Notes: generated by a model from the sequence alone, not told the origin. DNA of 64,000 nucleotides from an uncultured Methanosarcinales archaeon (GCA_964510085.1 CAZEAB010000001.1:78583-142582), one strand, 5' to 3'. Counted from the first letter of the stretch, positions 1 to 64,000 are shown. Made by a program: numbers and translations.

Positions 1-681
1 TGGAGCAATCTTTCCAACTTTTCTTCCTGGAGGAGCATGTCTTCCTGTAATTGTAGGTTTACCTTTATGGTCACTGCTACTTCCACCGAATGGGTGGTCT
101 ACAGCATTCATTGCAACCCCACTTACTCGAGGATAAAGTTTATTCTTTGCTCTCATTTTCTTCATCTTTGTTCCTGCTTTCAAGAAAGGTTTGTCTCTTC
201 TACCAGCTCCTGCCAAAACACCAATAGATGCACGACAATCTGGTAAGAATGATTTTTCTTTCTTGGATGGAAGAACTACTCTCACTGCTTTTTCTGATTT
301 TGCGACAACTCGAGCAAATGTACCCGAAGATCTTACTATTTTTCCTCCGTCACCTGGACGAAGTTCTAGATTGTGAACTAATGTTCCTTCTGGAATATCT
401 TTTAATAAAAGAACATTACCTGGTTTAATTTCATTTGAGTGACCTACAGAGATTACATCCCCTACTTTGACTTTTTCTGGAGCAAATGTTAAATCTGTAT
501 CACCAGTTAAATATTGAACTTTAAGTAAAGGTGCACTATGACCAGCACAGTGAATGATATCTACTACTTTTCCAGTTGTTTCAACAGAAGAATGTTTTGC
601 AGCGCCTTTGAATCTATGACTAGGTGATTTGTAAGGCCCTGTGCCTCGTCCTCTTCGTTGTTGTAGTATTCTTTTTCCCAT
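1..681 (-). CDS. rpl2: 50S ribosomal protein uL2 (C-terminal few codons beyond window edge)
   Basis: Minus-strand frame from ATG at 679-681 reads MGKRILQQRRGRGT...DHPFGGSSSDHKGKPTITGRHAPPGRKVGKIAP, the uL2 signature. It follows L3-L4-L23 in operon order. It is absent from the ORF track because there is no stop in the window. Confidence 0.9.
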   Translation of the reverse strand, partial: MGKRILQQRRGRGTGPYKSPSHRFKGAAKHSSVETTGKVVDIIHCAGHSAPLLKVQYLTGDTDLTFAPEKVKVGDVISVGHSNEIKPGNVLLLKDIPEGTLVHNLELRPGDGGKIVRSSGTFARVVAKSEKAVRVVLPSKKEKSFLPDCRASIGVLAGAGRRDKPFLKAGTKMKKMRAKNKLYPRVSGVAMNAVDHPFGGSSSDHKGKPTITGRHAPPGRKVGKIAP

Positions 682-688
682 TTTCTAT

Positions 689-979
689 CTAAATCAACCC
701 TAAGTCTGCACTAACATCTGATGCCAAAAATTCTGGCGATAATTTTACGTATGCTCGTTTTGTTCCTTGAAACGAATTTTGAATGTTAACTTTTGCAACT
801 TTTACTTTAAATAACATTTCAACAGCTTGTTTCACGTCTGTTTTTGTTGCCCGTGGATGAATTGCAAATACCAATTTGTTGTCAAACTCAATCTGCCGAA
901 TACTTTTCTCTGTTGAAAGAGGGTACTTAATCACAGTATATGGATCAAAGTTTGTCGCATCGTTTTTGTTGTTTGCCAT
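689..979 (-). CDS. rpl23: 50S ribosomal protein uL23
   Basis: 96-aa ORF (..KYPLSTEKSIRQIEFDNKLVFAIHPRATKTDVKQAVE..) between L4 and L2. Confidence 0.9.
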   Translation of the reverse strand: MANNKNDATNFDPYTVIKYPLSTEKSIRQIEFDNKLVFAIHPRATKTDVKQAVEMLFKVKVAKVNIQNSFQGTKRAYVKLSPEFLASDVSADLGLI

Positions 980-980
980 T

Positions 981-1790
981 TTAATTGTATAATTTTTTCT
1001 CCGTGATTAAATCAATTGCTTTCTCAGACCATAATGTAACTCTTCCAGGTAATGCACCAGGAGCAAGTAATTCTGCATTTAATGCAGTTGCATACACAAC
1101 GTCAACACCAGGAACGTTCTTAGCAGCTTTTTCAAGAGGACATTCTCCTGCAACTACCATTAATACTCCTCGTTTCCGTTTATATTTTCTGTTTCGCATT
1201 GTTCCTTTTCCTGCTCTTACTTTTTTCACAGCAGTTCGTTCTAGCTCTCCTGCAAGTCCAAGAGATTTGAACAGTTTTTCAATGTCATTTGTTTTTGAAA
1301 TATCTTCAACCGAAGAATTGATTATGAATGGATATGTTTCAGGAATGATGTGACCCCGTTCTGCAACAAGTTCTTTATTTACTGTAGCGGTCATCGCTGA
1401 TCGAATAGCTTTCCTATTTTCTTTTTTGTTAATTCTCTTTGTTAATTCTTTTTCTGCTTTAGGTGCATGGGACCGTCTACCACCAACTGTTTGTGGAGAA
1501 AAAGCACCTACCCAGAAGAATCGAGTTCCTCTTCGTGAATGGATTTTTCTATTAACACGACTTATACCAAAACCGTATGTTCCTCTATATTTTCTTCGTC
1601 TTTTACTTGTATCTGATGCTGATCGTTTTCCTGCTTCAGGAAATGCACCATATGCTTGACGCGCTGCACTTTGTAATGCATGTACTGCTCGTTTTATGAG
1701 GTTTGGCCTATATGATTCTGAAAACTGTGAAGGTAACTCTTTTGTACCAACATTTTTGTTCTCTTTATCTACAATTGGAAGCGATTTCAT
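981..1790 (-). CDS. rpl4: 50S ribosomal protein uL4
   Basis: 269 aa, basic, archaeal L4 pattern (..RKYRGTYGFGISRV.., ..KVRAGKGTMRNRKY..). 4-nt overlap with rpl3. Confidence 0.9.
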   Translation of the reverse strand: MKSLPIVDKENKNVGTKELPSQFSESYRPNLIKRAVHALQSAARQAYGAFPEAGKRSASDTSKRRRKYRGTYGFGISRVNRKIHSRRGTRFFWVGAFSPQTVGGRRSHAPKAEKELTKRINKKENRKAIRSAMTATVNKELVAERGHIIPETYPFIINSSVEDISKTNDIEKLFKSLGLAGELERTAVKKVRAGKGTMRNRKYKRKRGVLMVVAGECPLEKAAKNVPGVDVVYATALNAELLAPGALPGRVTLWSEKAIDLITEKKLYN

Positions 1791-2746
1791 TGTGCTATAT
1801 ACACCACATTAGGCGCCTCCTTCACTGCTTTTGGATTTTGACGTATTGCATGTGTTAAAAACACAGCACGTTTTCGTGGACCAATAACTGACCCCTTAAC
1901 TAATAAATATGAAGTTTTAACTTCGCCATATTTGGTAATTCCGCCTTTTTGAGCAATTTCTTTACCGTCAGTTCCCATTTTAATAATTTGTTTATTATAC
2001 TCTGTCCGTAAGTGATATCCCATCTTACCTGCCTGAGGTACTCGATAATCTACTCTTTTAGGAGTCCATGCACCTAAGTTACCAATTCCTCGCTTAACTT
2101 TCTCGGATTTGTGTTGTCTAATAGGAACACCGTATCGCTTTACAGTTCCCTGGAAACCTTTTCCTTTACTAATACCGTGAACATCAACATAATTCCCTTC
2201 TCCAAAGATGTCTGCTACAGCAACTTCTTTGCCTAAGTTTTCTTTAGCATATGCTAATTTCTCGTCTTTAGAACCACCAATAACAACTTCAATAATTCTT
2301 GGTTTCTTAGTTCCAATACTTGTTTTTGAAGGATTTGAATGAACTAGGAGACGAAGATCATCAAATTCAGTAACTTCGTCAATTTTCTTTGATTTTTTAG
2401 GAATAGAAAGTAATCTGCCAAGATATTTATCTTGTTTTTCTGCATAAACGTGACTTAATTTTTTCCACCCATCAGGAGTTTGTTTATAGAATGATACTCC
2501 TGCGATTGTCATTGGTGGACATTCAATGATTGTAGCCGGCATAAAGATTTTTTCACCTGCTGTTGTTGATTTTGCTCTATTATCTTTAACGTGAAGATGA
2601 GTCATACCTGCTTTATATGCGATAAATCCAAGAGGTTTAGCGTCTTTCTTATCAGCCCAAGATCTAACTCTAGCTAATAGATGTTTTGCCCGTTTCCTGG
2701 GCCAAAACTGCATACTTCCTCTTCGTGGATGTCTTGCTTTTGGCAT
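1787..2746 (-). CDS. rpl3: 50S ribosomal protein uL3
   Basis: 319 aa, MPKARHPRRGSMQFWPRKRA.. N-terminus and ..GKGFQGTVKRYG.. motif typical of archaeal uL3. First gene of the operon. Confidence 0.95.
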   Translation of the reverse strand: MPKARHPRRGSMQFWPRKRAKHLLARVRSWADKKDAKPLGFIAYKAGMTHLHVKDNRAKSTTAGEKIFMPATIIECPPMTIAGVSFYKQTPDGWKKLSHVYAEKQDKYLGRLLSIPKKSKKIDEVTEFDDLRLLVHSNPSKTSIGTKKPRIIEVVIGGSKDEKLAYAKENLGKEVAVADIFGEGNYVDVHGISKGKGFQGTVKRYGVPIRQHKSEKVKRGIGNLGAWTPKRVDYRVPQAGKMGYHLRTEYNKQIIKMGTDGKEIAQKGGITKYGEVKTSYLLVKGSVIGPRKRAVFLTHAIRQNPKAVKEAPNVVYIAQ

Positions 2747-2986
2747 TTTTCTGTATAACCGCCTATATCAGGTCACATCAAGAATGTTGATGTTCGCTTT
2801 GTCAGGCAACTTCACTACAAGCACTTTCCCAGTTATGCTGGATAGTTTACCTATAATGTGTTGATATTGCTTGAGTTAGCAGGTTGTTTATAAAGGTTTC
2901 TACAAAAAGCTATATTTTGTAGAATCCTCAGAAATCTTTGATTTCTTGTGTTTTTGGTTAGAATTGGTTTTTGCGAGGAACATCAC

Positions 2987-3202
2987 TCATTGATCATTTC
3001 TGCCGCCTTTAACCTTATTTACTAATGATTCTAATTCACTTTCAATAACATTGTGGCCAGAACCTTCATAACCCCTTTGACGCCAACTACTTTTTCCACA
3101 ACCAGAACACGCATGGGAATGTTCATAATGTTTTTCATGCCCATCCCACTCTGAACAACAATCAGATGCAGGAGCGCTACAATAATCACAAATCATACCC
3201 AT
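2987..3202 (-). CDS. hypothetical small Cys/His-rich protein (possible metal binding)
   Basis: 71-aa ORF with 8 Cys and 7 His in the first 50 residues (CDYCSAPASDCCSEWDGHEKHYEHSHACSGCG). I recognise no family, and coding status is uncertain. Confidence 0.3.
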   Translation of the reverse strand: MGMICDYCSAPASDCCSEWDGHEKHYEHSHACSGCGKSSWRQRGYEGSGHNVIESELESLVNKVKGGRNDQ

Positions 3203-3231
3203 TTTTTTCTAGTATGTATTAAGTTACGTAG

Positions 3232-3301
3232 GTGAGCAAGGCCCTAGCTTGCTGAGCTGGCTACAATTGAAAATTGTAGGAGTCCGGCGTGCCTAGCTCA
3301 C
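3232..3301 (+). repeat. GC-rich structured intergenic element, copy E1 (candidate ncRNA or REP-like element)
   Basis: GTGAGCAAGGCCCTAGCTTGCTGAGCTGG-CTACAATTGAAAATTGTAG-GAGTCCGGCGTGCCTAGCTCAC. Ends pair (GTGAGC/GCTCAC). Shares the core with six other copies. Confidence 0.8.
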
Positions 3302-3354
3302 ATGGAACGCTAACTGAATACTGTTTTTTTCAAATGCAAGAACAGCCGAAAAGG

Positions 3355-3362
3355 TTTATATA
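3355..3362 (+). promoter_or_regulatory. TATA box (TTTATATA) with purine-rich BRE-like AAAAGG upstream, for nop5
   Basis: Ends 22 nt before the ATG at 3385. The same spacing recurs at many genes in the window. Confidence 0.55.
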
Positions 3363-3384
3363 AGTTACGAATTATTGACAAGGA

Positions 3385-4140
3385 ATGGAACACATCCTCG
3401 GAAAAGTAAAAGAACCATTACAACACTTTAAAGATAAAAAGTACTTCGAAGAATTCTACAAAAAAAATGTTATTATCACAAAAAAAGCAATAAAAGAATC
3501 GGTTAATGAAGATAATCTTATTATACAAGCAATTGCAAACGTAAATGAATTAGATAAAGTAACAAACCTTCTCAGCAAAAGATTACGAGAATGGTATAGC
3601 CTATATGATCCGGAACTTGTTGAAAGAGTACATTCTCATGAGAAACTGATTGAATTAATACTTGAAAACGAAAAGAAAGAGAAAGATTCAATGGGCGCAG
3701 ACCTTCCAAAAGTAGATTATGATGAAATTATTCTCTTAGCAACACAAATTCAAGGATTATATGGATTACGAAAGAAACATGAAACATATCTTGAATCTGT
3801 AATGAAACCTTATTGTCCAAATATCTTAGAATTAGCTGGAACCACGGTTGGAGCAAAATTAGTAGAACTTGCAAAAGGATTAAAACGATTAGCTTTACTT
3901 CCAGCTTCAACAGTTCAATTATTAGGGGCAGAGAAAGCACTTTTTAGGCACTTGAAAACTGGAAGCCGTAGCCCTAAATATGGAGTAATTTACCAACATC
4001 CTTTAATTCAAGGGGCTAAAAGAGATGAACGTGGAAAAATGGCACGTAGATTAGCTGACAAATTATCATTATGTGCACGTTTAGATTTCTTTAAAGGCGA
4101 GTTTAAAGCAGACGAGTATCGAAAGGAGTTAGAGAAATGA
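3385..4140 (+). CDS. nop5: C/D box snoRNP protein Nop5 (Nop56/58 family), short form
   Basis: NOSIC/Nop-domain sequence (..NLIIQAIANVNELDKVTNLLSKRLREWYSLYDPEL.., ..GAEKALFRHLKTGSRSPKYGVIYQHPLIQ..). 4-nt overlap with fibrillarin. Confidence 0.85.
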   Translation: MEHILGKVKEPLQHFKDKKYFEEFYKKNVIITKKAIKESVNEDNLIIQAIANVNELDKVTNLLSKRLREWYSLYDPELVERVHSHEKLIELILENEKKEKDSMGADLPKVDYDEIILLATQIQGLYGLRKKHETYLESVMKPYCPNILELAGTTVGAKLVELAKGLKRLALLPASTVQLLGAEKALFRHLKTGSRSPKYGVIYQHPLIQGAKRDERGKMARRLADKLSLCARLDFFKGEFKADEYRKELEK

Positions 4141-4808
4141 GTAGAAGAATCAAAGAACATAAACTGTTCGAAATATACCAAGAACGTGGAAAACGAATCT
4201 TTACTAAAAGTATTGTCAAAGGCCAGAATCCTTTCGAAGAACGAATTGTAAGAGACGGCGGAGAAGAATATAGAGAATTTGACCCAACTAGAAGTAAACT
4301 AGCTGCAATGATTATGAAAGGATGTACTAATATTGGTATCCGAAAGAGTGATGTTGTACTCTATCTTGGAGTTGCGCATGGATATACTGCTTCATTCGTC
4401 TCAGATATGGTCCAAGACGGTATTATCTTTGGAATAGATCCTGCCCCGAGAGTAATTCGAGATTTAATATTTTTAACAGAAAAAAGAAGTAATATTGTGC
4501 CGTTATTAGCAAGTGCAAATCATCCTGAAGAATATGCACATCGAATTTGTGAGGCAGATATTGTATATCAAGACGTTGCACAGAAAAATCAACTAGACAT
4601 CTTCATGAAAAACGTTGATCAGTTCTTAAAGAAAGGTGGTTACGGTTTACTTGCAGTTAAAGCACGAAGTATTGATATTAGAAAGAAACCAAAACAAATT
4701 TTTGTAGAGATTAGAGACATACTAGATAAAAAGTATAAAGTAATTGATTACAAAATTCTGGACCCGTATGAAAAAGATCACTGCATGATTATTATCAAGA
4801 AACAATAA
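4137..4808 (+). CDS. flpA: fibrillarin-like rRNA/tRNA 2'-O-methyltransferase
   Basis: 223 aa with SAM-binding ..VLYLGVAHGYTASFVSDMV.. and ..VYQDVAQ.. motifs. Classic nop5-flpA pair. Confidence 0.9.
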   Translation: MSRRIKEHKLFEIYQERGKRIFTKSIVKGQNPFEERIVRDGGEEYREFDPTRSKLAAMIMKGCTNIGIRKSDVVLYLGVAHGYTASFVSDMVQDGIIFGIDPAPRVIRDLIFLTEKRSNIVPLLASANHPEEYAHRICEADIVYQDVAQKNQLDIFMKNVDQFLKKGGYGLLAVKARSIDIRKKPKQIFVEIRDILDKKYKVIDYKILDPYEKDHCMIIIKKQ

Positions 4809-5332
4809 TGGAATGCCCTAAAATAATTGTTGTGGACAAAAAAAATAATTTTCTTAGTGTAGACACGTTTACTAATGCTCTTGAAAATGAATCTGTTAGA
4901 CGGATTGTACGAGTTTTAGTCTATAATTCAGGAAATAAGATTTTGTTGCAAAGAAGAGGCACTAGTACGCCTATCTTTCCAGGAATGTGGGACACTTCTG
5001 CTGCAGGACATGTAGACGAAGGAGAAGATGCTAAGACGGCAGCTTTACGTGAACTTCATGAAGAAGTAGGTATTTCTAATGTCTCTTTAAATCAAATACA
5101 TGAAGCATACACTAAGGAAATTTCGGGAGAATTATCATTACATTGTTATGCAATAATTTATTCTTGCATGTTTGAAGGTGAGATTAAAGTAGATGGTGAA
5201 GAAGTATTGGAAGGGAAATGGTTTTCACCTGAAGAACTTAGAAATGAAATTGAAAAGAACCCAGATGATTTCACACCTGGATTAAAATTAACATTAGAAA
5301 AACATGAAACTTTGTATTCAAAAGAGTTATAA
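4808..5332 (+). CDS. NUDIX hydrolase
   Basis: Nudix box GHVDEGEDAKTAALRELHEEVGI (GX5EX7REUXEEXGU). Confidence 0.8.
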   Translation: MECPKIIVVDKKNNFLSVDTFTNALENESVRRIVRVLVYNSGNKILLQRRGTSTPIFPGMWDTSAAGHVDEGEDAKTAALRELHEEVGISNVSLNQIHEAYTKEISGELSLHCYAIIYSCMFEGEIKVDGEEVLEGKWFSPEELRNEIEKNPDDFTPGLKLTLEKHETLYSKEL

Positions 5333-5354
5333 ATAATTAAATCCTTCTTACCTT

Positions 5355-5585
5355 ATGTCTCTTGCAAATGAAGCGTCGTACTTATACAATATTTCTAAAA
5401 AAGTAGAAGATGTTAGCAAGGATATTAAATCTCAAACTAGTAAAGCGAAGAAAGCACAGAAGAAAGGAGATGCGACAAAAGAATTAAAGAAATTGAAAGA
5501 ATTACACAAAGATAAGTTAAAACTCATGAAAAAATTAAAACATCATTATGTCTCATTTGCACACGAGTTCCAGAAAAACCAATGA
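5355..5585 (+). CDS. hypothetical lysine-rich coiled-coil protein
   Basis: 76-aa ORF, K-rich helical. 4-nt overlap with the next gene. Confidence 0.3.
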   Translation: MSLANEASYLYNISKKVEDVSKDIKSQTSKAKKAQKKGDATKELKKLKELHKDKLKLMKKLKHHYVSFAHEFQKNQ

Positions 5586-6151
5586 AACACATATTATTAA
5601 TTATTCTTGTACTCTTTATTGTAAGTTGTGTTAGTCCAGAAGATATCCTTGTTGAAGATTTACCTAAAGCAAAAGAAGTTCCAGAAGTAAAAGAACAGCC
5701 AATAGAAGAACCCGTAGATGCAGAGCCAATACAAGAAACAACCACGCAATCATGTAAATTTAGTTCTGATTGTGAAAGAGGGTTTTACTGTATCGAAACT
5801 CAATGTAAAAGTATAGAATCATTAAACGAAAAAAAGCAGAAATGTGAACAATGCACTTTTCAAACTGCTACGATCCTTACAAGTGATGGAGAAACATATA
5901 CAGAAGGGCAGGGGAAAGGAAGTTATACATATGCAGGTGCGTTAGAATGGAAAATTGTACCACAAGGACAATATTGTAAAGGAGATACAAAAGTACCTAT
6001 TACAATATTCAAACGAAATTATGATGAAGTGTTCGGAGATGAAGTTATTGTATTAAAGAAAGGTGAAAAAAGTGAAGTATTAACACACCCTTTAATTGAC
6101 GAACTTAAATTTACATTAGAAATTGTTGATATACAAGAAAGTTGTTCTTAA
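5582..6151 (+). CDS. putative secreted lipoprotein
   Basis: N-terminal signal with lipobox-like LFIVSC. Cys-rich module CKFSSDCERGFYCIETQC. Confidence 0.4.
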   Translation: MKHILLIILVLFIVSCVSPEDILVEDLPKAKEVPEVKEQPIEEPVDAEPIQETTTQSCKFSSDCERGFYCIETQCKSIESLNEKKQKCEQCTFQTATILTSDGETYTEGQGKGSYTYAGALEWKIVPQGQYCKGDTKVPITIFKRNYDEVFGDEVIVLKKGEKSEVLTHPLIDELKFTLEIVDIQESCS

Positions 6152-6645
6152 GTTTTTTCATTTTTACCAAACTTAAAAGAAAGTGCATTGTATTCCTTTG
6201 TGCCATATGCAACAACACCTTTATCTTGCCATAGAACAAATTTAGTAATACCAACATCAAGAGCCATTTTACTACAGATAGTACAATATGGTTCTCCTGC
6301 TCTTGAAGGAACTTCATTATCGTCAAGACGAATAAAATAAAGTGTTGAGTCAGACAATTTTTGTGGATTATTTTTTAATGCATCCATAATAGCTCGTTGT
6401 TCTGCATGAACACAACAAGTCTTGTCTGTTACTTTAGTATGGTACCCTTCCTTACTGAAAGAGCATCTTCTTTGTTCCTCATCATCTTGAGGCGGGCTGT
6501 TGTAACCTTTTCCAATAATTTCGTCTAGTTGAACTATTACAGAACCACATTTTGCTCTATTACACGTTGCATCTTGTGCAATTTCAGCAGCTTTTGTAAT
6601 AAAATCTAGTGCTTTTTTTTCTTCATCACCAGACAAATATCTCAT
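6148..6645 (-). CDS. dCMP/CMP deaminase family zinc enzyme
   Basis: CCVHAEQRAI (HAE) and PCTICSKM (PCxxC) zinc-ligand motifs. Confidence 0.75.
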   Translation of the reverse strand: MRYLSGDEEKKALDFITKAAEIAQDATCNRAKCGSVIVQLDEIIGKGYNSPPQDDEEQRRCSFSKEGYHTKVTDKTCCVHAEQRAIMDALKNNPQKLSDSTLYFIRLDDNEVPSRAGEPYCTICSKMALDVGITKFVLWQDKGVVAYGTKEYNALSFKFGKNEKT

Positions 6646-6697
6646 ACTAGTTTACTAAAATAATTATGATTATATAAAATTAAAGGAAATTACTTCT

Positions 6698-6931
6698 CTA
6701 TTCATCCTCTTCAATATGAATAATATTTACTGGGCAAACATCTGCCGCTTCTTGATTTTCTGCTTCTTCTTCAAGAGATTTAATCTTCCTTTCCCACTTC
6801 TCACCTACTTCTGTAGAACCTTTTAATTGTGCTAATCCTTCTTCATCCATTTCCCAATACTCTGGGCTTATTGCTGCACAAGCACCACAACTGATACAAT
6901 CTTTTTTGAAATGAACTACTTTCTTTGACAT
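6698..6931 (-). CDS. small ferredoxin
   Basis: 77 aa with CISCGACAAISP ... CPVNII Fe-S cluster cysteine pattern. Confidence 0.7.
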   Translation of the reverse strand: MSKKVVHFKKDCISCGACAAISPEYWEMDEEGLAQLKGSTEVGEKWERKIKSLEEEAENQEAADVCPVNIIHIEEDE

Positions 6932-7002
6932 GAATTGTCAAACAAAGCTCTTATTTATAAGACTTGTCAAAATAGGATTGGGAATAAAACCAGCCTAATT
7001 TT

Positions 7003-7080
7003 GAGCACGCAAGTATTTTACTAATTAATCAGTGGTTTGCTTGCAAGCCACCATTCTAATTGTGGTGAAATACTCCGCGT
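7003..7080 (-). repeat. possible degenerate copy of the GC-rich element family
   Basis: The plus strand reads GAGCACGC...TGCTTGCAAGCCACC, resembling the reverse complement of the family core (GAGCACGCCGG...CTCGGCAAGCCAGGG). Outer stem AAGTATTT/AAATACT and two internal hairpins. Confidence 0.3.
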
Positions 7081-7103
7081 TTTAAACCAATATTAGCGCA
7101 AAC

Positions 7104-7112
7104 CTTATAAAA
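7104..7112 (+). promoter_or_regulatory. TATA box (CTTATAAAA) for lipoprotein gene
   Basis: 21 nt upstream of the ATG at 7134. Confidence 0.45.
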
Positions 7113-7133
7113 CAAAATTCCTTCCCTTACAAA

Positions 7134-8078
7134 ATGAAAAAGAGTGTGGTACTAGTCCTTTGTATAACGTTGCTACTTCTTGTAGCATGTGGAAGAGTTC
7201 CACAAGGTGAAACTGCTTCCGATACTTCTGCTGCTGCAAATGCTGTTAGAGTAGGAACACAAGGAGTAACATTAACACCTCATCCAAATTTGCCTCCTAG
7301 ACAAATCTGGGATCAAAACGAATTGGTAGCAGTTGTTGAAATCCAAAATAAAGGAAATCACCACATTACCCCTAATAGTTGTTATGTGTCTGTTACTGGA
7401 TTTGACCCAAGTATCATTAAAGGAAACTTCCAACCACGAGATTGTACCGAGAATACTGCAGGAACATTTGATGGAAAGACTTTATACAATATTGAAGGTA
7501 CAACAAACCAGATTGAATTTAAATCATCAGACATTACCCTCCCAGGAAAAGTATTAAAGTTAGAACAACCATTGTTGTTTTCAACGTGTTACAATTATCA
7601 AACGACTGCAAGTCCAAGTGTATGTATTGATCCAGTATTCTATCAAATCTCTCAACAAGAAAAAGTTTGTAGTGCACGAGATGTAAGTGGTGGAGGAGGC
7701 CAAGGTGGTCCTGTTGGAGTGAGTTATGTTAATGTAGACATGCCTGGTGGAAAAGCGTTCTTTGAAATTACTATCAGAAATTTTGGAAATGGACAAGTAT
7801 TAAGTCCGTTCTCTGACATCCGAACTTGTGGTCTTGGCGGAATTGATTATACAGAAGAAGATAAAGTTGCATATAATGTAGACCTTTCCGGAGCTTCATT
7901 AATTAGTTGTACTCCTGGAGATGGAATGGTACGGTTAACAAATGGCCAGGGAAAAATTTTCTGTACATTTGACATTCAAGGAACTACAGCGTATTTATCA
8001 CCTCTTCTTATAGATTTAAATTATAATTACCGGACAAGTATGCAAAAACAGCTTGAAATAATTAAGACACCAGAATAA
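7134..8078 (+). CDS. secreted lipoprotein, paralog 1
   Basis: Signal peptide plus lipobox LLLVAC. Alignable along its length with the next gene. Confidence 0.55.
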   Translation: MKKSVVLVLCITLLLLVACGRVPQGETASDTSAAANAVRVGTQGVTLTPHPNLPPRQIWDQNELVAVVEIQNKGNHHITPNSCYVSVTGFDPSIIKGNFQPRDCTENTAGTFDGKTLYNIEGTTNQIEFKSSDITLPGKVLKLEQPLLFSTCYNYQTTASPSVCIDPVFYQISQQEKVCSARDVSGGGGQGGPVGVSYVNVDMPGGKAFFEITIRNFGNGQVLSPFSDIRTCGLGGIDYTEEDKVAYNVDLSGASLISCTPGDGMVRLTNGQGKIFCTFDIQGTTAYLSPLLIDLNYNYRTSMQKQLEIIKTPE

Positions 8079-8147
8079 GCTTTACTTCTTAATAACAGAG
8101 TAACCTTTAAATACCTTTAATCATTCTTTAACGCTGAGGTTGATACG

Positions 8148-9047
8148 ATGAAACGAAACATTATCATATTCATAATTCTTGCGCTACTAGTTGTAGCTGG
8201 TTGTGACACCGAAGAAGCACCTACAGAAACTGCAAAAGTATTCTTAGGTGGAACTGATGGAGTCACTGCATCTTTTGAAGCATTTGGTGTTGCGGAAGAT
8301 GGAACATATACTATTTTTGATGAAGATACTTTCTCCATTGATGTAACTTTAAAGAACAAAGGAGAATACGATGTTAAAGCTGAAGAAGTAAAAGTTAACT
8401 TATTAGGCCCATCACAAGATGAGTTTACAGGGATTACATCTTGGGAACTTAAAAATTCTAATATTATTGATATGAAATCAGAATTAATCCCTGAAGGTGG
8501 AGAAGAAACAATAGATTTTGCAAGTGAAGCAAAATACAAGAGTAAAGTAATTGCATTTACTGACAGAGTTTGGTTTGCAAACATTGAATATGTATATCAA
8601 ACAAAATTAATCATTCCTGAAGCATGTTTGAAAGAAGATCTTGCTGACGAACGAGTTTGTGATGTAAAAGGAGATAAAACATTTCATGTCTCTGGGGCTC
8701 CAGTAACAGTTACAAATGTAGAAGAAAGTGTTGCAGGTAAGGGAATTATGGCACTTAAAATTACTGTAGAAAAGAGAGGAAATGGAAAAGTTGCCCAACC
8801 AGATAACAAGTTCTCAGCTACAAAAGAAGAATTTGCATATACAATTGACGACGAAGCATGGAAGTGTACTTCAGCTGGACAAGAAGGTAAAGCTCGTTTA
8901 ATTGAAGGTAAAGCAGACATCGTATGTAAATCAAGAGAACCTCTTGAAGAAGGAACACTTGCAACAAAACAAATTAGTCTTACATTAGATTACAAGTATC
9001 AAGACTTAGTGCAAGAAACACTTCGAATTAAAGAGAGTGCAAAGTAA
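8148..9047 (+). CDS. secreted lipoprotein, paralog 2
   Basis: Signal peptide plus lipobox LLVVAGC. Shared blocks with 7134..8078: NKGxx, VCxxxxV.G.PV.V.NV, I.KRGNGKV, L.L.Y.Y. GAGG Shine-Dalgarno-like sequence upstream. Confidence 0.55.
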   Translation: MKRNIIIFIILALLVVAGCDTEEAPTETAKVFLGGTDGVTASFEAFGVAEDGTYTIFDEDTFSIDVTLKNKGEYDVKAEEVKVNLLGPSQDEFTGITSWELKNSNIIDMKSELIPEGGEETIDFASEAKYKSKVIAFTDRVWFANIEYVYQTKLIIPEACLKEDLADERVCDVKGDKTFHVSGAPVTVTNVEESVAGKGIMALKITVEKRGNGKVAQPDNKFSATKEEFAYTIDDEAWKCTSAGQEGKARLIEGKADIVCKSREPLEEGTLATKQISLTLDYKYQDLVQETLRIKESAK

Positions 9048-9051
9048 TTTT

Positions 9052-9780
9052 TTATTTCTTTATTTTTTCTACAACAAACTCTTCAATTAACTTAATCATC
9101 TTCTCAAAATCTTCATCAAAGAAACGATGACTTGCTCCTTCAATAATCTCGAGTTTTGCATCAGAAATCTCTTCAACAAGTTTCTTACTTTGCTCAATAG
9201 GAACGGTTACATCTGCATCTCCATGCACAATTAATGTTGGAACGTGTATCATTCTAGCAGATTCATATGAATCTATTCTCTCAGAATCTTCAAAGAAAGA
9301 ATAATTTAATCTTCTCTCGTTACGATACATATAAAACCCATTTTTACGCCATTCTTCAATGGGGTATTTATCTGATTGAGCAACCATCTTTCCCATATAA
9401 TCTGAAACTGGACATTTTAACACCAGAACAAACAAATCTTCAGAATCTCCAGCAGCAAGTATAGATGCATTTCCACCAAAAGATGAACCAACTAATCCGA
9501 TCTTTGTAAATCCTTTTGATTTCACGTACTCAATCGCTTGTAAGATGTCGTCTTTCGCTTCTGATAAGGTAATGTCTGCGAAATCTCCTCCAGAATCACC
9601 ATGACCAAAGAAATCAAATCGAAACGTTGCAATACCTTGAGAATTAAATCTCTTTTCTAATTCAACATTGGTGCTACTATCCTTAGAAGACGTAAACCCA
9701 TGTGCCAAAATAATACATGTATCTCCTGAACCGGAAAGAACTCCAGACAATTCTACACCCTTACTATTTGTAAACGTCAT
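9052..9780 (-). CDS. alpha/beta-fold hydrolase
   Basis: Nucleophile elbow GSSFGG, HGFTSS oxyanion region, C-terminal HGDAD...H. Confidence 0.7.
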   Translation of the reverse strand: MTFTNSKGVELSGVLSGSGDTCIILAHGFTSSKDSSTNVELEKRFNSQGIATFRFDFFGHGDSGGDFADITLSEAKDDILQAIEYVKSKGFTKIGLVGSSFGGNASILAAGDSEDLFVLVLKCPVSDYMGKMVAQSDKYPIEEWRKNGFYMYRNERRLNYSFFEDSERIDSYESARMIHVPTLIVHGDADVTVPIEQSKKLVEEISDAKLEIIEGASHRFFDEDFEKMIKLIEEFVVEKIKK

Positions 9781-10724
9781 CGTAACACCGAAAATGCTAA
9801 GAAACTTTCTAATTGAACGTATTCATCTGCACCTTCAACCATTCTAAACTCAATTTCCCCACATTTATCAATTAATGTAACTTTCTTTCTATCTTCAATT
9901 TCTAAATTCCAAATCTCTTTTTGAATTTGTTTAATAATATCTAATCCAGATAAACCATAATTTAACATTAAATCTAATAATTTCTTACGAGAAGACACAA
10001 AATCTCCTCCAACGGCAAGAGACAACACTTCATTTATTTCCTTCGGCTTCGCAACAGAAGCCATTGAATATACTAATTCTACATCAATCTCTTTCTTAAT
10101 TACAGCACAACTCTGTAAAATATTTTCTAAACGCCTGCAATCTCCACCACATACTTCAAATAACGCTTTCTTAGCATCTTCTCCAATAGTTAACCCCTCA
10201 GAGATTATCAGTTTGTCAATAACTTTAAACACATCTTCTTCTGCTAACGGTTTAAACCTAAAAACTGCGCATCTACTTTGAATAGGATCAATTATTTTTG
10301 AAGAATAATTACATGATAAAATAAATCTACATGTTTTAGTATAATTCTCCATAGTACGACGAAGTGCTTGTTGTGCATCTCGAGTAAGAGCATCACTTTC
10401 ATCTAAGTAAATTAATTTAAATGGAACATTTCCAATAGCCCTCGTACGAGCAAAATCCTTTACTTTTACTCTAATGACATCAATCCCTCGTTCATCTGAT
10501 GCATTTAATTCTAACGTATTTGCTCGCCATTCTTCACCAAACAATTTCTTAGCAATAATAAGTGACATCGTTGTCTTCCCTACACCTGCAGGTCCACTAA
10601 AAAGTAAGTGAGGCATACTTCCCGATTCAACAAATGCTTTAACCTTTGCAACAATTTCTTGTTGTCCATTCATTTGATCGAAAGTAGAAGGCCGATACTT
10701 TTCTGTCCAGATAGAATTTTCCAT
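9777..10724 (-). CDS. rfcS: replication factor C small subunit
   Basis: Walker A GPAGVGKTT, DESD, SRC motif (IQSRCAVF). Confidence 0.9.
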   Translation of the reverse strand: MENSIWTEKYRPSTFDQMNGQQEIVAKVKAFVESGSMPHLLFSGPAGVGKTTMSLIIAKKLFGEEWRANTLELNASDERGIDVIRVKVKDFARTRAIGNVPFKLIYLDESDALTRDAQQALRRTMENYTKTCRFILSCNYSSKIIDPIQSRCAVFRFKPLAEEDVFKVIDKLIISEGLTIGEDAKKALFEVCGGDCRRLENILQSCAVIKKEIDVELVYSMASVAKPKEINEVLSLAVGGDFVSSRKKLLDLMLNYGLSGLDIIKQIQKEIWNLEIEDRKKVTLIDKCGEIEFRMVEGADEYVQLESFLAFSVLR

Positions 10725-10770
10725 ACTATCTCACAATATAGCTGATTTATAAGTTTTACTACGTAGAATA

Positions 10771-10962
10771 CTACACAACCAATAACGCTATTGAAACCGC
10801 CCAATCAATAACTTCATTTAAAGAAATGCCAAAAAAGAACACAAGAAAAAACACTACAACAAGTCCAATTAATACTATCCTCACTAACACAGATACAACA
10901 CGAGTTAGAAAGAATGCAAGAATTCCAAATATGATTAGCCCTATTACTGAAAATGGATCCAT
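10771..10962 (-). CDS. hypothetical small membrane protein
   Basis: 63 aa, two hydrophobic helices. Confidence 0.3.
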   Translation of the reverse strand: MDPFSVIGLIIFGILAFFLTRVVSVLVRIVLIGLVVVFFLVFFFGISLNEVIDWAVSIALLVV

Positions 10963-11020
10963 ACTTAAGAAAAAACACTCCTCATTTTTATTATTTTGTG
11001 TTCTTTAGATATCAATTTTG

Positions 11021-11102
11021 TGTGAATGAGCAAGGCCCTGACTTGTCGAGCCGGCTACAATTAGAAATTGTAGGAACCCGGCGTGCCTAGCTCAGAACCA
11101 CA
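11021..11102 (+). repeat. GC-rich structured intergenic element, copy E2
   Basis: TGTGAATGAGCAAGGCCCTGACTTGTCGAGCCGG-CTACAATTAGAAATTGTAG-GAACCCGGCGTGCCTAGCTCAGAACCACA. Confidence 0.8.
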
Positions 11103-11112
11103 AACCAAAATC

Positions 11113-12165
11113 TCACTTCTTCATATACACAGTTCTTGTTGGAAATGGAATACTTATGTTAGCTTTATTTAATGCGTCATAAATCCTTTCGATTGCCTCT
11201 AACTTAGGACCGTATGCTTCATCCCATCTCTCAACCCAAAATTTAGCTTCAAATGTTAATGCAGAATCTCCCATTTCAATAAAATGTACTAAAGGTTCAG
11301 GATCTTTCATAATCTTCATTGCATTCAATTCTTTCAAAATAATCTTTTTTACTGTAGCTATATCCACCCCATATTCAACACCAAAAGGAACAACTACCCG
11401 TACTTTGGGATTTGGTCTGGTATAATTCTGGATTCGTGAATTAGCTAAATATCCATTTGGAATGTAAATAATTTCATTATCAAACGTTGTTAATTTCGTA
11501 CTTCGTAATCCAATCTCATGAATCATTCCAACTTCGCCACTTTCCAATTTAATCTTATCACCTGGTTGGAAGGTTTTATCTAAAATTAATGTGATTCCAC
11601 CGAAAATATTCTTTAATGAATCTTGTAATGCTAAACCTAATACGATTCCACTAATTCCCACCCCTGCAAGATAAGGGCCGATATCTATCCCCCAAATCTT
11701 GAGAATCCATAGAAGTGCAATAATCACAAAAATGACATTTATTATTTTATGAAATAATGGAAGAAGAACATCATCAAGATTTGTTTTAGTCTTCTTCGCC
11801 ATGGTAATACCCCATGTTTCAATAATTACATCAATAGTACGGAGAACAATAAGCACAATAACTGCAGCCATAACTGAGTTAACTACTTTAGAAGCTGTTC
11901 CCGTAATTCCTGTTGTCAGAACAGCTGTTTTTAATCCATATGCTAAAACTAAATAAAATAAAGGTTTTTTTGTATGGTTAAGAACCATATCATCAAATTC
12001 TGTTTTAGTTTTCTTAGCAAGTCGTTGAAGATAATGTGAATATACAAATAAGAGAGCAATCCCCACTAATACAAAAAGAGCTAACACAAACCCTCCATGA
12101 ACGAATACGTTCTGTTCATACCCACCAAGAGGCAATGTTTCTATTAATTTGATGAATCCTTCCAT
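11113..12165 (-). CDS. mechanosensitive ion channel, MscS family
   Basis: TM helices followed by the MscS beta-domain (..FQPGDKIKLESGEVGMIHEIGLRSTKLTTFDNEIIYIPN..). Confidence 0.8.
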   Translation of the reverse strand: MEGFIKLIETLPLGGYEQNVFVHGGFVLALFVLVGIALLFVYSHYLQRLAKKTKTEFDDMVLNHTKKPLFYLVLAYGLKTAVLTTGITGTASKVVNSVMAAVIVLIVLRTIDVIIETWGITMAKKTKTNLDDVLLPLFHKIINVIFVIIALLWILKIWGIDIGPYLAGVGISGIVLGLALQDSLKNIFGGITLILDKTFQPGDKIKLESGEVGMIHEIGLRSTKLTTFDNEIIYIPNGYLANSRIQNYTRPNPKVRVVVPFGVEYGVDIATVKKIILKELNAMKIMKDPEPLVHFIEMGDSALTFEAKFWVERWDEAYGPKLEAIERIYDALNKANISIPFPTRTVYMKK

Positions 12166-13403
12166 TTTCCTATATTACCCATGAATGTAATCCCTTTCTT
12201 TAATAAGAATACCTTAACTGAACTCAAGACTATAGTTCCAGTAATTGTGACATATGCTACTTTTACTATAAATTCTGCGCCAGGAACTCCTGATTGTAAT
12301 GCTACACCCGCAATTGCCGCTGCCGCCAAACCACGAGCAAACATGGTATTTACTAACCCTCTTCCTTGTGGGTCCATACTTTTTGTAAGCCATAATGAAC
12401 TTACTCTAGTACCCATTAATAAAAATGATAGAATAATCCCCACAACAAGTGCTTTTGTATCTGAGATATCAAACAATATTCCTATGTATACAAAAAAGAA
12501 CGTTTTTAGAAAAAACGATACTTGATGGTAAAAAAATTCTTCTGAATGAGTTGTTGCACTTTTTCCAAGATCTCCCGCAATTGCCTTTTTCTTATCTGCA
12601 GCACGTTTTACGAGAAGGCCTTTTGTAATTGAGGATAATTGTTTTGAATTCTTTAACATTAATCCAAAGAATAATGTTGCGATTGCACCATTCCCTCCAA
12701 GAAATTGTGTCATAACAAATATTAAAATGACATATGCTACAGTAATCATATAATTATGAATCTTAAATACTTTTAACGTTAAGATTATCCAAATAACTCC
12801 TGCAATAATACCAACTAAACCTGCTATTGCAAATAAAGAAACAAGTTGTGTTGCAACTTGCCGTATTCCAATACTACCAAATTGAATAATTTCTAAAACT
12901 GTAATTGAGAATACAATACAAAAAACATCTGTTAATGCTGATTCTAAAGTTAAAAGAGAATATAATCTTTGACCTACATTCATCTGTTTTAAAATTGGAA
13001 TAACAAACGAGGATGACACCCCACCAAGCATAAATCCTACCAATAATGCTGGTAACCAATCAAGCCCTACAATAACCATTACAAACATTACAATAACAGA
13101 TGAAAGAATAAAGTTAAATAATGTTAATTTGAAACTCTCCGAGAATTCTCTTAAGAGTGAAGAGAGATTTATGTTAAACGCACCGTCAAACAACAAAAAC
13201 AATAATGTAAATGTTGTAAATACTGGAGCCAATATTTGAAGTTCTGCAACATCAACGAATTTAAATCCAAAAGGTCCTAATGAAAAACCAAGGATAATAA
13301 GGAAAAGAACATCTGGGATACCTACTTTCTTAAAAATAAACTCTGCAAAGAACCCAAAAAATAATATTAAGCTAATTGCAAGCAAAACTAATTGAACATC
13401 CAT
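12144..13403 (-). CDS. cation:proton antiporter (CPA1/NhaP-like)
   Basis: 419-aa polytopic membrane protein with a Na+/H+ exchanger-like helix pattern. Confidence 0.6.
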   Translation of the reverse strand: MDVQLVLLAISLILFFGFFAEFIFKKVGIPDVLFLIILGFSLGPFGFKFVDVAELQILAPVFTTFTLLFLLFDGAFNINLSSLLREFSESFKLTLFNFILSSVIVMFVMVIVGLDWLPALLVGFMLGGVSSSFVIPILKQMNVGQRLYSLLTLESALTDVFCIVFSITVLEIIQFGSIGIRQVATQLVSLFAIAGLVGIIAGVIWIILTLKVFKIHNYMITVAYVILIFVMTQFLGGNGAIATLFFGLMLKNSKQLSSITKGLLVKRAADKKKAIAGDLGKSATTHSEEFFYHQVSFFLKTFFFVYIGILFDISDTKALVVGIILSFLLMGTRVSSLWLTKSMDPQGRGLVNTMFARGLAAAAIAGVALQSGVPGAEFIVKVAYVTITGTIVLSSVKVFLLKKGITFMGNIGKWKDSSN

Positions 13404-13533
13404 ACAAGAAAAAGAATTAAAAGACGTTTATATAACTTACGCCGCAATGAAGAAAAACTCGCCAAGATGTTCAACTTCTCCCTGAACACATTGGTAATGT
13501 GCTAAATCATACATGTATTTTCGTATATTCACT

Positions 13534-13809
13534 TTATTCTTCACCTTCATCCGCACTTGGATTACTTGGAATTGCGTTTCGTGAAATAATTAAAATATCT
13601 CCAACTGCTTTCACAAGTTGATGAGGAACAATAACCCCTTTTGCACTTCCTAAAACTTGACTCAAATATGAATTTTTTGTTGCTCTAATCTTCCATCCGG
13701 ATATTCTGTTAGATTGAACTTGACTATCTTCAACATCACCAAAATAATCTCCTGAATCTGTAAACACCTTTAAATCGTATGTCCCCGAAATTTTTTTCAT
13801 TTTTAACAT
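13534..13809 (-). CDS. PRC-barrel domain protein
   Basis: 91 aa. Pattern (..V.TDSGDYFGDVED..., ..VIVPHQLV.AVGD.ILI) resembles archaeal PRC-barrel proteins. Confidence 0.45.
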   Translation of the reverse strand: MLKMKKISGTYDLKVFTDSGDYFGDVEDSQVQSNRISGWKIRATKNSYLSQVLGSAKGVIVPHQLVKAVGDILIISRNAIPSNPSADEGEE

Positions 13810-13873
13810 AAAGACCCACCTCGTAGTTAATTTTCTTAAAACGAGATGATTTTATATAGTTTTCTATTATCGG

Positions 13874-14581
13874 TTGGTAATAATGAGCAGTTCTATGAAT
13901 ATACAAATATTAGGAACATCACATATAGCAAAACAGAGTATAGACGAGATTAAATCAGCAATTACTGAAGATAAGCCAGATATTGTTGCCGTTGAACTCG
14001 ACCTTCAACGAGCTGTAGCATTAATACAAGAACAAAAAAATAGAATTTCACTCGGATTAATTCTCAAAATAGGTGTGAAGGGATACGTATTTGCAAAAAT
14101 TGGGCAGATAGTACAACAAAAACTAGGAAAAATGGTTGGTGTTGCTCCTGGTTCCGATATGAAGACAGCAATTGAGGTTGCACACAAAGAAAAAAAAGAA
14201 GTTGCATTAATAGATCAGCCAATTCAAATTACGCTTAGAAATTTTTCAAAAAGGTTAACATGGAAAGAAAAATTTAGATTTGCTAAAGATTTTTTTATGG
14301 GCCTTCTATTTCCAAAACGAGCTATGAAGAACCTTGGGCTAGGAGAATTAGATTTGTCTAAAGTACCAAAGAAAGAACTTATTTCTAAAATGATTAGACA
14401 GATTAAGAAAACATACCCTAGCGTGTATAAAACGTTAATTACAGACAGGAACAAGTATATGGTCAAAGAACTTGTTAAGTTAATGCGTAAGAACCCCGAG
14501 AAGAAGATTTTAGCCGTAGTAGGCGCTGGTCACGAAGAAGGGATGCGCGAATTGTTGTTGAAAGTGGATGTTGTGAAATAG
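13874..14581 (+). CDS. TraB/PrgY family protein
   Basis: ILGTSHIAKQS..EI...PDIVAVELD N-terminus and C-terminal GAGHEEG, typical of the TraB family. Confidence 0.65.
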   Translation: MVIMSSSMNIQILGTSHIAKQSIDEIKSAITEDKPDIVAVELDLQRAVALIQEQKNRISLGLILKIGVKGYVFAKIGQIVQQKLGKMVGVAPGSDMKTAIEVAHKEKKEVALIDQPIQITLRNFSKRLTWKEKFRFAKDFFMGLLFPKRAMKNLGLGELDLSKVPKKELISKMIRQIKKTYPSVYKTLITDRNKYMVKELVKLMRKNPEKKILAVVGAGHEEGMRELLLKVDVVK

Positions 14582-14589
14582 CCACAACA

Positions 14590-14597
14590 TTTATAAA
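14590..14597 (+). promoter_or_regulatory. TATA box (TTTATAAA) for the RNase P RNA gene
   Basis: About 25 nt upstream of the predicted 5' end of the P1 helix. Confidence 0.5.
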
Positions 14598-14614
14598 CTA
14601 GGCACTACCCTACA

Positions 14615-14920
14615 GTGATGGTAGCGGTGGCAGGAGCAAAGGGTCTAACCCAGGAAAGTCTGCCCTCCAAGTATACGCAACTCACGGAGATTCAGAAATG
14701 GATGGCTCTGGCTCAGAAACGACACGTCCATGTCTAAGGATGATTTATGGCGAAGCTTGTTGAGAAACAAGTGAGTTAACCCAATGACGTTGGACATGGG
14801 AACGATGAAACGGCGAATCCTTGCGGGTGCAAGTTGGAATCAACGCTTAGTAGAATGCTCCAACATCCGTCCGATTACGGGGATGTACAGAAGGCAGCTT
14901 ACGTCACTCTACCACCCTTT
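14615..14920 (+). ncRNA. rnpB: RNase P RNA (archaeal type)
   Basis: GC-enriched non-coding block. It has universal conserved regions in the correct order: AGGAAAGUCUGCCC (CR-I/P4 5'), AUGAAACGGCG, UAGUAGAAUGCU, and GUACAGAAGGCAGCUUAC (P4 3'). The CUGCC/GGCAG pairing is compensated relative to E. coli CCGGG/CCCGG. Termini pair (UGGUAG/CUACCA), followed by a T-run. Confidence 0.85.
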
Positions 14921-14969
14921 AATAAAGCTTGAACAAACGGCGACCGTTGGTCACCAATTTAACAAAAAC

Positions 14970-14978
14970 CTTATAAAA
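14970..14978 (+). promoter_or_regulatory. TATA box (CTTATAAAA) for sec61-beta/NAC operon
   Basis: 23 nt upstream of the ATG at 15002. Confidence 0.5.
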
Positions 14979-15001
14979 CATAAATAATCTAAAGAATTAA
15001 A

Positions 15002-15175
15002 ATGGCTAAGGACAATAAAATATCATTACCTTCCGGACAGGGAGGATTAACACGGTACTTTGAAGAAACAAACGCAAAGATTGAGCTTTCACCGGCTTCT
15101 ATTATTATTATTTCAATAGTAGTTATGATAATCATTTCCCTTCTTCATGTATTTGGAGGAAATTTGTTTCAATGA
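15002..15175 (+). CDS. secG: preprotein translocase subunit Sec61-beta (SecG, archaeal)
   Basis: 57-aa ORF below the ORF-track cutoff: MAKDNKISLPSGQGGLTRYFEE..., then a single C-terminal TM helix. ATGA overlap with the NAC gene. Confidence 0.7.
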   Translation: MAKDNKISLPSGQGGLTRYFEETNAKIELSPASIIIISIVVMIIISLLHVFGGNLFQ

Positions 15176-15516
15176 TACCTGGCATGAACCCTCGAAAAGT
15201 TCAGCAAATGATGAAACAAATGGGGATTCAGCAGCAAGATATTTCTGCAGAACAAGTTATCATCAAATGTAAGGGTAAAGACATTATTATTACAAATCCT
15301 TCTGTTGCTAAAGTGAATATGATGGGACAAGAAACTTTTCAAATTTCTGGAACCATTACAGAACAAGCAGCCGACACTACACCGGACATTTCTGATGAAG
15401 ATATTAAAACAGTTATGGATCAAGCAGGTGTTGATGAAGAAACTGCTACTAAAGCCATTAATGATGCAAATGGAGACCTTGCTGAAGCTATCATGAATCT
15501 ATCAAACAATTCATAA
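15172..15516 (+). CDS. nac: nascent polypeptide-associated complex protein (NAC)
   Basis: MIPGMNPRKVQQMMKQMGIQ N-terminus, NAC beta-barrel, and a C-terminal UBA-like region (..ATKAINDANGDLAEAIMNL). Confidence 0.85.
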   Translation: MIPGMNPRKVQQMMKQMGIQQQDISAEQVIIKCKGKDIIITNPSVAKVNMMGQETFQISGTITEQAADTTPDISDEDIKTVMDQAGVDEETATKAINDANGDLAEAIMNLSNNS

Positions 15517-15929
15517 TGCCACACACTCATTTTTCAAAAGCACATGAACAATACGTTATTGCAAAACATCTTCTACATACAACTCTTCCTCTTGTAAAAG
15601 ATCCAAAACTCTTGCTTGGAATTACACACAATATATATGATTCTATGGCTCATGCATCCAATATTCTTACGAAAAGTCCTTCCGTCCCAGTAAAAACTGT
15701 TAAAATATCTGAAGTACATCAAAAATTTGGAAAACAATTTGATGAATTACATCGTACAATTGAATCTTACAAAAAAAGCCCGGTTGTTTTTAGACGCCAA
15801 GAAAATTTCATCATTTGTAGTCAAGAGTATGACATTGAACCCATTACAAAACAGAAAGTACAGGGTCAATTAAATGTACTTAAAGAGTTCCTTATGGAAA
15901 TATCATCAATTATCAACAGAAAAGATTAA
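15516..15929 (+). CDS. hypothetical helical protein (paralog pair, member 1)
   Basis: 137-aa ORF coupled to nac (ATAATG). Weak similarity to the next gene. Confidence 0.35.
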   Translation: MPHTHFSKAHEQYVIAKHLLHTTLPLVKDPKLLLGITHNIYDSMAHASNILTKSPSVPVKTVKISEVHQKFGKQFDELHRTIESYKKSPVVFRRQENFIICSQEYDIEPITKQKVQGQLNVLKEFLMEISSIINRKD

Positions 15930-15966
15930 AAAGGGTATTCCCTTACAGATAACTTCGACTTACCAA

Positions 15967-16434
15967 ATGGAAGATTGTCTTTTAGAAGCTCGCGAGGAAT
16001 TAAAGCGATTAGAGCACATAATTTACGTTAGTTTGAAGTATACACGAACAGTAGATGTTATTCTAAATGCCCTAAATCGTATGGTGAGTACGTATGATTA
16101 TATCATTGAAGCTTTTCTTATTAAAGCAAAGGAAGAAGGAAAAATTGATTCTTTAGTAAAAAGTCCAGCATTACGGGCAAAAATATTACTTAAAACATAT
16201 CCTGAAGATAAAGAATTAGCTGATTACATTCGTTTCTATGCATTCTTAAAAGATCTTCTTAAACGCCCTCATCAAAGACGGGAAGAATTTCGACGTCATG
16301 TAACATTAATTGCAAATTTTGAAAAAGGAACCTCTGAAATTAAAATTGATACCCTTCTTAATTGTGAAAAGTATGTTCATGAATTCTTAACATATGCTCG
16401 TAAAGTCCTTCTTGGCGAAGTTGATGAAGAGTAA
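15967..16434 (+). CDS. hypothetical helical protein (paralog pair, member 2)
   Basis: Start placed at the internal Met (MEDCLLEAREEL..) after the stop of the previous gene. Confidence 0.35.
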   Translation: MEDCLLEAREELKRLEHIIYVSLKYTRTVDVILNALNRMVSTYDYIIEAFLIKAKEEGKIDSLVKSPALRAKILLKTYPEDKELADYIRFYAFLKDLLKRPHQRREEFRRHVTLIANFEKGTSEIKIDTLLNCEKYVHEFLTYARKVLLGEVDEE

Positions 16435-16476
16435 GAGCCTTCTCCAAAAGAGGACAGCGTAAATTAATTGGCGTCT

Positions 16477-16630
16477 GTGCATGAAATGTAACAAGGATTC
16501 CATTTCAGCACTGAAAATCAATAGATTTTGATTTTCATGTGCCATCAATGACACCAATAACGAAGTTATTGATGGCATGGCCAGGCGTAAGATACCATGT
16601 TCGTTTGCGAAGCGAACGGTTATGGTCTCT
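16477..16630. other. block of four consecutive stable hairpins (candidate ncRNA or multi-hairpin 3' structure)
   Basis: H1 16477-16511 (GTGCaTGAAATG/CATTTCAGCAC). H2 16512-16537 (TGAAAATCAA/TTGATTTTCA). H3 16536-16579 (CATGtGCCATC..AATAAC/GTTATT..GATGGCATG). H4 16590-16630 (AGATACCATgTTCG/CGAAcggttATGGTcTCT). Confidence 0.4.
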
Positions 16631-16670
16631 GGAGTAGCCAATTAGTTTACATTGTCCAAAAGAGCAATAT

Positions 16671-16678
16671 TTTTATAT
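16671..16678 (+). promoter_or_regulatory. TATA box (TTTTATAT) for minD
   Basis: 26 nt upstream of the ATG at 16705. Confidence 0.4.
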
Positions 16679-16704
16679 GCAACCTGCTTCATTCATTATA
16701 AGAA

Positions 16705-17424
16705 ATGACTAAATTTATTGCAGTAGTATCAGGAAAGGGAGGTGTAGGGAAGACTACATCTACATTAAATATAGGACAAGCTCTTGCAAATAGAGGTAAG
16801 AGAGTCACACTTCTTGACGCAAATCTTGTAACACCAAATCTTGCTATTCAATTAGGGTTTATGGATCCAGATGCAACATTAAACCAATTCTTACGAAAAG
16901 AAAAGGGCATTAATGAAATAACCTACCTTCATGAAAGTGGACTATCGCTGATACCTTCCTCCCCTTCATACGCAGAATTTCAAAAGACTAATGTACAAAA
17001 TATTAGTAAAGTCTTTGATCATCTTCATAATACAACCGACTACGTTCTTGTTGATTCTCCTAGCGGTTTAGGATATGAAGTCAGCCAAGTCGTAAAAAAT
17101 TGTGATGAGGTTATTGTTGTTACCAACCCAAACTTAAGTGCCGTTATGGATGCATTAAAAACAATTAAACTAGCAAAAATGCATAATAAGTTAGTTACAG
17201 GGGTTGTGTTAAACATGAGTAATAACGGTCGCCACGAATTACGTCAGGAAGAGGTAGAAGAAGTTTTAGGATACCCCATCATTGGCAATGTTCGTCACGA
17301 ACGAAAAATTAGAAAATCTGTTCATAAACAAATGCCTGTAAATTATTTATATCCTCGTTCTCGAGCAGCAAAATCTTTTGGAAAGGTTGCAGAACATATT
17401 AGCATGGATAACAAAGTTGAATAA
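16705..17424 (+). CDS. minD: MinD/ParA-family P-loop ATPase
   Basis: Deviant Walker A VVSGKGGVGKTT. DSPSG switch region. Confidence 0.85.
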   Translation: MTKFIAVVSGKGGVGKTTSTLNIGQALANRGKRVTLLDANLVTPNLAIQLGFMDPDATLNQFLRKEKGINEITYLHESGLSLIPSSPSYAEFQKTNVQNISKVFDHLHNTTDYVLVDSPSGLGYEVSQVVKNCDEVIVVTNPNLSAVMDALKTIKLAKMHNKLVTGVVLNMSNNGRHELRQEEVEEVLGYPIIGNVRHERKIRKSVHKQMPVNYLYPRSRAAKSFGKVAEHISMDNKVE

Positions 17425-17433
17425 GGGTACTAG

Positions 17434-17910
17434 ATGGTTAAAAAAATAGAATTACAAGAGAAAGGGTGGAGTGAGAAAGAAATAAAAGAAGCTGAAGCTC
17501 TTGTTGAAGAAGATCGGAAACATGATTCTCATTACGCTAAGATTTTGTTCTGGAGTGCGTTACTTGTTATAATTGTTGGAAATTTTATTGTTTCCATTGT
17601 ATTGGTTCCTTTTTTACTTGTACTTAACTCATACATCTTATTTGCTCTTGTGATTATCTTAGGAGGAACAATTGGATTCTTATACAATTTTTTAATAACA
17701 GATATCGGACATCTAGAAAAGAAACATCATGTTTTTGCTGGAATTGTTATCCCTCTTGTTGCAGTCCTTAATCTTGGAGTTGTAGTATATGCAACAAATA
17801 GATTTATTTCTCAGTTAGAAGTTGCTAATCAACATAATCCTTGGGTTGTGAGTATAGTATTTGCAACAGCAGTTATATTACCTGCGATTATTGATAAGTT
17901 ACGAAAGTGA
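17434..17910 (+). CDS. hypothetical membrane protein
   Basis: 158 aa, 4 predicted TM helices, directly downstream of minD. Confidence 0.4.
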   Translation: MVKKIELQEKGWSEKEIKEAEALVEEDRKHDSHYAKILFWSALLVIIVGNFIVSIVLVPFLLVLNSYILFALVIILGGTIGFLYNFLITDIGHLEKKHHVFAGIVIPLVAVLNLGVVVYATNRFISQLEVANQHNPWVVSIVFATAVILPAIIDKLRK

Positions 17911-17921
17911 TTAATTACTTT

Positions 17922-18260
17922 TCAACTCCCCAATCCTAAAAAGATAACTCCAATAATTATCCCAAATAAACCAAACCATTTCCATTTGTTCATTTTCTCT
18001 CCAAGAAATTTGACAGATAATGCTGTTGCAAACAAGTAGCTTAATGAAGATAGGGGGAAGACTATGTTAAGGGCTTCTACTCGTAAGACATACAAATAAA
18101 GAAGTGTACTTGAAACGTATAATAAGAAACCATACCAAAATAATTTCTTTTTCCAAATTAACAATAAATTACCATTGGCACCTTTCTTAATTAATAATGC
18201 TGCAACAGCTGCAAAAAAACTTCCTAGTACAATTAACCCCAACACAAGTAATTTAACCAT
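17922..18260 (-). CDS. small EamA/SMR-like membrane protein
   Basis: 4-TM protein. Start placed at the internal Met (MVKLLVLG..), overlapping the upstream paralog by 8 nt. Confidence 0.5.
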   Translation of the reverse strand: MVKLLVLGLIVLGSFFAAVAALLIKKGANGNLLLIWKKKLFWYGFLLYVSSTLLYLYVLRVEALNIVFPLSSLSYLFATALSVKFLGEKMNKWKWFGLFGIIIGVIFLGLGS

Positions 18261-18624
18261 GATACTTCGCTCCTTGTTTTGTTCTTGAACTTCCAAAACC
18301 AAGTAAACTAACTGCAATTAAAATAGAGAATATGCCAATATATTTCATCACATTCATTTCCTCGCCTGCAAAAAAGAATGGAGAGAATAGACTTACCCAA
18401 ATATATGCAGATGCAAGTAAAGGATAGAGAACACTTAATTCTCCATTCTTAAACGCTGCCAACATTAAGAAAAACCCGATTCCATATGAACCTAAACCCA
18501 CTATTAGAGGAAGGTTAAATGCAGAAACAATACTATCAATTTGTAATGCTCCAAATTTTAATAGTATCTGACCGATAGAGGTAAATATTGTGCATAGTAA
18601 AATATAAATTATTGCTTTCTTCAT
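18253..18624 (-). CDS. small EamA/SMR-like membrane protein
   Basis: 123 aa, 4 TM, ..TSIGQILLKFG.. EamA-like N-terminus. Paired with 17922..18260. Confidence 0.5.
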   Translation of the reverse strand: MKKAIIYILLCTIFTSIGQILLKFGALQIDSIVSAFNLPLIVGLGSYGIGFFLMLAAFKNGELSVLYPLLASAYIWVSLFSPFFFAGEEMNVMKYIGIFSILIAVSLLGFGSSRTKQGAKYHG

Positions 18625-18639
18625 ATGTCTAGGTTTATT

Positions 18640-20196
18640 TTATTCTTCTAGCAAGATTTCGATTGCAGCTGCAAATGCTGGACGTGCAATTAACACTCCA
18701 AATGAAATTCCTGCAATGGTTGTTAATGCAAATCCTTTTAATAAACCTGCGCCCGCCCAATATAATGGTAACATGCCAGATAATGTTGTTAAATAAGCTC
18801 CAAAGACTATAAACATCGCTTGCTTAATACGTGCTTTCCAACTTTCACTAACTTCACCACGTATAGTTTCATCGGTAATAATAATTAAATGATCTACCCC
18901 CGTTCCAACTACTATTATAATACCTGCAATTGCAGCTAAATCCATATTCCATTTTAAAAATGCAGCAAATCCAAGTATTAAAACAATTTCTGAAATGAGT
19001 GTTAATATCATTGGAACGACTATTGATAATTTTCTATATCGTATGAAAACAACTGTAATAACAGAAAGTAATACTAATGCACCAACAAGTAAAATATTAT
19101 TCAAAAATTCTTTTCCTAATGATGGACTAATGGTGTCTAATTTTAAAACGTCAAGTTTTACTGGAAGGCTTCCAGTTAAGATAACTGTTTGTAATCTTTT
19201 CATTTCTTGTAATGTATTTGTAACCGCTTCTTGTTCAGTTCGTCCAATTTCTGATCCAGAGATTTGAATTTGTGTTTCTTGTCTCCCTTGTAAGCTAGAT
19301 GCAATTTGAAGACTGGTAATTTCTACATCATCCAAATAAAATACAATTGGTTCACTTAGATATTCACCAAGTACTTCTAATGAACGAGTAGCAGTCGCCA
19401 TTTTTTGTGCTGCATCTGGACTTAATGTAATACTAAAAAAGAATGGACAAACAAATCCGTCTCCTGAAGAAGAACAACCAATATTTGGATTAATCCCCGA
19501 ACAATCGGCCGTTCTACAAACATATGTGATGTCTTTCTTTCCACCTTGAAATACTAAAGTATCTGAAATCTTTCCTTCAAACTTACCTTGTTCTCCAATT
19601 AATTGTTGAACTTCGTCTTCAGTTACGCCTGCAATTTCAATAAGAATAAAATCTTCCCCAGATAAATCTGATGCTTTCCTTACAACAATATCACTTAAAC
19701 CATATACATTTAATCTTTCTTTAAGACTATCAATAGTTAAATCAAAATCTTCAGGAGATATAGCCTTTGCTGGCTTTAGAAGAACTCGAGTTCCACCTTC
19801 TAAATCTAATCCTTTTCGTAAATTACTCGATGGCGCTTCATATACTTTCAAACCAAGTGAGCCAGAAGAGTCAGTTACAAGACTGTATGTATTCTGGTTT
19901 GTTTTAACCGTTACAGTCCTATCCTTCTCTAACCCTGAAGTTTCTTTAAAATATTCTTCAGTACTTTGAAGAACATTGCCATTTACCGAAATAATTCGTT
20001 CTCTATTAACTGGAGAAACATCATTTCCTGGATTTGCAATACCTCCCAGTTCTGCAGAAGAGTTCTTACCTACACTTCTAATAGCAATATTTCCATCTTC
20101 AAACAGTTGTGGGCTAATAGCAGTAAGAGATAAGAGTAAGAAAAATATAAGTATAATTATTTTCCACGTTGTGAAAATCTTCTTAATTTTTTCCAT
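18640..20196 (-). CDS. secD: protein-export membrane protein SecD
   Basis: 518 aa. N-terminal TM, large extracytoplasmic domain, C-terminal 5-TM bundle. Follows secF with an overlap. Confidence 0.85.
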   Translation of the reverse strand: MEKIKKIFTTWKIIILIFFLLLSLTAISPQLFEDGNIAIRSVGKNSSAELGGIANPGNDVSPVNRERIISVNGNVLQSTEEYFKETSGLEKDRTVTVKTNQNTYSLVTDSSGSLGLKVYEAPSSNLRKGLDLEGGTRVLLKPAKAISPEDFDLTIDSLKERLNVYGLSDIVVRKASDLSGEDFILIEIAGVTEDEVQQLIGEQGKFEGKISDTLVFQGGKKDITYVCRTADCSGINPNIGCSSSGDGFVCPFFFSITLSPDAAQKMATATRSLEVLGEYLSEPIVFYLDDVEITSLQIASSLQGRQETQIQISGSEIGRTEQEAVTNTLQEMKRLQTVILTGSLPVKLDVLKLDTISPSLGKEFLNNILLVGALVLLSVITVVFIRYRKLSIVVPMILTLISEIVLILGFAAFLKWNMDLAAIAGIIIVVGTGVDHLIIITDETIRGEVSESWKARIKQAMFIVFGAYLTTLSGMLPLYWAGAGLLKGFALTTIAGISFGVLIARPAFAAAIEILLEE

Positions 20197-21073
20197 GTTT
20201 CTTCTCCAAGTATAACCGTAATATTCCTACATTTTGAATCCATGTCATGAGTAAATCCACAAGTAATCCAATAAGTAAAATAATCATAATTTGTTTCACA
20301 ACATCACTTTTTACAAAGATCAATGCAACTATTACTGCTGTAAGGGTAGTTGCACTCATTGTTAATCCAGTTTTCATAGCACCATATACTCTACTCATTA
20401 CTGAACCTTCTTTCCGTTTCAATACACGTGAACTAAGCAAAATATCAGTATCTACTGAATAACCAATCAACATTAAAAAGGCTGCAATACCTGCAGTACT
20501 TAGTGGAATTCCGGTCAGATTAAAAATTGATACTGTAACAACAATATCTGAAAAGGCTGCAAGAATAACCGCGAAACTTGGTGCAGGACTTTTAAAATAA
20601 AAGAACACAACTATACCCATTAGAACAAATGCAATGAGTAAGGCAGTAAGTGTTTGAGTAAAGAATCGTTCTCCTAAAGAAGAACCCATTACTTCAATTG
20701 TATAATCATTTTTCTGTAAATCTAGTTTTTTTACCAATAATAATTCTAATTTTGTGATATCGGCTTTCTCTGAAAACGAGGAATCTATTGCTAAACTTAT
20801 TGAACTTCCAGCAGACCCGAGAGTTCTAACAGACATCTCTTCATCTGGAAATGCTGTTGCTAAAAATCCAGACAATTCTGCTACACTAATTACCGAACCG
20901 TCGGTAAGTGTAAAAGTTGAACCACCCTTAAGAGTTACTCCTTTGTTCACAAAGTCTCCTGTTTGTTGATATTGGACACCTATTTGAACTAAAGCAAGTA
21001 GTAATATTGCAAATGGAATAATAAGCAACATCTTATACTTACTTTCATAGAATTGCTTTATACGATTCTTCAT
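20183..21073 (-). CDS. secF: protein-export membrane protein SecF
   Basis: 296 aa with SecF topology and C-terminal TM bundle (..IGYSVDTDILL..). Confidence 0.85.
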   Translation of the reverse strand: MKNRIKQFYESKYKMLLIIPFAILLLALVQIGVQYQQTGDFVNKGVTLKGGSTFTLTDGSVISVAELSGFLATAFPDEEMSVRTLGSAGSSISLAIDSSFSEKADITKLELLLVKKLDLQKNDYTIEVMGSSLGERFFTQTLTALLIAFVLMGIVVFFYFKSPAPSFAVILAAFSDIVVTVSIFNLTGIPLSTAGIAAFLMLIGYSVDTDILLSSRVLKRKEGSVMSRVYGAMKTGLTMSATTLTAVIVALIFVKSDVVKQIMIILLIGLLVDLLMTWIQNVGILRLYLEKKHGKN

Positions 21074-21105
21074 AAGCCTATTGGAAGACGGTTTGTATAT
21101 AAATG

Positions 21106-22824
21106 TTATGTTGAAGAATTTTCTGAAACAACATCTTTCTTTAATATAGCATCAAGTAATCCTAAATATAATGGATGCGGATGTAATGGTTTTGAGATAT
21201 ATTCTGGATGACATTGCACTCCAACAAAATAAGGATGTATCTCTCGAGGTAATTCTAAAATTTGCATAATCTCTCTTCCTGGAGCTTTTCCACTAAATAT
21301 CAATCCGTTTTCTTCTATTTGCTTGATGTACGAAGGATTACACTCCCACCTATGCCTAAATCGTTCTCGTACTAATAAAGAACCATATAATTCTGCAGCA
21401 AAACTTCCTTCTTTTATTTCAACATCATGACCCCCTAACCGCATATTTCCTCCTAAAGAATCAATATTCTTTTGTTCTGGAAGTATGTCTATAACAGGAT
21501 GTGCACATTCTTTGTTAATTTCAGTACTATGCGCGTCTTGTAAGCCACATACATTTCGAGAGAATTCAATTATAGCCATTTGAAACCCGTAACATAATCC
21601 TAAATAAGGTATTTTATTTTCACGAACGTATTTAATACAATTTATTTTTCCTTCAGCTCCTCGAGATCCAAAAGCCCCAGGTACAATAACTCCATCAACT
21701 CCTGCCAAAATTTCAGAAACAGTAGATAAGTTAGTGGTATCAATCCATTTCAGTTTTACGGTTACTCCTCTTGTTGTTCCAGCATGTTCAAGAGCTTTGA
21801 TGATTGATGCATACGAATCTCGTAACGAAGTATATTTCCCAGTAATTCCTATGATTATTTCTCTTTTCTTCTTAATGAGGGTTCTATTTACATATTCTTC
21901 CCACCTATCCCTTGCTTCATAATCACAGTTTACTCTATCACGTATACCAAGAATGTCAATAGTTTGTTCATCTAAACGAGATTTTTCTAATAATTTTGGA
22001 ATAAGGTAAATACTCTCAACGTCATGTGTACTTACAACTCTATCAACAGGAACGTTTGAAGCAATACTTATCTTCTGTCTTACTTTATCTGTTACAGGCA
22101 CGTCACACCTACATGCAATAATGTCTGGTTGAATTCCGCACGACATCAGAGCACGTAACCCAAGTTGTGCCGCTTTACTTTTCTGCTCACCTAAAAAACT
22201 TGGATTTAAAACATATGTTAACGCTACATGACATACATTCTTTTTTCCTTCTTCATACTGTAATTCTCTCATTGCTTCAATGTAATGGCTATTTTCTAAA
22301 TCTCCAACAGTCCCACCTATTTCTATAAAAACAACATCTGCTCGAGTTTGTAATGCTAAAGAACGTAAACGATATTTAACCTCTCCAGTTAAATGTGGAA
22401 TAAATTGAACATCTCTTCCCAAATAACCTCCTTTACGTTCTCTACTTAATATTGAACTAAATAATTGGCCGTTTGTAAGAAAATTTCCTGCAGTTAAATT
22501 GAATCCAAGAAACCGCTCATACGTTCCAAGGTCCATATCTGTTTCAGTTCCATCATCTAATACAAAGACCTCTCCGTGTCTAAATGGATTAAGTGTACCT
22601 GCATCAACATTTAGGTACCCTTCCATTTTAATTGAAGCAACCCGTAATCCTTTAAGACGAAGTAATTTTGCAAGAGAAGACGCAAAGATTCCTTTACCTA
22701 ATCCAGACATGACTGTTCCGGTTACAACAACATATTTTGTACTCCCTTTAACATATCCTTCAGGCATAGAATTAAAGAATTCATTCTCTTCAGTCTTTTT
22801 GGATACATCATCTAATATTGTCAT
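21106..22824 (-). CDS. pyrG: CTP synthase
   Basis: 572 aa. N-terminal synthetase (..VVVTGTVMSGLGKG..) and a C-terminal GATase with LGLCYGFQ. Confidence 0.95.
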   Translation of the reverse strand: MTILDDVSKKTEENEFFNSMPEGYVKGSTKYVVVTGTVMSGLGKGIFASSLAKLLRLKGLRVASIKMEGYLNVDAGTLNPFRHGEVFVLDDGTETDMDLGTYERFLGFNLTAGNFLTNGQLFSSILSRERKGGYLGRDVQFIPHLTGEVKYRLRSLALQTRADVVFIEIGGTVGDLENSHYIEAMRELQYEEGKKNVCHVALTYVLNPSFLGEQKSKAAQLGLRALMSCGIQPDIIACRCDVPVTDKVRQKISIASNVPVDRVVSTHDVESIYLIPKLLEKSRLDEQTIDILGIRDRVNCDYEARDRWEEYVNRTLIKKKREIIIGITGKYTSLRDSYASIIKALEHAGTTRGVTVKLKWIDTTNLSTVSEILAGVDGVIVPGAFGSRGAEGKINCIKYVRENKIPYLGLCYGFQMAIIEFSRNVCGLQDAHSTEINKECAHPVIDILPEQKNIDSLGGNMRLGGHDVEIKEGSFAAELYGSLLVRERFRHRWECNPSYIKQIEENGLIFSGKAPGREIMQILELPREIHPYFVGVQCHPEYISKPLHPHPLYLGLLDAILKKDVVSENSST

Positions 22825-22838
22825 AACATTACCTATAT

Positions 22839-22916
22839 CTTGTATGCCCGGGCCCAGACTTGTCGAGGTGGGTACAATTGTAAATTGTACGAATCCACCG
22901 TGCCGAGGGATACAAG
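22839..22916 (+). repeat. GC-rich structured intergenic element, copy E3
   Basis: CTTGTATGCCCGGGCCCAGACTTGTCGAGGTGG-GTACAATTGTAAATTGTAC-GAATCCACCGTGCCGAGGGATACAAG. Its left end is 15 nt from the pyrG start codon. Confidence 0.8.
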
Positions 22917-23021
22917 TAGTTTATTTTCTGATAAAAATTCAGAACTACCCTTATTTAAGTAGTTTCCGCACAACCTCTTGATGACGAAAAAGTTTATATA
23001 CCTCTATTATTTTGTAGAATT

Positions 23022-23963
23022 GTGGATGTTATAAAATTAAAAGAGGTTTCAAAGAGTTATAAAGATAACAAAGTCTTACATAACGTAAACCTTTCTGTAA
23101 ACGAAGGAGATATTCTTGGGGTTATTGGTAAATCTGGAAGCGGGAAAACTACCCTTCTAAACCTACTTACTGGTTTCGTTGAAGCTACAAAGGGAGATAT
23201 TACATACGTTAACAAGTTTGGAAAAGAAAGAGATTTAAACAGGAATTTACATAAAGTTAAAAGGCACTTAGGTTACTGCCCCCAACATAATTCATTTTAT
23301 CCCCAATTAACTGTTGAAGAAAATTTATTGCATTTTGGAATGTTATATGGTATAAATAAAACTATTCTCAAAGAAAACATTAGTCAACTTCTTAAATTTA
23401 CAAAATTATCAGATCATAAAAATAAATTAGCTAAACATCTCTCTGGAGGTATGCAGAAACGATTAGATATCAGTTGTAGCTTAGTTCATAAACCTAAAAT
23501 ATTAATTTTAGACGAGCCAACAGCAGACTTAGACCCAATTCTTCAACAAGAGATAATACATCTTCTTCAGGAAGTAAATGGACAAGGAATCACAATTGTA
23601 ATTGCGTCTCATCATTTAGAAAGTATTGAAACATTATGTAATAAAGTGATTATTGTAAATAAAGGAGAAGTACATAGTTTTGGGGAGATTGAAAACGTAA
23701 AAAAACCATATCTTCGTGACTATTTTACTATTAATTTACCTGGAAAGGAAGGAAAAGATAAGTTAATTGAAAAACTTCGTGGATTTCCAATCAAAAAGAT
23801 TGTTGACAAAGGACATTCAATTGTAGTATATCCAGAACATGTTGAATCTACTATTGGAAAATTACTTTCATTTATTCGAGAAGAAAATCTCTATCTTCAC
23901 GACATGCATTTTGGAAAACCTTCATTAAATGAAGTTTTCGAACGAATCGTCAAAAATGAGTAG
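23022..23963 (+). CDS. ABC transporter ATP-binding protein (GTG start)
   Basis: Walker A GKSGSGKTT, signature LSGGMQKR, Walker B ILILDEP. Confidence 0.9.
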   Translation: MDVIKLKEVSKSYKDNKVLHNVNLSVNEGDILGVIGKSGSGKTTLLNLLTGFVEATKGDITYVNKFGKERDLNRNLHKVKRHLGYCPQHNSFYPQLTVEENLLHFGMLYGINKTILKENISQLLKFTKLSDHKNKLAKHLSGGMQKRLDISCSLVHKPKILILDEPTADLDPILQQEIIHLLQEVNGQGITIVIASHHLESIETLCNKVIIVNKGEVHSFGEIENVKKPYLRDYFTINLPGKEGKDKLIEKLRGFPIKKIVDKGHSIVVYPEHVESTIGKLLSFIREENLYLHDMHFGKPSLNEVFERIVKNE

Positions 23964-25689
23964 AAAAATGCCTTTATGGCTCCTTACAAAAAAGAACATT
24001 AAGTTGCTTTTAAGAGCAAAAGGCTCTGCATTAATAATCATTTTTGCACCATTACTGCTTATGTTGGTATTAGGTTTATCATTTAATTCTTCTTCAACAT
24101 ATGGCATTAACATTGGAATTTACAGTCCTTCTATTACTGATGACGTACAAAATTTCATAGACTTACTTAAAGAAGAATCATTTACAATTACCACATATGA
24201 TTCTCTTGATTCTTGTATAAGCGAGATTAAAAGTGGAAATACGCATACGTGTATTGACTTACCTGAATCATTAAACATAGAAGGTAATGAAAAGAAAGAA
24301 GTTATATTTCATGTAGACCCTGCTCGAATAAATTTAGTGTGGATGGTTCAAGAAACAGTAAATAAAAAATTTGATTTACGATCACAAGAAATCTCCCAAT
24401 CATTAACACAAAACATTCTTGGGAAACTATCTGAAACAAAAAGTGTTATTTCAGAAACCGAATCTATGCTAAATACGGCTAAAGGAAATGCAGATAGTTC
24501 AGCAAGCTCGGCGACATCTACTAAATCTAGTTTATCTGGTTTAGATCTAGCTGTAATTGAATCTAATGTAAATTCATCAAAGATTGGAAGTGTTGATGTA
24601 GAAGTGTCAGAAAGTAATGATCTAATCTCTGAAGCAAGAGAGAAAATTAAAGAAACGACGTTAGACAATACTACTAAACAAGGTATATTAGACACCCTTG
24701 CAGGAGCTCGAAATAAATTAAATGAAGCCGAGAGAGTTCTTACAACCAATGGAACGGGTGGCAATGTATTAACTCAATTACATTCAGATTTAGTTACCTC
24801 TCAGAATAAATTGAAAACTGCAGCTACAAAAATTAGCAGTAGTAATTCTAATCTTGAATCTATTGCAACAAACTTACAAGAAACTGCAAGTAGTATTGGA
24901 ACTGTCAAAGACAAATTAACTGGTTTAAAATCAAGTATTGATGGTGTGTCTGTAACAGAAGCAAGTACAATCACGTCCCCTCTTGTAACAAAGGTAGAAA
25001 CTGTTGGAGAAGAAGGGACGTTTCTTAATTATTTATTCCCTGCTCTTATAGTTCTTGTAATAATGTTTAGTTCATTGTTACTTGGAACAACGTTAGTAAT
25101 GATGGAACGACACAGTCCCGCATTTTTACGAAATTTCTTTCTGCCAGTGAGAAAAATCACTTTTATTACAAGTATTTATTTGACAAATTTAATACTAAAC
25201 TCACTTCAAATAGTTATTATACTTGGAATATCCCTTATATTCTTAAAACAAGCACTGCCTAACCTTCACTACATCGCACTTATCTTATTACTTGCAAGTT
25301 CAGTATTTACATTTATTGGAATGGTAATTGGATATGTGTTTAATACAGAAGAAACAAGTGTTCTTGCAACAATTTCGTTAGGAAGTTTATTTCTTCTGTT
25401 CTCAGGAACAATATTACCATTAGAAAGTACCTCAGCATACATAAAGGGGATAGCAGTATTTAATCCGTTTGTTATAACTGAAAAAATTGTTCGAGAAGTA
25501 TTTTTGTTTAGTACACCAATTCAGTCGCTATGGATGGAAATTTCACTATTGGCAGGATATGCTGTGGTGTTTTTTATTATCATCTTGTTTATTGAAACAA
25601 TCTTACACCAACACACTGTTCGTAAATATCTTAAAGGCCATCATAGAGCTCATCGACAGAAAGATAAGAAGAATAAGAATGATGGTTAG
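23956..25689 (+). CDS. ABC-2 type permease with large extracytoplasmic coiled-coil insert (YhgE/Pip-like)
   Basis: Start at the internal Met overlapping the ATPase stop. N-terminal TM, ~330-aa S/T/N-rich helical domain, C-terminal 5-TM ABC-2 domain. Confidence 0.7.
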   Translation: MSRKMPLWLLTKKNIKLLLRAKGSALIIIFAPLLLMLVLGLSFNSSSTYGINIGIYSPSITDDVQNFIDLLKEESFTITTYDSLDSCISEIKSGNTHTCIDLPESLNIEGNEKKEVIFHVDPARINLVWMVQETVNKKFDLRSQEISQSLTQNILGKLSETKSVISETESMLNTAKGNADSSASSATSTKSSLSGLDLAVIESNVNSSKIGSVDVEVSESNDLISEAREKIKETTLDNTTKQGILDTLAGARNKLNEAERVLTTNGTGGNVLTQLHSDLVTSQNKLKTAATKISSSNSNLESIATNLQETASSIGTVKDKLTGLKSSIDGVSVTEASTITSPLVTKVETVGEEGTFLNYLFPALIVLVIMFSSLLLGTTLVMMERHSPAFLRNFFLPVRKITFITSIYLTNLILNSLQIVIILGISLIFLKQALPNLHYIALILLLASSVFTFIGMVIGYVFNTEETSVLATISLGSLFLLFSGTILPLESTSAYIKGIAVFNPFVITEKIVREVFLFSTPIQSLWMEISLLAGYAVVFFIIILFIETILHQHTVRKYLKGHHRAHRQKDKKNKNDG

Positions 25690-25695
25690 ATTACA

Positions 25696-26178
25696 ATGCA
25701 TAAAGTAATCGCAATTTCTGGATCCCCTGGCACAGGAAAATCTACTTTAGCCAAGTTATTAGTTAAAAAATTAAACGCAGAGAGATTAGATTTGTGTAAT
25801 TATTACAAAGACATTTCAACCACGTATAATAAAAAGAAAAAATGCTATGACCTTGACATCAAAAAAGTTGAAAAACTTGTCCGTGCTAAGAAAAAAGAGC
25901 ACGAACTAGTTGTTATTGATTCTCATGTTGCTCATCTTCTTCCAAAATCCCTCATTAATCTATGTGTTGTGTTAACATGTTCAAATTTAAAGACATTAGA
26001 AAAACGACTTAAAGAAAGAAAATATAGTAAAGCAAAAATACGAGAGAATGTAGATGCGGAAATCTTCCAAGTATGTTTGATGGAAGCTCAAGAAAATAAA
26101 CATAATGTTATTACATTTGATACTTCAAAAAAAATGATTCAGAAGGAACTCTTACAAATTATCACCAAAAACTTATAA
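25696..26178 (+). CDS. adenylate kinase-like NTPase (AK6/Fap7 family)
   Basis: P-loop ISGSPGTGKSTLAKLL. ~160 aa, typical of archaeal Fap7-like kinases. Confidence 0.7.
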   Translation: MHKVIAISGSPGTGKSTLAKLLVKKLNAERLDLCNYYKDISTTYNKKKKCYDLDIKKVEKLVRAKKKEHELVVIDSHVAHLLPKSLINLCVVLTCSNLKTLEKRLKERKYSKAKIRENVDAEIFQVCLMEAQENKHNVITFDTSKKMIQKELLQIITKNL

Positions 26179-26179
26179 A
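26172..26179 (+). promoter_or_regulatory. TATA box (CTTATAAA) for aRF1
   Basis: 22 nt upstream of the ATG at 26202. Overlaps the stop codon of the preceding gene. Confidence 0.45.
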
Positions 26180-26201
26180 CTCCCTCTATTGTTAGAATTC
26201 T

Positions 26202-27305
26202 ATGACAAGTTTAAGCACAAAAGAACGGCTCCTGTTACGGAAATTAATCAAAGAGTTACATAGCCATAAGGCTCCACATACAGAGTTTGTTACTGTATAC
26301 ATCCCCGCAGGATATGAACTACATAAGATCATTCAACATCTTTCCGAAGAACAAGGAACCGCATCCAATATAAAATCGGCTGTAACAAGAAAGAACGTTC
26401 AAGGTGCTTTAGAAAAAATGATTCAATTCCTTAAAGGATTCAAATCTACTCCAGAAAATGGGCTTGCTGTATTCTCGGGAAACGTAGCTGCAGGAGAAGG
26501 AAAAATAGATATGAGGGTGTGGAGCTTTGAACCCCCAAGACCTCTTAATACTCGAATTTATAGGTGCGATAAGCAATTTGTGACAGATATTCTTGATGAA
26601 ATGCTTGTTGACCACAATGTGTATGGATTAGTTGTACTTGACAGACGAGATGCAATTATTGCACTGTTAAAAGGAAAAACAATTGTTCCATTAAAGAAAA
26701 CTCATTCAGAAGTTCCTGGAAAGTTTCGTGCAGGTGGACAAAGTGCACAGAGGTTTGCTCGTCAACGAGAAGGCGCATATAAAGATCATTTTAAAAAAAT
26801 AGCAGACCACATGAAAGAACAACTATTGCCGCTTGGGAATAACTTAAAGGGCATTATTGTTGGTGGTCCTGGAACTACAGTAAACAGTTTTCTAAATAAA
26901 GAATATATTACAGGAGATTTGCAGAAGAAAATCATTGGAACAAAAGATCTGTCTTATACTGATGAGATTGGATTACAAGAATTATTAGAAAAATCGCAGG
27001 ATCTTCTTGCTGAGGAAGAAGTTGCTCAAGAAAAAGTTGCAATGCAAAAATTCTTTAGCGTGTTCAGAGATAACCCAAAAAAAGCAGCATATGGTGAGAA
27101 AGAAGTACTAAAAGCAATGAAAATGAATGCTGTTGATACCATATTTATCTCAGAAACCGTCGAAGAAGAAAAGATTTTTTCCTTTGAAGAAAAAGCACAA
27201 GAAAGCGGAGCTACTGTAAAATTAATTTCTATTGAAACAAGAGAAGGAGCCCAATTACGAGATTTAGGTGGAATTGCAGCAATTCTACGATTTGAAATTC
27301 AGTGA
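26202..27305 (+). CDS. prf1: peptide chain release factor aRF1
   Basis: NIKS motif (TASNIKS) and GGQ motif (RAGGQSAQRF). Confidence 0.9.
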   Translation: MTSLSTKERLLLRKLIKELHSHKAPHTEFVTVYIPAGYELHKIIQHLSEEQGTASNIKSAVTRKNVQGALEKMIQFLKGFKSTPENGLAVFSGNVAAGEGKIDMRVWSFEPPRPLNTRIYRCDKQFVTDILDEMLVDHNVYGLVVLDRRDAIIALLKGKTIVPLKKTHSEVPGKFRAGGQSAQRFARQREGAYKDHFKKIADHMKEQLLPLGNNLKGIIVGGPGTTVNSFLNKEYITGDLQKKIIGTKDLSYTDEIGLQELLEKSQDLLAEEEVAQEKVAMQKFFSVFRDNPKKAAYGEKEVLKAMKMNAVDTIFISETVEEEKIFSFEEKAQESGATVKLISIETREGAQLRDLGGIAAILRFEIQ

Positions 27306-27357
27306 AAATAAGATTTTTTTGTGGAAACTCTTTTAAAGAATAATGCCAAATTTATAA

Positions 27358-28035
27358 TTGATGGTTTTGATTGAAGAAGCGTATAAGCGACTATTTCCAA
27401 GTAAATATTTTCCATACGAGGAAGAATTAGAATACAACAGAAGACTTTCTTCATTTAATGCAAATATAACCATTATTCAAAACAAAATTAAAGTAAAATT
27501 AAATTTACAGTGGAAGGATATTGATGATGAAATAAAAATTGGATTAATCCAACACCTTCTTTGCAAAGTTCTTAAACGGAAAATAACGACAACCAATATT
27601 GAATTATATCACAATTTTGTAAGAAATATTCCTCTATTAATGCCAAAAGATAATATTGATGGACATCTAAAAGAATCATTTGATCGAGTAAATGAACAAT
27701 TTTTTAATGGTGACATGGAAGTGCCTAACTTACAATGGGGAACGGATTCAAAAAGAAAACTAGCGTGTTATAACTTTCATAATGATACTGTAACCGTATC
27801 AACTATTTTCCGTCATTCTCCTTCACATGTAGTTGATTTATTGATGTATCATGAATTATTACATAAACACTTCCAATTTACGCATAAGAATGGAAGAAGC
27901 ACGTACCATTCAACAGAATTTAAAGCAGCAGAAAGATTATATCCAAATTATAAAGATGTTGAGATAGAAATAAAAAATATTATTAGCGGAAAGAAACCCT
28001 TTTCCCTATTTGGAATTAAGATAAACGCCAGATAG
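27358..28035 (+). CDS. SprT/DUF45-like zinc metallopeptidase (HExxH)
   Basis: ..VVDLLMYHELLHKHFQFTH.. HExxH plus a downstream His. Confidence 0.45.
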   Translation: MMVLIEEAYKRLFPSKYFPYEEELEYNRRLSSFNANITIIQNKIKVKLNLQWKDIDDEIKIGLIQHLLCKVLKRKITTTNIELYHNFVRNIPLLMPKDNIDGHLKESFDRVNEQFFNGDMEVPNLQWGTDSKRKLACYNFHNDTVTVSTIFRHSPSHVVDLLMYHELLHKHFQFTHKNGRSTYHSTEFKAAERLYPNYKDVEIEIKNIISGKKPFSLFGIKINAR

Positions 28036-28055
28036 GCGCGTAAATACGCAAAACG

Positions 28056-28063
28056 TTTATAAA
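28056..28063 (+). promoter_or_regulatory. TATA box (TTTATAAA) for the histone gene
   Basis: 22 nt upstream of the ATG at 28086. Confidence 0.5.
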
Positions 28064-28085
28064 TAACACACCCATTTAGCTAAAT

Positions 28086-28295
28086 ATGGCAAAAAAGAGA
28101 TTTCTCTCGCATAACGCCATGGATAAAATGATCCGTGAGGCTGGTGGTGTACGCGTCTCTGATGACGCAAAATTAGCCCTTGCAACTCTTTTGGAAGATA
28201 AAGCGTTGCAGATTTCCATGGAAGCAAAAAAATTTGCAGAACATGCAGGAAGAAAAACAATTACAGAGAAGGATATTCTCTTAGCAAATAAGTAA
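28086..28295 (+). CDS. archaeal histone (HMf family)
   Basis: 69-aa histone fold (..MIREAGGVRVSDDAKLALATLLEDKALQISMEAKKFAEHAGRKTITEKDI..). Confidence 0.85.
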   Translation: MAKKRFLSHNAMDKMIREAGGVRVSDDAKLALATLLEDKALQISMEAKKFAEHAGRKTITEKDILLANK

Positions 28296-28306
28296 GGTGG
28301 TCAATC

Positions 28307-28705
28307 ATGAGTGAATATGATAAGAAAAACGTCAGTGTAGGTTCATTGAAGAAAGGAGACACAATCATCATCGATGGTGCTCCATGTAAGATTATTGATA
28401 CAGCAACATCACGGCCAGGAAAACATGGTCATGCAAAAGTAAATTTGATGGCTGTTGGTATCTTAGACGGTAAAAAACGAAACCTCATCATGCCAGGTCA
28501 TGATAAAGTTGAAGCGCCGATCATTGAAAAGAAAACTGCACAGATCTTATCAATTGCTGGAAAAATGGCAAGTATCATGGATATGGAAAGCTATGAAACG
28601 TTTGACATTGAAATCCCAGAAGAATTAAAAGATGAAGTGGCTGAAGGAAAAGAAGTCTTGTATTGGACCCTCATGGGAACAAAAATAATGAAGCAAGTCA
28701 AATAG
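28307..28705 (+). CDS. eif5a: translation initiation factor 5A
   Basis: Hypusination loop TSRPGKHGHAKV. Confidence 0.9.
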   Translation: MSEYDKKNVSVGSLKKGDTIIIDGAPCKIIDTATSRPGKHGHAKVNLMAVGILDGKKRNLIMPGHDKVEAPIIEKKTAQILSIAGKMASIMDMESYETFDIEIPEELKDEVAEGKEVLYWTLMGTKIMKQVK

Positions 28706-28772
28706 GAGTAACAAATGGCAAAACGGAAAAATTTGAAAATTTTTACGCCTCGCCATGAAGGAGGAATACGAA

Positions 28773-28937
28773 ATGGCGAAGTTCGAAGAAGCTGATAAAC
28801 GATTATTCAAGAACATCTTTATTTGTCGAAAGACAAAACGAAAGATTAGAGCTAACCCTCTTAAAGTACAAGCAGGGAAGATTACAGGAAGAGGAAAAGG
28901 GGCTACAAAAAAGCTTCGTCCTAAGCGAAAGAAATAA
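28773..28937 (+). CDS. rpl40e: ribosomal protein eL40-like (Cys-less variant)
   Basis: The start has an AGGAGG Shine-Dalgarno sequence 8 nt upstream. MAKFEEADKRLFKNIFICRK...KKLRPKRKK matches the eL40 framework (K.ICRK...LRPK) but has only one Cys. Confidence 0.55.
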   Translation: MAKFEEADKRLFKNIFICRKTKRKIRANPLKVQAGKITGRGKGATKKLRPKRKK

Positions 28938-28993
28938 AGTTAATTCGTTAGCTAAATAGAAACAGTTAAAAACCTCTTTCTTTTACTTTTTTT

Positions 28994-30154
28994 ATGTTAG
29001 ATTTTATATTACAATACAAAATAGTTATTTTATTCTATCTTGCAGTTATTGTTTTCCTTGTAGTAAAAAGAAAACGTGTTGACGTTCAGGGAAAAGTTAT
29101 TTTTCTATACCGTATGAAATTTGGATTAAAGTGGATGGATAAATATGCTAAGAAACATCGTGAATGGGTTATTTTATTAGGATATATTGCAGCAGGAACA
29201 GGGTTTATTGGAATGGCGTTCATATCATTTTATTTATTAAAAAATTTAATTCAATATTTTACAGCAGACCAAATTGTTTCCGGTGCATCACTTGTATATC
29301 CTGGAATGACCGTACCTGGATTAGGCGTTCTTCCATTCTGGGATTGGATTATTGCAATCTTTCTTATAGCAACTGTCCATGAATTTGCACATGGTATCGT
29401 AGCAAGAGCCCACAATATACCTGTAAAAAATACAGGTATTGTATTCTTTGGTCCAATCTTAGGAGCATTTGTAGAACCAGATGAAAATATGATGCGAAAA
29501 CAAAGTGACATCAAACAATATTCAGTTCTTGGAGCTGGAGCGTTTGCCAATGTAATCCTTGCAGGAGTTGCTCTATTACTTTTAGTGTCTGTGTTTAATC
29601 CTGTTGCAGCTAATATGGAAGACAATATAGGATTTAGTTTTGGAACGTTTATAGAAGGAGATTATCCTGCAGCAAAAAGTGGAATACAACCGGGGATGAT
29701 TATTACTGGAATTGATGAAGTTTCAACAAAAACATTTCAAGAGTTTCATACAGAGATACAACGTAAAGCGCCAGGAGAGACTATTACATTAAATACGCAA
29801 GAAAAAGATTATACATTGGTTTTAGCTTCTAACCCGAGCGATGAACGAAGTCCTTTCTTAGGTGTAAATGAAATTAAAAACGAAGTTGTTCCTACAAGTA
29901 ATACATTTTGGTATAGGCTTACAAAGAAATTAGGTGGGTTCATGTTATGGTTGTTCTTACTAAGTTTTGGAATTGGAATATTTAATCTATTACCTCTCCC
30001 AATAGTAGATGGTGGAAGAATGTCACAGGTATTCTTACAGAAATGGAAAGGAAATAAGAAAGGAAACTTTTGGTATGTGAAAGTAAGTATGTTCTTCTTG
30101 TTATTATTATTGTTGAACTTGGTGTACCCGTGGATTGCTAGAATAATTAGTTAA
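28994..30154 (+). CDS. site-2 protease (M50 family) with PDZ domain
   Basis: HEFAHGIVA zinc motif in a TM helix, central PDZ-like segment, C-terminal NLLPLPIVDGG motif. Confidence 0.8.
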   Translation: MLDFILQYKIVILFYLAVIVFLVVKRKRVDVQGKVIFLYRMKFGLKWMDKYAKKHREWVILLGYIAAGTGFIGMAFISFYLLKNLIQYFTADQIVSGASLVYPGMTVPGLGVLPFWDWIIAIFLIATVHEFAHGIVARAHNIPVKNTGIVFFGPILGAFVEPDENMMRKQSDIKQYSVLGAGAFANVILAGVALLLLVSVFNPVAANMEDNIGFSFGTFIEGDYPAAKSGIQPGMIITGIDEVSTKTFQEFHTEIQRKAPGETITLNTQEKDYTLVLASNPSDERSPFLGVNEIKNEVVPTSNTFWYRLTKKLGGFMLWLFLLSFGIGIFNLLPLPIVDGGRMSQVFLQKWKGNKKGNFWYVKVSMFFLLLLLLNLVYPWIARIIS

Positions 30155-30811
30155 GTCTTTTGTTTGTAATGGCACTTTATAACCATTTAAATCGTCACGA
30201 GAAAAAGGTCTGCTACATACATTAATCATCTCCATACCTGGATCTGGAATTACTAAATGTGCAACTCCTAACGGAACTTTTATTTGTTGACCTTCTTCAA
30301 CCCTATAAAATCCACATTCTTTTGTATTAGGATCTTCAAAATGAATCACAAATCCTTCTCTTGTTACATGAAAAACTTCATCAAACCCAGCATGATAATG
30401 GTGACCTAATTCAAGTCCTTCAACATCTGCAACTCTAAAATGTTTGACGGTACTTGTAATATCCACAATAGATCTCCTTGAGTCTGTATGTCCTGCCGGC
30501 TTATACACTTTTTCTTCTGGTTTTCCTGGATGGTTTACACGGATTACTTCAGATCCTGGTGAAAGCCTGTAGACATTTTCTTTTGAGAGATATGAAGAAA
30601 ATCCTGCAGGAACAACATATGTTGAGCCATTTATATCGGCTTCTACTTCTCCTCTAGTTACATGAATTATTTCTGGAATTGTGCCGCTAGAAAGAAGTAC
30701 AGGACCATCTAATGCCCGTACCAAATAAGTTCCACCTTCAATGTGAAATAATGCAGTACTATTAATACCAAATCTTTGTGGTGTTCTTACTAAATTATCT
30801 AATGAAGTCAT
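30107..30811 (-). CDS. hypothetical cupin-fold protein
   Basis: 234 aa. C-terminal half cupin-like (..GHHYHAGFDEVFHVTREGFVIHF..VPLGVAHLV). 48-nt convergent overlap with the S2P gene. Confidence 0.35.
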   Translation of the reverse strand: MTSLDNLVRTPQRFGINSTALFHIEGGTYLVRALDGPVLLSSGTIPEIIHVTRGEVEADINGSTYVVPAGFSSYLSKENVYRLSPGSEVIRVNHPGKPEEKVYKPAGHTDSRRSIVDITSTVKHFRVADVEGLELGHHYHAGFDEVFHVTREGFVIHFEDPNTKECGFYRVEEGQQIKVPLGVAHLVIPDPGMEMINVCSRPFSRDDLNGYKVPLQTKDLTNYSSNPRVHQVQQ

Positions 30812-30836
30812 ATTGCTTTCTTCAAAAGCTCTCTTT

Positions 30837-31958
30837 TTAAACTTTAAGAATCTTTAACACATCTCCTACCAAATAAAGAGAACCTGCGCATACTTTTAAT
30901 CCATCAAACTTCTCCAATTCTGCTAATGCTTCTTGAGAATCTTCTATAATAATGTGTTTATCTGAAATGTCTTTTGGCTCTACTGGTTTAAAGTTTCCTT
31001 TTGTAATAATAATCTTGTCAAACAAAGGTTCCATCATACTAAACATCTTTTTGTATTCCTTTCCTTGAGAGAATCCAACAAGAAGTGCTTTTTTTCCTTC
31101 TATTTTCTTAATGTACTCTACAAAATACGTCATTCCCTCTACATTATGTGCACCATCTACCACAAAATCTTCTCTTACCCATTGTAATCTTCCTGGCCAT
31201 GTAGCTTTTGTAAGTCCAATTGCAATAAATTCCTCTTCTATCATTAATAATCTGGCTACGTTAACTGCAATCCCTGCATTCTTCTTTTGATGTTCTCCTT
31301 CTAACCCCACATAAAGATTTGTTGGTTCAGAGATAGTATATTTACAACTTCTTTCTTTACAAATCTTTTCAATAACTTCGTTTGCTTCCCCAAGAACAAC
31401 TGGAACTCCTTCTTTGATAATTCCTGCTTTCTCTTTACTAATCCCTTCAATAGTATTCCCAAGAACGTTAACATGATCTAATCCAATGTTAGTAATTACA
31501 GCTATTTCTGGTGTAATTACGTTAGTTCCATCTAATCTTCCCCCTAAACCTACTTCAATGACTGCGTAATCAACTTTCTTACGTGCGAAGTGAAGAAACG
31601 CCATTGCTGTAGTAAATTCAAAGAACGTTGTTTCTATACTGTTCTTTTCGATTACTCCTCTAATCTCAGAAATAAGACTATCAACGTCCTCATCTGAAAT
31701 ATCACTTCCATTAATCTTAATACGTTCATTGAACGTAACTAAATGTGGACTTGTATTCATTCCTACTTTGTAACCAGCTTCTTGTAATATAGAATAAATG
31801 AATGCAGAAGTACTTCCTTTTCCATTCGTACCAGCTACATGTATTGATTTGAATGCATTTTGTGGATTTCCAAGAGCTTCACATAATTGATACATTCGCT
31901 CTAATCCAAGCTTACTTCCAAAGTTCTTCAGGCTGAGTAAATAGTCTAATTGATTCAT
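30837..31958 (-). CDS. folC: folylpolyglutamate synthase / dihydrofolate synthase
   Basis: Mur-ligase P-loop HVAGTNGKGST and the FolC pattern. Confidence 0.85.
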   Translation of the reverse strand: MNQLDYLLSLKNFGSKLGLERMYQLCEALGNPQNAFKSIHVAGTNGKGSTSAFIYSILQEAGYKVGMNTSPHLVTFNERIKINGSDISDEDVDSLISEIRGVIEKNSIETTFFEFTTAMAFLHFARKKVDYAVIEVGLGGRLDGTNVITPEIAVITNIGLDHVNVLGNTIEGISKEKAGIIKEGVPVVLGEANEVIEKICKERSCKYTISEPTNLYVGLEGEHQKKNAGIAVNVARLLMIEEEFIAIGLTKATWPGRLQWVREDFVVDGAHNVEGMTYFVEYIKKIEGKKALLVGFSQGKEYKKMFSMMEPLFDKIIITKGNFKPVEPKDISDKHIIIEDSQEALAELEKFDGLKVCAGSLYLVGDVLKILKV

Positions 31959-32044
31959 TTGTGGGTTATTAGCAGGATTCTATAAAAAGTCTATCACAAT
32001 AAAATATATAAATCCCCAAGGAACACAAAAAACGGGGTGTATTA

Positions 32045-32941
32045 ATGAAACAATATTTAGATCTATTACAACATATTCTTGATAATGGTACAAAAAAAGA
32101 AGATCGAACAGGGACAGGGACTATAGCCGTATTTGGTCATCAAATGCGTTTTGATCTTGCAAAAGGGTTTCCCCTATTAACTACAAAAAAAACATTCATG
32201 CGAGGCATTACTCATGAATTATTATGGTTCTTACAAGGAGAAACTAATGTAAAATATCTTGTCGATAATAACGTAAAAATTTGGAATGAATGGCCTTTTC
32301 AAAAATTTCTTGAAGAAAAAAATCTTACTGAAAAATATCCAAAATATTCTGAAGAATGGAAAGAACAACTAAAGAAATTTGTTGAAGAGATTAAAAACAA
32401 TTCTGAATTTGCTGCAAGATGGGGGAATCTAGGACCAGTATACGGGAGACAATGGAGAAATTTTGGTGGAGTAGACCAAATATCTCAAGTAATCGAACAA
32501 ATTAAAAACAAACCCCATAGCAGAAGACACATTGTCGTTGCGTGGAATCCTCCAGAAGTTGATAAAATGGCATTACCCCCTTGCCACTTATTATTTCAAT
32601 TTTATGTTAGCAATAACAAATTATCTTGTCAATTATATCAACGAAGTTGTGATGTGTTTTTAGGCGTACCATTTAATATCGCTTCATATGCTTTATTAAC
32701 AATGATGATTGCCCAAGTATGTGAACTTGAATTAGGCGATTTTGTATGGACTGGCGGAGATGTACATATTTATTCAAACCATTTGGACCAGGTTAAGGAA
32801 CAATTGAACAGAGAAACAAGAGAATTGCCAACAATGAAAATTAATCCCAATATAAAAAACATTTTTGACTTCAAAATAGAAGATTTTACCTTAGAAAATT
32901 ACGATCCTCATCCAAGAATTAAGGCGCCAATAGCGGTGTAA
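32045..32941 (+). CDS. thyA: thymidylate synthase (ThyA type)
   Basis: [26 protein letters not shown].. and active-site ..[12 protein letters not shown]... Confidence 0.95.
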
Positions 32942-32945
32942 AACC

Positions 32946-33443
32946 ATGATAGCAATAATCGTAGGAATGACACAAGAAAGAGTAATAGGTAAAGATAACA
33001 CTCTTCCTTGGCATATCCCTGAAGAATTAAAGAGTTTTAAGGAACTTACAAGTGAACAAGTTGTGATAATGGGAAGGAAAACATACGATTCTCTTCCACC
33101 AAAGTTCCGTCCACTTCCAAATCGAGTTAATATTGTCATAAGCCGTTCTATGCAACCACAAGAAGGCATAGATGTTTGCCATTCTATTCAAGAGTCTATA
33201 GACAAAGCAAAATCTTACAATAAAGACATCTTTATCATCGGCGGTTCTACTATATATAAAGAATTTCTTCCTATTGCAGATACTATGTTCATAAGTTATA
33301 TTAAGGGTAATTTTGAAGGAGACACATACTTCCCCGAGTTTAATAAAGAGGAATGGGATATTGCAGAAACAGTTGAATTTGACCAATTTACAAGAATTAA
33401 ATATGTAAGAAAAAAGTTGGAGCAACGCCCTGCTCATACATAA
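32946..33443 (+). CDS. folA: dihydrofolate reductase
   Basis: ..VIGKDNTLPWHIPEELKSFKELT...VIMGRKTYDS.. typical DHFR. Confidence 0.85.
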   Translation: MIAIIVGMTQERVIGKDNTLPWHIPEELKSFKELTSEQVVIMGRKTYDSLPPKFRPLPNRVNIVISRSMQPQEGIDVCHSIQESIDKAKSYNKDIFIIGGSTIYKEFLPIADTMFISYIKGNFEGDTYFPEFNKEEWDIAETVEFDQFTRIKYVRKKLEQRPAHT

Positions 33444-33448
33444 AAAAA

Positions 33449-34783
33449 ATGATACAAGACCCACAAGTTGCTGAAATCATTGCACGAGAAGAACAAAAAC
33501 AACAAGATAAGCTATCTATGATTCCATCTGAAAATCTTTTCTCACCCAGCGTGAGAGCTGCTGTTGGTTCTGTAATGATGCACAAGTATTCTGAGGGTAA
33601 TATTAAACGACGATATTACGAAGGAAATGAATTTATTGATCAAATGGAATTACTTGCAATTGAACGAGCAAAGAAGGCTTTCTCTTTACCAGAAGATTGG
33701 AATGTAAATGTACAGGCTCTTGCTGGAAGTAATGCAAACCTTGCTGTATATTTAGCTTTATTAGAAATGGGAGATACCATGATGGGCCTCTATCTTCCCG
33801 ATGGTGGACATCTTTCACATGGATGGAGTTATGATCCGAATGTAACACCAGATCCAAATAATCCATTATATTTAGGAGGAGATAGAAAAGTAAATATTAC
33901 ATCGAGAATATTTAAAACCGTTCAATACAAAACTGATCCAAATACACAACTTCTAAATTATGATGAAATAGAAAAAATTGCGGTAGAATATAAACCAAAA
34001 TTGATTATTACCGGCGGTACTGCATATCCACGAGATATTGATTATACAAAAATGAAACAAATTGCAAAGAAAGTTGGTGCGTTATACCTAGCAGATATTG
34101 CACATGAAGCTGGATTAATCTCTGCTGGCGTTTTGAATTCACCTGTTGGTATTGCGGATGTAGTTACATTAACAACACATAAAACTCTTAAGAGTGGAAG
34201 AGGTTCTCTAATACTAGCACATAAAGATCTCATTAAAAAAATTAACCGTGCAATTCTACCAGGGTTACAAGGTGGTCCATTTAACAATAACATTGCTGGA
34301 ATTGCAACTGGTTTAGGAGAAGCTCTTCAACCAGAGTTTAAAGAATATGCTGCTCAAGTAATTAAGAATGCGCATTTTCTTTGTGAGGAATTAACTAAAT
34401 ATAACTTCAAACTCGTTACAGGAGGAACGGATAAACACCTTATTCTAATAGATCTAACAAACAAACCCGTTCTTGGAAAAAAGTTTGCACGAGCGTTAAA
34501 TGAAGCAGGGATTATTGCAAATTATAATACTATGCCCCAGGAAACAAGATCTCCAGCAGATCCTTCCGCGTTACGATTAGGAACTCCGTGGATTACAACT
34601 AGAGGTATGAAAGAACCAGAAATGACAAAGATCGCATCTTGGATTAATCAAGTAATGTACATTTCTGCAAAGTATGCTTCTTTAGAATTTAAAATATTTA
34701 GAAATAAAATAAAAGCAGATCATGAAATCATGATGATTACGCAGGAAGTCAAAGAATTGTGTAAGAAGTTTCCTTGTAATTAA
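33449..34783 (+). CDS. glyA: serine hydroxymethyltransferase
   Basis: ..LSMIPSENLFSPSV.., PLP-lysine region TTHKTLKSGRG. Confidence 0.95.
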   Translation: MIQDPQVAEIIAREEQKQQDKLSMIPSENLFSPSVRAAVGSVMMHKYSEGNIKRRYYEGNEFIDQMELLAIERAKKAFSLPEDWNVNVQALAGSNANLAVYLALLEMGDTMMGLYLPDGGHLSHGWSYDPNVTPDPNNPLYLGGDRKVNITSRIFKTVQYKTDPNTQLLNYDEIEKIAVEYKPKLIITGGTAYPRDIDYTKMKQIAKKVGALYLADIAHEAGLISAGVLNSPVGIADVVTLTTHKTLKSGRGSLILAHKDLIKKINRAILPGLQGGPFNNNIAGIATGLGEALQPEFKEYAAQVIKNAHFLCEELTKYNFKLVTGGTDKHLILIDLTNKPVLGKKFARALNEAGIIANYNTMPQETRSPADPSALRLGTPWITTRGMKEPEMTKIASWINQVMYISAKYASLEFKIFRNKIKADHEIMMITQEVKELCKKFPCN

Positions 34784-34785
34784 TT

Positions 34786-35709
34786 TTACTCCTTCTCAGC
34801 CAAATACTTCTCTGCTTCCATTGCAGCCATACATCCACTTCCAGCAGCAGTTATTGCTTGTCTAAAACGAGTATCTTGTACATCTCCTGCTGCAAATACA
34901 CCCTCCATAGATGTATGCATGTTCTTATTTGCTTTCAAGTAGCCTTGTTCATCTAAATCTAAAACACTCTGTAAGAATTTTGTATTGGGAACATGTCCTA
35001 TTGCAAGAAACATTCCGTCTGTTTTAAAATCAGTAACCTCTTCTGTCTTCAAATTCTTTAATTTAACTCCTTCAACGGATTTATCCCCATATACTTCTTC
35101 TACTGTAGAGTTCCATATAAATTCAATCTTTGGATTATTCTTTGCTTTTTCTTGCATGAATTTTGATGCTCGTAATTCCTCTCTTCTGTGAATTATTGTT
35201 ACTTTAGTACAAAACTTTGTTAAGAATGTAGCTTCTTCCATAGCAGAATCTCCACCACCAATTACAATTACTTCTTTATCTTTAAAGAACGCACCATCAC
35301 AGGTAGCACACGTTGTAACACCTCTTCCTCGAAACTTTTCTTCTGAAGGTAATCCTAGCCACCTAGCAGATGCCCCCGTTGCAATTATAACAGTTTTTGC
35401 TTGAATTTTTTCTCCAGTCATTAAATCTAATTCGAAGCCACCCTCTACTTTCTGTAACCCTTGAGCAATGTCCATTTTAAACCGAGCACCAAATTTCTCT
35501 GCTTGCTTCTTCGCCATACTTACTAAATCTGGCCCTTGGACCCCATCTGGGAATCCTGGAAAATTTTCTACATCTGTTGTTAACGTTAATTGTCCGCCGT
35601 CCTGCTCTCCCGCTATAAGAAGAGGAGATAAATTTGCTCTTGCTGTATAAATCGCTGCAGTTGCTCCTGCAATTCCTGTACCTAATATTACTACACTCTC
35701 CATTGTCAT
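34786..35709 (-). CDS. trxB: thioredoxin-disulfide reductase
   Basis: FAD motif GTGIAGATAA, redox CATCDG, NADPH motif GGGDSAMEEA. Confidence 0.9.
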   Translation of the reverse strand: MTMESVVILGTGIAGATAAIYTARANLSPLLIAGEQDGGQLTLTTDVENFPGFPDGVQGPDLVSMAKKQAEKFGARFKMDIAQGLQKVEGGFELDLMTGEKIQAKTVIIATGASARWLGLPSEEKFRGRGVTTCATCDGAFFKDKEVIVIGGGDSAMEEATFLTKFCTKVTIIHRREELRASKFMQEKAKNNPKIEFIWNSTVEEVYGDKSVEGVKLKNLKTEEVTDFKTDGMFLAIGHVPNTKFLQSVLDLDEQGYLKANKNMHTSMEGVFAAGDVQDTRFRQAITAAGSGCMAAMEAEKYLAEKE

Positions 35710-37121
35710 TCCCCCATAAAATAATAACTTAATACTCTAACACCCGCGCCGGATGGTCCTTTTGACAAGTAATCACCTGCAACCCCCATTCTTGCTGAAC
35801 CAGCTATATCTAAGTGTACCCAGTTGGTTTTTTCTGTATCAACAAATTTACTTAAGAACACTCCCGCAGTTACTGAACCTGCTTCCCATCCTGCTCCTTT
35901 TTGACCAATGTTATTCAAATCGGAAATTGTTCCATCCATCCAATCTTGATACTCTTCAAAGAAAGGTAACTTCCAGACCTTATCACCGCTAGACATTCCC
36001 GCCTTAAATAATAAATCCTGTAAATCATTATCTTTTCCTACCATTCCACTTGCATAATATCCTAATGCAACTACAACTGCACCAGTAAGAGTAGCAAGGT
36101 CTACCATAACTTCTGGCTTATATCTTTCTTGAGTATATGCTAGTGCATCTGCTAAAACCAACCTTCCTTCTGCATCTGTATTACCTATCTCTATTGTTTT
36201 TCCGTTGTATGCTTTAACAATATCTCCAGGACGTTGTGCTTTTGCATCAACCATATTCTCACACACAGCAAGAACACCTACAACATTTCTCTTAATGCCA
36301 AGAGCAGCAATTGATTTCATAGTCCCAAGAACTGCTCCAGCGCCACCCATATCTGTTTTCATGGTTTCAATATATTTTGTTGGTTTAATGTTATACCCAC
36401 CACTATCGAATGTAATACCCTTTCCACATAATGCAGTCCATTTTCCCTTGCCACTTTTGTATTCAATAAGAATTAATTTAGGAGGATTTTCACTTCCTGC
36501 ATTCACTCCAAGTAATGCACCCATTCCTAATCTTTTTAATTCTGGTTTTTGTAACACTTTCACGTGTAATTTAGAACTTGTTGCCGCAATATTTCTCGCC
36601 GCTTTTTCAAGCGTGTTAGAATTTAATACATTTGCTGGTTCGTTTACTAAATCACGCACAAAGTTTGTTGAATCTGCAATTATTCTTCCTTGTTTCAAAC
36701 CAGTAATAAACTCTTTCTCGCCTGCCCATACAATTTTAGCTTCTTTTATTTGCTTTTTCTTCTCTTTTCGTTCTTTTCCTAAATATTTATCAAAAGAATA
36801 TGAAGATAATAATAACCCTTCAGAAATTGCTCTTCCCAATAGTGTTGCATCTAAATGGCTAATTAAGTGAGGTATGTCTGTGCTAAATGAAGTCCACTTC
36901 TTTCGTTGTGTTGTCGCAATAACTTTCCCCATAAGCTTTCTTGCTTTATCATATGTGATCTCTTCTTTATCACCAAGACCTACTAAGATACATTCCTTAT
37001 CAACAAATATTTCTCCAAACTTACCTGTAAATCCAAAATCTTGTGCTACTTTAGAAACCTTCGCATCTTGAAAAACTCCCTGAAATTGTACTTCTCCTTT
37101 TTGTATAATATTTATTTTCAT
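35706..37121 (-). CDS. pepA: leucyl aminopeptidase (M17)
   Basis: NTDAEGRLVLADAL signature. Confidence 0.9.
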   Translation of the reverse strand: MKINIIQKGEVQFQGVFQDAKVSKVAQDFGFTGKFGEIFVDKECILVGLGDKEEITYDKARKLMGKVIATTQRKKWTSFSTDIPHLISHLDATLLGRAISEGLLLSSYSFDKYLGKERKEKKKQIKEAKIVWAGEKEFITGLKQGRIIADSTNFVRDLVNEPANVLNSNTLEKAARNIAATSSKLHVKVLQKPELKRLGMGALLGVNAGSENPPKLILIEYKSGKGKWTALCGKGITFDSGGYNIKPTKYIETMKTDMGGAGAVLGTMKSIAALGIKRNVVGVLAVCENMVDAKAQRPGDIVKAYNGKTIEIGNTDAEGRLVLADALAYTQERYKPEVMVDLATLTGAVVVALGYYASGMVGKDNDLQDLLFKAGMSSGDKVWKLPFFEEYQDWMDGTISDLNNIGQKGAGWEAGSVTAGVFLSKFVDTEKTNWVHLDIAGSARMGVAGDYLSKGPSGAGVRVLSYYFMGE

Positions 37122-37129
37122 TCTATCAC

Positions 37130-37810
37130 CTACGAATATCTCTCTGATTTTATTTTATCTGCAGGAACTCCTTTTGCTACCAATTTCTCTTTTGTTTCTA
37201 GAACAAGTTCTTTTAACCCACAAATGTAAAATGTTTTATTGTTTAGATCTTCTGGGAGATTATCTTGCACATGTCCTTGTAAACCCTCCCATTCTTCTCT
37301 ACTAAGAACTGGTTTGTACTCAAAGTTCTCATACTTCTCCGCTAAGGCAATGAATTCATCATTGTAACAAAGATTCTTTTGATTTCTGACCCCAAATAAC
37401 AACGTAAACTTTCTATTTGAAGTTGATAAGTGTTCCTTCAACATACTATAGAACGGAACTACTCCTGTTCCTGCAGACAACATCCATACATCTGTTTCGC
37501 CTTGTTCATACAGAAAATGTCCAAATGGACCTTTTACTTCTAATTCATCTCCCACAGAAAGAGAATTAAACACTTCGGAAGCATACCCTCCTTCAACAAT
37601 CTTAATACACAGGTCAATAATTCTTTTCTGAGATGGAGGATTTAAAATTGAGTAAGATCTTGGTTTCTTTTCTCCATCTTTTTCAATAAATAATGTAATA
37701 AATTGCCCTGCTTTGAAGGTAAATACATCTGGACAGGATAACGAAACTTGAACTACGCTTTCAGTAATTTGTTTCTTCTCTAATACATTTGATGTAAATG
37801 TGTGTATCAT
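37130..37810 (-). CDS. FAD/NAD(P)-binding oxidoreductase (ferredoxin-NADP reductase-like)
   Basis: RSYSI FAD-binding motif and GTGVVPF NAD-binding motif. Confidence 0.7.
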   Translation of the reverse strand: MIHTFTSNVLEKKQITESVVQVSLSCPDVFTFKAGQFITLFIEKDGEKKPRSYSILNPPSQKRIIDLCIKIVEGGYASEVFNSLSVGDELEVKGPFGHFLYEQGETDVWMLSAGTGVVPFYSMLKEHLSTSNRKFTLLFGVRNQKNLCYNDEFIALAEKYENFEYKPVLSREEWEGLQGHVQDNLPEDLNNKTFYICGLKELVLETKEKLVAKGVPADKIKSERYS

Positions 37811-37849
37811 AGTTTTTCCCCTATTTTCTTGTTTAAAAACATTATGCTA

Positions 37850-38203
37850 CTACCTTTTCCTCCATCGAGATAATAACCCTTTTTTCTTTGTAATCTCTTG
37901 AGGCCGAACAAATTTTTGCACTTTCTTCAACCCTCTTGGTTCAGCAGACCTTCCAAGAGAATAATATATCTTCTCAACATTCTCTCCCCACGAGTAATCT
38001 CCCTTCTCTACACGGATGTTATGAACTTCTAATTCATTCGTCCTCGTTCCTTTATGTAAATGATAGTAAATACTTCTTTGCGTTACTGGAGCAAAAATCT
38101 CATTATAAATTTTAGAAATTTGATATCCATATCCCTCTCCCAAGTAATGTAATATTTCTATAATATTTTGTCTAATAACGCTCTTGATTGGCCTTCCTCT
38201 CAT
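37850..38203 (-). CDS. winged-helix transcriptional regulator (PadR-like)
   Basis: ..IIEILHYLGEGYGYQISKIY...SIYYHLHKG.. wHTH pattern. Confidence 0.5.
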   Translation of the reverse strand: MRGRPIKSVIRQNIIEILHYLGEGYGYQISKIYNEIFAPVTQRSIYYHLHKGTRTNELEVHNIRVEKGDYSWGENVEKIYYSLGRSAEPRGLKKVQKFVRPQEITKKKGLLSRWRKR

Positions 38204-38257
38204 TTCAATATTGAAAATAAATAAAGATTTATATAAATTGTTCTCTTTTTATGAATA

Positions 38258-38560
38258 ATGGCACGAGCACCCATTCCAAAAAAAAAGCAAAAGGAAATAG
38301 CAAAAGAACAAATCAAAACGCTATTTGATAAAGCAGACGCTGTTTTTCCAGATACATTAGCAAATAGATATGTTACACTTGCTCGTAAGATAGCAATGAA
38401 AGTCAAATTGCGAATGCCTCGAGAACTTAAGAGAAAATATTGCAAACATTGTTATAAATATCTTCGAAGTGGTAAGAATGCCCGTATTCGTACACGAGAT
38501 GGTAAAGTTGTTATATCTTGTTTTGAATGCAAGAAGTTTACACGGATTCCTGTAAAATGA
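38258..38560 (+). CDS. rnp4: RNase P protein component 4 (Rpp21/Rpr2)
   Basis: ..RYVTLARKIAMK...CKHCYKYL....ISCFECKKF.. Rpr2 zinc ribbon. Confidence 0.8.
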   Translation: MARAPIPKKKQKEIAKEQIKTLFDKADAVFPDTLANRYVTLARKIAMKVKLRMPRELKRKYCKHCYKYLRSGKNARIRTRDGKVVISCFECKKFTRIPVK

Positions 38561-39627
38561 CTTTTTTTAAACCAGAAGGTAAAAAAATAGGCGATTTCTC
38601 TTTATTTGTTAAAGATAATAAATTATATTGTTTATTTATTGAGAAAACTGAAGAAGAGGAAGGAAATAGTTATGGTCTAGCTGAATCTATAGATAGTTTT
38701 ACATGGAAGTATAATGGTAGAATTCTTTCTCCTCCAACCACAGGAAGTTTGTGGGCAATGGATTATTTTGAAAACATGTTATTTTATTCTGTTGTCAATG
38801 ATATCACTGGAAACCCTTACCCCTCTCAGAAAGTAAATATGGCATTATCAAATGGTACAGGAGAGTTTCATAAAACCAAAATGATCATTTCGAATAACAT
38901 AAAAGAATATTATTATGATAAAAACTCTCCAAAATTTTGCTGGCGGGACCCTTTCATTTATAAGAAAGAGGACACATATTACTGCTTGTTAGCTGCTCGA
39001 GATAAAAGTAAACCTTACGAAAAAAGCGCCTGTGTTGCTCAGCTAAAATCTACTAATTTAATTGATTGGACGTTTCTTCCCCCTTTATTTTCTCCTAAAA
39101 AGTACTGGGAAATTGAAACTCCTTGCATATATTGGATTAATGGAAAACAAGTTCTTACGTATGGAACATATGATAATGGCATGAGTATGAAATTTATTAT
39201 TGGTCAAAAATATGTTGAACCAATTCTTAATAATTTTACTCCCGCTTATTGTTACGCTGGTAGAATCATTAAATTTAATGAAGAAGACTTATTTTATCAT
39301 TGGATTCGCAACCCTTCAAAAGGAAAAATGGCTACCTGGCTCGCTCCCCCAAAAGTTGTTGAACTAAAAAACAATTTCCTTTTTTTGAAAAAACATCCAA
39401 AAGTAAAAACTGTTCCTTATTTCGATGATAAAATTATACTTAAGAATCAAACTATTTCATTTACAAAAACTGCTGCCGGAATCTCAATTGCGGCAATGGA
39501 CAATAAACAAGAACCTTTAGACCTTAGAACTATTCCCTTAGAAGAAATATCTCTTGAGATTTATGAAGATGATCAGTTTATAGAAGTATACTGTGGAGGA
39601 TATTTTGTGTATGCAGCTGTTAAATAA
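38557..39627 (+). CDS. beta-propeller glycoside hydrolase-like protein (GH32/43/68 clan)
   Basis: ..CWRDPFIYKKEDTYYCLLAARD.. and ..WEIETPCIY.. resemble the RDP and EC motifs. The N-terminal WMNDPNG motif is not evident. ATGA overlap with rnp4. Confidence 0.4.
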   Translation: MTFFKPEGKKIGDFSLFVKDNKLYCLFIEKTEEEEGNSYGLAESIDSFTWKYNGRILSPPTTGSLWAMDYFENMLFYSVVNDITGNPYPSQKVNMALSNGTGEFHKTKMIISNNIKEYYYDKNSPKFCWRDPFIYKKEDTYYCLLAARDKSKPYEKSACVAQLKSTNLIDWTFLPPLFSPKKYWEIETPCIYWINGKQVLTYGTYDNGMSMKFIIGQKYVEPILNNFTPAYCYAGRIIKFNEEDLFYHWIRNPSKGKMATWLAPPKVVELKNNFLFLKKHPKVKTVPYFDDKIILKNQTISFTKTAAGISIAAMDNKQEPLDLRTIPLEEISLEIYEDDQFIEVYCGGYFVYAAVK

Positions 39628-41913
39628 TCACTCCTTTTCCAACAACAACTTCCTCTCAGTCCTTGCAACAACATGTCTTATTTCATCAACTGCATCTGCA
39701 TTCGCAGAAATAGAATCTATCCGTTGGTGTACTAAGAAATCTGCCATCTCCGGACGTGAACCTGCTTGTCCACATATTGATGTTGTAACGTCGTACTTCT
39801 TACATACGGTAATTACTTTTGCCATCTCTCCCAATACGGCAGGATGCATTTCATCAAAATGTTTCTGGATTTTTTGGTTATTCCTGTCTAAACCGAGAGT
39901 TAATTGTGTTAAATCATTTGTTCCAAAACTAACAAAGCTAATTCCTTCCTTACATAAATCTTCAATAATCCAGCAAGATGCAGGGGTTTCTATCATCACA
40001 CCAAAGTCAATCGCCTTACAAGGTTCTAATCCAATTTCTCTCATTATTTCTTTTGCTTTCCGTAACTCTTCTACATTTATTACAAACGGAATCATTACGC
40101 CAACATTCTTATGTCCTTCATAATGTAATTCTCTAATTGCTTGAAACTCTGCTCGAAGAATTTTCTCTTCATCTAATAATCTTCTAATAGCATGCCATCC
40201 AATCATTGGATCTGTTTCCTTTGGCTCTTTGTCCCCACCTTCTAGATTTCGATATTCATCAGACCTCATATCAGAACATCTAATCCAAACAGGTTTACCT
40301 TTGAAAGCTGTTGCAATTTTACCAATACCAACTTTCAACAATTCAATATAATCTTTATCTCTACCTTGTCTAATATATTCTGCTGGATGGATTTTTCCTG
40401 CTGCTATCATTATCTCTAATCGAACTAATCCAACTCCGTCTGCACCAGTTTTTGCCGCCCTAAACGCTAAATCCGGAATATCCATAATAACTTTAATGTC
40501 TGTTCCAGTAACAATATCACTTCCGCCAGAAGAAACAACTTCCTTCTTCTCTTCTTTAATATCTAATTTTCCTTCATATACAATTCCACGAGTTGCATGT
40601 ACAGTAATTACACTTCCTTCCTTTAACACTTCAGTCGCATGTTCTGTTCCCACAATACAAGGAATTCCCATCTCTCTAGAAACAATAGCTGCGTGACACG
40701 TCATCCCCCCTTCATTAGTAACGATGGCTGCAGCTTTTTGCATTGCTGGAACCATGTCTGGAGTGGTCATATTTGCTACAAGAACATCTCCTTTCTCAAT
40801 TTTACTAAGTTCAGAAGGGTCTTTAATTACCTTTACCGTTCCAGATGCAATTCCACGAGAAGCTGTCTCCCCCTTCAATAATATACGAGCATCTTCTTCA
40901 CATATTTTCTGTTCATCATCACATTTTTGTTCTTTGTATGTTGTAACTGCCCGAGCTTGTACAATGTAAATTTTATCCTTTTCAATCGCCCATTCAATAT
41001 CTTGAGGCATTCCGTAATGTTCTTCTATCTTACGACCCAATCTTGCCAATTCAATAATATCGGCATCCGAAACAATTTGTCTCTCTTGATTCTCTTTAGG
41101 AATTTCTTGTTCTTCATTTTCCCCTGCCTCGTTCCTAAACAACCCAATTTCTTGTTTCTTTATTTCACGAGATTTAATGCCCTTCTTTTCTTTATCAACA
41201 ATATATAAGTCCGGGTTAACTTGACCACCAACAATATATTCTCCTAACCCAAATACCGATTCAATTACAATCTCTTTTCCATTATTTGTTGCTGGATTTA
41301 TGGTAAACATAATCCCTGCTTTTTCAGAGTTAACCATTTTTTGCACTATAGCAGAAATTAATACCTTACTATGATCAAATCCATTCTTAACTCTGTAATA
41401 AATTGCTCTTGCTGTATACAAAGAAGCCCAACATTTTCGTACAGCTAATACTACATTATCATTACCTTTCACATTTAAGAATGTAGCTTGCTGACCTGCA
41501 AAACTTGCTGAGGGTAAATCTTCTGCTGTTGCAGAACTTCTAACAGCAACAAAGACATCTTTTCCATGTACTAATTCATTTGCTGTGTTATCTGCACCAA
41601 GTAATTCGTAACTATCAATAATCTCTTCTTTAATTGCTTCAGGAATTTCTGTGCTTACAATTAGCTTTTGAATTTCATTCGCTTTTTCTTGTAATTTAGA
41701 TGTGTCTTCAATATCAATCGTATTAACAATTTCTAGAATTTTGTCCTTAATTTTAGTTGTTTCAATAAATTCTTTATATGTTTGGGCAGTAACTGAAAAA
41801 CCAGGAGGTACTGGTAAATCTAAATTAAACATCTCACCAAGGTTGGCACCCTTTCCACCAGCTACCGGGATGGAATCTTTATTTAAATCTTTAAACCACG
41901 CAACGTATGACAT
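39628..41913 (-). CDS. ppsA: phosphoenolpyruvate synthase
   Basis: 761 aa. ATP-grasp N-terminus, phosphohistidine GGMTCHAAIVSRE, C-terminal PEP-utilizer TIM barrel. Confidence 0.95.
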   Translation of the reverse strand: MSYVAWFKDLNKDSIPVAGGKGANLGEMFNLDLPVPPGFSVTAQTYKEFIETTKIKDKILEIVNTIDIEDTSKLQEKANEIQKLIVSTEIPEAIKEEIIDSYELLGADNTANELVHGKDVFVAVRSSATAEDLPSASFAGQQATFLNVKGNDNVVLAVRKCWASLYTARAIYYRVKNGFDHSKVLISAIVQKMVNSEKAGIMFTINPATNNGKEIVIESVFGLGEYIVGGQVNPDLYIVDKEKKGIKSREIKKQEIGLFRNEAGENEEQEIPKENQERQIVSDADIIELARLGRKIEEHYGMPQDIEWAIEKDKIYIVQARAVTTYKEQKCDDEQKICEEDARILLKGETASRGIASGTVKVIKDPSELSKIEKGDVLVANMTTPDMVPAMQKAAAIVTNEGGMTCHAAIVSREMGIPCIVGTEHATEVLKEGSVITVHATRGIVYEGKLDIKEEKKEVVSSGGSDIVTGTDIKVIMDIPDLAFRAAKTGADGVGLVRLEIMIAAGKIHPAEYIRQGRDKDYIELLKVGIGKIATAFKGKPVWIRCSDMRSDEYRNLEGGDKEPKETDPMIGWHAIRRLLDEEKILRAEFQAIRELHYEGHKNVGVMIPFVINVEELRKAKEIMREIGLEPCKAIDFGVMIETPASCWIIEDLCKEGISFVSFGTNDLTQLTLGLDRNNQKIQKHFDEMHPAVLGEMAKVITVCKKYDVTTSICGQAGSRPEMADFLVHQRIDSISANADAVDEIRHVVARTERKLLLEKE

Positions 41914-41961
41914 ATAACACCTCTATATAGATTAATGTTAACACCCTTTTAACCTTTTTGG

Positions 41962-42291
41962 TTAATCTTCATCATCTAAATCCGCACCAAAATCGTCTGT
42001 TTCATCGTACTCTTCTGATGGAGGCGCTTCAACTACTTCCATCTCTTCACGAGTTATCGCAGCAAATTTAGATTGCTTCTTTGGTCGCTCCAGTTTTTCA
42101 ACAACTTCAGCGAAACCGACTTTAGGAAGGACTTTTGTTATTTTTATTTTAACATAGTCTCCTTTCTTAACACCGGGTACGAATAAAACGAACCCATTTA
42201 CTTTTGCAATACCATCGCCTTTTTCACCGACAGCTCGCACACTTACTTCATGTATTTCTCCTGCTTTTACAGGAGGCTCTTGTTCACTCAT
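41962..42291 (-). CDS. TRAM domain protein with acidic tail
   Basis: Start chosen at the second ATG, which has a GGAGGT Shine-Dalgarno sequence 7 nt upstream. ..GDGIAKVNGFVLFVPGVKKGDYVKIKITKV.. TRAM fold. Confidence 0.7.
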   Translation of the reverse strand: MSEQEPPVKAGEIHEVSVRAVGEKGDGIAKVNGFVLFVPGVKKGDYVKIKITKVLPKVGFAEVVEKLERPKKQSKFAAITREEMEVVEAPPSEEYDETDDFGADLDDED

Positions 42292-42416
42292 GTGATGGAC
42301 CTCCAAATAGTTCTACATAGATTAAAGAATTAGATTGTTGCATTTGTGTATATAGTCATAACTTAAATAAAAATAAGAATAAAGTATATTTAAAGCTTGT
42401 GTTTATTTTGTGAGAA

Positions 42417-43451
42417 TTAACTCACATCCCTCAAACCATCGCCTTCAACAACGAAACAACATTCTCCGTCTGCAAGTGCTGGAGCATCGATTAATTTAGC
42501 TACTCGAGAACCTTTCTTACCTTTTCGCAGATATATCCTAAACGTAGAGGCGTGTGCTACGATATGTCCTCCAATTGAAGCAGTAGGATCTCCAAAGAAC
42601 TGGTCTGGTTTTGCCATTACTTGATTTGTAAGATATACACACACATTATATGTATTTGCTACTTTTGCTAGCATATGCATGTGCCTATTAAGCTTCTGCT
42701 GTCTTTCTGCAAGAGTTCCCCTACCAATAAATTCTGCCCTAAAATGAGATGTTAACGAATCTACTACAACTAACCTTACGTTTTTACCATCTTGTGTAAT
42801 AAGACTCTCAACTTTCTCAGCTAAAAGCATCTGATGATCTGAGTTATATGCTTTCGCTACTAAAATCCGGCTCAATGCTTCTTCTGGATCTAAATCTATT
42901 CCTGCAGCAAGTTGTTTAATTCTCTCTGGACGAAATGTGTTCTCAGTATCAATGTATACAACAGTTGAACCTGGAACTGCTTTCAAAGTATTTACGCTCA
43001 GTAAATGACCAATCTGTGTTTTTCCTGAACCAAATTCTCCAAAACATTCTGTAATTGCACCAGTTTCAAAACCACCACCCATTAACGTGTTAAATACTTC
43101 ACTTCCAGTAGATAACTTTAGAACTTGCTTACGCTTTTGCATGATGTCAGTTCCTGTTTCGAAACCCATTTTCATGCTATCTCTTGCGTGGTTAATCATT
43201 TTCCGTGCAACTGCTTCTGAAACACCAGATGCTTCACATAACTGTCCAATAGATGCAACCGCAACCGACATCATATCATGATATCCTGCTTGTTCTAGTT
43301 TATCCGCTGTAGCAGCGCCTACACCTGGAATATCTACAATTCTTGGTTTTTCTACTTCTGGTGGTGTTAATTCCTGCACTTCTAACTCTTCTTGTACTTC
43401 TGATTCCTCTTGTGTTTCTAATTCTTCCATATTTAATACCGCTTCTGTCAT
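42417..43451 (-). CDS. radA: DNA repair and recombination protein RadA
   Basis: HhH (IPGVGAATADKL), Walker A GEFGSGKTQ, Walker B LVVVDS. ~35-aa acidic N-terminal extension. Confidence 0.95.
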   Translation of the reverse strand: MTEAVLNMEELETQEESEVQEELEVQELTPPEVEKPRIVDIPGVGAATADKLEQAGYHDMMSVAVASIGQLCEASGVSEAVARKMINHARDSMKMGFETGTDIMQKRKQVLKLSTGSEVFNTLMGGGFETGAITECFGEFGSGKTQIGHLLSVNTLKAVPGSTVVYIDTENTFRPERIKQLAAGIDLDPEEALSRILVAKAYNSDHQMLLAEKVESLITQDGKNVRLVVVDSLTSHFRAEFIGRGTLAERQQKLNRHMHMLAKVANTYNVCVYLTNQVMAKPDQFFGDPTASIGGHIVAHASTFRIYLRKGKKGSRVAKLIDAPALADGECCFVVEGDGLRDVS

Positions 43452-43486
43452 AGTATCACCTTTTCTATTATATAAAATTTGGGGAG

Positions 43487-43798
43487 TTATACTCCCTTAA
43501 ACAAGTCTTGTTGAGCAAAGACTAAATGCTTGTATGCTTCCTGCATAAGTAACTGTACTTTAGGCAGATCATGTATACGAAATGTTCGAGAATTATGCCA
43601 ATTCCCCTCTGCATCCGTATAACTTCTCTCAAGAGAAATAGTTCTGAACGTTGCTTCCTCTCCCGTTGTTTTGGTTCCTTTATTTAACCACACAGTTGCG
43701 GAGATAGCACCTGCTCTAAACTTCTTTTCAGGTAGATTGCCTATAGAACTACTGGCATCTACTTTGCTTTCTACATCTACTATTTTTTTTTGTTTCAT
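43487..43798 (-). CDS. hypothetical protein (possible nucleic-acid-binding)
   Basis: Start at the internal Met, which has an AGAGGTG Shine-Dalgarno sequence upstream. ..FRAGAISATVWLNKG...FRTISLERSYTDAEGNWHNSRTFRIHDLPK... The family assignment is uncertain. Confidence 0.35.
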   Translation of the reverse strand: MKQKKIVDVESKVDASSSIGNLPEKKFRAGAISATVWLNKGTKTTGEEATFRTISLERSYTDAEGNWHNSRTFRIHDLPKVQLLMQEAYKHLVFAQQDLFKGV

Positions 43799-43948
43799 TT
43801 TTGCACCTCTTGCTTTCGCGTTTTGTTTCAACCCCTTTGTTTCCAAGTGGGGTGAGGTGTAACCGGTTACAGTAGTCTTTAGAATTAGGGGGTATTTAAA
43901 CTCTATCCGCACCTGTCCAGTGTGTCCAGTGCTTCCTATTTAGCTTTA

Positions 43949-44353
43949 TTATTGGGGTGTCCAGTGGGTACCAAATATCTTCCTTCTCAACTCAGAACTC
44001 TTATGATTCTCAGCATTATACGGCTTCCCACGTAACACCGTATACGCAGATAACTTTTCTTCAACAGCAGGATGATCATATCCTAAGAATATTACATCTG
44101 GCTGAAGGTCTCTAATAACTTTAAAATGATCTTCTGAATCACCAAGAACCGCTTTATCTACTATACCAATACTCTTTATCAACTCTAATCTTTCATCTTC
44201 AGTAAACGTAACTTCCTTTCCCTGTTCTTCTTTTGTAGAATCCCGTGCTATGACAACTATCAAATAATCTCCCTGTTCTTTCGCTTGTCTAAAATAGTCT
44301 AAATGTCCTACATGAAGTAAATCAAACGTTCCAAAACACATTACTGTAGTCAT
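43949..44353 (-). CDS. cytidylyltransferase-family nucleotidyltransferase (FAD synthase RibL-like)
   Basis: FGTFDLLHVGHLDYF (HxGH) motif, 134 aa. ATGA overlap with the upstream gene. Confidence 0.7.
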   Translation of the reverse strand: MTTVMCFGTFDLLHVGHLDYFRQAKEQGDYLIVVIARDSTKEEQGKEVTFTEDERLELIKSIGIVDKAVLGDSEDHFKVIRDLQPDVIFLGYDHPAVEEKLSAYTVLRGKPYNAENHKSSELRRKIFGTHWTPQ

Positions 44354-46386
44354 GATACCAACCTTGCTTCTTCAATTATTAATCTTCCGGAACATGAGGT
44401 GTCCATTTCCTTACGTACAGAAACGAGTTCAATCTTCTTCTTAAATAATGGACAATCTAAAACTAAACTTTCAAACTCTCCTCCTTCTCCCGCGATATTC
44501 AAAAAATTCTTCTTCTCCAATTCTTCAATCATATCCTCATCAATCTTTCTACCTAACCAAGATTCATCTAAGCCATCTGCAGCAACTGCACTTAACACAA
44601 CTTCAAACTTTACTACATCTTTCATATGTTGTAATTGTGGTTTATGCCATAATGGAGAAAATATCTTTAAACCAAGCTTGTCACATATCTTTTCAATCCG
44701 ATCTCTTTGATATGTACTAAACAATGCACCGCTTACAATTCCTTCTATTTTATGTTCTTTTTTAGCTAATAAAATAGCTTTTTCCAAATCTTCTAATTCC
44801 TTTTCCTTCTCACCTTTTGTTTCAAACATCACCAAAGGAAGACCCATCGCTTCTGCTTGTAATTCTACCATCTCAACTCCTGCAGATTGAAACATATACG
44901 ATTCTGGATTTAAAGACTTCATAGTAATCAAACATGTTAATTCATAATTTTGTTTCTGCATAATATAAGCAGCTGAATGTGAGTCTTTCCCAGAACTACA
45001 AAGAACTCCTAACTTAACATTATGAGAGGGATAGAACTGTTTTAAATACTGAGATTTATACTTCCCCTCTTGTTTAGCCAATTTTCCAATAGCATAATCA
45101 AATCGACTCCCGTATTGTGCAGCAACTTTCTTTCTAAAAGAAAAATCTTCCGATAATCCCTTGTTAAACGCAATCTTTCGTAAGATTTTTTTAGTGATTC
45201 CTTCTCCTATTTTCAAACTTTCTGGGATTTTTAGCGCATACGAAACCAATTCTTTATCCAAGAAAGGTAATCGTAACTCAAGATTCAAATCCATTGTAAG
45301 AACGTCATCTCTATACAGGTCTCGTTCATACATTTTTAACAGACCTGAAACACATTCTTGGTTTATGTTAGAACTGTTCTTATGCCGTTCATACCCTGCA
45401 AAGATTTCTTCACTACCAAGACCAGAGAATATTACTTTACATCCGTCTTCTTTTGCCATTTCACATGCAAGGTAGAATGTTAAAGCAACTCCTACTTTAA
45501 CTACGTTAGAATCTTCTATTAAAGGTACTATTTTTTTCAAGTATGGAGGAAGGTCTTCGATTTTTGTCTTTTTAATCTTTAAATCTAAACCTAACTCTGC
45601 AGCAACTTTTTGAGCTGCAGTTAAATCAGAAGGTTCTTTATTTTCCGTATCAAGTACAGCGGTATAACATGTAAAATCATATCCTTTATCTTTGAAATGT
45701 TTTGCAAGGAATGTTGAATCAATCCCTCCAGAGAATAATAATCCAAACTTCTTTCCCGGAATTCTCTTTTCTATAGCTTTATCTAATAACTCGGTTGTGT
45801 TTGCTTGAACTTCTTCAGAATGTTCTGGAATATATGTAAAAAATTCTCTTGGTATTACATCTAATTTCTTAGTTTCAACACCATACACCAATATTTGTCT
45901 TGGATTTAATTCTTGAATATCAATATAACCTAATTTCTCTAACGCTTTTTTTTCAGACGAAAATGCGAAACCATCATCATACACGTACCACAACGGTTTA
46001 ACCCCCAAAATATCTCTAGCCAAGTAGATTTTTCCTTCTTTATAATATGCAAAGGCAAATACTCCATCTAATTCTTCTATTTTGTCAATTCCAAATGTAT
46101 CTAACATAGAAAGTAATAATTTTGCGTCATTCTCAGCTGTAATTGAATACTTCTCAGCAAGTTCTTTCCAATTATATATCTCACAATTAGCTGTAAGTAC
46201 TCCTTCTTTCTGTAATGGCTGTGTAACATGTCCTACAACTGCGTGTAATGTGTGTCCAAATATAACATTAGAATTAATTTCTGTCATTTTAGAACCATCC
46301 TTCCCTCTGTTGTGAAGAATCTTAAGAGCAGTAGCTACATCTTTTTGCGCATTTGTTCTATTTGCAATACCAATGATGCCACACAT
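44350..46386 (-). CDS. fusion protein: asparagine synthetase-like (Ntn glutaminase + PP-loop) plus Dph6/MJ0570-type ATP pyrophosphatase domain
   Basis: N-terminal MCGIIG catalytic Cys. First PP-loop FSGGIDS. C-terminal ~220 aa with CSSGKDS and GEGGEFESLVLDCPLF, typical of diphthine-ammonia ligase homologs. Confidence 0.75.
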   Translation of the reverse strand: MCGIIGIANRTNAQKDVATALKILHNRGKDGSKMTEINSNVIFGHTLHAVVGHVTQPLQKEGVLTANCEIYNWKELAEKYSITAENDAKLLLSMLDTFGIDKIEELDGVFAFAYYKEGKIYLARDILGVKPLWYVYDDGFAFSSEKKALEKLGYIDIQELNPRQILVYGVETKKLDVIPREFFTYIPEHSEEVQANTTELLDKAIEKRIPGKKFGLLFSGGIDSTFLAKHFKDKGYDFTCYTAVLDTENKEPSDLTAAQKVAAELGLDLKIKKTKIEDLPPYLKKIVPLIEDSNVVKVGVALTFYLACEMAKEDGCKVIFSGLGSEEIFAGYERHKNSSNINQECVSGLLKMYERDLYRDDVLTMDLNLELRLPFLDKELVSYALKIPESLKIGEGITKKILRKIAFNKGLSEDFSFRKKVAAQYGSRFDYAIGKLAKQEGKYKSQYLKQFYPSHNVKLGVLCSSGKDSHSAAYIMQKQNYELTCLITMKSLNPESYMFQSAGVEMVELQAEAMGLPLVMFETKGEKEKELEDLEKAILLAKKEHKIEGIVSGALFSTYQRDRIEKICDKLGLKIFSPLWHKPQLQHMKDVVKFEVVLSAVAADGLDESWLGRKIDEDMIEELEKKNFLNIAGEGGEFESLVLDCPLFKKKIELVSVRKEMDTSCSGRLIIEEARLVS

Positions 46387-46462
46387 AGGTGACTAATTAA
46401 GAACATTTTTTATAAAGATTTAGAACCAAAAAGCACATAAACCTCTTTACTTCATTAGTGCT

Positions 46463-46795
46463 ATGCATACAATCAATGATTTTAAATGTACCAAATGTGG
46501 CGAATGCTGCAGAATGATTATTAAAGTAGACAAAGAAGATATTAAAAAAATTGAATCTCTAAAACAGACTAATTTTACCCAATACGATGAAAATATCAAA
46601 AGCCAGGTATTAAAACAAGAAAATGCAAGATGTATTTTCCTCAAGAAAGAAGGAGATGAATTCGTTTGCTCCATTTACGAACACCGGCCGAAAGTATGTA
46701 GGCAGTATCCTTTCATAAATAAGAGTAAAGTAGAAGATTGCAGACCTCCTCGATGGGAGTATTGGCCTAAAATAAATTCACTTTTTAAGTTGTGA
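46463..46795 (+). CDS. YkgJ-family cysteine-cluster protein
   Basis: CTKCGECC...C.FL...CSIYEHRPKVCRQYP pattern. Confidence 0.65.
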   Translation: MHTINDFKCTKCGECCRMIIKVDKEDIKKIESLKQTNFTQYDENIKSQVLKQENARCIFLKKEGDEFVCSIYEHRPKVCRQYPFINKSKVEDCRPPRWEYWPKINSLFKL

Positions 46796-46913
46796 GCAGG
46801 TCCGGTTCACTTCTCGTATGTTTTAATCTTATGCGCCCACCCCGGATGGGGCTTTCCCCGAGCGCAGGGGATGTTCATCTCGATAAAAACGTTCACAAAT
46901 TGGAGCAGCTCAC
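46792..46913. other. 122-nt GC-rich structured element filling a convergent intergenic gap
   Basis: Closing stem GTGAGCaGG..CC/GGaGCaGCTCAC. Central GCGCCCACCCCGGATGGGGCTTTCCCCGAGCGCAGGGG. Three GTTCA(C/T) repeats. Confidence 0.45.
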
Positions 46914-46917
46914 ACAC

Positions 46918-48015
46918 CTAATCCAAATGAAGTTCCAAAATATCTTTATCCTTCAACCTATGCTTTAACATAATCTTCTGACCAGGGTGTTTAGCACTTT
47001 TACCCCACACTCGAGCAAACTTAAATCGTTTTGCAAAATCTTTATGGGTTTTATCGCACACATTTCGTATAGTTGCGTTCTTAAAAATAATCATTGGCTC
47101 TTTCATGTCTGCTTCTTTCTTTGGTTCTTTCATATATACTCTAATAAAATTCAATTTTTTGAAGATTAACTCTCTTAATTCTGAAATGCCTTTTCCTTCA
47201 TGTGCAGATATAGCAATATCTGCATTTATGCTCTTACGAACTTTCCGAATCTGAGATGCAGAAGCAGTATCTGATTTGGTTATACAAATAACAGCAGGAA
47301 CGTATTTCTTATTCCCCTCTATACAATCTATCAAAGCATCAATATCAATTGGAGATCTAATTAAGACATCCGCATTAACCATTTTAAATTCACGCATAAC
47401 ATCTTTTATTGTTTCGTCATCAACTTCTGTAGGGACAGTTCTTCCTATGTTTAAACCCCCCATCCCTCTTTTCTTGATAAAAACTTCTGGCTTCGTTTTA
47501 TTAATTCTAATATGTGCATCATTTACTTCTTTTAAAATTGCAGGAAAATGTTCTGGTGTATTTACATCAACCACAATTAATACTAAATCTGCATTTTGAA
47601 TTACAGTTAATACTTCTCTACCTCTTCCTTTTCCAGAAGCTGCTCCTGAAACAATTCCTGGAACGTCTAGAATCTGAATTTTTGCTTGTTTATAATCCAT
47701 CGTACCTGGTACAACAGACAATGTTGTAAATGCATATGCACCAACTTCTGATTTTGCACCAGTTAGTTCATTAAGTAATGTTGACTTACCTGCAGAAGGA
47801 AATCCGAGTAATAATACGGTCCCATCTCCTGATTTTCTCACTGAGTAACCGTAAGATGAAGACCCCGTTTTTTTAGCAGTTCTTGAAGCACTTTTCTCCT
47901 TAAGCATCGCAATTTTTGCTTTAACTCTTCCAATATGGTGCTGCGTTGCCTTATTGTACTTTGTCTTCTTTATTTCGTCCTCGAGTTCTTTAATTTGCTT
48001 GGAATAATCAACCAT
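46918..48015 (-). CDS. developmentally regulated GTP-binding protein (Drg/Obg-like) with TGS domain
   Basis: G1 GFPSAGKSTLLN, G3 DVPG, G4 TKSD, C-terminal TGS. Confidence 0.85.
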   Translation of the reverse strand: MVDYSKQIKELEDEIKKTKYNKATQHHIGRVKAKIAMLKEKSASRTAKKTGSSSYGYSVRKSGDGTVLLLGFPSAGKSTLLNELTGAKSEVGAYAFTTLSVVPGTMDYKQAKIQILDVPGIVSGAASGKGRGREVLTVIQNADLVLIVVDVNTPEHFPAILKEVNDAHIRINKTKPEVFIKKRGMGGLNIGRTVPTEVDDETIKDVMREFKMVNADVLIRSPIDIDALIDCIEGNKKYVPAVICITKSDTASASQIRKVRKSINADIAISAHEGKGISELRELIFKKLNFIRVYMKEPKKEADMKEPMIIFKNATIRNVCDKTHKDFAKRFKFARVWGKSAKHPGQKIMLKHRLKDKDILELHLD

Positions 48016-48082
48016 ATGCTTAAACTGAAAGAGGGGTATTTAACTCTTACGTTCAAAAACAAAGGATTTACTATTTTATTTT

Positions 48083-48156
48083 GTGTGAGCAGAGCACGCC
48101 GGACTCCTACAATTTTCAATTGTAGCCGGCTCGGCAAGCCAGGGCGCTACCCACAC
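48083..48156 (-). repeat. GC-rich structured intergenic element, copy E4 (inverted orientation)
   Basis: The reverse complement reads GTGTGGGTAGCGCCCTGGCTTGCCGAGCCGG-CTACAATTGAAAATTGTAG-GAGTCCGGCGTGCTCTGCTCACAC. The inner hairpin is identical to E1. Confidence 0.8.
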
Positions 48157-48187
48157 AACCATATACGCAAGTGACAAAAACAAAGAT

Positions 48188-48195
48188 TTTATAAA
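48188..48195 (+). promoter_or_regulatory. palindromic TATA box (TTTATAAA) for gene 48218
   Basis: 22 nt upstream of the ATG at 48218. Lies between E4 and the gene. Confidence 0.5.
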
Positions 48196-48217
48196 GTTTT
48201 TAGTTAAATATGGTAAT

Positions 48218-48757
48218 ATGGTGGGTGGAATTATTGATACTCTTAAATCGTATGCTTTAGATATAGTAGTAGGCATTATTATTTTGATAGTAGGATTTGG
48301 GCTAGGAATTCTTGCAAAGAAAGTTATGAGAAGAATTCTCAAAGAAGTTCATCTTAACAGAGTTATGAGTAATGTTGGCATTACACATAATATAGAAAAG
48401 GCAATAAGTAACATAGTAATGTATCTTATTTACTTATTCACTATCATCTACTTTCTTGATTATTTAGGTATTACCTCAGTAGTTGTATATCTTATAGCAG
48501 GAGCTATTCTTGCTCTCTTAATCTTAACATTACTTGTCGGTTTAAAGGACGTTATTCCAAACTTTTTTGCATGGATTATCTTACAAAGAAAAGGTAAAGT
48601 AATTGTAGGAAGAAGAGTAGATGTAAAAGAAATTTCGGGAGTTGTAGAGAAGATTGGATATCTTGAAACTGAAATTAAAACAGAGCGTGAAGATATTTTA
48701 TATGTTCCAAATTCATTATTCTTAAAAACTAAATTTTGGGTAAGAAAAAAACATTAA
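48218..48757 (+). CDS. small MscS-like membrane protein
   Basis: TM-helix repeats, then ..GRRVDVKEISGVVEKIGYLETEIKTEREDILYVPNS.. MscS beta-domain-like segment. Confidence 0.5.
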   Translation: MVGGIIDTLKSYALDIVVGIIILIVGFGLGILAKKVMRRILKEVHLNRVMSNVGITHNIEKAISNIVMYLIYLFTIIYFLDYLGITSVVVYLIAGAILALLILTLLVGLKDVIPNFFAWIILQRKGKVIVGRRVDVKEISGVVEKIGYLETEIKTEREDILYVPNSLFLKTKFWVRKKH

Positions 48758-48759
48758 AT

Positions 48760-48996
48760 CTAATTCTTACAACTTTCTAATAAACTAATTACATCCCATA
48801 TTTGGGTTCTATGGTATGAAGGCATTTCAAATGTGTTTAGTTCTTCTAATTCAAGTAACGCTTTATTAACACATAATTCTTGTTCACTTCCTAATAATGT
48901 AATGATTTTAGTTGTCTGGTCTTTACATCGTTTACTAAAATCTCGTTCTTCTTGTAATTCTTGTAAGAAATCTATTGCTTCTTGAACTTCACTCAT
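48760..48996 (-). CDS. small helical protein (UPF0147-like)
   Basis: 78 aa, helical, downstream of and overlapping prefoldin beta. Confidence 0.35.
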   Translation of the reverse strand: MSEVQEAIDFLQELQEERDFSKRCKDQTTKIITLLGSEQELCVNKALLELEELNTFEMPSYHRTQIWDVISLLESCKN

Positions 48997-49300
48997 CTTT
49001 CATTTCCTTAACTGCTTCCTTTTGAAGAGATTCCATTGATGTTTTCAATTGAGCTTCCTGGGAGATAAAACTTTTTAATCGAACTTCTGCGTTTTCTTTC
49101 TGTTCCTTTAAATCTGAAACTAATTTGTCTGAAGGAGTTGCAATCATTATCTTTCCTACAATTTTATATGTTTGAGAAGTGCTTGCAAGTTCAGATATTG
49201 CAGAATCTAATTCTGTGATTTGTGTTTCTAATTGTTGCTTTTGAGCTAGAATATGTTGTAAATTTTGCTGAACTAATTGTAATTCTTCAACTTTTCCCAT
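48989..49300 (-). CDS. pfdB: prefoldin beta subunit
   Basis: 103-aa coiled coil - beta hairpin - coiled coil (..QTYKIVGKIMIATPSDKLVSDLKEQ..). Confidence 0.8.
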   Translation of the reverse strand: MGKVEELQLVQQNLQHILAQKQQLETQITELDSAISELASTSQTYKIVGKIMIATPSDKLVSDLKEQKENAEVRLKSFISQEAQLKTSMESLQKEAVKEMKDE

Positions 49301-49304
49301 TTTC

Positions 49305-49439
49305 TTATCGGGCTTTTACTGTAACGACAGTCCGTCTGTCTTTAAATAGAATTTTAAATCCACAGTAAGGGCATCTTACTTTAGACCTAGTATACTCGTC
49401 ATCTACTTTTTTTCCGCATTGTAAACATAGATAATACAT
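49305..49439 (-). CDS. rpoP: DNA-directed RNA polymerase subunit P (Rpo12)
   Basis: Internal start MYYLCLQCGKK...VRCPYCGFKILFK zinc ribbon. Begins 2 nt after the eL43 stop. Confidence 0.75.
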   Translation of the reverse strand: MYYLCLQCGKKVDDEYTRSKVRCPYCGFKILFKDRRTVVTVKAR

Positions 49440-49440
49440 T

Positions 49441-49632
49441 TTATACCGTGTACGCCTTTCCAGCGAATTTTGTTTCACACTTAGAGCATTCCCAAATTCC
49501 AACAGCTTCTCGTTTTACTGCAGTTTTATTACAATAAGGGCACTTATGCTTAGATCTTTGAACTTTTTCAATCTGTGCAAACTTCTTCTTCGGTTTTCGT
49601 CCGTATCGTGCTCCAAATCTTTTTATTGACAT
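49441..49632 (-). CDS. rpl37ae: ribosomal protein eL43 (L37Ae)
   Basis: Start at MSIKRFGARYGRK... CPYC...CSKC zinc ribbon. The upstream part of the ORF-track frame overlaps the tRNA and is not coding. Confidence 0.85.
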   Translation of the reverse strand: MSIKRFGARYGRKPKKKFAQIEKVQRSKHKCPYCNKTAVKREAVGIWECSKCETKFAGKAYTV

Positions 49633-49658
49633 TTTTGTTTCCTCGTATGTGAATAAGA

Positions 49659-49733
49659 TGGGGTTGCCCGGATTTGAACCGGGGTCCAATGGCCCCAAAC
49701 CATCGATGCTAAACCAAGCTACACTACAACCCC
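49659..49733 (-). tRNA. tRNA-Pro (anticodon UGG)
   Basis: The reverse complement GGGGTTGTAGTGTAGCTTGGTTTAGCATCGATGGTTTGGGGCCATTGGACCCCGGTTCAAATCCGGGCAACCCCA folds as a cloverleaf: 7-bp acceptor, T-arm CCCGG/TTCAAAT/CCGGG, anticodon loop TT-TGG-GG. No encoded CCA. A TTTATAAA box lies just upstream. Confidence 0.9.
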
Positions 49734-49845
49734 AATAGTCAGTTTATAAACCTTGCGGTTAAAAAACAAACATTGTTTATTCAAGAGGAGATACCTCATT
49801 TAAAAGGTTTATGGTTAAATTAGCCATGTCTGGAATAGGGCATTT

Positions 49846-49918
49846 TTGTATACTAGCGCCCTGGCTTGCCGAGCCGGGTACTCGCAAGAGTACGAATCCG
49901 GCGTGCCCTAGTATACAA
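49846..49918 (+). repeat. GC-rich structured intergenic element, copy E5
   Basis: TTGTATACTAGCGCCCTGGCTTGCCGAGCCGG-GTACTCGCAAGAGTAC-GAATCCGGCGTGCCCTAGTATACAA. 11-bp closing stem. AAAAGGTTTAT box ~35 nt upstream. Confidence 0.8.
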
Positions 49919-49949
49919 TTTAATGCTATTCCAGGTAAAACTGGTTAAA

Positions 49950-50981
49950 TTAGTACCCTTTAATAGAGTGTAATTCTTTACTCGCCACAGTTAAAACCTT
50001 TAACTTTCCATTAAAGATAACTGTGTCTTCTATTCGTAAACCAAACTTACCTGGAAAATAAATGCCTGGTTCAATTGTAAAAGGGACATTATATTTTATT
50101 TTTCCATTTGTAAACACAGGATTTTCATGAACTTCTAACCCAATCCCGTGACCTAATGAATGGATAAACTTCTTTTCATGTTTACCAAGAGATTTTCTCG
50201 CCTTTGTATCTAAATCTTTATACTTTACTCCTTCCGCTATAGCTAAGCGAGCATCTTCTTGAGATTTAAATAACAAATTATACCAACCAACTTCTTCCTT
50301 TGAAGGTTTTCCTAGAAAAACCATTCTTGTCATATCTGCGCAATAATTTTTGTACTTTGCACCAAAGTCAATAAGTAAGAAACCTCGTTGTAATTCTGAG
50401 TTACTAGTAATGTGGTGGGGTATGGCTGCATTCTTCCCCATAGCGACGATTGTTGGAAATGCGACTTCTCCTCCCTCATTTTGAAAATGTCTTTCTAGAA
50501 AGAACGCTACATCTTGTTCTGTATGTAATGATTTTTTTGGTAATTCTTGAAGTAACGCATCAAATGCATTTGAAGTAATTTTACACGCTTTAGAGATACA
50601 TCGAATTTCTTTCTTTGTTTTTGTTTCCCGCAATGTTGATAATGTAGAAGAAACATCAACTACCTTTGCTTTAGGAAACATCTTCTTCATATTCTCTAAA
50701 GAAGATACTGTTAATGATTGTTTATTCACCCCTAATTTTGCTGTCTTCTTAGATAACTTCTTCTTCCAATCTTTACTAAAATATTGCACATCGATTCCTT
50801 CTATTTTCTTCATCTTATCTAATTTTGTAATAAGAAAAGTTGCTTTCCTTGGTGTTATACAAAGAACTGCATGAGATGGGGCCATTTGCGTAAAATATGT
50901 AATACAAGGATCCGGATGTGTGAATATCGCTACACCTATTTTGTTTTTACGTAAGTATGATTGAAATTCTTGAAGTTTCAT
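49950..50981 (-). CDS. Xaa-Pro aminopeptidase/dipeptidase (M24B)
   Basis: Metal ligands in ..LLIDFGAKYKNYCADMTR.. and ..HSLGHGIGLEVHE.. and ..FTIEPGIY... Confidence 0.85.
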   Translation of the reverse strand: MKLQEFQSYLRKNKIGVAIFTHPDPCITYFTQMAPSHAVLCITPRKATFLITKLDKMKKIEGIDVQYFSKDWKKKLSKKTAKLGVNKQSLTVSSLENMKKMFPKAKVVDVSSTLSTLRETKTKKEIRCISKACKITSNAFDALLQELPKKSLHTEQDVAFFLERHFQNEGGEVAFPTIVAMGKNAAIPHHITSNSELQRGFLLIDFGAKYKNYCADMTRMVFLGKPSKEEVGWYNLLFKSQEDARLAIAEGVKYKDLDTKARKSLGKHEKKFIHSLGHGIGLEVHENPVFTNGKIKYNVPFTIEPGIYFPGKFGLRIEDTVIFNGKLKVLTVASKELHSIKGY

Positions 50982-51021
50982 TGTATGAATAAAACAACCA
51001 CCATTTAATTACTTTTCTTAA

Positions 51022-51091
51022 TGTATGCCTGGGCCCTGGCTTGCCGAGGCGGGTACACGTAGTGTACGAATCCGCCGTGCCATGGCATACA
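51022..51091 (+). repeat. GC-rich structured intergenic element, copy E6
   Basis: TGTATGCCTGGGCCCTGGCTTGCCGAGGCGG-GTACACGTAGTGTAC-GAATCCGCCGTGCCATGGCATACA. Ends 3 nt from the stop of the upstream gene. Confidence 0.8.
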
Positions 51092-51094
51092 AAT

Positions 51095-51676
51095 TTATTT
51101 TTTAACTGATGAATGCCTAATATGTAACAAAGCATACGCAACCATAATAAGTGCAACAATACCAAATACAATCAATAGAACTATTGGAAACTTCTTTTCA
51201 CTTCTTTTTTCTACTTCAAATTCCTGCACGGCTTTCTCAATATCCTGCACTATTTTATCTTCTACAAATGGAAATAAATCAATAAGTAATTTCTCTTCTA
51301 ATTTATCATCATACACCCGTATAACAACCGCATCTTCATAATATGGAACATAAATTTTGTGTTTCACATAATCTAAGGTAGTTGTGCCGCCGCCAACTAC
51401 CTTACCATTTTCATCTACATTATCATAAAGAATTGTGTGAGGAATAGAGAAATATGTTAAATTACGTAACTCAAAATCGTATGCAAGAACTTCTGCAATA
51501 TAATCTGCACCAAGATTCTCTAAGACTTCGGAAGAAGGAATAACTCTCACTAAAGATGTAGAAAGATTTCCTTTATTATATTCTACATCAATCTCGTAAT
51601 AGTTCGCTCCAATTACCCCTGGCAATAATATTAATAATACTATTACCAAGAACACATGTCCTTTATATCGTCGCAT
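51095..51676 (-). CDS. hypothetical surface protein (N-terminal signal/anchor plus C-terminal TM)
   Basis: 193 aa. MRRYKGHVFLVIVLLILLPG.. N-terminus and a C-terminal hydrophobic helix. Last gene of a three-gene operon. Confidence 0.4.
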   Translation of the reverse strand: MRRYKGHVFLVIVLLILLPGVIGANYYEIDVEYNKGNLSTSLVRVIPSSEVLENLGADYIAEVLAYDFELRNLTYFSIPHTILYDNVDENGKVVGGGTTTLDYVKHKIYVPYYEDAVVIRVYDDKLEEKLLIDLFPFVEDKIVQDIEKAVQEFEVEKRSEKKFPIVLLIVFGIVALIMVAYALLHIRHSSVKK

Positions 51677-53838
51677 CCTTCTTTACTTATTCCTCCTCTG
51701 TCACAGAGTATTTTAAATTTACTACAATGAATTTTATGTTCTTGACTTCCCCATTCATATTCCCCTGATTCTTCATGAATCAAATCTATATAACATGCTT
51801 CATGAGCACATTCAATATGGGTTGCAATATCTTCTTCAATATTATTGCAACCATACGCTCTTATACACCCCTTTCCTGGACCCCTACTGTTTTTTTCCGT
51901 ACTTAGCTTCGCCCATTCTTCTGCATTCACTCCTGCAACCACTTTAGGTCCTAAACCAACCCCATAAGGTAACTTTCCATCTATTTTAGCAACTGCTTTC
52001 CATTGATCTTCAAAGGTTTCCACTTTATCTGAGTCATATAATTTTTTAAATTCAGCTGCTTCTTCAGAAGTTATTGGTGCGGGAGAATAATCTACATATC
52101 CTAACTCCTCGTATTTAACTGAAATAAATCTACCTCTACGATATCTTGGTTTATTTATAGTAACCCCTTTAAATTCTCTCTCTATTAACTTTCCATCTTG
52201 CACAACTAACTCAACCCCATATTTTTTCTCTAGCAATCTCTTATAATGTAATGTGAGAGAATTCTGTTTTGCCTTTCTATCTTGTTCGTTTTGATTATTA
52301 TGAAATCCGTGGCCAGCTTCATGTGCTAATATTGCTTCGGAAGGTGTGTGATGAACAATCATTCTATTCGTCCAACTCATACATCCTGCCGATTTTTTAC
52401 CACAATGTTTCTGAACATCTTCTACCAAGTGAATTTCTTTAATGGATTTCTGTAAAGTGGGAGGTAAATCTCCTAACTTTGTATTTAAATCAGGAATATC
52501 TTGAACACGGATAGCTCCTTCGAGTTTTATGCCTGTATCTTTTGTAAATCTTCCTTTCGCCTGATGTAACGCAACAGTGCTTTTACCAAAATCTAACGCA
52601 CAAGAGGTACATTCAAATTCCTCTCTTTCTGTAGAAGTTGTAAGAATATTATTTTTTGAATCTGTAACTAACCTCATATTTTTGCCTTGTAAGACAAGAG
52701 GGGTGGAATGAACCTCTATTGTTTCATACGTTTTTGTTCCATCCGGATGGGTAACTATTTTTCTCCGTTCAGGAAGCATCCTATATTCAATTTTTCCTTC
52801 CAAACTTTTGATATCGGCTCTTCCAGAAGTAACATCCACATCTCCTTTTGTAACAATAAGAGGAACTTTTCCTTCTCTTTTTTGATAGTCTACTGAAGAT
52901 TCTATACCATCTACTTTTATAATAAATATAGTCAGTTTTTTCTTTTCTTCAAGGCCAGGAGATCCAAATTTTGTTCCTAAATTAATATTTATGTTGTTAT
53001 AAGAGTACGCTACCACTCCCTCCGTTTTTATATCCTCTCCATCTGTCCATGTTTTTGCAACAATCCTGTCCTTACTAACATAAATTCCATGAATCCCTTC
53101 CTCCCCCTCTGGAGTTTCTAACTCTTTTGGATCATCAACAATGTAAAATTTCTTTCCACTGGCAAACCTAGTCCCTTCAATCGTAATCCAAGCACTTTGT
53201 GGTAGAAAATCGCCAACTTCTATTTCTCCACTATTATATCTCTTTCCATTTACTGTAATGGGTTCTTTACCAAAAAAAACCGAATACTTTCCCTCACCAA
53301 ATGAATCACAATGTTGGTAGGGTACTATTAACATTTTTTGAGATAATTCACCAGTATCTATAGATCTCAGTGTATCAATTTTAATCTCACTAGAACGAGC
53401 AATAGAAGTACCGAGGTCAATTTCTGTCGATCCACTAGAAAGTTTGCTCCCTCTTACTTTTGTGGGGCCTTCTATTCTCTTTACTTTAACTTTAAACCCA
53501 CTATTAATTGCAACCTTTGCTTTTTCTTTATCCACTTGTGAAGTTAAATCTTCAATCTTGTTAAAGTTAAATTGTATTTGGGTGGGAGTCATACTAAATC
53601 GTTGCGCTGTACTAAGTGCTTCATATGCCAATCTGTCCGGAGGAACGTGTTGTATCCTCTCTGGAGGAATTCTGGTCCAATCAACCGTATTCCAATCCAC
53701 AACAGCATAATCTCCATTAACATAATCAAACGATTCTGGGAAAAATGCAGGAGACTCTTCGACAGCACAGACCTCTCCATCAGCGCATTCAGCTAGAACA
53801 AAAGGCACTAGCAACAATAAAACCCACCAATACCTCAT
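51643..53838 (-). CDS. large secreted protein with HExxH zincin-like motif
   Basis: 731 aa. Signal peptide MRYWWVLLLLVPFVLAEC. ..AILAHEAGHGFHNNQ... Cys-rich C-terminus. Confidence 0.5.
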   Translation of the reverse strand: MRYWWVLLLLVPFVLAECADGEVCAVEESPAFFPESFDYVNGDYAVVDWNTVDWTRIPPERIQHVPPDRLAYEALSTAQRFSMTPTQIQFNFNKIEDLTSQVDKEKAKVAINSGFKVKVKRIEGPTKVRGSKLSSGSTEIDLGTSIARSSEIKIDTLRSIDTGELSQKMLIVPYQHCDSFGEGKYSVFFGKEPITVNGKRYNSGEIEVGDFLPQSAWITIEGTRFASGKKFYIVDDPKELETPEGEEGIHGIYVSKDRIVAKTWTDGEDIKTEGVVAYSYNNININLGTKFGSPGLEEKKKLTIFIIKVDGIESSVDYQKREGKVPLIVTKGDVDVTSGRADIKSLEGKIEYRMLPERRKIVTHPDGTKTYETIEVHSTPLVLQGKNMRLVTDSKNNILTTSTEREEFECTSCALDFGKSTVALHQAKGRFTKDTGIKLEGAIRVQDIPDLNTKLGDLPPTLQKSIKEIHLVEDVQKHCGKKSAGCMSWTNRMIVHHTPSEAILAHEAGHGFHNNQNEQDRKAKQNSLTLHYKRLLEKKYGVELVVQDGKLIEREFKGVTINKPRYRRGRFISVKYEELGYVDYSPAPITSEEAAEFKKLYDSDKVETFEDQWKAVAKIDGKLPYGVGLGPKVVAGVNAEEWAKLSTEKNSRGPGKGCIRAYGCNNIEEDIATHIECAHEACYIDLIHEESGEYEWGSQEHKIHCSKFKILCDRGGISKEGCDDIKDMCSW

Positions 53839-54551
53839 TGTTCACCCCAGTTATATTGATTCACAAACGAATATGTTATATCTTCCCCATACACATCAAA
53901 AATAACATCATTATCTACTGGGATCATTTCCACTCTAACATCCATTTTTTCAGAGATATCATGTAAACAGCTAATACACAACACGCTTTCTTCTTCCTGC
54001 TTTACAAACGCAGTAACACCCTTGTGAACTTTCCCAATATCGTGGGATTTTACTGTTGTAAACACATCAAATGATCGTGCGAGAGCATCTCTCTTTACAG
54101 TTAATGGAAATGTTACATCAAATAAAACAGTATCTTTCTTAACAGCCACATTTGTTTTTGGTTCACCTACATCAAAAGTATATCCTTGATTTCTAAATAT
54201 TAAAAAATTTTGAAGACAAAAGCGGAGTTCATTATCCACATACATTCCCAGTTGTGTTTCTAATTCTTTCTTAGAAATTACATTTTGTTCTCCACCATAG
54301 TAATAATAAGGTAAATCCCCATAAGATAATACCGGAAGTTGATAATATCCCCCATGTAATGAAACATAATCGACTCCTTGTGACGCAGTTGATTCAACAC
54401 ACGATTGAACATAATTTTGTATAGAATCTCCAAGAATATCTTGAGTTTCTGAAGAACTAAAACCAGACACGAGAAAGAAGACCAACGCGGCAGTGCCTAA
54501 AATGAGAATACCAACTATGAAAAACACCGTTATTTGTCCTCTTTTGTACAT
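53835..54551 (-). CDS. putative type IV pilin-like protein (class III signal peptide)
   Basis: N-terminus MYKRGQITVFFIVGILILGTAALVFFLV resembles the archaeal prepilin signal ([KR]G|Q followed by a hydrophobic helix). Confidence 0.45.
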   Translation of the reverse strand: MYKRGQITVFFIVGILILGTAALVFFLVSGFSSSETQDILGDSIQNYVQSCVESTASQGVDYVSLHGGYYQLPVLSYGDLPYYYYGGEQNVISKKELETQLGMYVDNELRFCLQNFLIFRNQGYTFDVGEPKTNVAVKKDTVLFDVTFPLTVKRDALARSFDVFTTVKSHDIGKVHKGVTAFVKQEEESVLCISCLHDISEKMDVRVEMIPVDNDVIFDVYGEDITYSFVNQYNWGEQ

Positions 54552-54623
54552 AGTATCTAGAATTGGTTGAAGATATTTAAATCTACCCTCTAACGGCCAG
54601 TGTAGAAAATCCCAATAATCTTA

Positions 54624-54692
54624 GCATTAGAGCACGGTGGATGTCGTTCCGTCTACGACGAAACCCACCTCGGCGAGCCAGGGCGCTAATGC
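54624..54692 (-). repeat. GC-rich structured intergenic element, copy E7 (inverted orientation)
   Basis: The reverse complement reads GCATTAGCGCCCTGGCTCGCCGAGGTGG-GTTTCGTCGTAGACGGAAC-GACATCCACCGTGCTCTAATGC. Confidence 0.75.
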
Positions 54693-54734
54693 AAAAAATA
54701 AAGGGCCCTCTTTCACAGCTTCTCTAACCAACAC

Positions 54735-54743
54735 CTATATAAA
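54735..54743 (+). promoter_or_regulatory. TATA box (CTATATAAA) for the M16 peptidase gene
   Basis: 21 nt upstream of the ATG at 54765. Confidence 0.5.
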
Positions 54744-54764
54744 CACTAAAATTATACTAAAATC

Positions 54765-55967
54765 ATGCAAAAGATTGTCCTACCGAATGGTCTACGGGTA
54801 TTATATGAACATAAAAAAACCAACTCCGTAGTTGTACAAGTTATGGTTAATGTTGGAAGTAATGACGAAGCTCCAGAAGAAAGAGGTATTGCGCATTTCT
54901 TAGAGCACATCTTATTTGAAGGTACAAAAAAACGACCTACAAACGAATTGATTTCCAATGAAATTGAAAAGATTGGCGGAGATTTTAATGCGTACACCAC
55001 GGCAGAGAAAACTTGTTTTTATGTAAAAGTGTTAAAGAAACATTTCAAGTTAGGTGTTGATATACTTGCAGATATAATTCAAAACTCACAATTTAAAAAG
55101 GAATTTGTGATGAAGGAACGGAACATTGTCTTAAAAGAAATTGATATGATTAATGATGAACCCCGATTCTATCAATGGTTACTACTCCAAAAACATTTGT
55201 TTGAAAAACATCCCTCTAAATATCCCACATACGGAACAAAGCAAGTTATTCGAAATTTAAATAGGGATAAAGTTATTACCTTTTTCAACAAACATTATGT
55301 TCCAAATAATATGGTTGTTTCAATAGTTGGAAACATTCCTAATTGGAAACAAGAAATAAAGAAAAAATTTATATTTCAACCAGAAAAAATTTCAAAAAGA
55401 AAAAGAGTGCGTGAACCAAAACAAAAAAGAAACAAATTAAGAAAGGAAAAAAGAGATGTAGCAAACACATACTTAGTAATGGGATTCAAAACAGTTCCAC
55501 GAAATCATAAAGATGCTGCAGTTCTTGAAGTAATAAATGGGATTCTTGGAAGAGGTCAAAGTGGAAGGATGTTTATTGAAATTCGAAGTAAGAGGGGTTT
55601 GGCGTATGATGTAGGAACACAACATGTAGCAGATAGATCTTTTGGATATTTTGCAGTATATGCCACTATTGACAAAAAAAATATTAAACTAGTTGATAGA
55701 TTAATTACGGAAGAAATTAATAAATTGTATAATGTGACTGAAAATGATTTGAAAGAAGCGAAAATGTTTATGGAAGGAAATTTCTTACTTAGCATTGAAG
55801 ATACTCAAAAATTAGCAGACGAATTGTTAAATTGGGAACAATTGGGAGATGCAAATCAGATGAACGCGTTTCTGAAATTAGTAAAGAAAGTTACAGTAAA
55901 GGATGTACAACGAGTGCTTAAAACATATTTTAAGCATCACACCACTACAATCTTAGAAGGGAAGTAG
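54765..55967 (+). CDS. M16 family (pitrilysin/insulinase-like) zinc peptidase
   Basis: Inverted zinc motif HFLEHILFEG (HxxEH). Confidence 0.8.
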   Translation: MQKIVLPNGLRVLYEHKKTNSVVVQVMVNVGSNDEAPEERGIAHFLEHILFEGTKKRPTNELISNEIEKIGGDFNAYTTAEKTCFYVKVLKKHFKLGVDILADIIQNSQFKKEFVMKERNIVLKEIDMINDEPRFYQWLLLQKHLFEKHPSKYPTYGTKQVIRNLNRDKVITFFNKHYVPNNMVVSIVGNIPNWKQEIKKKFIFQPEKISKRKRVREPKQKRNKLRKEKRDVANTYLVMGFKTVPRNHKDAAVLEVINGILGRGQSGRMFIEIRSKRGLAYDVGTQHVADRSFGYFAVYATIDKKNIKLVDRLITEEINKLYNVTENDLKEAKMFMEGNFLLSIEDTQKLADELLNWEQLGDANQMNAFLKLVKKVTVKDVQRVLKTYFKHHTTTILEGK

Positions 55968-56981
55968 TTAATAAGCTTCCTCGGCTTTCTTCTCTAACTT
56001 ATCTCTGTTTTTATCAAACACAGATAACAAAGAACTAATCTCTCTTGCAAGAGCATTCTTCAAATCTAAAGGGTGTATCTTCTTTTTTATATACGCTTTC
56101 TCAATCTCTTCATACGAACTAAATGAGACATTTCCACCAAATTTTTCTGGTCTTTCAATAACAAATTCTTCTCCCGCATCTGATTTAAGAACCATAACAA
56201 CATGTTTTAAGAACGCAAGAACACCATTATCTTCAACCTCTCCTTCAGGACAGAATGCTTTATTCATCTTCTTTGCAACAGTTTTAGTATCATCTAACAA
56301 ATCAATCTTAGAGTTTGGATCTGATGCAGACATTTTCTTTCCCTGCAATCCCGGAATTAACGGAGTCATTACTTCGACTCTTGATTTATATCCTACTCTG
56401 TGTAAATTCTCTCGTGCAAACATTAAGATTTTTCGTTGGTCTACTCCCCCATATTGAACATCTACTTTCAGATACTCTTCATCTAACGCCTGCATTAACG
56501 GATAGATTAGTCCACTTAATTTAGGATTATCTCCAAACTTAACAACTTCTGAACCAGCACGTTTCGCATCGTTAATAGATGTATGTGTTGATAATTTCAG
56601 TAAATCCGTCATATATTCTTTAGATAATTGAAAATCTGACCCTTTTACAATTTCAAACTCAGAAATATCTGCACCAATAGATTTGAACATCTTTGGAATT
56701 GTTTCTGAATAATGTTGAAATCTTTTTTCTAACACCTCCCAAGGCGTGTTATCTAATGCCCCATGAAGGTCTGCTAATAATAACTTTACATGAAATCCTG
56801 CTTTCAAAAAATCTGCTAATTTTAATACTGGAACATAATACCCAATATGTGGTCTTCCTGTAATTGACCAGCCAAGGTAGACAGAAGGTTTCTTCTTCTT
56901 ACAAACTTCTAGAAGTTCTTCTTCTTTTACAACTTCTTGTGTGTTCCTTTTTACTAATGCAACTTTCTCTTCTGGCTTCAT
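55968..56981 (-). CDS. tyrS: tyrosine--tRNA ligase (archaeal type)
   Basis: HIGH-like GRPHIGYY and KMSKS-like KKMSAS, 337 aa. Confidence 0.9.
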   Translation of the reverse strand: MKPEEKVALVKRNTQEVVKEEELLEVCKKKKPSVYLGWSITGRPHIGYYVPVLKLADFLKAGFHVKLLLADLHGALDNTPWEVLEKRFQHYSETIPKMFKSIGADISEFEIVKGSDFQLSKEYMTDLLKLSTHTSINDAKRAGSEVVKFGDNPKLSGLIYPLMQALDEEYLKVDVQYGGVDQRKILMFARENLHRVGYKSRVEVMTPLIPGLQGKKMSASDPNSKIDLLDDTKTVAKKMNKAFCPEGEVEDNGVLAFLKHVVMVLKSDAGEEFVIERPEKFGGNVSFSSYEEIEKAYIKKKIHPLDLKNALAREISSLLSVFDKNRDKLEKKAEEAY

Positions 56982-57025
56982 TTTGTATTGGAGTTTAAAG
57001 GAGTTTAAATAATTAATGGCACAAA

Positions 57026-57034
57026 TTATAAATA
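57026..57034 (+). promoter_or_regulatory. TATA box (TTATAAATA) for the HAD hydrolase gene
   Basis: 23 nt upstream of the ATG at 57058. Supports the internal start. Confidence 0.4.
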
Positions 57035-57057
57035 AACTCCCTATTAATAACCATACT

Positions 57058-57678
57058 ATGGCTAAAACAATCCTGTTAGACTTTTGGGGGACTCTTGTAG
57101 AAAACGGTATTTGGAGTCCGATTAAACAAGTGAAACGTATCTTAAATATTCACGCACAATTCTCTGAATATGTTATTAGAATGGAAAAAGTAATGATGAC
57201 TAAAACTTTCCCTTCATTAAAAGAGGCGTTCCAAGCTGTTGCAGAAGAATTTAACATTCAACCAGATGAAGCACAATTAGATGAATTAGTTGGAATGTGG
57301 AATAAATCCTGGATGTTATCTCAACCATATGATGAAACGAAAGAAATATTACAACGATTAAAAGATGAAGGAAACACATTAATCTTAATCTCAAATTCAG
57401 ATTCAGTATCTATTACAAATGCGTTAGAAAAACACGATTTAAAAAAATTCTTTGATGAAGTGTACTTATCTTTCGAAATCGGAATGATTAAAAGTGATCC
57501 TGCATTTCTAAATAAGGTATTAAAAGATAAAAACAAAGAAACATCTATCCTTATTGGAGATAGTATTCACAGTGATATGGAATCTGCTGAAAAGGCAGGA
57601 ATTATGGGAATATTAATTGACAGACGAGGAACCAGAACATACAAAAATAAAATAAAATCACTTAAGGAGTTACAATGA
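57058..57678 (+). CDS. HAD-superfamily hydrolase
   Basis: Motif I LLDFWGTL, motif II ISNS, motif IV GDSIHSD. Start moved to MAKTILLDF on the basis of promoter spacing. Confidence 0.7.
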   Translation: MAKTILLDFWGTLVENGIWSPIKQVKRILNIHAQFSEYVIRMEKVMMTKTFPSLKEAFQAVAEEFNIQPDEAQLDELVGMWNKSWMLSQPYDETKEILQRLKDEGNTLILISNSDSVSITNALEKHDLKKFFDEVYLSFEIGMIKSDPAFLNKVLKDKNKETSILIGDSIHSDMESAEKAGIMGILIDRRGTRTYKNKIKSLKELQ

Positions 57679-58565
57679 TTAACATTACTTTTTTAGGAAC
57701 TGGTTGCATGCAACCAACAAAAACAAGGAACCACGCCGGAGTACTTCTTACATACAAAGGAGAAAACATTTTATTTGACTGTGGTGAAGGGATCCAAAGA
57801 CAAATGCGTATAGCGGGTGTGAAACCTGCAAAAATAACACGGTTATGTATCTCTCATTGGCATGGAGATCATGTATTTGGAATTCCAGGATTATTAAGTA
57901 GCATGGGAGCAGATCAGTTTGCAAAAAAACTTCATATTTATGGTCCAAAAGGAACTAAAAAGTATTTTGAACATATGTTTAAGTTCTTTGCAGCAAAGGA
58001 TATTATTGAACACGAAGTACATGAAGTAAAGAATGGAATTATTTTTGAAAATGATGAATTTAGTATAACCTCTCATGAATTAAAACATTCTGTACCTTGT
58101 GTTGGGTTTAAATTTCAAGAAAAAGATAGATTGCGAATTGATGTTGCAAAAGCAAAGAAACTCAAATTAGAGGGAGAAATCCTTGGTAAATTACAAGATG
58201 GAAAGAATGTAAAACATGAAGGAAAAACCATTAAATCGGAAGATGTTACATATCCCGTAATTGGAAAATCTGTTTCTTACATTACCGATACAATGGAGTG
58301 TACTGGAGTGTACAAACTAGCAAAAGATAATGATGTACTTATTTTAGAAGGAACGTTCCTTGACGAATTAAAGAAAAATGCAATAAAAACAAAACATCTT
58401 ACAGTAAAACAGTCTGCATTAATGGCTTCTGAAAGTAATGTGAAGAAGGTTATTATAACACATATTAGTCAACGATATAAATCAAACCTTGAACTTATTG
58501 AAGAAGCGCAACAATATTTTCCAAAGGCAGAAGTTGCTGAAGATTTTATGAAGGTGAAATTATGA
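57675..58565 (+). CDS. rnz: ribonuclease Z
   Basis: Metallo-beta-lactamase motif SHWHGDH. N-terminal ITFLGTG. Confidence 0.85.
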   Translation: MINITFLGTGCMQPTKTRNHAGVLLTYKGENILFDCGEGIQRQMRIAGVKPAKITRLCISHWHGDHVFGIPGLLSSMGADQFAKKLHIYGPKGTKKYFEHMFKFFAAKDIIEHEVHEVKNGIIFENDEFSITSHELKHSVPCVGFKFQEKDRLRIDVAKAKKLKLEGEILGKLQDGKNVKHEGKTIKSEDVTYPVIGKSVSYITDTMECTGVYKLAKDNDVLILEGTFLDELKKNAIKTKHLTVKQSALMASESNVKKVIITHISQRYKSNLELIEEAQQYFPKAEVAEDFMKVKL

Positions 58566-59101
58566 AGATACATGTTGGTTCTCAAAACCCTGCAAAGGTA
58601 GATGCTGTTGCTGAGATGGTTCAAGATTATGATATTCTAAAACACGCAGAGGTAAAAGGGATTTCTACAGAATCAGGAGTTTCTGAACAACCTCTTTCTT
58701 TAGATGAAACAATCCAAGGTGCAATGAACCGTGCTCAGAACTGTTTTGAAGGAAGCCAGTATGGGATTGGAATTGAAGGTGGCCTCATTACTGTAAATTA
58801 TGGTCAAAGAGAGAGACATATGAATGTGTGTGCAGCAGTAGTATTTGATGGGAAAAATTTCTATTTAGGGCTATCTTCTTTGTTTGAATTGCCTAAAGTG
58901 GCATCAATCCATATTCAAAAAGGAGGAAATCTTAATGATGCAATGCATGTTTCCGGATTAACTTCAGATACGGAAGTTGGAAAGAATCAAGGTGCAATTG
59001 GTATTCTAACAAATGGAAGATTGCCTCGAAAAGCGTATTCTAAACAAGCATTAATGAACGCACTTATACATTTAGAACATCACGAAATTTATCAACAATA
59101 A
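58562..59101 (+). CDS. inosine/xanthosine triphosphatase (YjjX/DUF84 family)
   Basis: ..GSQNPAKVDAV...ESGVSEQPLSLDETIQGAMNRA.. matches the YjjX pattern. Confidence 0.7.
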   Translation: MKIHVGSQNPAKVDAVAEMVQDYDILKHAEVKGISTESGVSEQPLSLDETIQGAMNRAQNCFEGSQYGIGIEGGLITVNYGQRERHMNVCAAVVFDGKNFYLGLSSLFELPKVASIHIQKGGNLNDAMHVSGLTSDTEVGKNQGAIGILTNGRLPRKAYSKQALMNALIHLEHHEIYQQ

Positions 59102-59431
59102 TTATTGTGGTGGCTGTTGAGGAACTTCTTGAGCTGGTGGTGCTGTTTCTACAGGTACTTGTTCAACTGGCGCTGCTTCCTGAGCTACCGGTTGTTCTGC
59201 AAGAGTTTGAGTGGCACCGGTAGGTACACTCTCCGCTGGCGTCTCTGCTGTTTCCCTTACTTCCTTATCCTTCTTTTTCTCCAACACCAACACAAGAATT
59301 AATACAACTGCGCTCGTTCCACCAATCTGAGCTAATCCCATTCCTGTGCTTGTATCAAATACAAAGAATACAGAACCAAGATATGCTAATATTAACACCA
59401 ACTGTATAATCACGACTACTGTTTTATTCAT
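59102..59431 (-). CDS. hypothetical membrane protein with P/Q/A/V-rich tail
   Basis: Two TM helices, then a low-complexity PAESVPTGATQTLAEQPVAQEAAPVEQVPVETAPPAQEVPQQPPQ tail. Confidence 0.35.
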   Translation of the reverse strand: MNKTVVVIIQLVLILAYLGSVFFVFDTSTGMGLAQIGGTSAVVLILVLVLEKKKDKEVRETAETPAESVPTGATQTLAEQPVAQEAAPVEQVPVETAPPAQEVPQQPPQ

Positions 59432-59475
59432 ACAAAAAGGAAAGATATATCAATATATAAATTTATAGTTCTTGC

Positions 59476-59886
59476 ATGAGAAATCCAAAAGCAAAAGGTT
59501 CTAAAGGAGAGAGGGAACTTATCAAATTCTTTAATGAATCTGGCTGGGTTGCTATTAGATCTGCGGGTTCTGGTTCTTCTCAATACCCTTCTCCAGACAT
59601 TCTAGCTGGAAATGCTATGCGTAGATTAGCAATAGAATGTAAAGTTACGAAAGATAAAAAAAAATACTTTCCTCACTCTGAGATTGAACAATTACAAACA
59701 TTCTCAAACCATTTTGGAGCCGAAGCATGGATTGGAGTTAAATTTCCAAATGACCCTTGGTATTTCATAATGCTTGAAGATCTTGAGAAAACTGGCGCAA
59801 ATTGGGCTATTTCTACAGAAATGGCAAGGATACGTGGTCTTACTTACAACGAACTTATAGAAAAACCAAAAGAATTTCAAAACTAG
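59476..59886 (+). CDS. hjc: Holliday junction resolvase Hjc
   Basis: ..GSKGERELIKFFNESGWVAIRSAGSG...PDILAG...IECK.. catalytic E-D-E-K pattern. Confidence 0.85.
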   Translation: MRNPKAKGSKGERELIKFFNESGWVAIRSAGSGSSQYPSPDILAGNAMRRLAIECKVTKDKKKYFPHSEIEQLQTFSNHFGAEAWIGVKFPNDPWYFIMLEDLEKTGANWAISTEMARIRGLTYNELIEKPKEFQN

Positions 59887-59954
59887 TTTTGCTATGTTCT
59901 TATAGAAACATTTATAAGTGTTGTCACCGATTATAAGTAGAAAATATTCTCAAA

Positions 59955-60764
59955 ATGCGGTTAACTAAAAAGAAAACTGAGGAAATTCTCATTGGTATTC
60001 TTGGTGAGAATGCTGTTCCACTTATTGACCAACTCATTGGAAAACAAAATGTTTCTGAATTTGATCTTGCAAAGAAGACTAGATTTGATATAAAGGTTGT
60101 TCGTAAGATGTTATATTTGCTCTATAATGATAATTTAGTTAGTTTTAATCGTAAAAAGGACAAGCAAAAAGGGTGGTACATATATTATTGGACTCTTGTT
60201 CCAGACAGTATCAAATTTAGCTATTTTAAGAATAGAAGAGATTTACTCTTCAGATTAAAAAAGCGTTTAGAAGAAGAGGAAAGAGAATTATTCTTCGTAT
60301 CTCCTGACCGAAGAACTCGTATGAATTTTGATGAAGCGATGGAATATGATTTTAGGTGTCCCGATACAGGAGATTTATTGGATCAGGATGATAATCAAAA
60401 TATTATTAAACAATTAAAAAAGAAAATTATTCAAGTTGAAGATGAAGTTGCAAAACTTATTGAAATGAGACGTTCTAAACGAAAACTTGTAAAAACAAAG
60501 CAGAAAGAAGTAAAGAAACGGAAAGTGGCGAAGAAGAAAACAGCTCCTAAAAAGAAAACTGTAAAGAAAAAACCTGCTTCTAAAAAGAAAGTTGTAAAAA
60601 AGAAACCCGTAAAAACCAAAGTAACTAAAAAAATTGCTAAAAAAGCAGCTAAGAAAAAAGTTGTGAAAAAGAAAATTGCAAAGCGTACTGCAAAAAAGAA
60701 AGCCGTTTCTAAAAAATCTTTAAAGAAACCAGTAAAAAAGAAAGTACGTAAGAAAAAGAAATAA
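59955..60764 (+). CDS. tfe: transcription factor E (TFE-alpha) with ~98-aa lysine-rich C-terminal tail
   Basis: Winged helix (..FDLAKKTRFDIKVVRKMLYLLYNDNLVSF...KGWYIYYWTL..). Degenerate Zn-ribbon region (FRCPDTGD). Then KKxx repeats. Confidence 0.7.
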   Translation: MRLTKKKTEEILIGILGENAVPLIDQLIGKQNVSEFDLAKKTRFDIKVVRKMLYLLYNDNLVSFNRKKDKQKGWYIYYWTLVPDSIKFSYFKNRRDLLFRLKKRLEEEERELFFVSPDRRTRMNFDEAMEYDFRCPDTGDLLDQDDNQNIIKQLKKKIIQVEDEVAKLIEMRRSKRKLVKTKQKEVKKRKVAKKKTAPKKKTVKKKPASKKKVVKKKPVKTKVTKKIAKKAAKKKVVKKKIAKRTAKKKAVSKKSLKKPVKKKVRKKKK

Positions 60765-60765
60765 A

Positions 60766-61002
60766 TTATCTTTTACGTTTTTTGGTTGTTCTCTTCTTAG
60801 GAGCTCTTCGTTTAATCATTCTCTCGATTACCTTCTCTTCCTTAAGAATTCTTCCAGTCATACGTTGAATATTAGCTTCCATTGACGCAACACGTCTCTC
60901 TAACATTATTAAAACACGTAACGAGTATACAATTGCCGCTAATGTACCTATTATTACTGCAAGTATAACTTCTGCTAATTCTAATCCAGCCATAGTAAAC
61001 AC
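60766..61002 (-). CDS. hypothetical small membrane protein with basic tail
   Basis: 78 aa, one TM helix, C-terminal KRRAPKKRTTKKRKR. Confidence 0.3.
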   Translation of the reverse strand: MFTMAGLELAEVILAVIIGTLAAIVYSLRVLIMLERRVASMEANIQRMTGRILKEEKVIERMIKRRAPKKRTTKKRKR

Positions 61003-61080
61003 CTCTTTTTAATACTTCTTTTGTAATGTTACTAAATATCCTATGTATATAAAAGTTACGCCATTATTTACTCAACAAGA

Positions 61081-61088
61081 TTTATAAA
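61081..61088 (+). promoter_or_regulatory. TATA box (TTTATAAA) for aIF2-beta
   Basis: 22 nt upstream of the ATG at 61111. Confidence 0.5.
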
Positions 61089-61110
61089 AGATAGGACAAA
61101 ACAGAGAAAT

Positions 61111-61515
61111 ATGGATTATGAAACACTATTAAAGAAAGCTCGAGAAGAATTACCTGAACAAGTTCATGGTAGCGAGAGATTTACTATAGAAAAAGTTAAA
61201 GGGCACCTTGAAGGGAATAAAACAGTTCTAATAAATCTTAAAAAAATTGCTAAGGACCTTGGAAGAAAACCAGACCACTTACTTAAGTATCTTCTTCGGG
61301 AGTTAGCAACGCCAGGAAAATTTGCTGGTCCTAGAACTATTTTTGGTGCAAAAGTATCTGCAAATAAAATTAATAAAAAAATTAAGAAATATGCGAGTGA
61401 ATTTGTATTCTGTTCTGAATGTAGTAAGCCCGAAACCACTCTTTCTGAAGACAGAGGAATTACATACTTAAAATGTCAAGCATGTGGTGTCAAAAAACCC
61501 GTGAAAAATGTATGA
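61111..61515 (+). CDS. eif2b: translation initiation factor 2 subunit beta
   Basis: ..LLKYLLRELATPG.. and C-terminal zinc ribbon CSECSKPET...CQACG. Confidence 0.9.
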   Translation: MDYETLLKKAREELPEQVHGSERFTIEKVKGHLEGNKTVLINLKKIAKDLGRKPDHLLKYLLRELATPGKFAGPRTIFGAKVSANKINKKIKKYASEFVFCSECSKPETTLSEDRGITYLKCQACGVKKPVKNV

Positions 61516-61793
61516 TTGTTTCTATTAAAGAAGATTTACTTATTGTAACTGATTCTGATATTCTTGGGAAAAAGTTTGAAGAAGATAAAAAACAACTAGA
61601 TTTAACTTCAGATTTCTATAAAGGTGAAGAGAAGAACAAAGAAGAAGTAAAGATATTAATACCAAAAGCAAGACATCTTCATCTTACTGGAAAGGAATCC
61701 GTTGCAATTGGTGTTGAAATGGATTTGGTTGATCCCTCTAAAATTTTGTATGTAAATACAATTCCTCATGCGGAAGTTGTTATTGAGAATTAA
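61512..61793 (+). CDS. DUF424-like protein
   Basis: Internal start with ATGA overlap. MIVSIKEDLLIVTDSDILGKKFEE...FYKGEE pattern. Confidence 0.5.
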   Translation: MIVSIKEDLLIVTDSDILGKKFEEDKKQLDLTSDFYKGEEKNKEEVKILIPKARHLHLTGKESVAIGVEMDLVDPSKILYVNTIPHAEVVIEN

Positions 61794-64000
61794 GCAAAAA
61801 ACTCTCCCAACCCAACTTGTTTATCCTTCTTACCAAAGACCGCATCCACATTAATTCGTAACATATCTAACGTCTGTTTCAAATATGGAGAGAAGGCATA
61901 TCTCTCTGCTAGTTCTAAAGAAGGACCCAAATACTTAATTACAGACCCTTCAGATATTGTAAATAACAATTTTCCACCACAATGACATTTGGAACTTAAT
62001 GGAGGCCTTCTATACTTTGCATTGCAGGTAACACATCTAAATCCTTGCATTGAAAATTTTCTAAAGTTTCCTTTAATATCTCTCAAAAAATGTCTTTCAA
62101 TTACTAATCGAGCCACGTCATCCATGTCTACAGCCCTAACTTTTTGTGCTATATCCATTTGTCCAAACAATTTCTCACGCATGGAAGGAAGAAGTTTATA
62201 CGCTGAACAACACACACCCTTATTGAAATTATCAATTCTATGGGTATATCCAAAATCTTCAAATTGTTTGACTGTTTCTAACCTATTTGCTAGTTGTTCT
62301 ATTTTTACATCCCATGGATTTTTCATTTCTAATGCTGCTTCATATAATTCTAAAGGGTATTTCCACGCAACGTCCATCCCATGTACTTGGTCATCTACTT
62401 CTGTTGGATTTAACACCGAAGTAAGAACAAGAGGGGCATCCATTGTCTTTGCGCCTCTTCTTTCTGGAAGATATTTTCTTGAAAAGTTAAGTAATGCATC
62501 CATAAGTAACATAATTCCTGCTTCATCTCCATCACATTGTTTTGTTAAAATAGAATTTGCTGATACTTCGTTCCCTTCAACATTCAGACAGTAGCTAACT
62601 TTATTTTCCAATAATTCTATTGACTTTACTGTATCATAAACATACTTTTCATCATATTTTTGATTAATTCTAACTGCTTTCTTTTGTTTAACAATATGGA
62701 ATATGTCTTTTTTCCTTTGTGATATAAATCCAACATATTTTGCAAATTTTTTCACAAAAACACTTTGGATTATTCCTTTTGTAGATGTGAATTGAGGAAT
62801 TTCTCTATCTTTTCTAATATAAAAGTCTTTTAATTTTTGTCCTGGATAGGAGGTGTATGTATAATTTTTAACAAAAACTCCCATTCTACCACACAAAAAA
62901 TCCATATCTCGAAGCAAACCTTCACTAACTGTGTCAAAAGTAACCCGTAACTCTGATTTACTAACTGACCCATCACCTTCAAAATATCCACTAAGAATAT
63001 GTCCTATTTTTTGTAGTGGTAAATCCAAGAACATAGATGGAAACCTTTTCTCATAAGCTGAGCTTCCACAATGTAATATCTGAGTGAATAAGTAATATAA
63101 TATTCTACTAGAATATGTTAATCTATCTTTTTTATTTTCTGTGGTTTTAAGGCCAAAAATATATAACATTGTTTTAGACACAAATTGTCGTACATCTTCA
63201 TTCTCTGCCGCAATGTACATTTGATAGAGCTTTTTATCTACTTTTCTTGAATATCCCTCAGCAACGTATAAACCAATTATTTTCAGAAAATCCTCATTTA
63301 TTGGAATTCTGTTAGGTATTTTGATTGTATCTCTTTTTGCTGACAAAAAGAATGAATCTTCCTGCTTTAAGTGTCCATTTAAGATTAAATATTGTACAAA
63401 TTTGATTGGATACGAATCTCTTGAGGTATAATTATCATATTCTCTTTTTGAAAAATACTTTTTTGCGTATATTTTAACAGTAGGTAAGAGTTCATTTAAT
63501 TTTCTAACCGTCACCCAATCTTCGTCTTTAAGATAATCAAACAAATATAATTCTTTAATATCATTTGCTCTTATCTTAATCTTATAAGGGATTCCTAAAT
63601 TGTCTCCCACTTTAAGATTATAGGCTGGTTTTACCTGTTTTTTGTTATCATTAAATATTATTTGTTTATGATTATAAGTAAGATGTAATGTCCTTCCTAA
63701 TTGTGTTTCTATTTTAATAAATTTTTGAGGTGCGTGTTTAGTAAAATTATTTACCTTAGTAATGGAATTATTTCCTAATGTTTCTATTCTTCTTACTTGT
63801 ATTTCTTTTGTGCCAAAATTATCTATTACTTCTTGTGGGTTCAGTTTTTCAACAATTTTTCCTATTTTTTCTATCTTCCAACCTTGAGACGTTTTCAAAG
63901 AAATAAATGTATCATACCCAAAACAATCTCTTCTTAGTCCTGCATGGTACATTGGATGTGTAATTAGTCCCTGAGTTTCTGAGAAACCAATAATCCTCCC
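61790..64000 (-). CDS. polC: DNA polymerase II (PolD) large subunit DP2, C-terminal part, interrupted by an intein (5' end beyond window)
   Basis: The frame is open to the window edge (..GRIIGFSETQGLITHPMYHAGLRRD|intein|CDGDEAGIMLLMDALLNFSRKYLP..). C-terminal Zn finger CVTCNAKY...CHCGG. Confidence 0.9.
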   Translation of the reverse strand, partial: GRIIGFSETQGLITHPMYHAGLRRDCFGYDTFISLKTSQGWKIEKIGKIVEKLNPQEVIDNFGTKEIQVRRIETLGNNSITKVNNFTKHAPQKFIKIETQLGRTLHLTYNHKQIIFNDNKKQVKPAYNLKVGDNLGIPYKIKIRANDIKELYLFDYLKDEDWVTVRKLNELLPTVKIYAKKYFSKREYDNYTSRDSYPIKFVQYLILNGHLKQEDSFFLSAKRDTIKIPNRIPINEDFLKIIGLYVAEGYSRKVDKKLYQMYIAAENEDVRQFVSKTMLYIFGLKTTENKKDRLTYSSRILYYLFTQILHCGSSAYEKRFPSMFLDLPLQKIGHILSGYFEGDGSVSKSELRVTFDTVSEGLLRDMDFLCGRMGVFVKNYTYTSYPGQKLKDFYIRKDREIPQFTSTKGIIQSVFVKKFAKYVGFISQRKKDIFHIVKQKKAVRINQKYDEKYVYDTVKSIELLENKVSYCLNVEGNEVSANSILTKQCDGDEAGIMLLMDALLNFSRKYLPERRGAKTMDAPLVLTSVLNPTEVDDQVHGMDVAWKYPLELYEAALEMKNPWDVKIEQLANRLETVKQFEDFGYTHRIDNFNKGVCCSAYKLLPSMREKLFGQMDIAQKVRAVDMDDVARLVIERHFLRDIKGNFRKFSMQGFRCVTCNAKYRRPPLSSKCHCGGKLLFTISEGSVIKYLGPSLELAERYAFSPYLKQTLDMLRINVDAVFGKKDKQVGLGEFFA
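62537..63925 (-). mobile_element. 463-aa intein with LAGLIDADG homing-endonuclease domain in PolD DP2
   Basis: Starts CFGYDTFISL (Cys1). Block B LTYNH. LAGLIDADG motifs LKIIGLYVAEGY and ILSGYFEGDGSV. Ends ..SILTKQ, followed by +1 Cys of the CDGDE extein motif. Confidence 0.85.

Follow-up and report, generated by a model that had tools for sequence, protein, structure and literature searches.

The seven GC-rich elements found in the window (the whole stretch of 64 kb that was analysed) are probably copies of a non-autonomous MITE-like mobile element that behaves like the Rickettsia palindromic elements (RPEs). The host is a marine DPANN (Woesearchaeota-like) archaeon with a GC content of 34%. 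In common with MITEs, the elements are short (77–127 nt, within the range of 50–800 bp), non-coding and multi-copy, and they have target-site duplications. The original prediction had described them as either a new structured RNA or a REP-like element. Its structural part stands, supported by covariation, a fold specific to one strand and the lack of any Rfam match, whereas the idea of a family of sRNA genes gives way to mobility; the 'REP-like' half was nearer to the mark, although the element is not a REP proper.

Copies, fold and covariation

All seven predicted copies are real, and each lies at the position and on the strand originally assigned to it. A covariance model built from the seven and run over the 64 kb with filters off recovers exactly these copies at 80–92 bits each, and the matches ranking after them are their own reverse strands, at below 15 bits. 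The core pattern GCCCNNNCTYGNNGAG occurs seven times against an expectation of 0.34, and none of 100 shuffles reaches seven. RNAalifold returns the architecture that had been drawn, with P1 and its GC-rich extension (in which a C x U mismatch is invariant), a CUUG-looped mini-hairpin, P2, P3 and a bulge of 4–5 nt on the 3' strand. One detail of that drawing needs correction, in that P1 of the second copy (E2), given as GUGAGC/GCUCAC, is actually UGAGC/GCUCA, outside which lies an interrupted helix, UUUGUGUG/CACAAA.

The claim of compensatory stem changes is borne out by a set of 13 copies, comprising those of the window (E1–E7) and others from further contigs (identified below by L numbers). 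In this set 96.1% of stem cells are paired, compared with 29–51% in slid controls, double changes are seen in 22 of the 28 pairs, and not one of 500 shuffles is as good as the real alignment. G.U outnumbers A.C in the stems by 17 to 1, which shows that a single, specific strand is the one that folds. Among genomes of 30–36% GC the unpaired core does not vary. The constant junction consists of GCCC...CGUGC with the C x U mismatch, and the side hairpin is usually UGG-CUUG-CCG; the ends of P1 and of an outer helix, P0, and the stems of P2 and P3 vary by subfamily, always with retention of pairing. Every copy has inverted-repeat ends, formed by P1 and often P0, whose sequences differ between subfamilies, and the loose P1 consensus TTTGTATAC is the sole consensus seen there. 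CUUG and GNRA loops are present in the fold, and the P3 loop of many copies (L024, L043, E6 and E7) is a GNA triloop closed by C-G. GNA triloops with C-G closure are typical of stable DNA mini-hairpins, and as DNA both strands of the element fold equally well. No reading frame stays open across the copies, and the element thus has no adaptation to coding.

Strong covariation is by itself insufficient proof of an RNA gene. The elements match no named RNA family in Rfam, as had been proposed: no family hits them anywhere in the window when gathering thresholds are applied, and none does at E ≤ 10 over positions 48000–54800, which contain four copies, the families concerned including tRNA, H/ACA and C/D sRNA, self-cleaving ribozymes and group II domain V. 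The suggested likeness to a tRNA T-arm is not supported. No tRNA model matches at E ≤ 10 over positions 48000–54800, the only ARAGORN call in the window is a tRNA-Pro, and the 'T-loop' residues are variable (GAAU, GAGU, GAAC, GAUGU, AGUAU and CUCU in different copies). The hallmarks of an archaeal H/ACA guide RNA are a variable guide pocket, a K-turn or K-loop in the upper stem and a single-stranded ACA 14–15 nt from the pocket. Most copies do have an ACA 12–15 nt 3' of P2, but there it pairs with UGU of P1; the 'pocket' is invariant and partly folded as the covarying mini-hairpin, and tandem G.A pairs are absent, so that this class, too, is rightly set aside.

Extent of the unit and evidence for insertion

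The extents first reported are too short for the unit, most copies running 15–24 nt further on each side. There is a short form of ∼77 nt (P1-core-P1') and a long form of ∼105–127 nt, with arms of 15–24 nt that are often paired as P0. The extended copies are E1, E4, E5 and E7, which reach 13–24 nt further on each side and all four of which are bounded by direct repeats, and the additional helix P0 is found in E1, E5 and E7.

On the basis of its boundaries and the fold of the extended region, E1 occupies 3212..3323 on the + strand (core 3228–3305; covariance model score 85.1 bits), with P0 formed by 3216–3226 and 3311–3321 and a target-site duplication of TTTTTTTCTA on the left (3202..3211) and TTTTTTTCAA on the right (3324–3333; p = 0.035). 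E4, on the − strand at 48070..48174 (core 48081–48158; 92.1 bits), is flanked by direct repeats AAATC(C)TTTGTTTTTG at 48054–48069 and 48175–48189 (p = 0.005) and lies directly downstream of the TATA box TTTATAAAA (48187–48195) of a gene for a DRG-type GTPase. E5 extends over 49824..49941 on the + strand (core 49845–49919; 85.4 bits), as delimited by its fold and by alignment with the empty sites of L052 and L053; its P0 pairs 49829–49838 with 49926–49935, and the duplication, TGGTTAAATTAG at 49812..49823, has its right copy at 49942–49953 (p = 0.0025), within which lies the stop codon of an M24 peptidase gene. The last copy, E7, covers 54595..54721 on the − strand (core 54619–54697; 83.2 bits), with 54703–54721 and 54595–54613 paired as P0 and a 7-bp duplication, GTTAGAG, at 54588–54594 and 54722–54728, and is situated 14 nt downstream of a TATA box at 54734–54743.

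The remaining three copies, all on the + strand, are defined by their cores. E2 (11022..11099; 81.6 bits) has only degenerate candidate direct repeats (11001–11014 and 11117–11129, not significant) and neighbours an MscS-like gene identified by Pfam (11113–12165, − strand), whose stop codon is 10 nt before the element. E3 (22839..22916; 84.7 bits) is located in the divergent region between genes for CTP synthase (−) and an ABC ATPase (+), without a recognisable target duplication. E6 (51020..51093; 80.4 bits), with candidate repeats of low complexity only, follows the stop codon of a gene encoding 193 aa by 3 nt, at the edge of a lineage-specific insertion of three genes.

Comparison of filled and empty sites is clean for E5, where 118 nt have been inserted and 12 bp, present once in L052, have been duplicated; the empty site of E7 is also recognisable in L052. 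E5, E6 and E7 are missing from all three syntenic relatives (L052, L053 and L054, with GTPases 77–89% identical), and the E4 site in L052 holds a different family member. Symmetric flanking direct repeats accompany nine of the 13 copies (7, 9, 10, 10, 11, 12, 12, 15 and 18 bp; combined Fisher p = 1.1e-6), the four without a recognisable duplication being E2, E3, E6 and L004. Three copies, E7, L053 and L034, make up one P0/P1 subfamily and sit at unrelated loci with different duplications. That the family might turn out to be a MITE with target-site duplications had been named from the start as the outcome that would tell against the original prediction, and the 12-bp filled and empty site of E5 and the flanking repeats of the nine copies are of just this kind. 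Together with the absence of copies from the syntenic sites of relatives, they mark the elements as copies of a mobile element and not as conserved sRNA genes. The insertion targets are AT-rich. Different family members occupy one and the same site in different lineages, both in the MscS/GTPase spacer and in the glmS linker, which calls for either a strong target preference or the replacement of one copy by another.

The copies had been called strictly intergenic, which is correct within the window but cannot be said of the whole family, since a homologue lies inside the coding sequence of glmS. The glmS of L024 carries the element in frame and reads through it, giving a protein of 601 aa in place of the usual 575–580 by virtue of a 26-codon insert, and in the orthologous gene of L060 (606 aa) the insert is a 27-codon, mini-hairpin-less variant. 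The element is antisense in both, at the same linker position, and at least three lineages have 26–27 extra codons in this linker with the frame kept. The inserts are only 78–81 nt in length, with space for a few bases of duplication at most. We know of no earlier archaeal report of in-frame insertion into an essential gene by such an element.

Mode of spread and alternative explanations

As a MITE-like element, the mobile unit would be a long imperfect hairpin that inserts into AT-rich DNA and duplicates 7–18 bp of its target. The copying machinery would recognise one folded single strand by way of its GC-rich junction, the intermediate would be a single strand of either RNA or DNA, and spread would be limited to those copies that keep the fold. 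We infer that the three-way-junction core serves as the recognition module and is what mobility requires. Recognition of the fold by the copying machinery would give rise to covariation without function at individual loci, and some copies could have been recruited by adjacent mRNAs as leaders or 3'-end hairpins.

Seven elements per 64 kb correspond to about 109/Mb, matching the ∼105 MITEs/Mb of one Woesearchaeal genome in a 2024 MITE-Tracker census (PMC11602168), which supports the MITE-like reading. Neither a transposase nor a reverse transcriptase adjoins any copy examined in ∼81 kb of the genome and ∼20-kb pieces of relatives, as expected if the element is non-autonomous; even so, the failure to find an autonomous partner within the ∼81 kb counts against this reading. 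So does the range of duplication lengths, which exceeds that of most transposases, and so does the combination of conserved interior and variable termini, the reverse of a classical MITE, in which the terminal inverted repeats bind a DDE transposase. The four copies that show no duplication, and the two sites held by different family members in different lineages, tell against it as well.

Spread by way of an RNA copy, which we regard as unlikely, would involve a small structured RNA (mature and bounded by P1, or a longer armed precursor) that undergoes reverse transcription and enters AT-rich targets at nicks, its core either recruiting a reverse transcriptase or being itself catalytic. SINE-like retroposition of this kind would give duplications and units of variable extent, and so would explain the duplications of 7–18 bp, the presence of both short (∼77 nt) and long (∼105–127 nt) units, the termini that differ between subfamilies, and the RNA-style fold of one strand, with its G.U pairs and its CUUG and GNRA loops. 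Several copies also lie just downstream of TATA boxes and would therefore be transcribed. Yet the copies have no A-rich or other conserved 3' tail, with nothing A-rich abutting the 3' duplication, no 5' truncation series and no internal promoter, and no reverse transcriptase is seen near any of those examined. Archaeal promoters are external, so that new copies would be mostly silent, and the many C-G-closed GNA triloops in P3, together with the equal folding of both strands as DNA, point away from RNA. To our knowledge, a prokaryotic SINE-like retroposon would be without precedent, and we consider its existence here doubtful.

Descent from a single-strand DNA transposon is more improbable still. 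In that case an HUH/Y1 transposase, of the REP/REPIN-RAYT or IS200/IS605 (PATE) type, would act on a single DNA strand by recognising its folded hairpin. In favour of such a system are the strand specificity of the imperfect hairpin and its conserved irregularities (the C x U mismatch and the 3'-strand bulge), the GNA and GNRA loops, the extragenic location and high copy number, and the glmS inserts, which have hardly any room for a duplication. However, these systems leave no target-site duplication, which nine of 13 copies have and which the empty site verifies for E5; neither a conserved 5' GTAG nor a target tetranucleotide is present at the ends, conservation resides in the tip and not, as in REPs, in the arms, which vary here, and no TnpA or RAYT gene is seen in the ∼81 kb of genome or the ∼20-kb pieces of relatives. 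A PATE in particular makes no target duplication and inserts 3' of a fixed tetra- or pentanucleotide, and an IS200/IS605-derived PATE was rejected on account of the 7–18 bp duplications and the lack of a common flanking motif.

We give equally little credence to functional sRNA genes or cis-acting RNA modules (a protein-binding scaffold, mRNA leader, 3' stabiliser or new ribozyme) whose fold the host maintains locus by locus, despite the strong covariation and invariant core, the position of E2, E5 and E6 3–30 nt past stop codons, the neighbouring promoters that would start transcription at the 5' ends of E4, E7 and the L052 copy, and the perfect helices retained by the glmS copy of L060, although its insertion seems to be common to a lineage whose own copy has decayed. 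Besides the target duplications, the empty site and the absence of E5, E6 and E7 from syntenic sites, orientation relative to neighbouring genes is mixed (four copies upstream in the sense direction, three downstream in antisense, and both copies in glmS antisense within coding sequence), no Rfam ribozyme or sRNA model matches, and the mini-hairpin is dispensable in a type-2 variant.

Relation to known systems

The MITE-like element shares with MITEs, whose general features are described in PMC10969869, its small size, non-coding nature and multiple copies, inverted-repeat ends that turn the whole unit into a long hairpin, short direct repeats of the target, AT-rich intergenic target sites and a density of ∼100 per Mb. 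It differs in being GC-rich in an AT-rich genome, in having a conserved internal three-way junction with termini that vary by subfamily and change compensatorily, in the folding of one strand (17 G.U, 1 A.C), in duplications of 7–18 bp, and in the absence of any related insertion sequence or transposase from the ∼81 kb of genome and the ∼20-kb pieces of relatives. RPEs are palindromic elements of ∼100 bp, with an unknown mechanism of mobilisation, that are found between genes and in frame inside genes for housekeeping proteins, where translation turns them into peptide inserts that are tolerated (PMC10969869). The glmS linker, with its 26–27 extra codons, is likewise an in-frame, translated-through insertion. 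The likeness drawn here is one of behaviour. RPE hosts are bacteria, unrelated to the archaeon described here; RPEs are reported to conserve a frame that encodes peptide, while in these elements none is kept open, and just one intragenic site has been seen.

REP/REPINs are also extragenic, high-copy, strand-specific imperfect hairpins, and are believed to be recognised in folded, single-stranded form. In a REP it is the palindrome arms that are conserved, together with a 5' GTAG, and the target is not duplicated; the elements described here have variable arms, a conserved tip, duplications and no conserved GTAG. Integron attC sites similarly place structure over sequence, being imperfect hairpins with conserved extrahelical features of which one folded strand is recognised, but the elements have no R-box core sites (GTTRRRY), do not form a one-orientation array after cassettes and are scattered among housekeeping genes with target duplications. 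With eukaryotic SINEs they have in common a short structured unit, target duplications of variable length, subfamilies with active masters as their source and a reliance on machinery whose genes lie elsewhere, but not an internal promoter, an A-rich tail or a known partner reverse transcriptase.

DPANN archaea have tiny genomes, yet their MITE densities are reportedly among the highest of all archaea, and we know of no description of how these MITEs appear and move. The anatomy of the present family is informative in this respect, with an invariant GC-rich junction set in a freely covarying hairpin, a strand-specific fold and duplications of variable length. The covariance model provides a handle for tracing the mobilising enzyme through the genomes in which the two occur together, and for asking whether MITE-like spread in archaea passes through an intermediate of single-stranded DNA or RNA. 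It can also serve to mask spurious small ORF calls, for in public annotation a 45-aa 'gene' follows the M24 gene directly, at the place of E5.

Fold and covariation of the copies

The seven elements of the original prediction were confirmed in the window sequence at the positions and on the strands claimed for them, E4 and E7 being inverted and the others on the plus strand, and the proposed architecture was recovered by RNAalifold. The closing helix, P1, is continued by an extension rich in GC (5'-GC-C-C / 3'-CG-U-G), in which a C x U mismatch is invariant; the three-way junction bears a mini-hairpin of 3 bp whose loop is CUUG; and P2 is separated from P3 by a 3'-strand bulge of 4-5 nt. The alignment of E1-E7 contains 25 invariant columns. 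A covariance model built from these copies (R1), run on the window with filters off, returned exactly E1-E7 at 80-92 bits, the next-best matches (<15 bits) being the reverse strands of the elements themselves, and the core pattern occurs 7 times in the window against 0.34 expected.

The fold of the element is real. In a model-based alignment of 13 copies, paired cells amount to 96.1%, both sides have changed in 22 of the 28 pairs, and none of 500 shuffles was as good as the real alignment; slid controls were only 29-51% paired. The stems hold 17 G.U pairs against a single A.C, which indicates that one particular strand folds, with about two-thirds of the G.U pairs (11 of 17) coming from one conserved position. 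Folding with DNA parameters gave equally stable structures for both strands and did not tell them apart. P3 ends in a C-G-closed GNA triloop, typical of stable DNA mini-hairpins, in several copies and in a GNRA loop in others, and CUUG is a well-known tetraloop of RNA; the chemistry of the loops thus gives no decision between DNA and RNA.

At gathering thresholds, Rfam 15 matched only an RNase P RNA and tRNA-Pro in the whole window and nothing at the elements, a search at E<=10 over 48000-54800, which includes four copies, likewise gave no match to them, and ARAGORN reported tRNA-Pro alone. The RNase P RNA is archaeal (RF00373; 14620-14913, plus strand) and full length, at 136 bits. A reading as an H/ACA guide draws on an ACA at a plausible spacing, 12-15 nt 3' of P2; it fails because this ACA is base-paired, the pocket does not vary and a K-turn is lacking. 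The elements recall group II intron domain V in their GAGCCGG...GAAA...bulge arrangement, yet Intron_gpII gives no match and most copies have AGG in place of AGC. The resemblance to a tRNA T-arm noted in the original prediction fails, as no tRNA model or ARAGORN match exists and the loop residues vary. The archaeal splicing (BHB) motif was considered at the junction of P1 with the outer helix P0 and in glmS mRNA, and the 3-4-3 geometry is absent, the loops observed being either symmetric, from 4x4 up to 6x6, or a bulge of 3 nt beside a 12-bp helix. Derivation of the core from the host RNase P RNA or a tRNA is dismissed for want of any similarity.

Insertions and target duplications

The elements are insertions. 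The gene order M16 peptidase - M24 peptidase - tRNA-Pro/L37ae - prefoldin - UPF0147 - MscS - GTPase is preserved in three syntenic relatives, L052, L053 and L054, whose GTPase is 89, 82 and 77% identical to that of the window, respectively, and R1 with filters off found no copy in them at the E5, E6 and E7 positions. Alignment at the E5 site is clean: L052 has TTTAACCATAAACC as a single copy, and in the window 118 nt are inserted (49824-49941), with TGGTTAAATTAG on both sides (49812-49823 and 49942-49953), the M24 stop codon sitting in the right-hand duplication. The empty site of E7 is recognisable in L052 right after a TATA box common to both, and GTTAGAG stands on either side of E7 in the window.

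Nine of the 13 copies have a best symmetric flanking direct repeat that reaches significance (Fisher combined p=1.1e-6), with lengths of 7 bp in E7, 9 in L053, 10 in E1 and L034, 11 in L005, 12 in E5 and L043, about 15 in E4 and 18 in L052; E2, E3, E6 and L004 show none. A strain-level check of presence or absence around M24 found all contigs alike. Four duplication-defined insertions lie directly 3' of TATA-like boxes, for which no significance is claimed because the spacers are compact and AT-rich. The structured RNA or REP-like element of the original prediction is upheld as to its fold, which belongs to a mobile element and not to a conserved set of sRNA genes; membership in REP/RAYT systems, or among IS200/IS605 derivatives, is excluded by the target duplications.

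On both sides of most copies, 15-24 nt separate the model core from the duplication, and the intervening arms are frequently paired as P0, with a roughly symmetric 4-6-nt internal loop between P0 and P1. P0 (GGCTCCGTAGAAACCCTC and its complement) and P1 are common to E7, L053 and L034, which occupy unrelated loci with different duplications, so that P0 travels with the element in this subfamily. The type 2 variant, found in L060 and L052, has the junction CGCC-AAUGGA-G and no mini-hairpin; the mini-hairpin is therefore dispensable, and the invariant part is the GC-C/G-U-GC junction. The L052 type 2 copy, enclosed by an 18-bp direct repeat, occupies the spacer between the MscS and GTPase genes that holds E4 in the window.

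Host lineages and possibly re-used sites

The window has a GC content of 34% and encodes archaeal housekeeping proteins, among them L3, Nop5, RFC, a PolD with an intein and a GTPase of the DRG type; of the named homologues, those closest to this GTPase are in Woesearchaeota/Nanoarchaeota MAGs. Its contig is also present in marine metagenomes. Pattern scans of public genome and metagenome collections gave mostly chance matches in GC-rich bacteria, and a scan of a viral collection gave chance matches only; the true loci numbered just seven (five distinct copies), every one on a low-GC contig. R1 confirmed copies on contigs of 30-37% GC (L004, L024, L034, L043 and L005, the last identical in sequence to L031 and L032), and the copy in L053 is more diverged than this set. 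No further copies occur in the roughly 17 kb covered beyond the window ends. L004 and L024 carry the label Methanosarcinales, which is doubtful because the best named homologues of the L024 GlmS are woesearchaeal/nanoarchaeal.

The L024 copy lies antisense within glmS, and the ORF reads through it, giving a GlmS of 601 aa against the 575-580 aa typical of woesearchaeal GlmS; alignment places the 26 extra codons in a linker ahead of the first SIS-domain strand. The linker carries an insert at that same point in two orthologues, P0122 and P0123, and the P0123 gene (on L060) contains a 32-bit R1 match, again antisense, with P1, P2 and P3 perfect in entirely different sequences. The glmS inserts, of 78 and 81 nt, comprise the P1-bounded unit and no more than a few duplicated bases. 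Adaptation to coding is rejected, as no open frame is conserved across copies, and translation in glmS is thus tolerated, not designed. P1-derived peptides are common to P0122 and P0123 (LNTGA...SIQ), whereas that of L024 differs (LFGGA...TKQ), which suggests replacement or re-insertion in glmS. Two other woesearchaeal GlmS proteins, P0211 and P0194, have unrelated inserts of 16-22 aa at this linker position, which may be a hotspot or merely a tolerant site.

Both the GTPase spacer and glmS hold different family members (type 1 vs type 2) according to lineage. The repeats flanking the GTPase-spacer elements differ between the window and L052 and are nearly identical within each genome, a pattern that favours separate insertions at a preferred spot over one inherited insertion. 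In L053 the element-free MscS/GTPase spacer (9940-9990) reads TATA-CCTTTCTTTT-AGACAAA-CCTTTTT-AAGAG, with a short direct repeat about a 7-nt spacer at the place occupied by elements in the window and L052; this arrangement may have been left by excision or may be coincidental.

Known element classes and neighbouring genes

By the usual criteria, namely small, non-coding, multi-copy units with inverted-repeat ends, target duplications and AT-rich intergenic insertion (PMC10969869), the element is MITE-like. Its density in the window is about 109/Mb; a MITE-Tracker census includes one Woesearchaeal genome with 105 MITEs/Mb (PMC11602168). Unlike classical MITEs, it is GC-rich, its interior is conserved and its termini are variable and covarying, its fold is strand-specific, and its duplication lengths range widely. 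In-frame insertion into a gene is a likeness to the Rickettsia palindromic elements. attC sites are rejected, as R-box core sites are absent and the elements are scattered. Searches of the literature turned up no account of this family. The nature of its putative single-stranded intermediate, and of the enzyme that would recognise the junction, is potentially important.

No transposase or reverse transcriptase stands beside any copy examined. Between E6 and E7, three genes (193, 731 and 238 aa; 51095-54551, minus strand) form a lineage-specific 3.5-kb insertion, and Pfam, NCBIfam and PADLOC gave no matches to them, transposase-like or defence. E6 and E7 are not read as the ends of a composite transposon, since E7 has its own duplication and the genes between lack such matches. 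The insertion separates the old M24-peptidase promoter/leader from the M24 start codon, and this leader now stands ahead of the 238-aa gene; in L052 and L054 the M16 gene directly adjoins that for M24, and in L053 a single extra 113-aa ORF lies between the two. A nearly perfect, GC-rich hairpin of 33 nt (UAAGGUAGUUGUGCCG/CCGCCAACUACCUUACC; 51373-51405) within the 193-aa gene gave only weak, chance-level matches to R1 and a miRNA model.

Public gene calling on L061 places a 45-aa 'gene' (3534-3671) directly 3' of M24, the place of E5, and spurious ORFs in the window cross E3 (22499-22981) and E4 (48076-48342); the elements thus generate false small ORFs. The tRNA-Pro(UGG) genes of two relatives have introns at non-canonical positions, an insert of ~31 nt in the T-loop in L052 (8304-8408), where ARAGORN misses the gene, and one of ~33 nt in the D-loop in L054 (about 8303-8405); that of the window (49657-49734) has none. 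An intein bearing a LAGLIDADG homing-endonuclease domain interrupts the gene for the large subunit of PolD (DP2; 61790-64000, minus strand), which is complete in L059 and there encodes 1608 aa.
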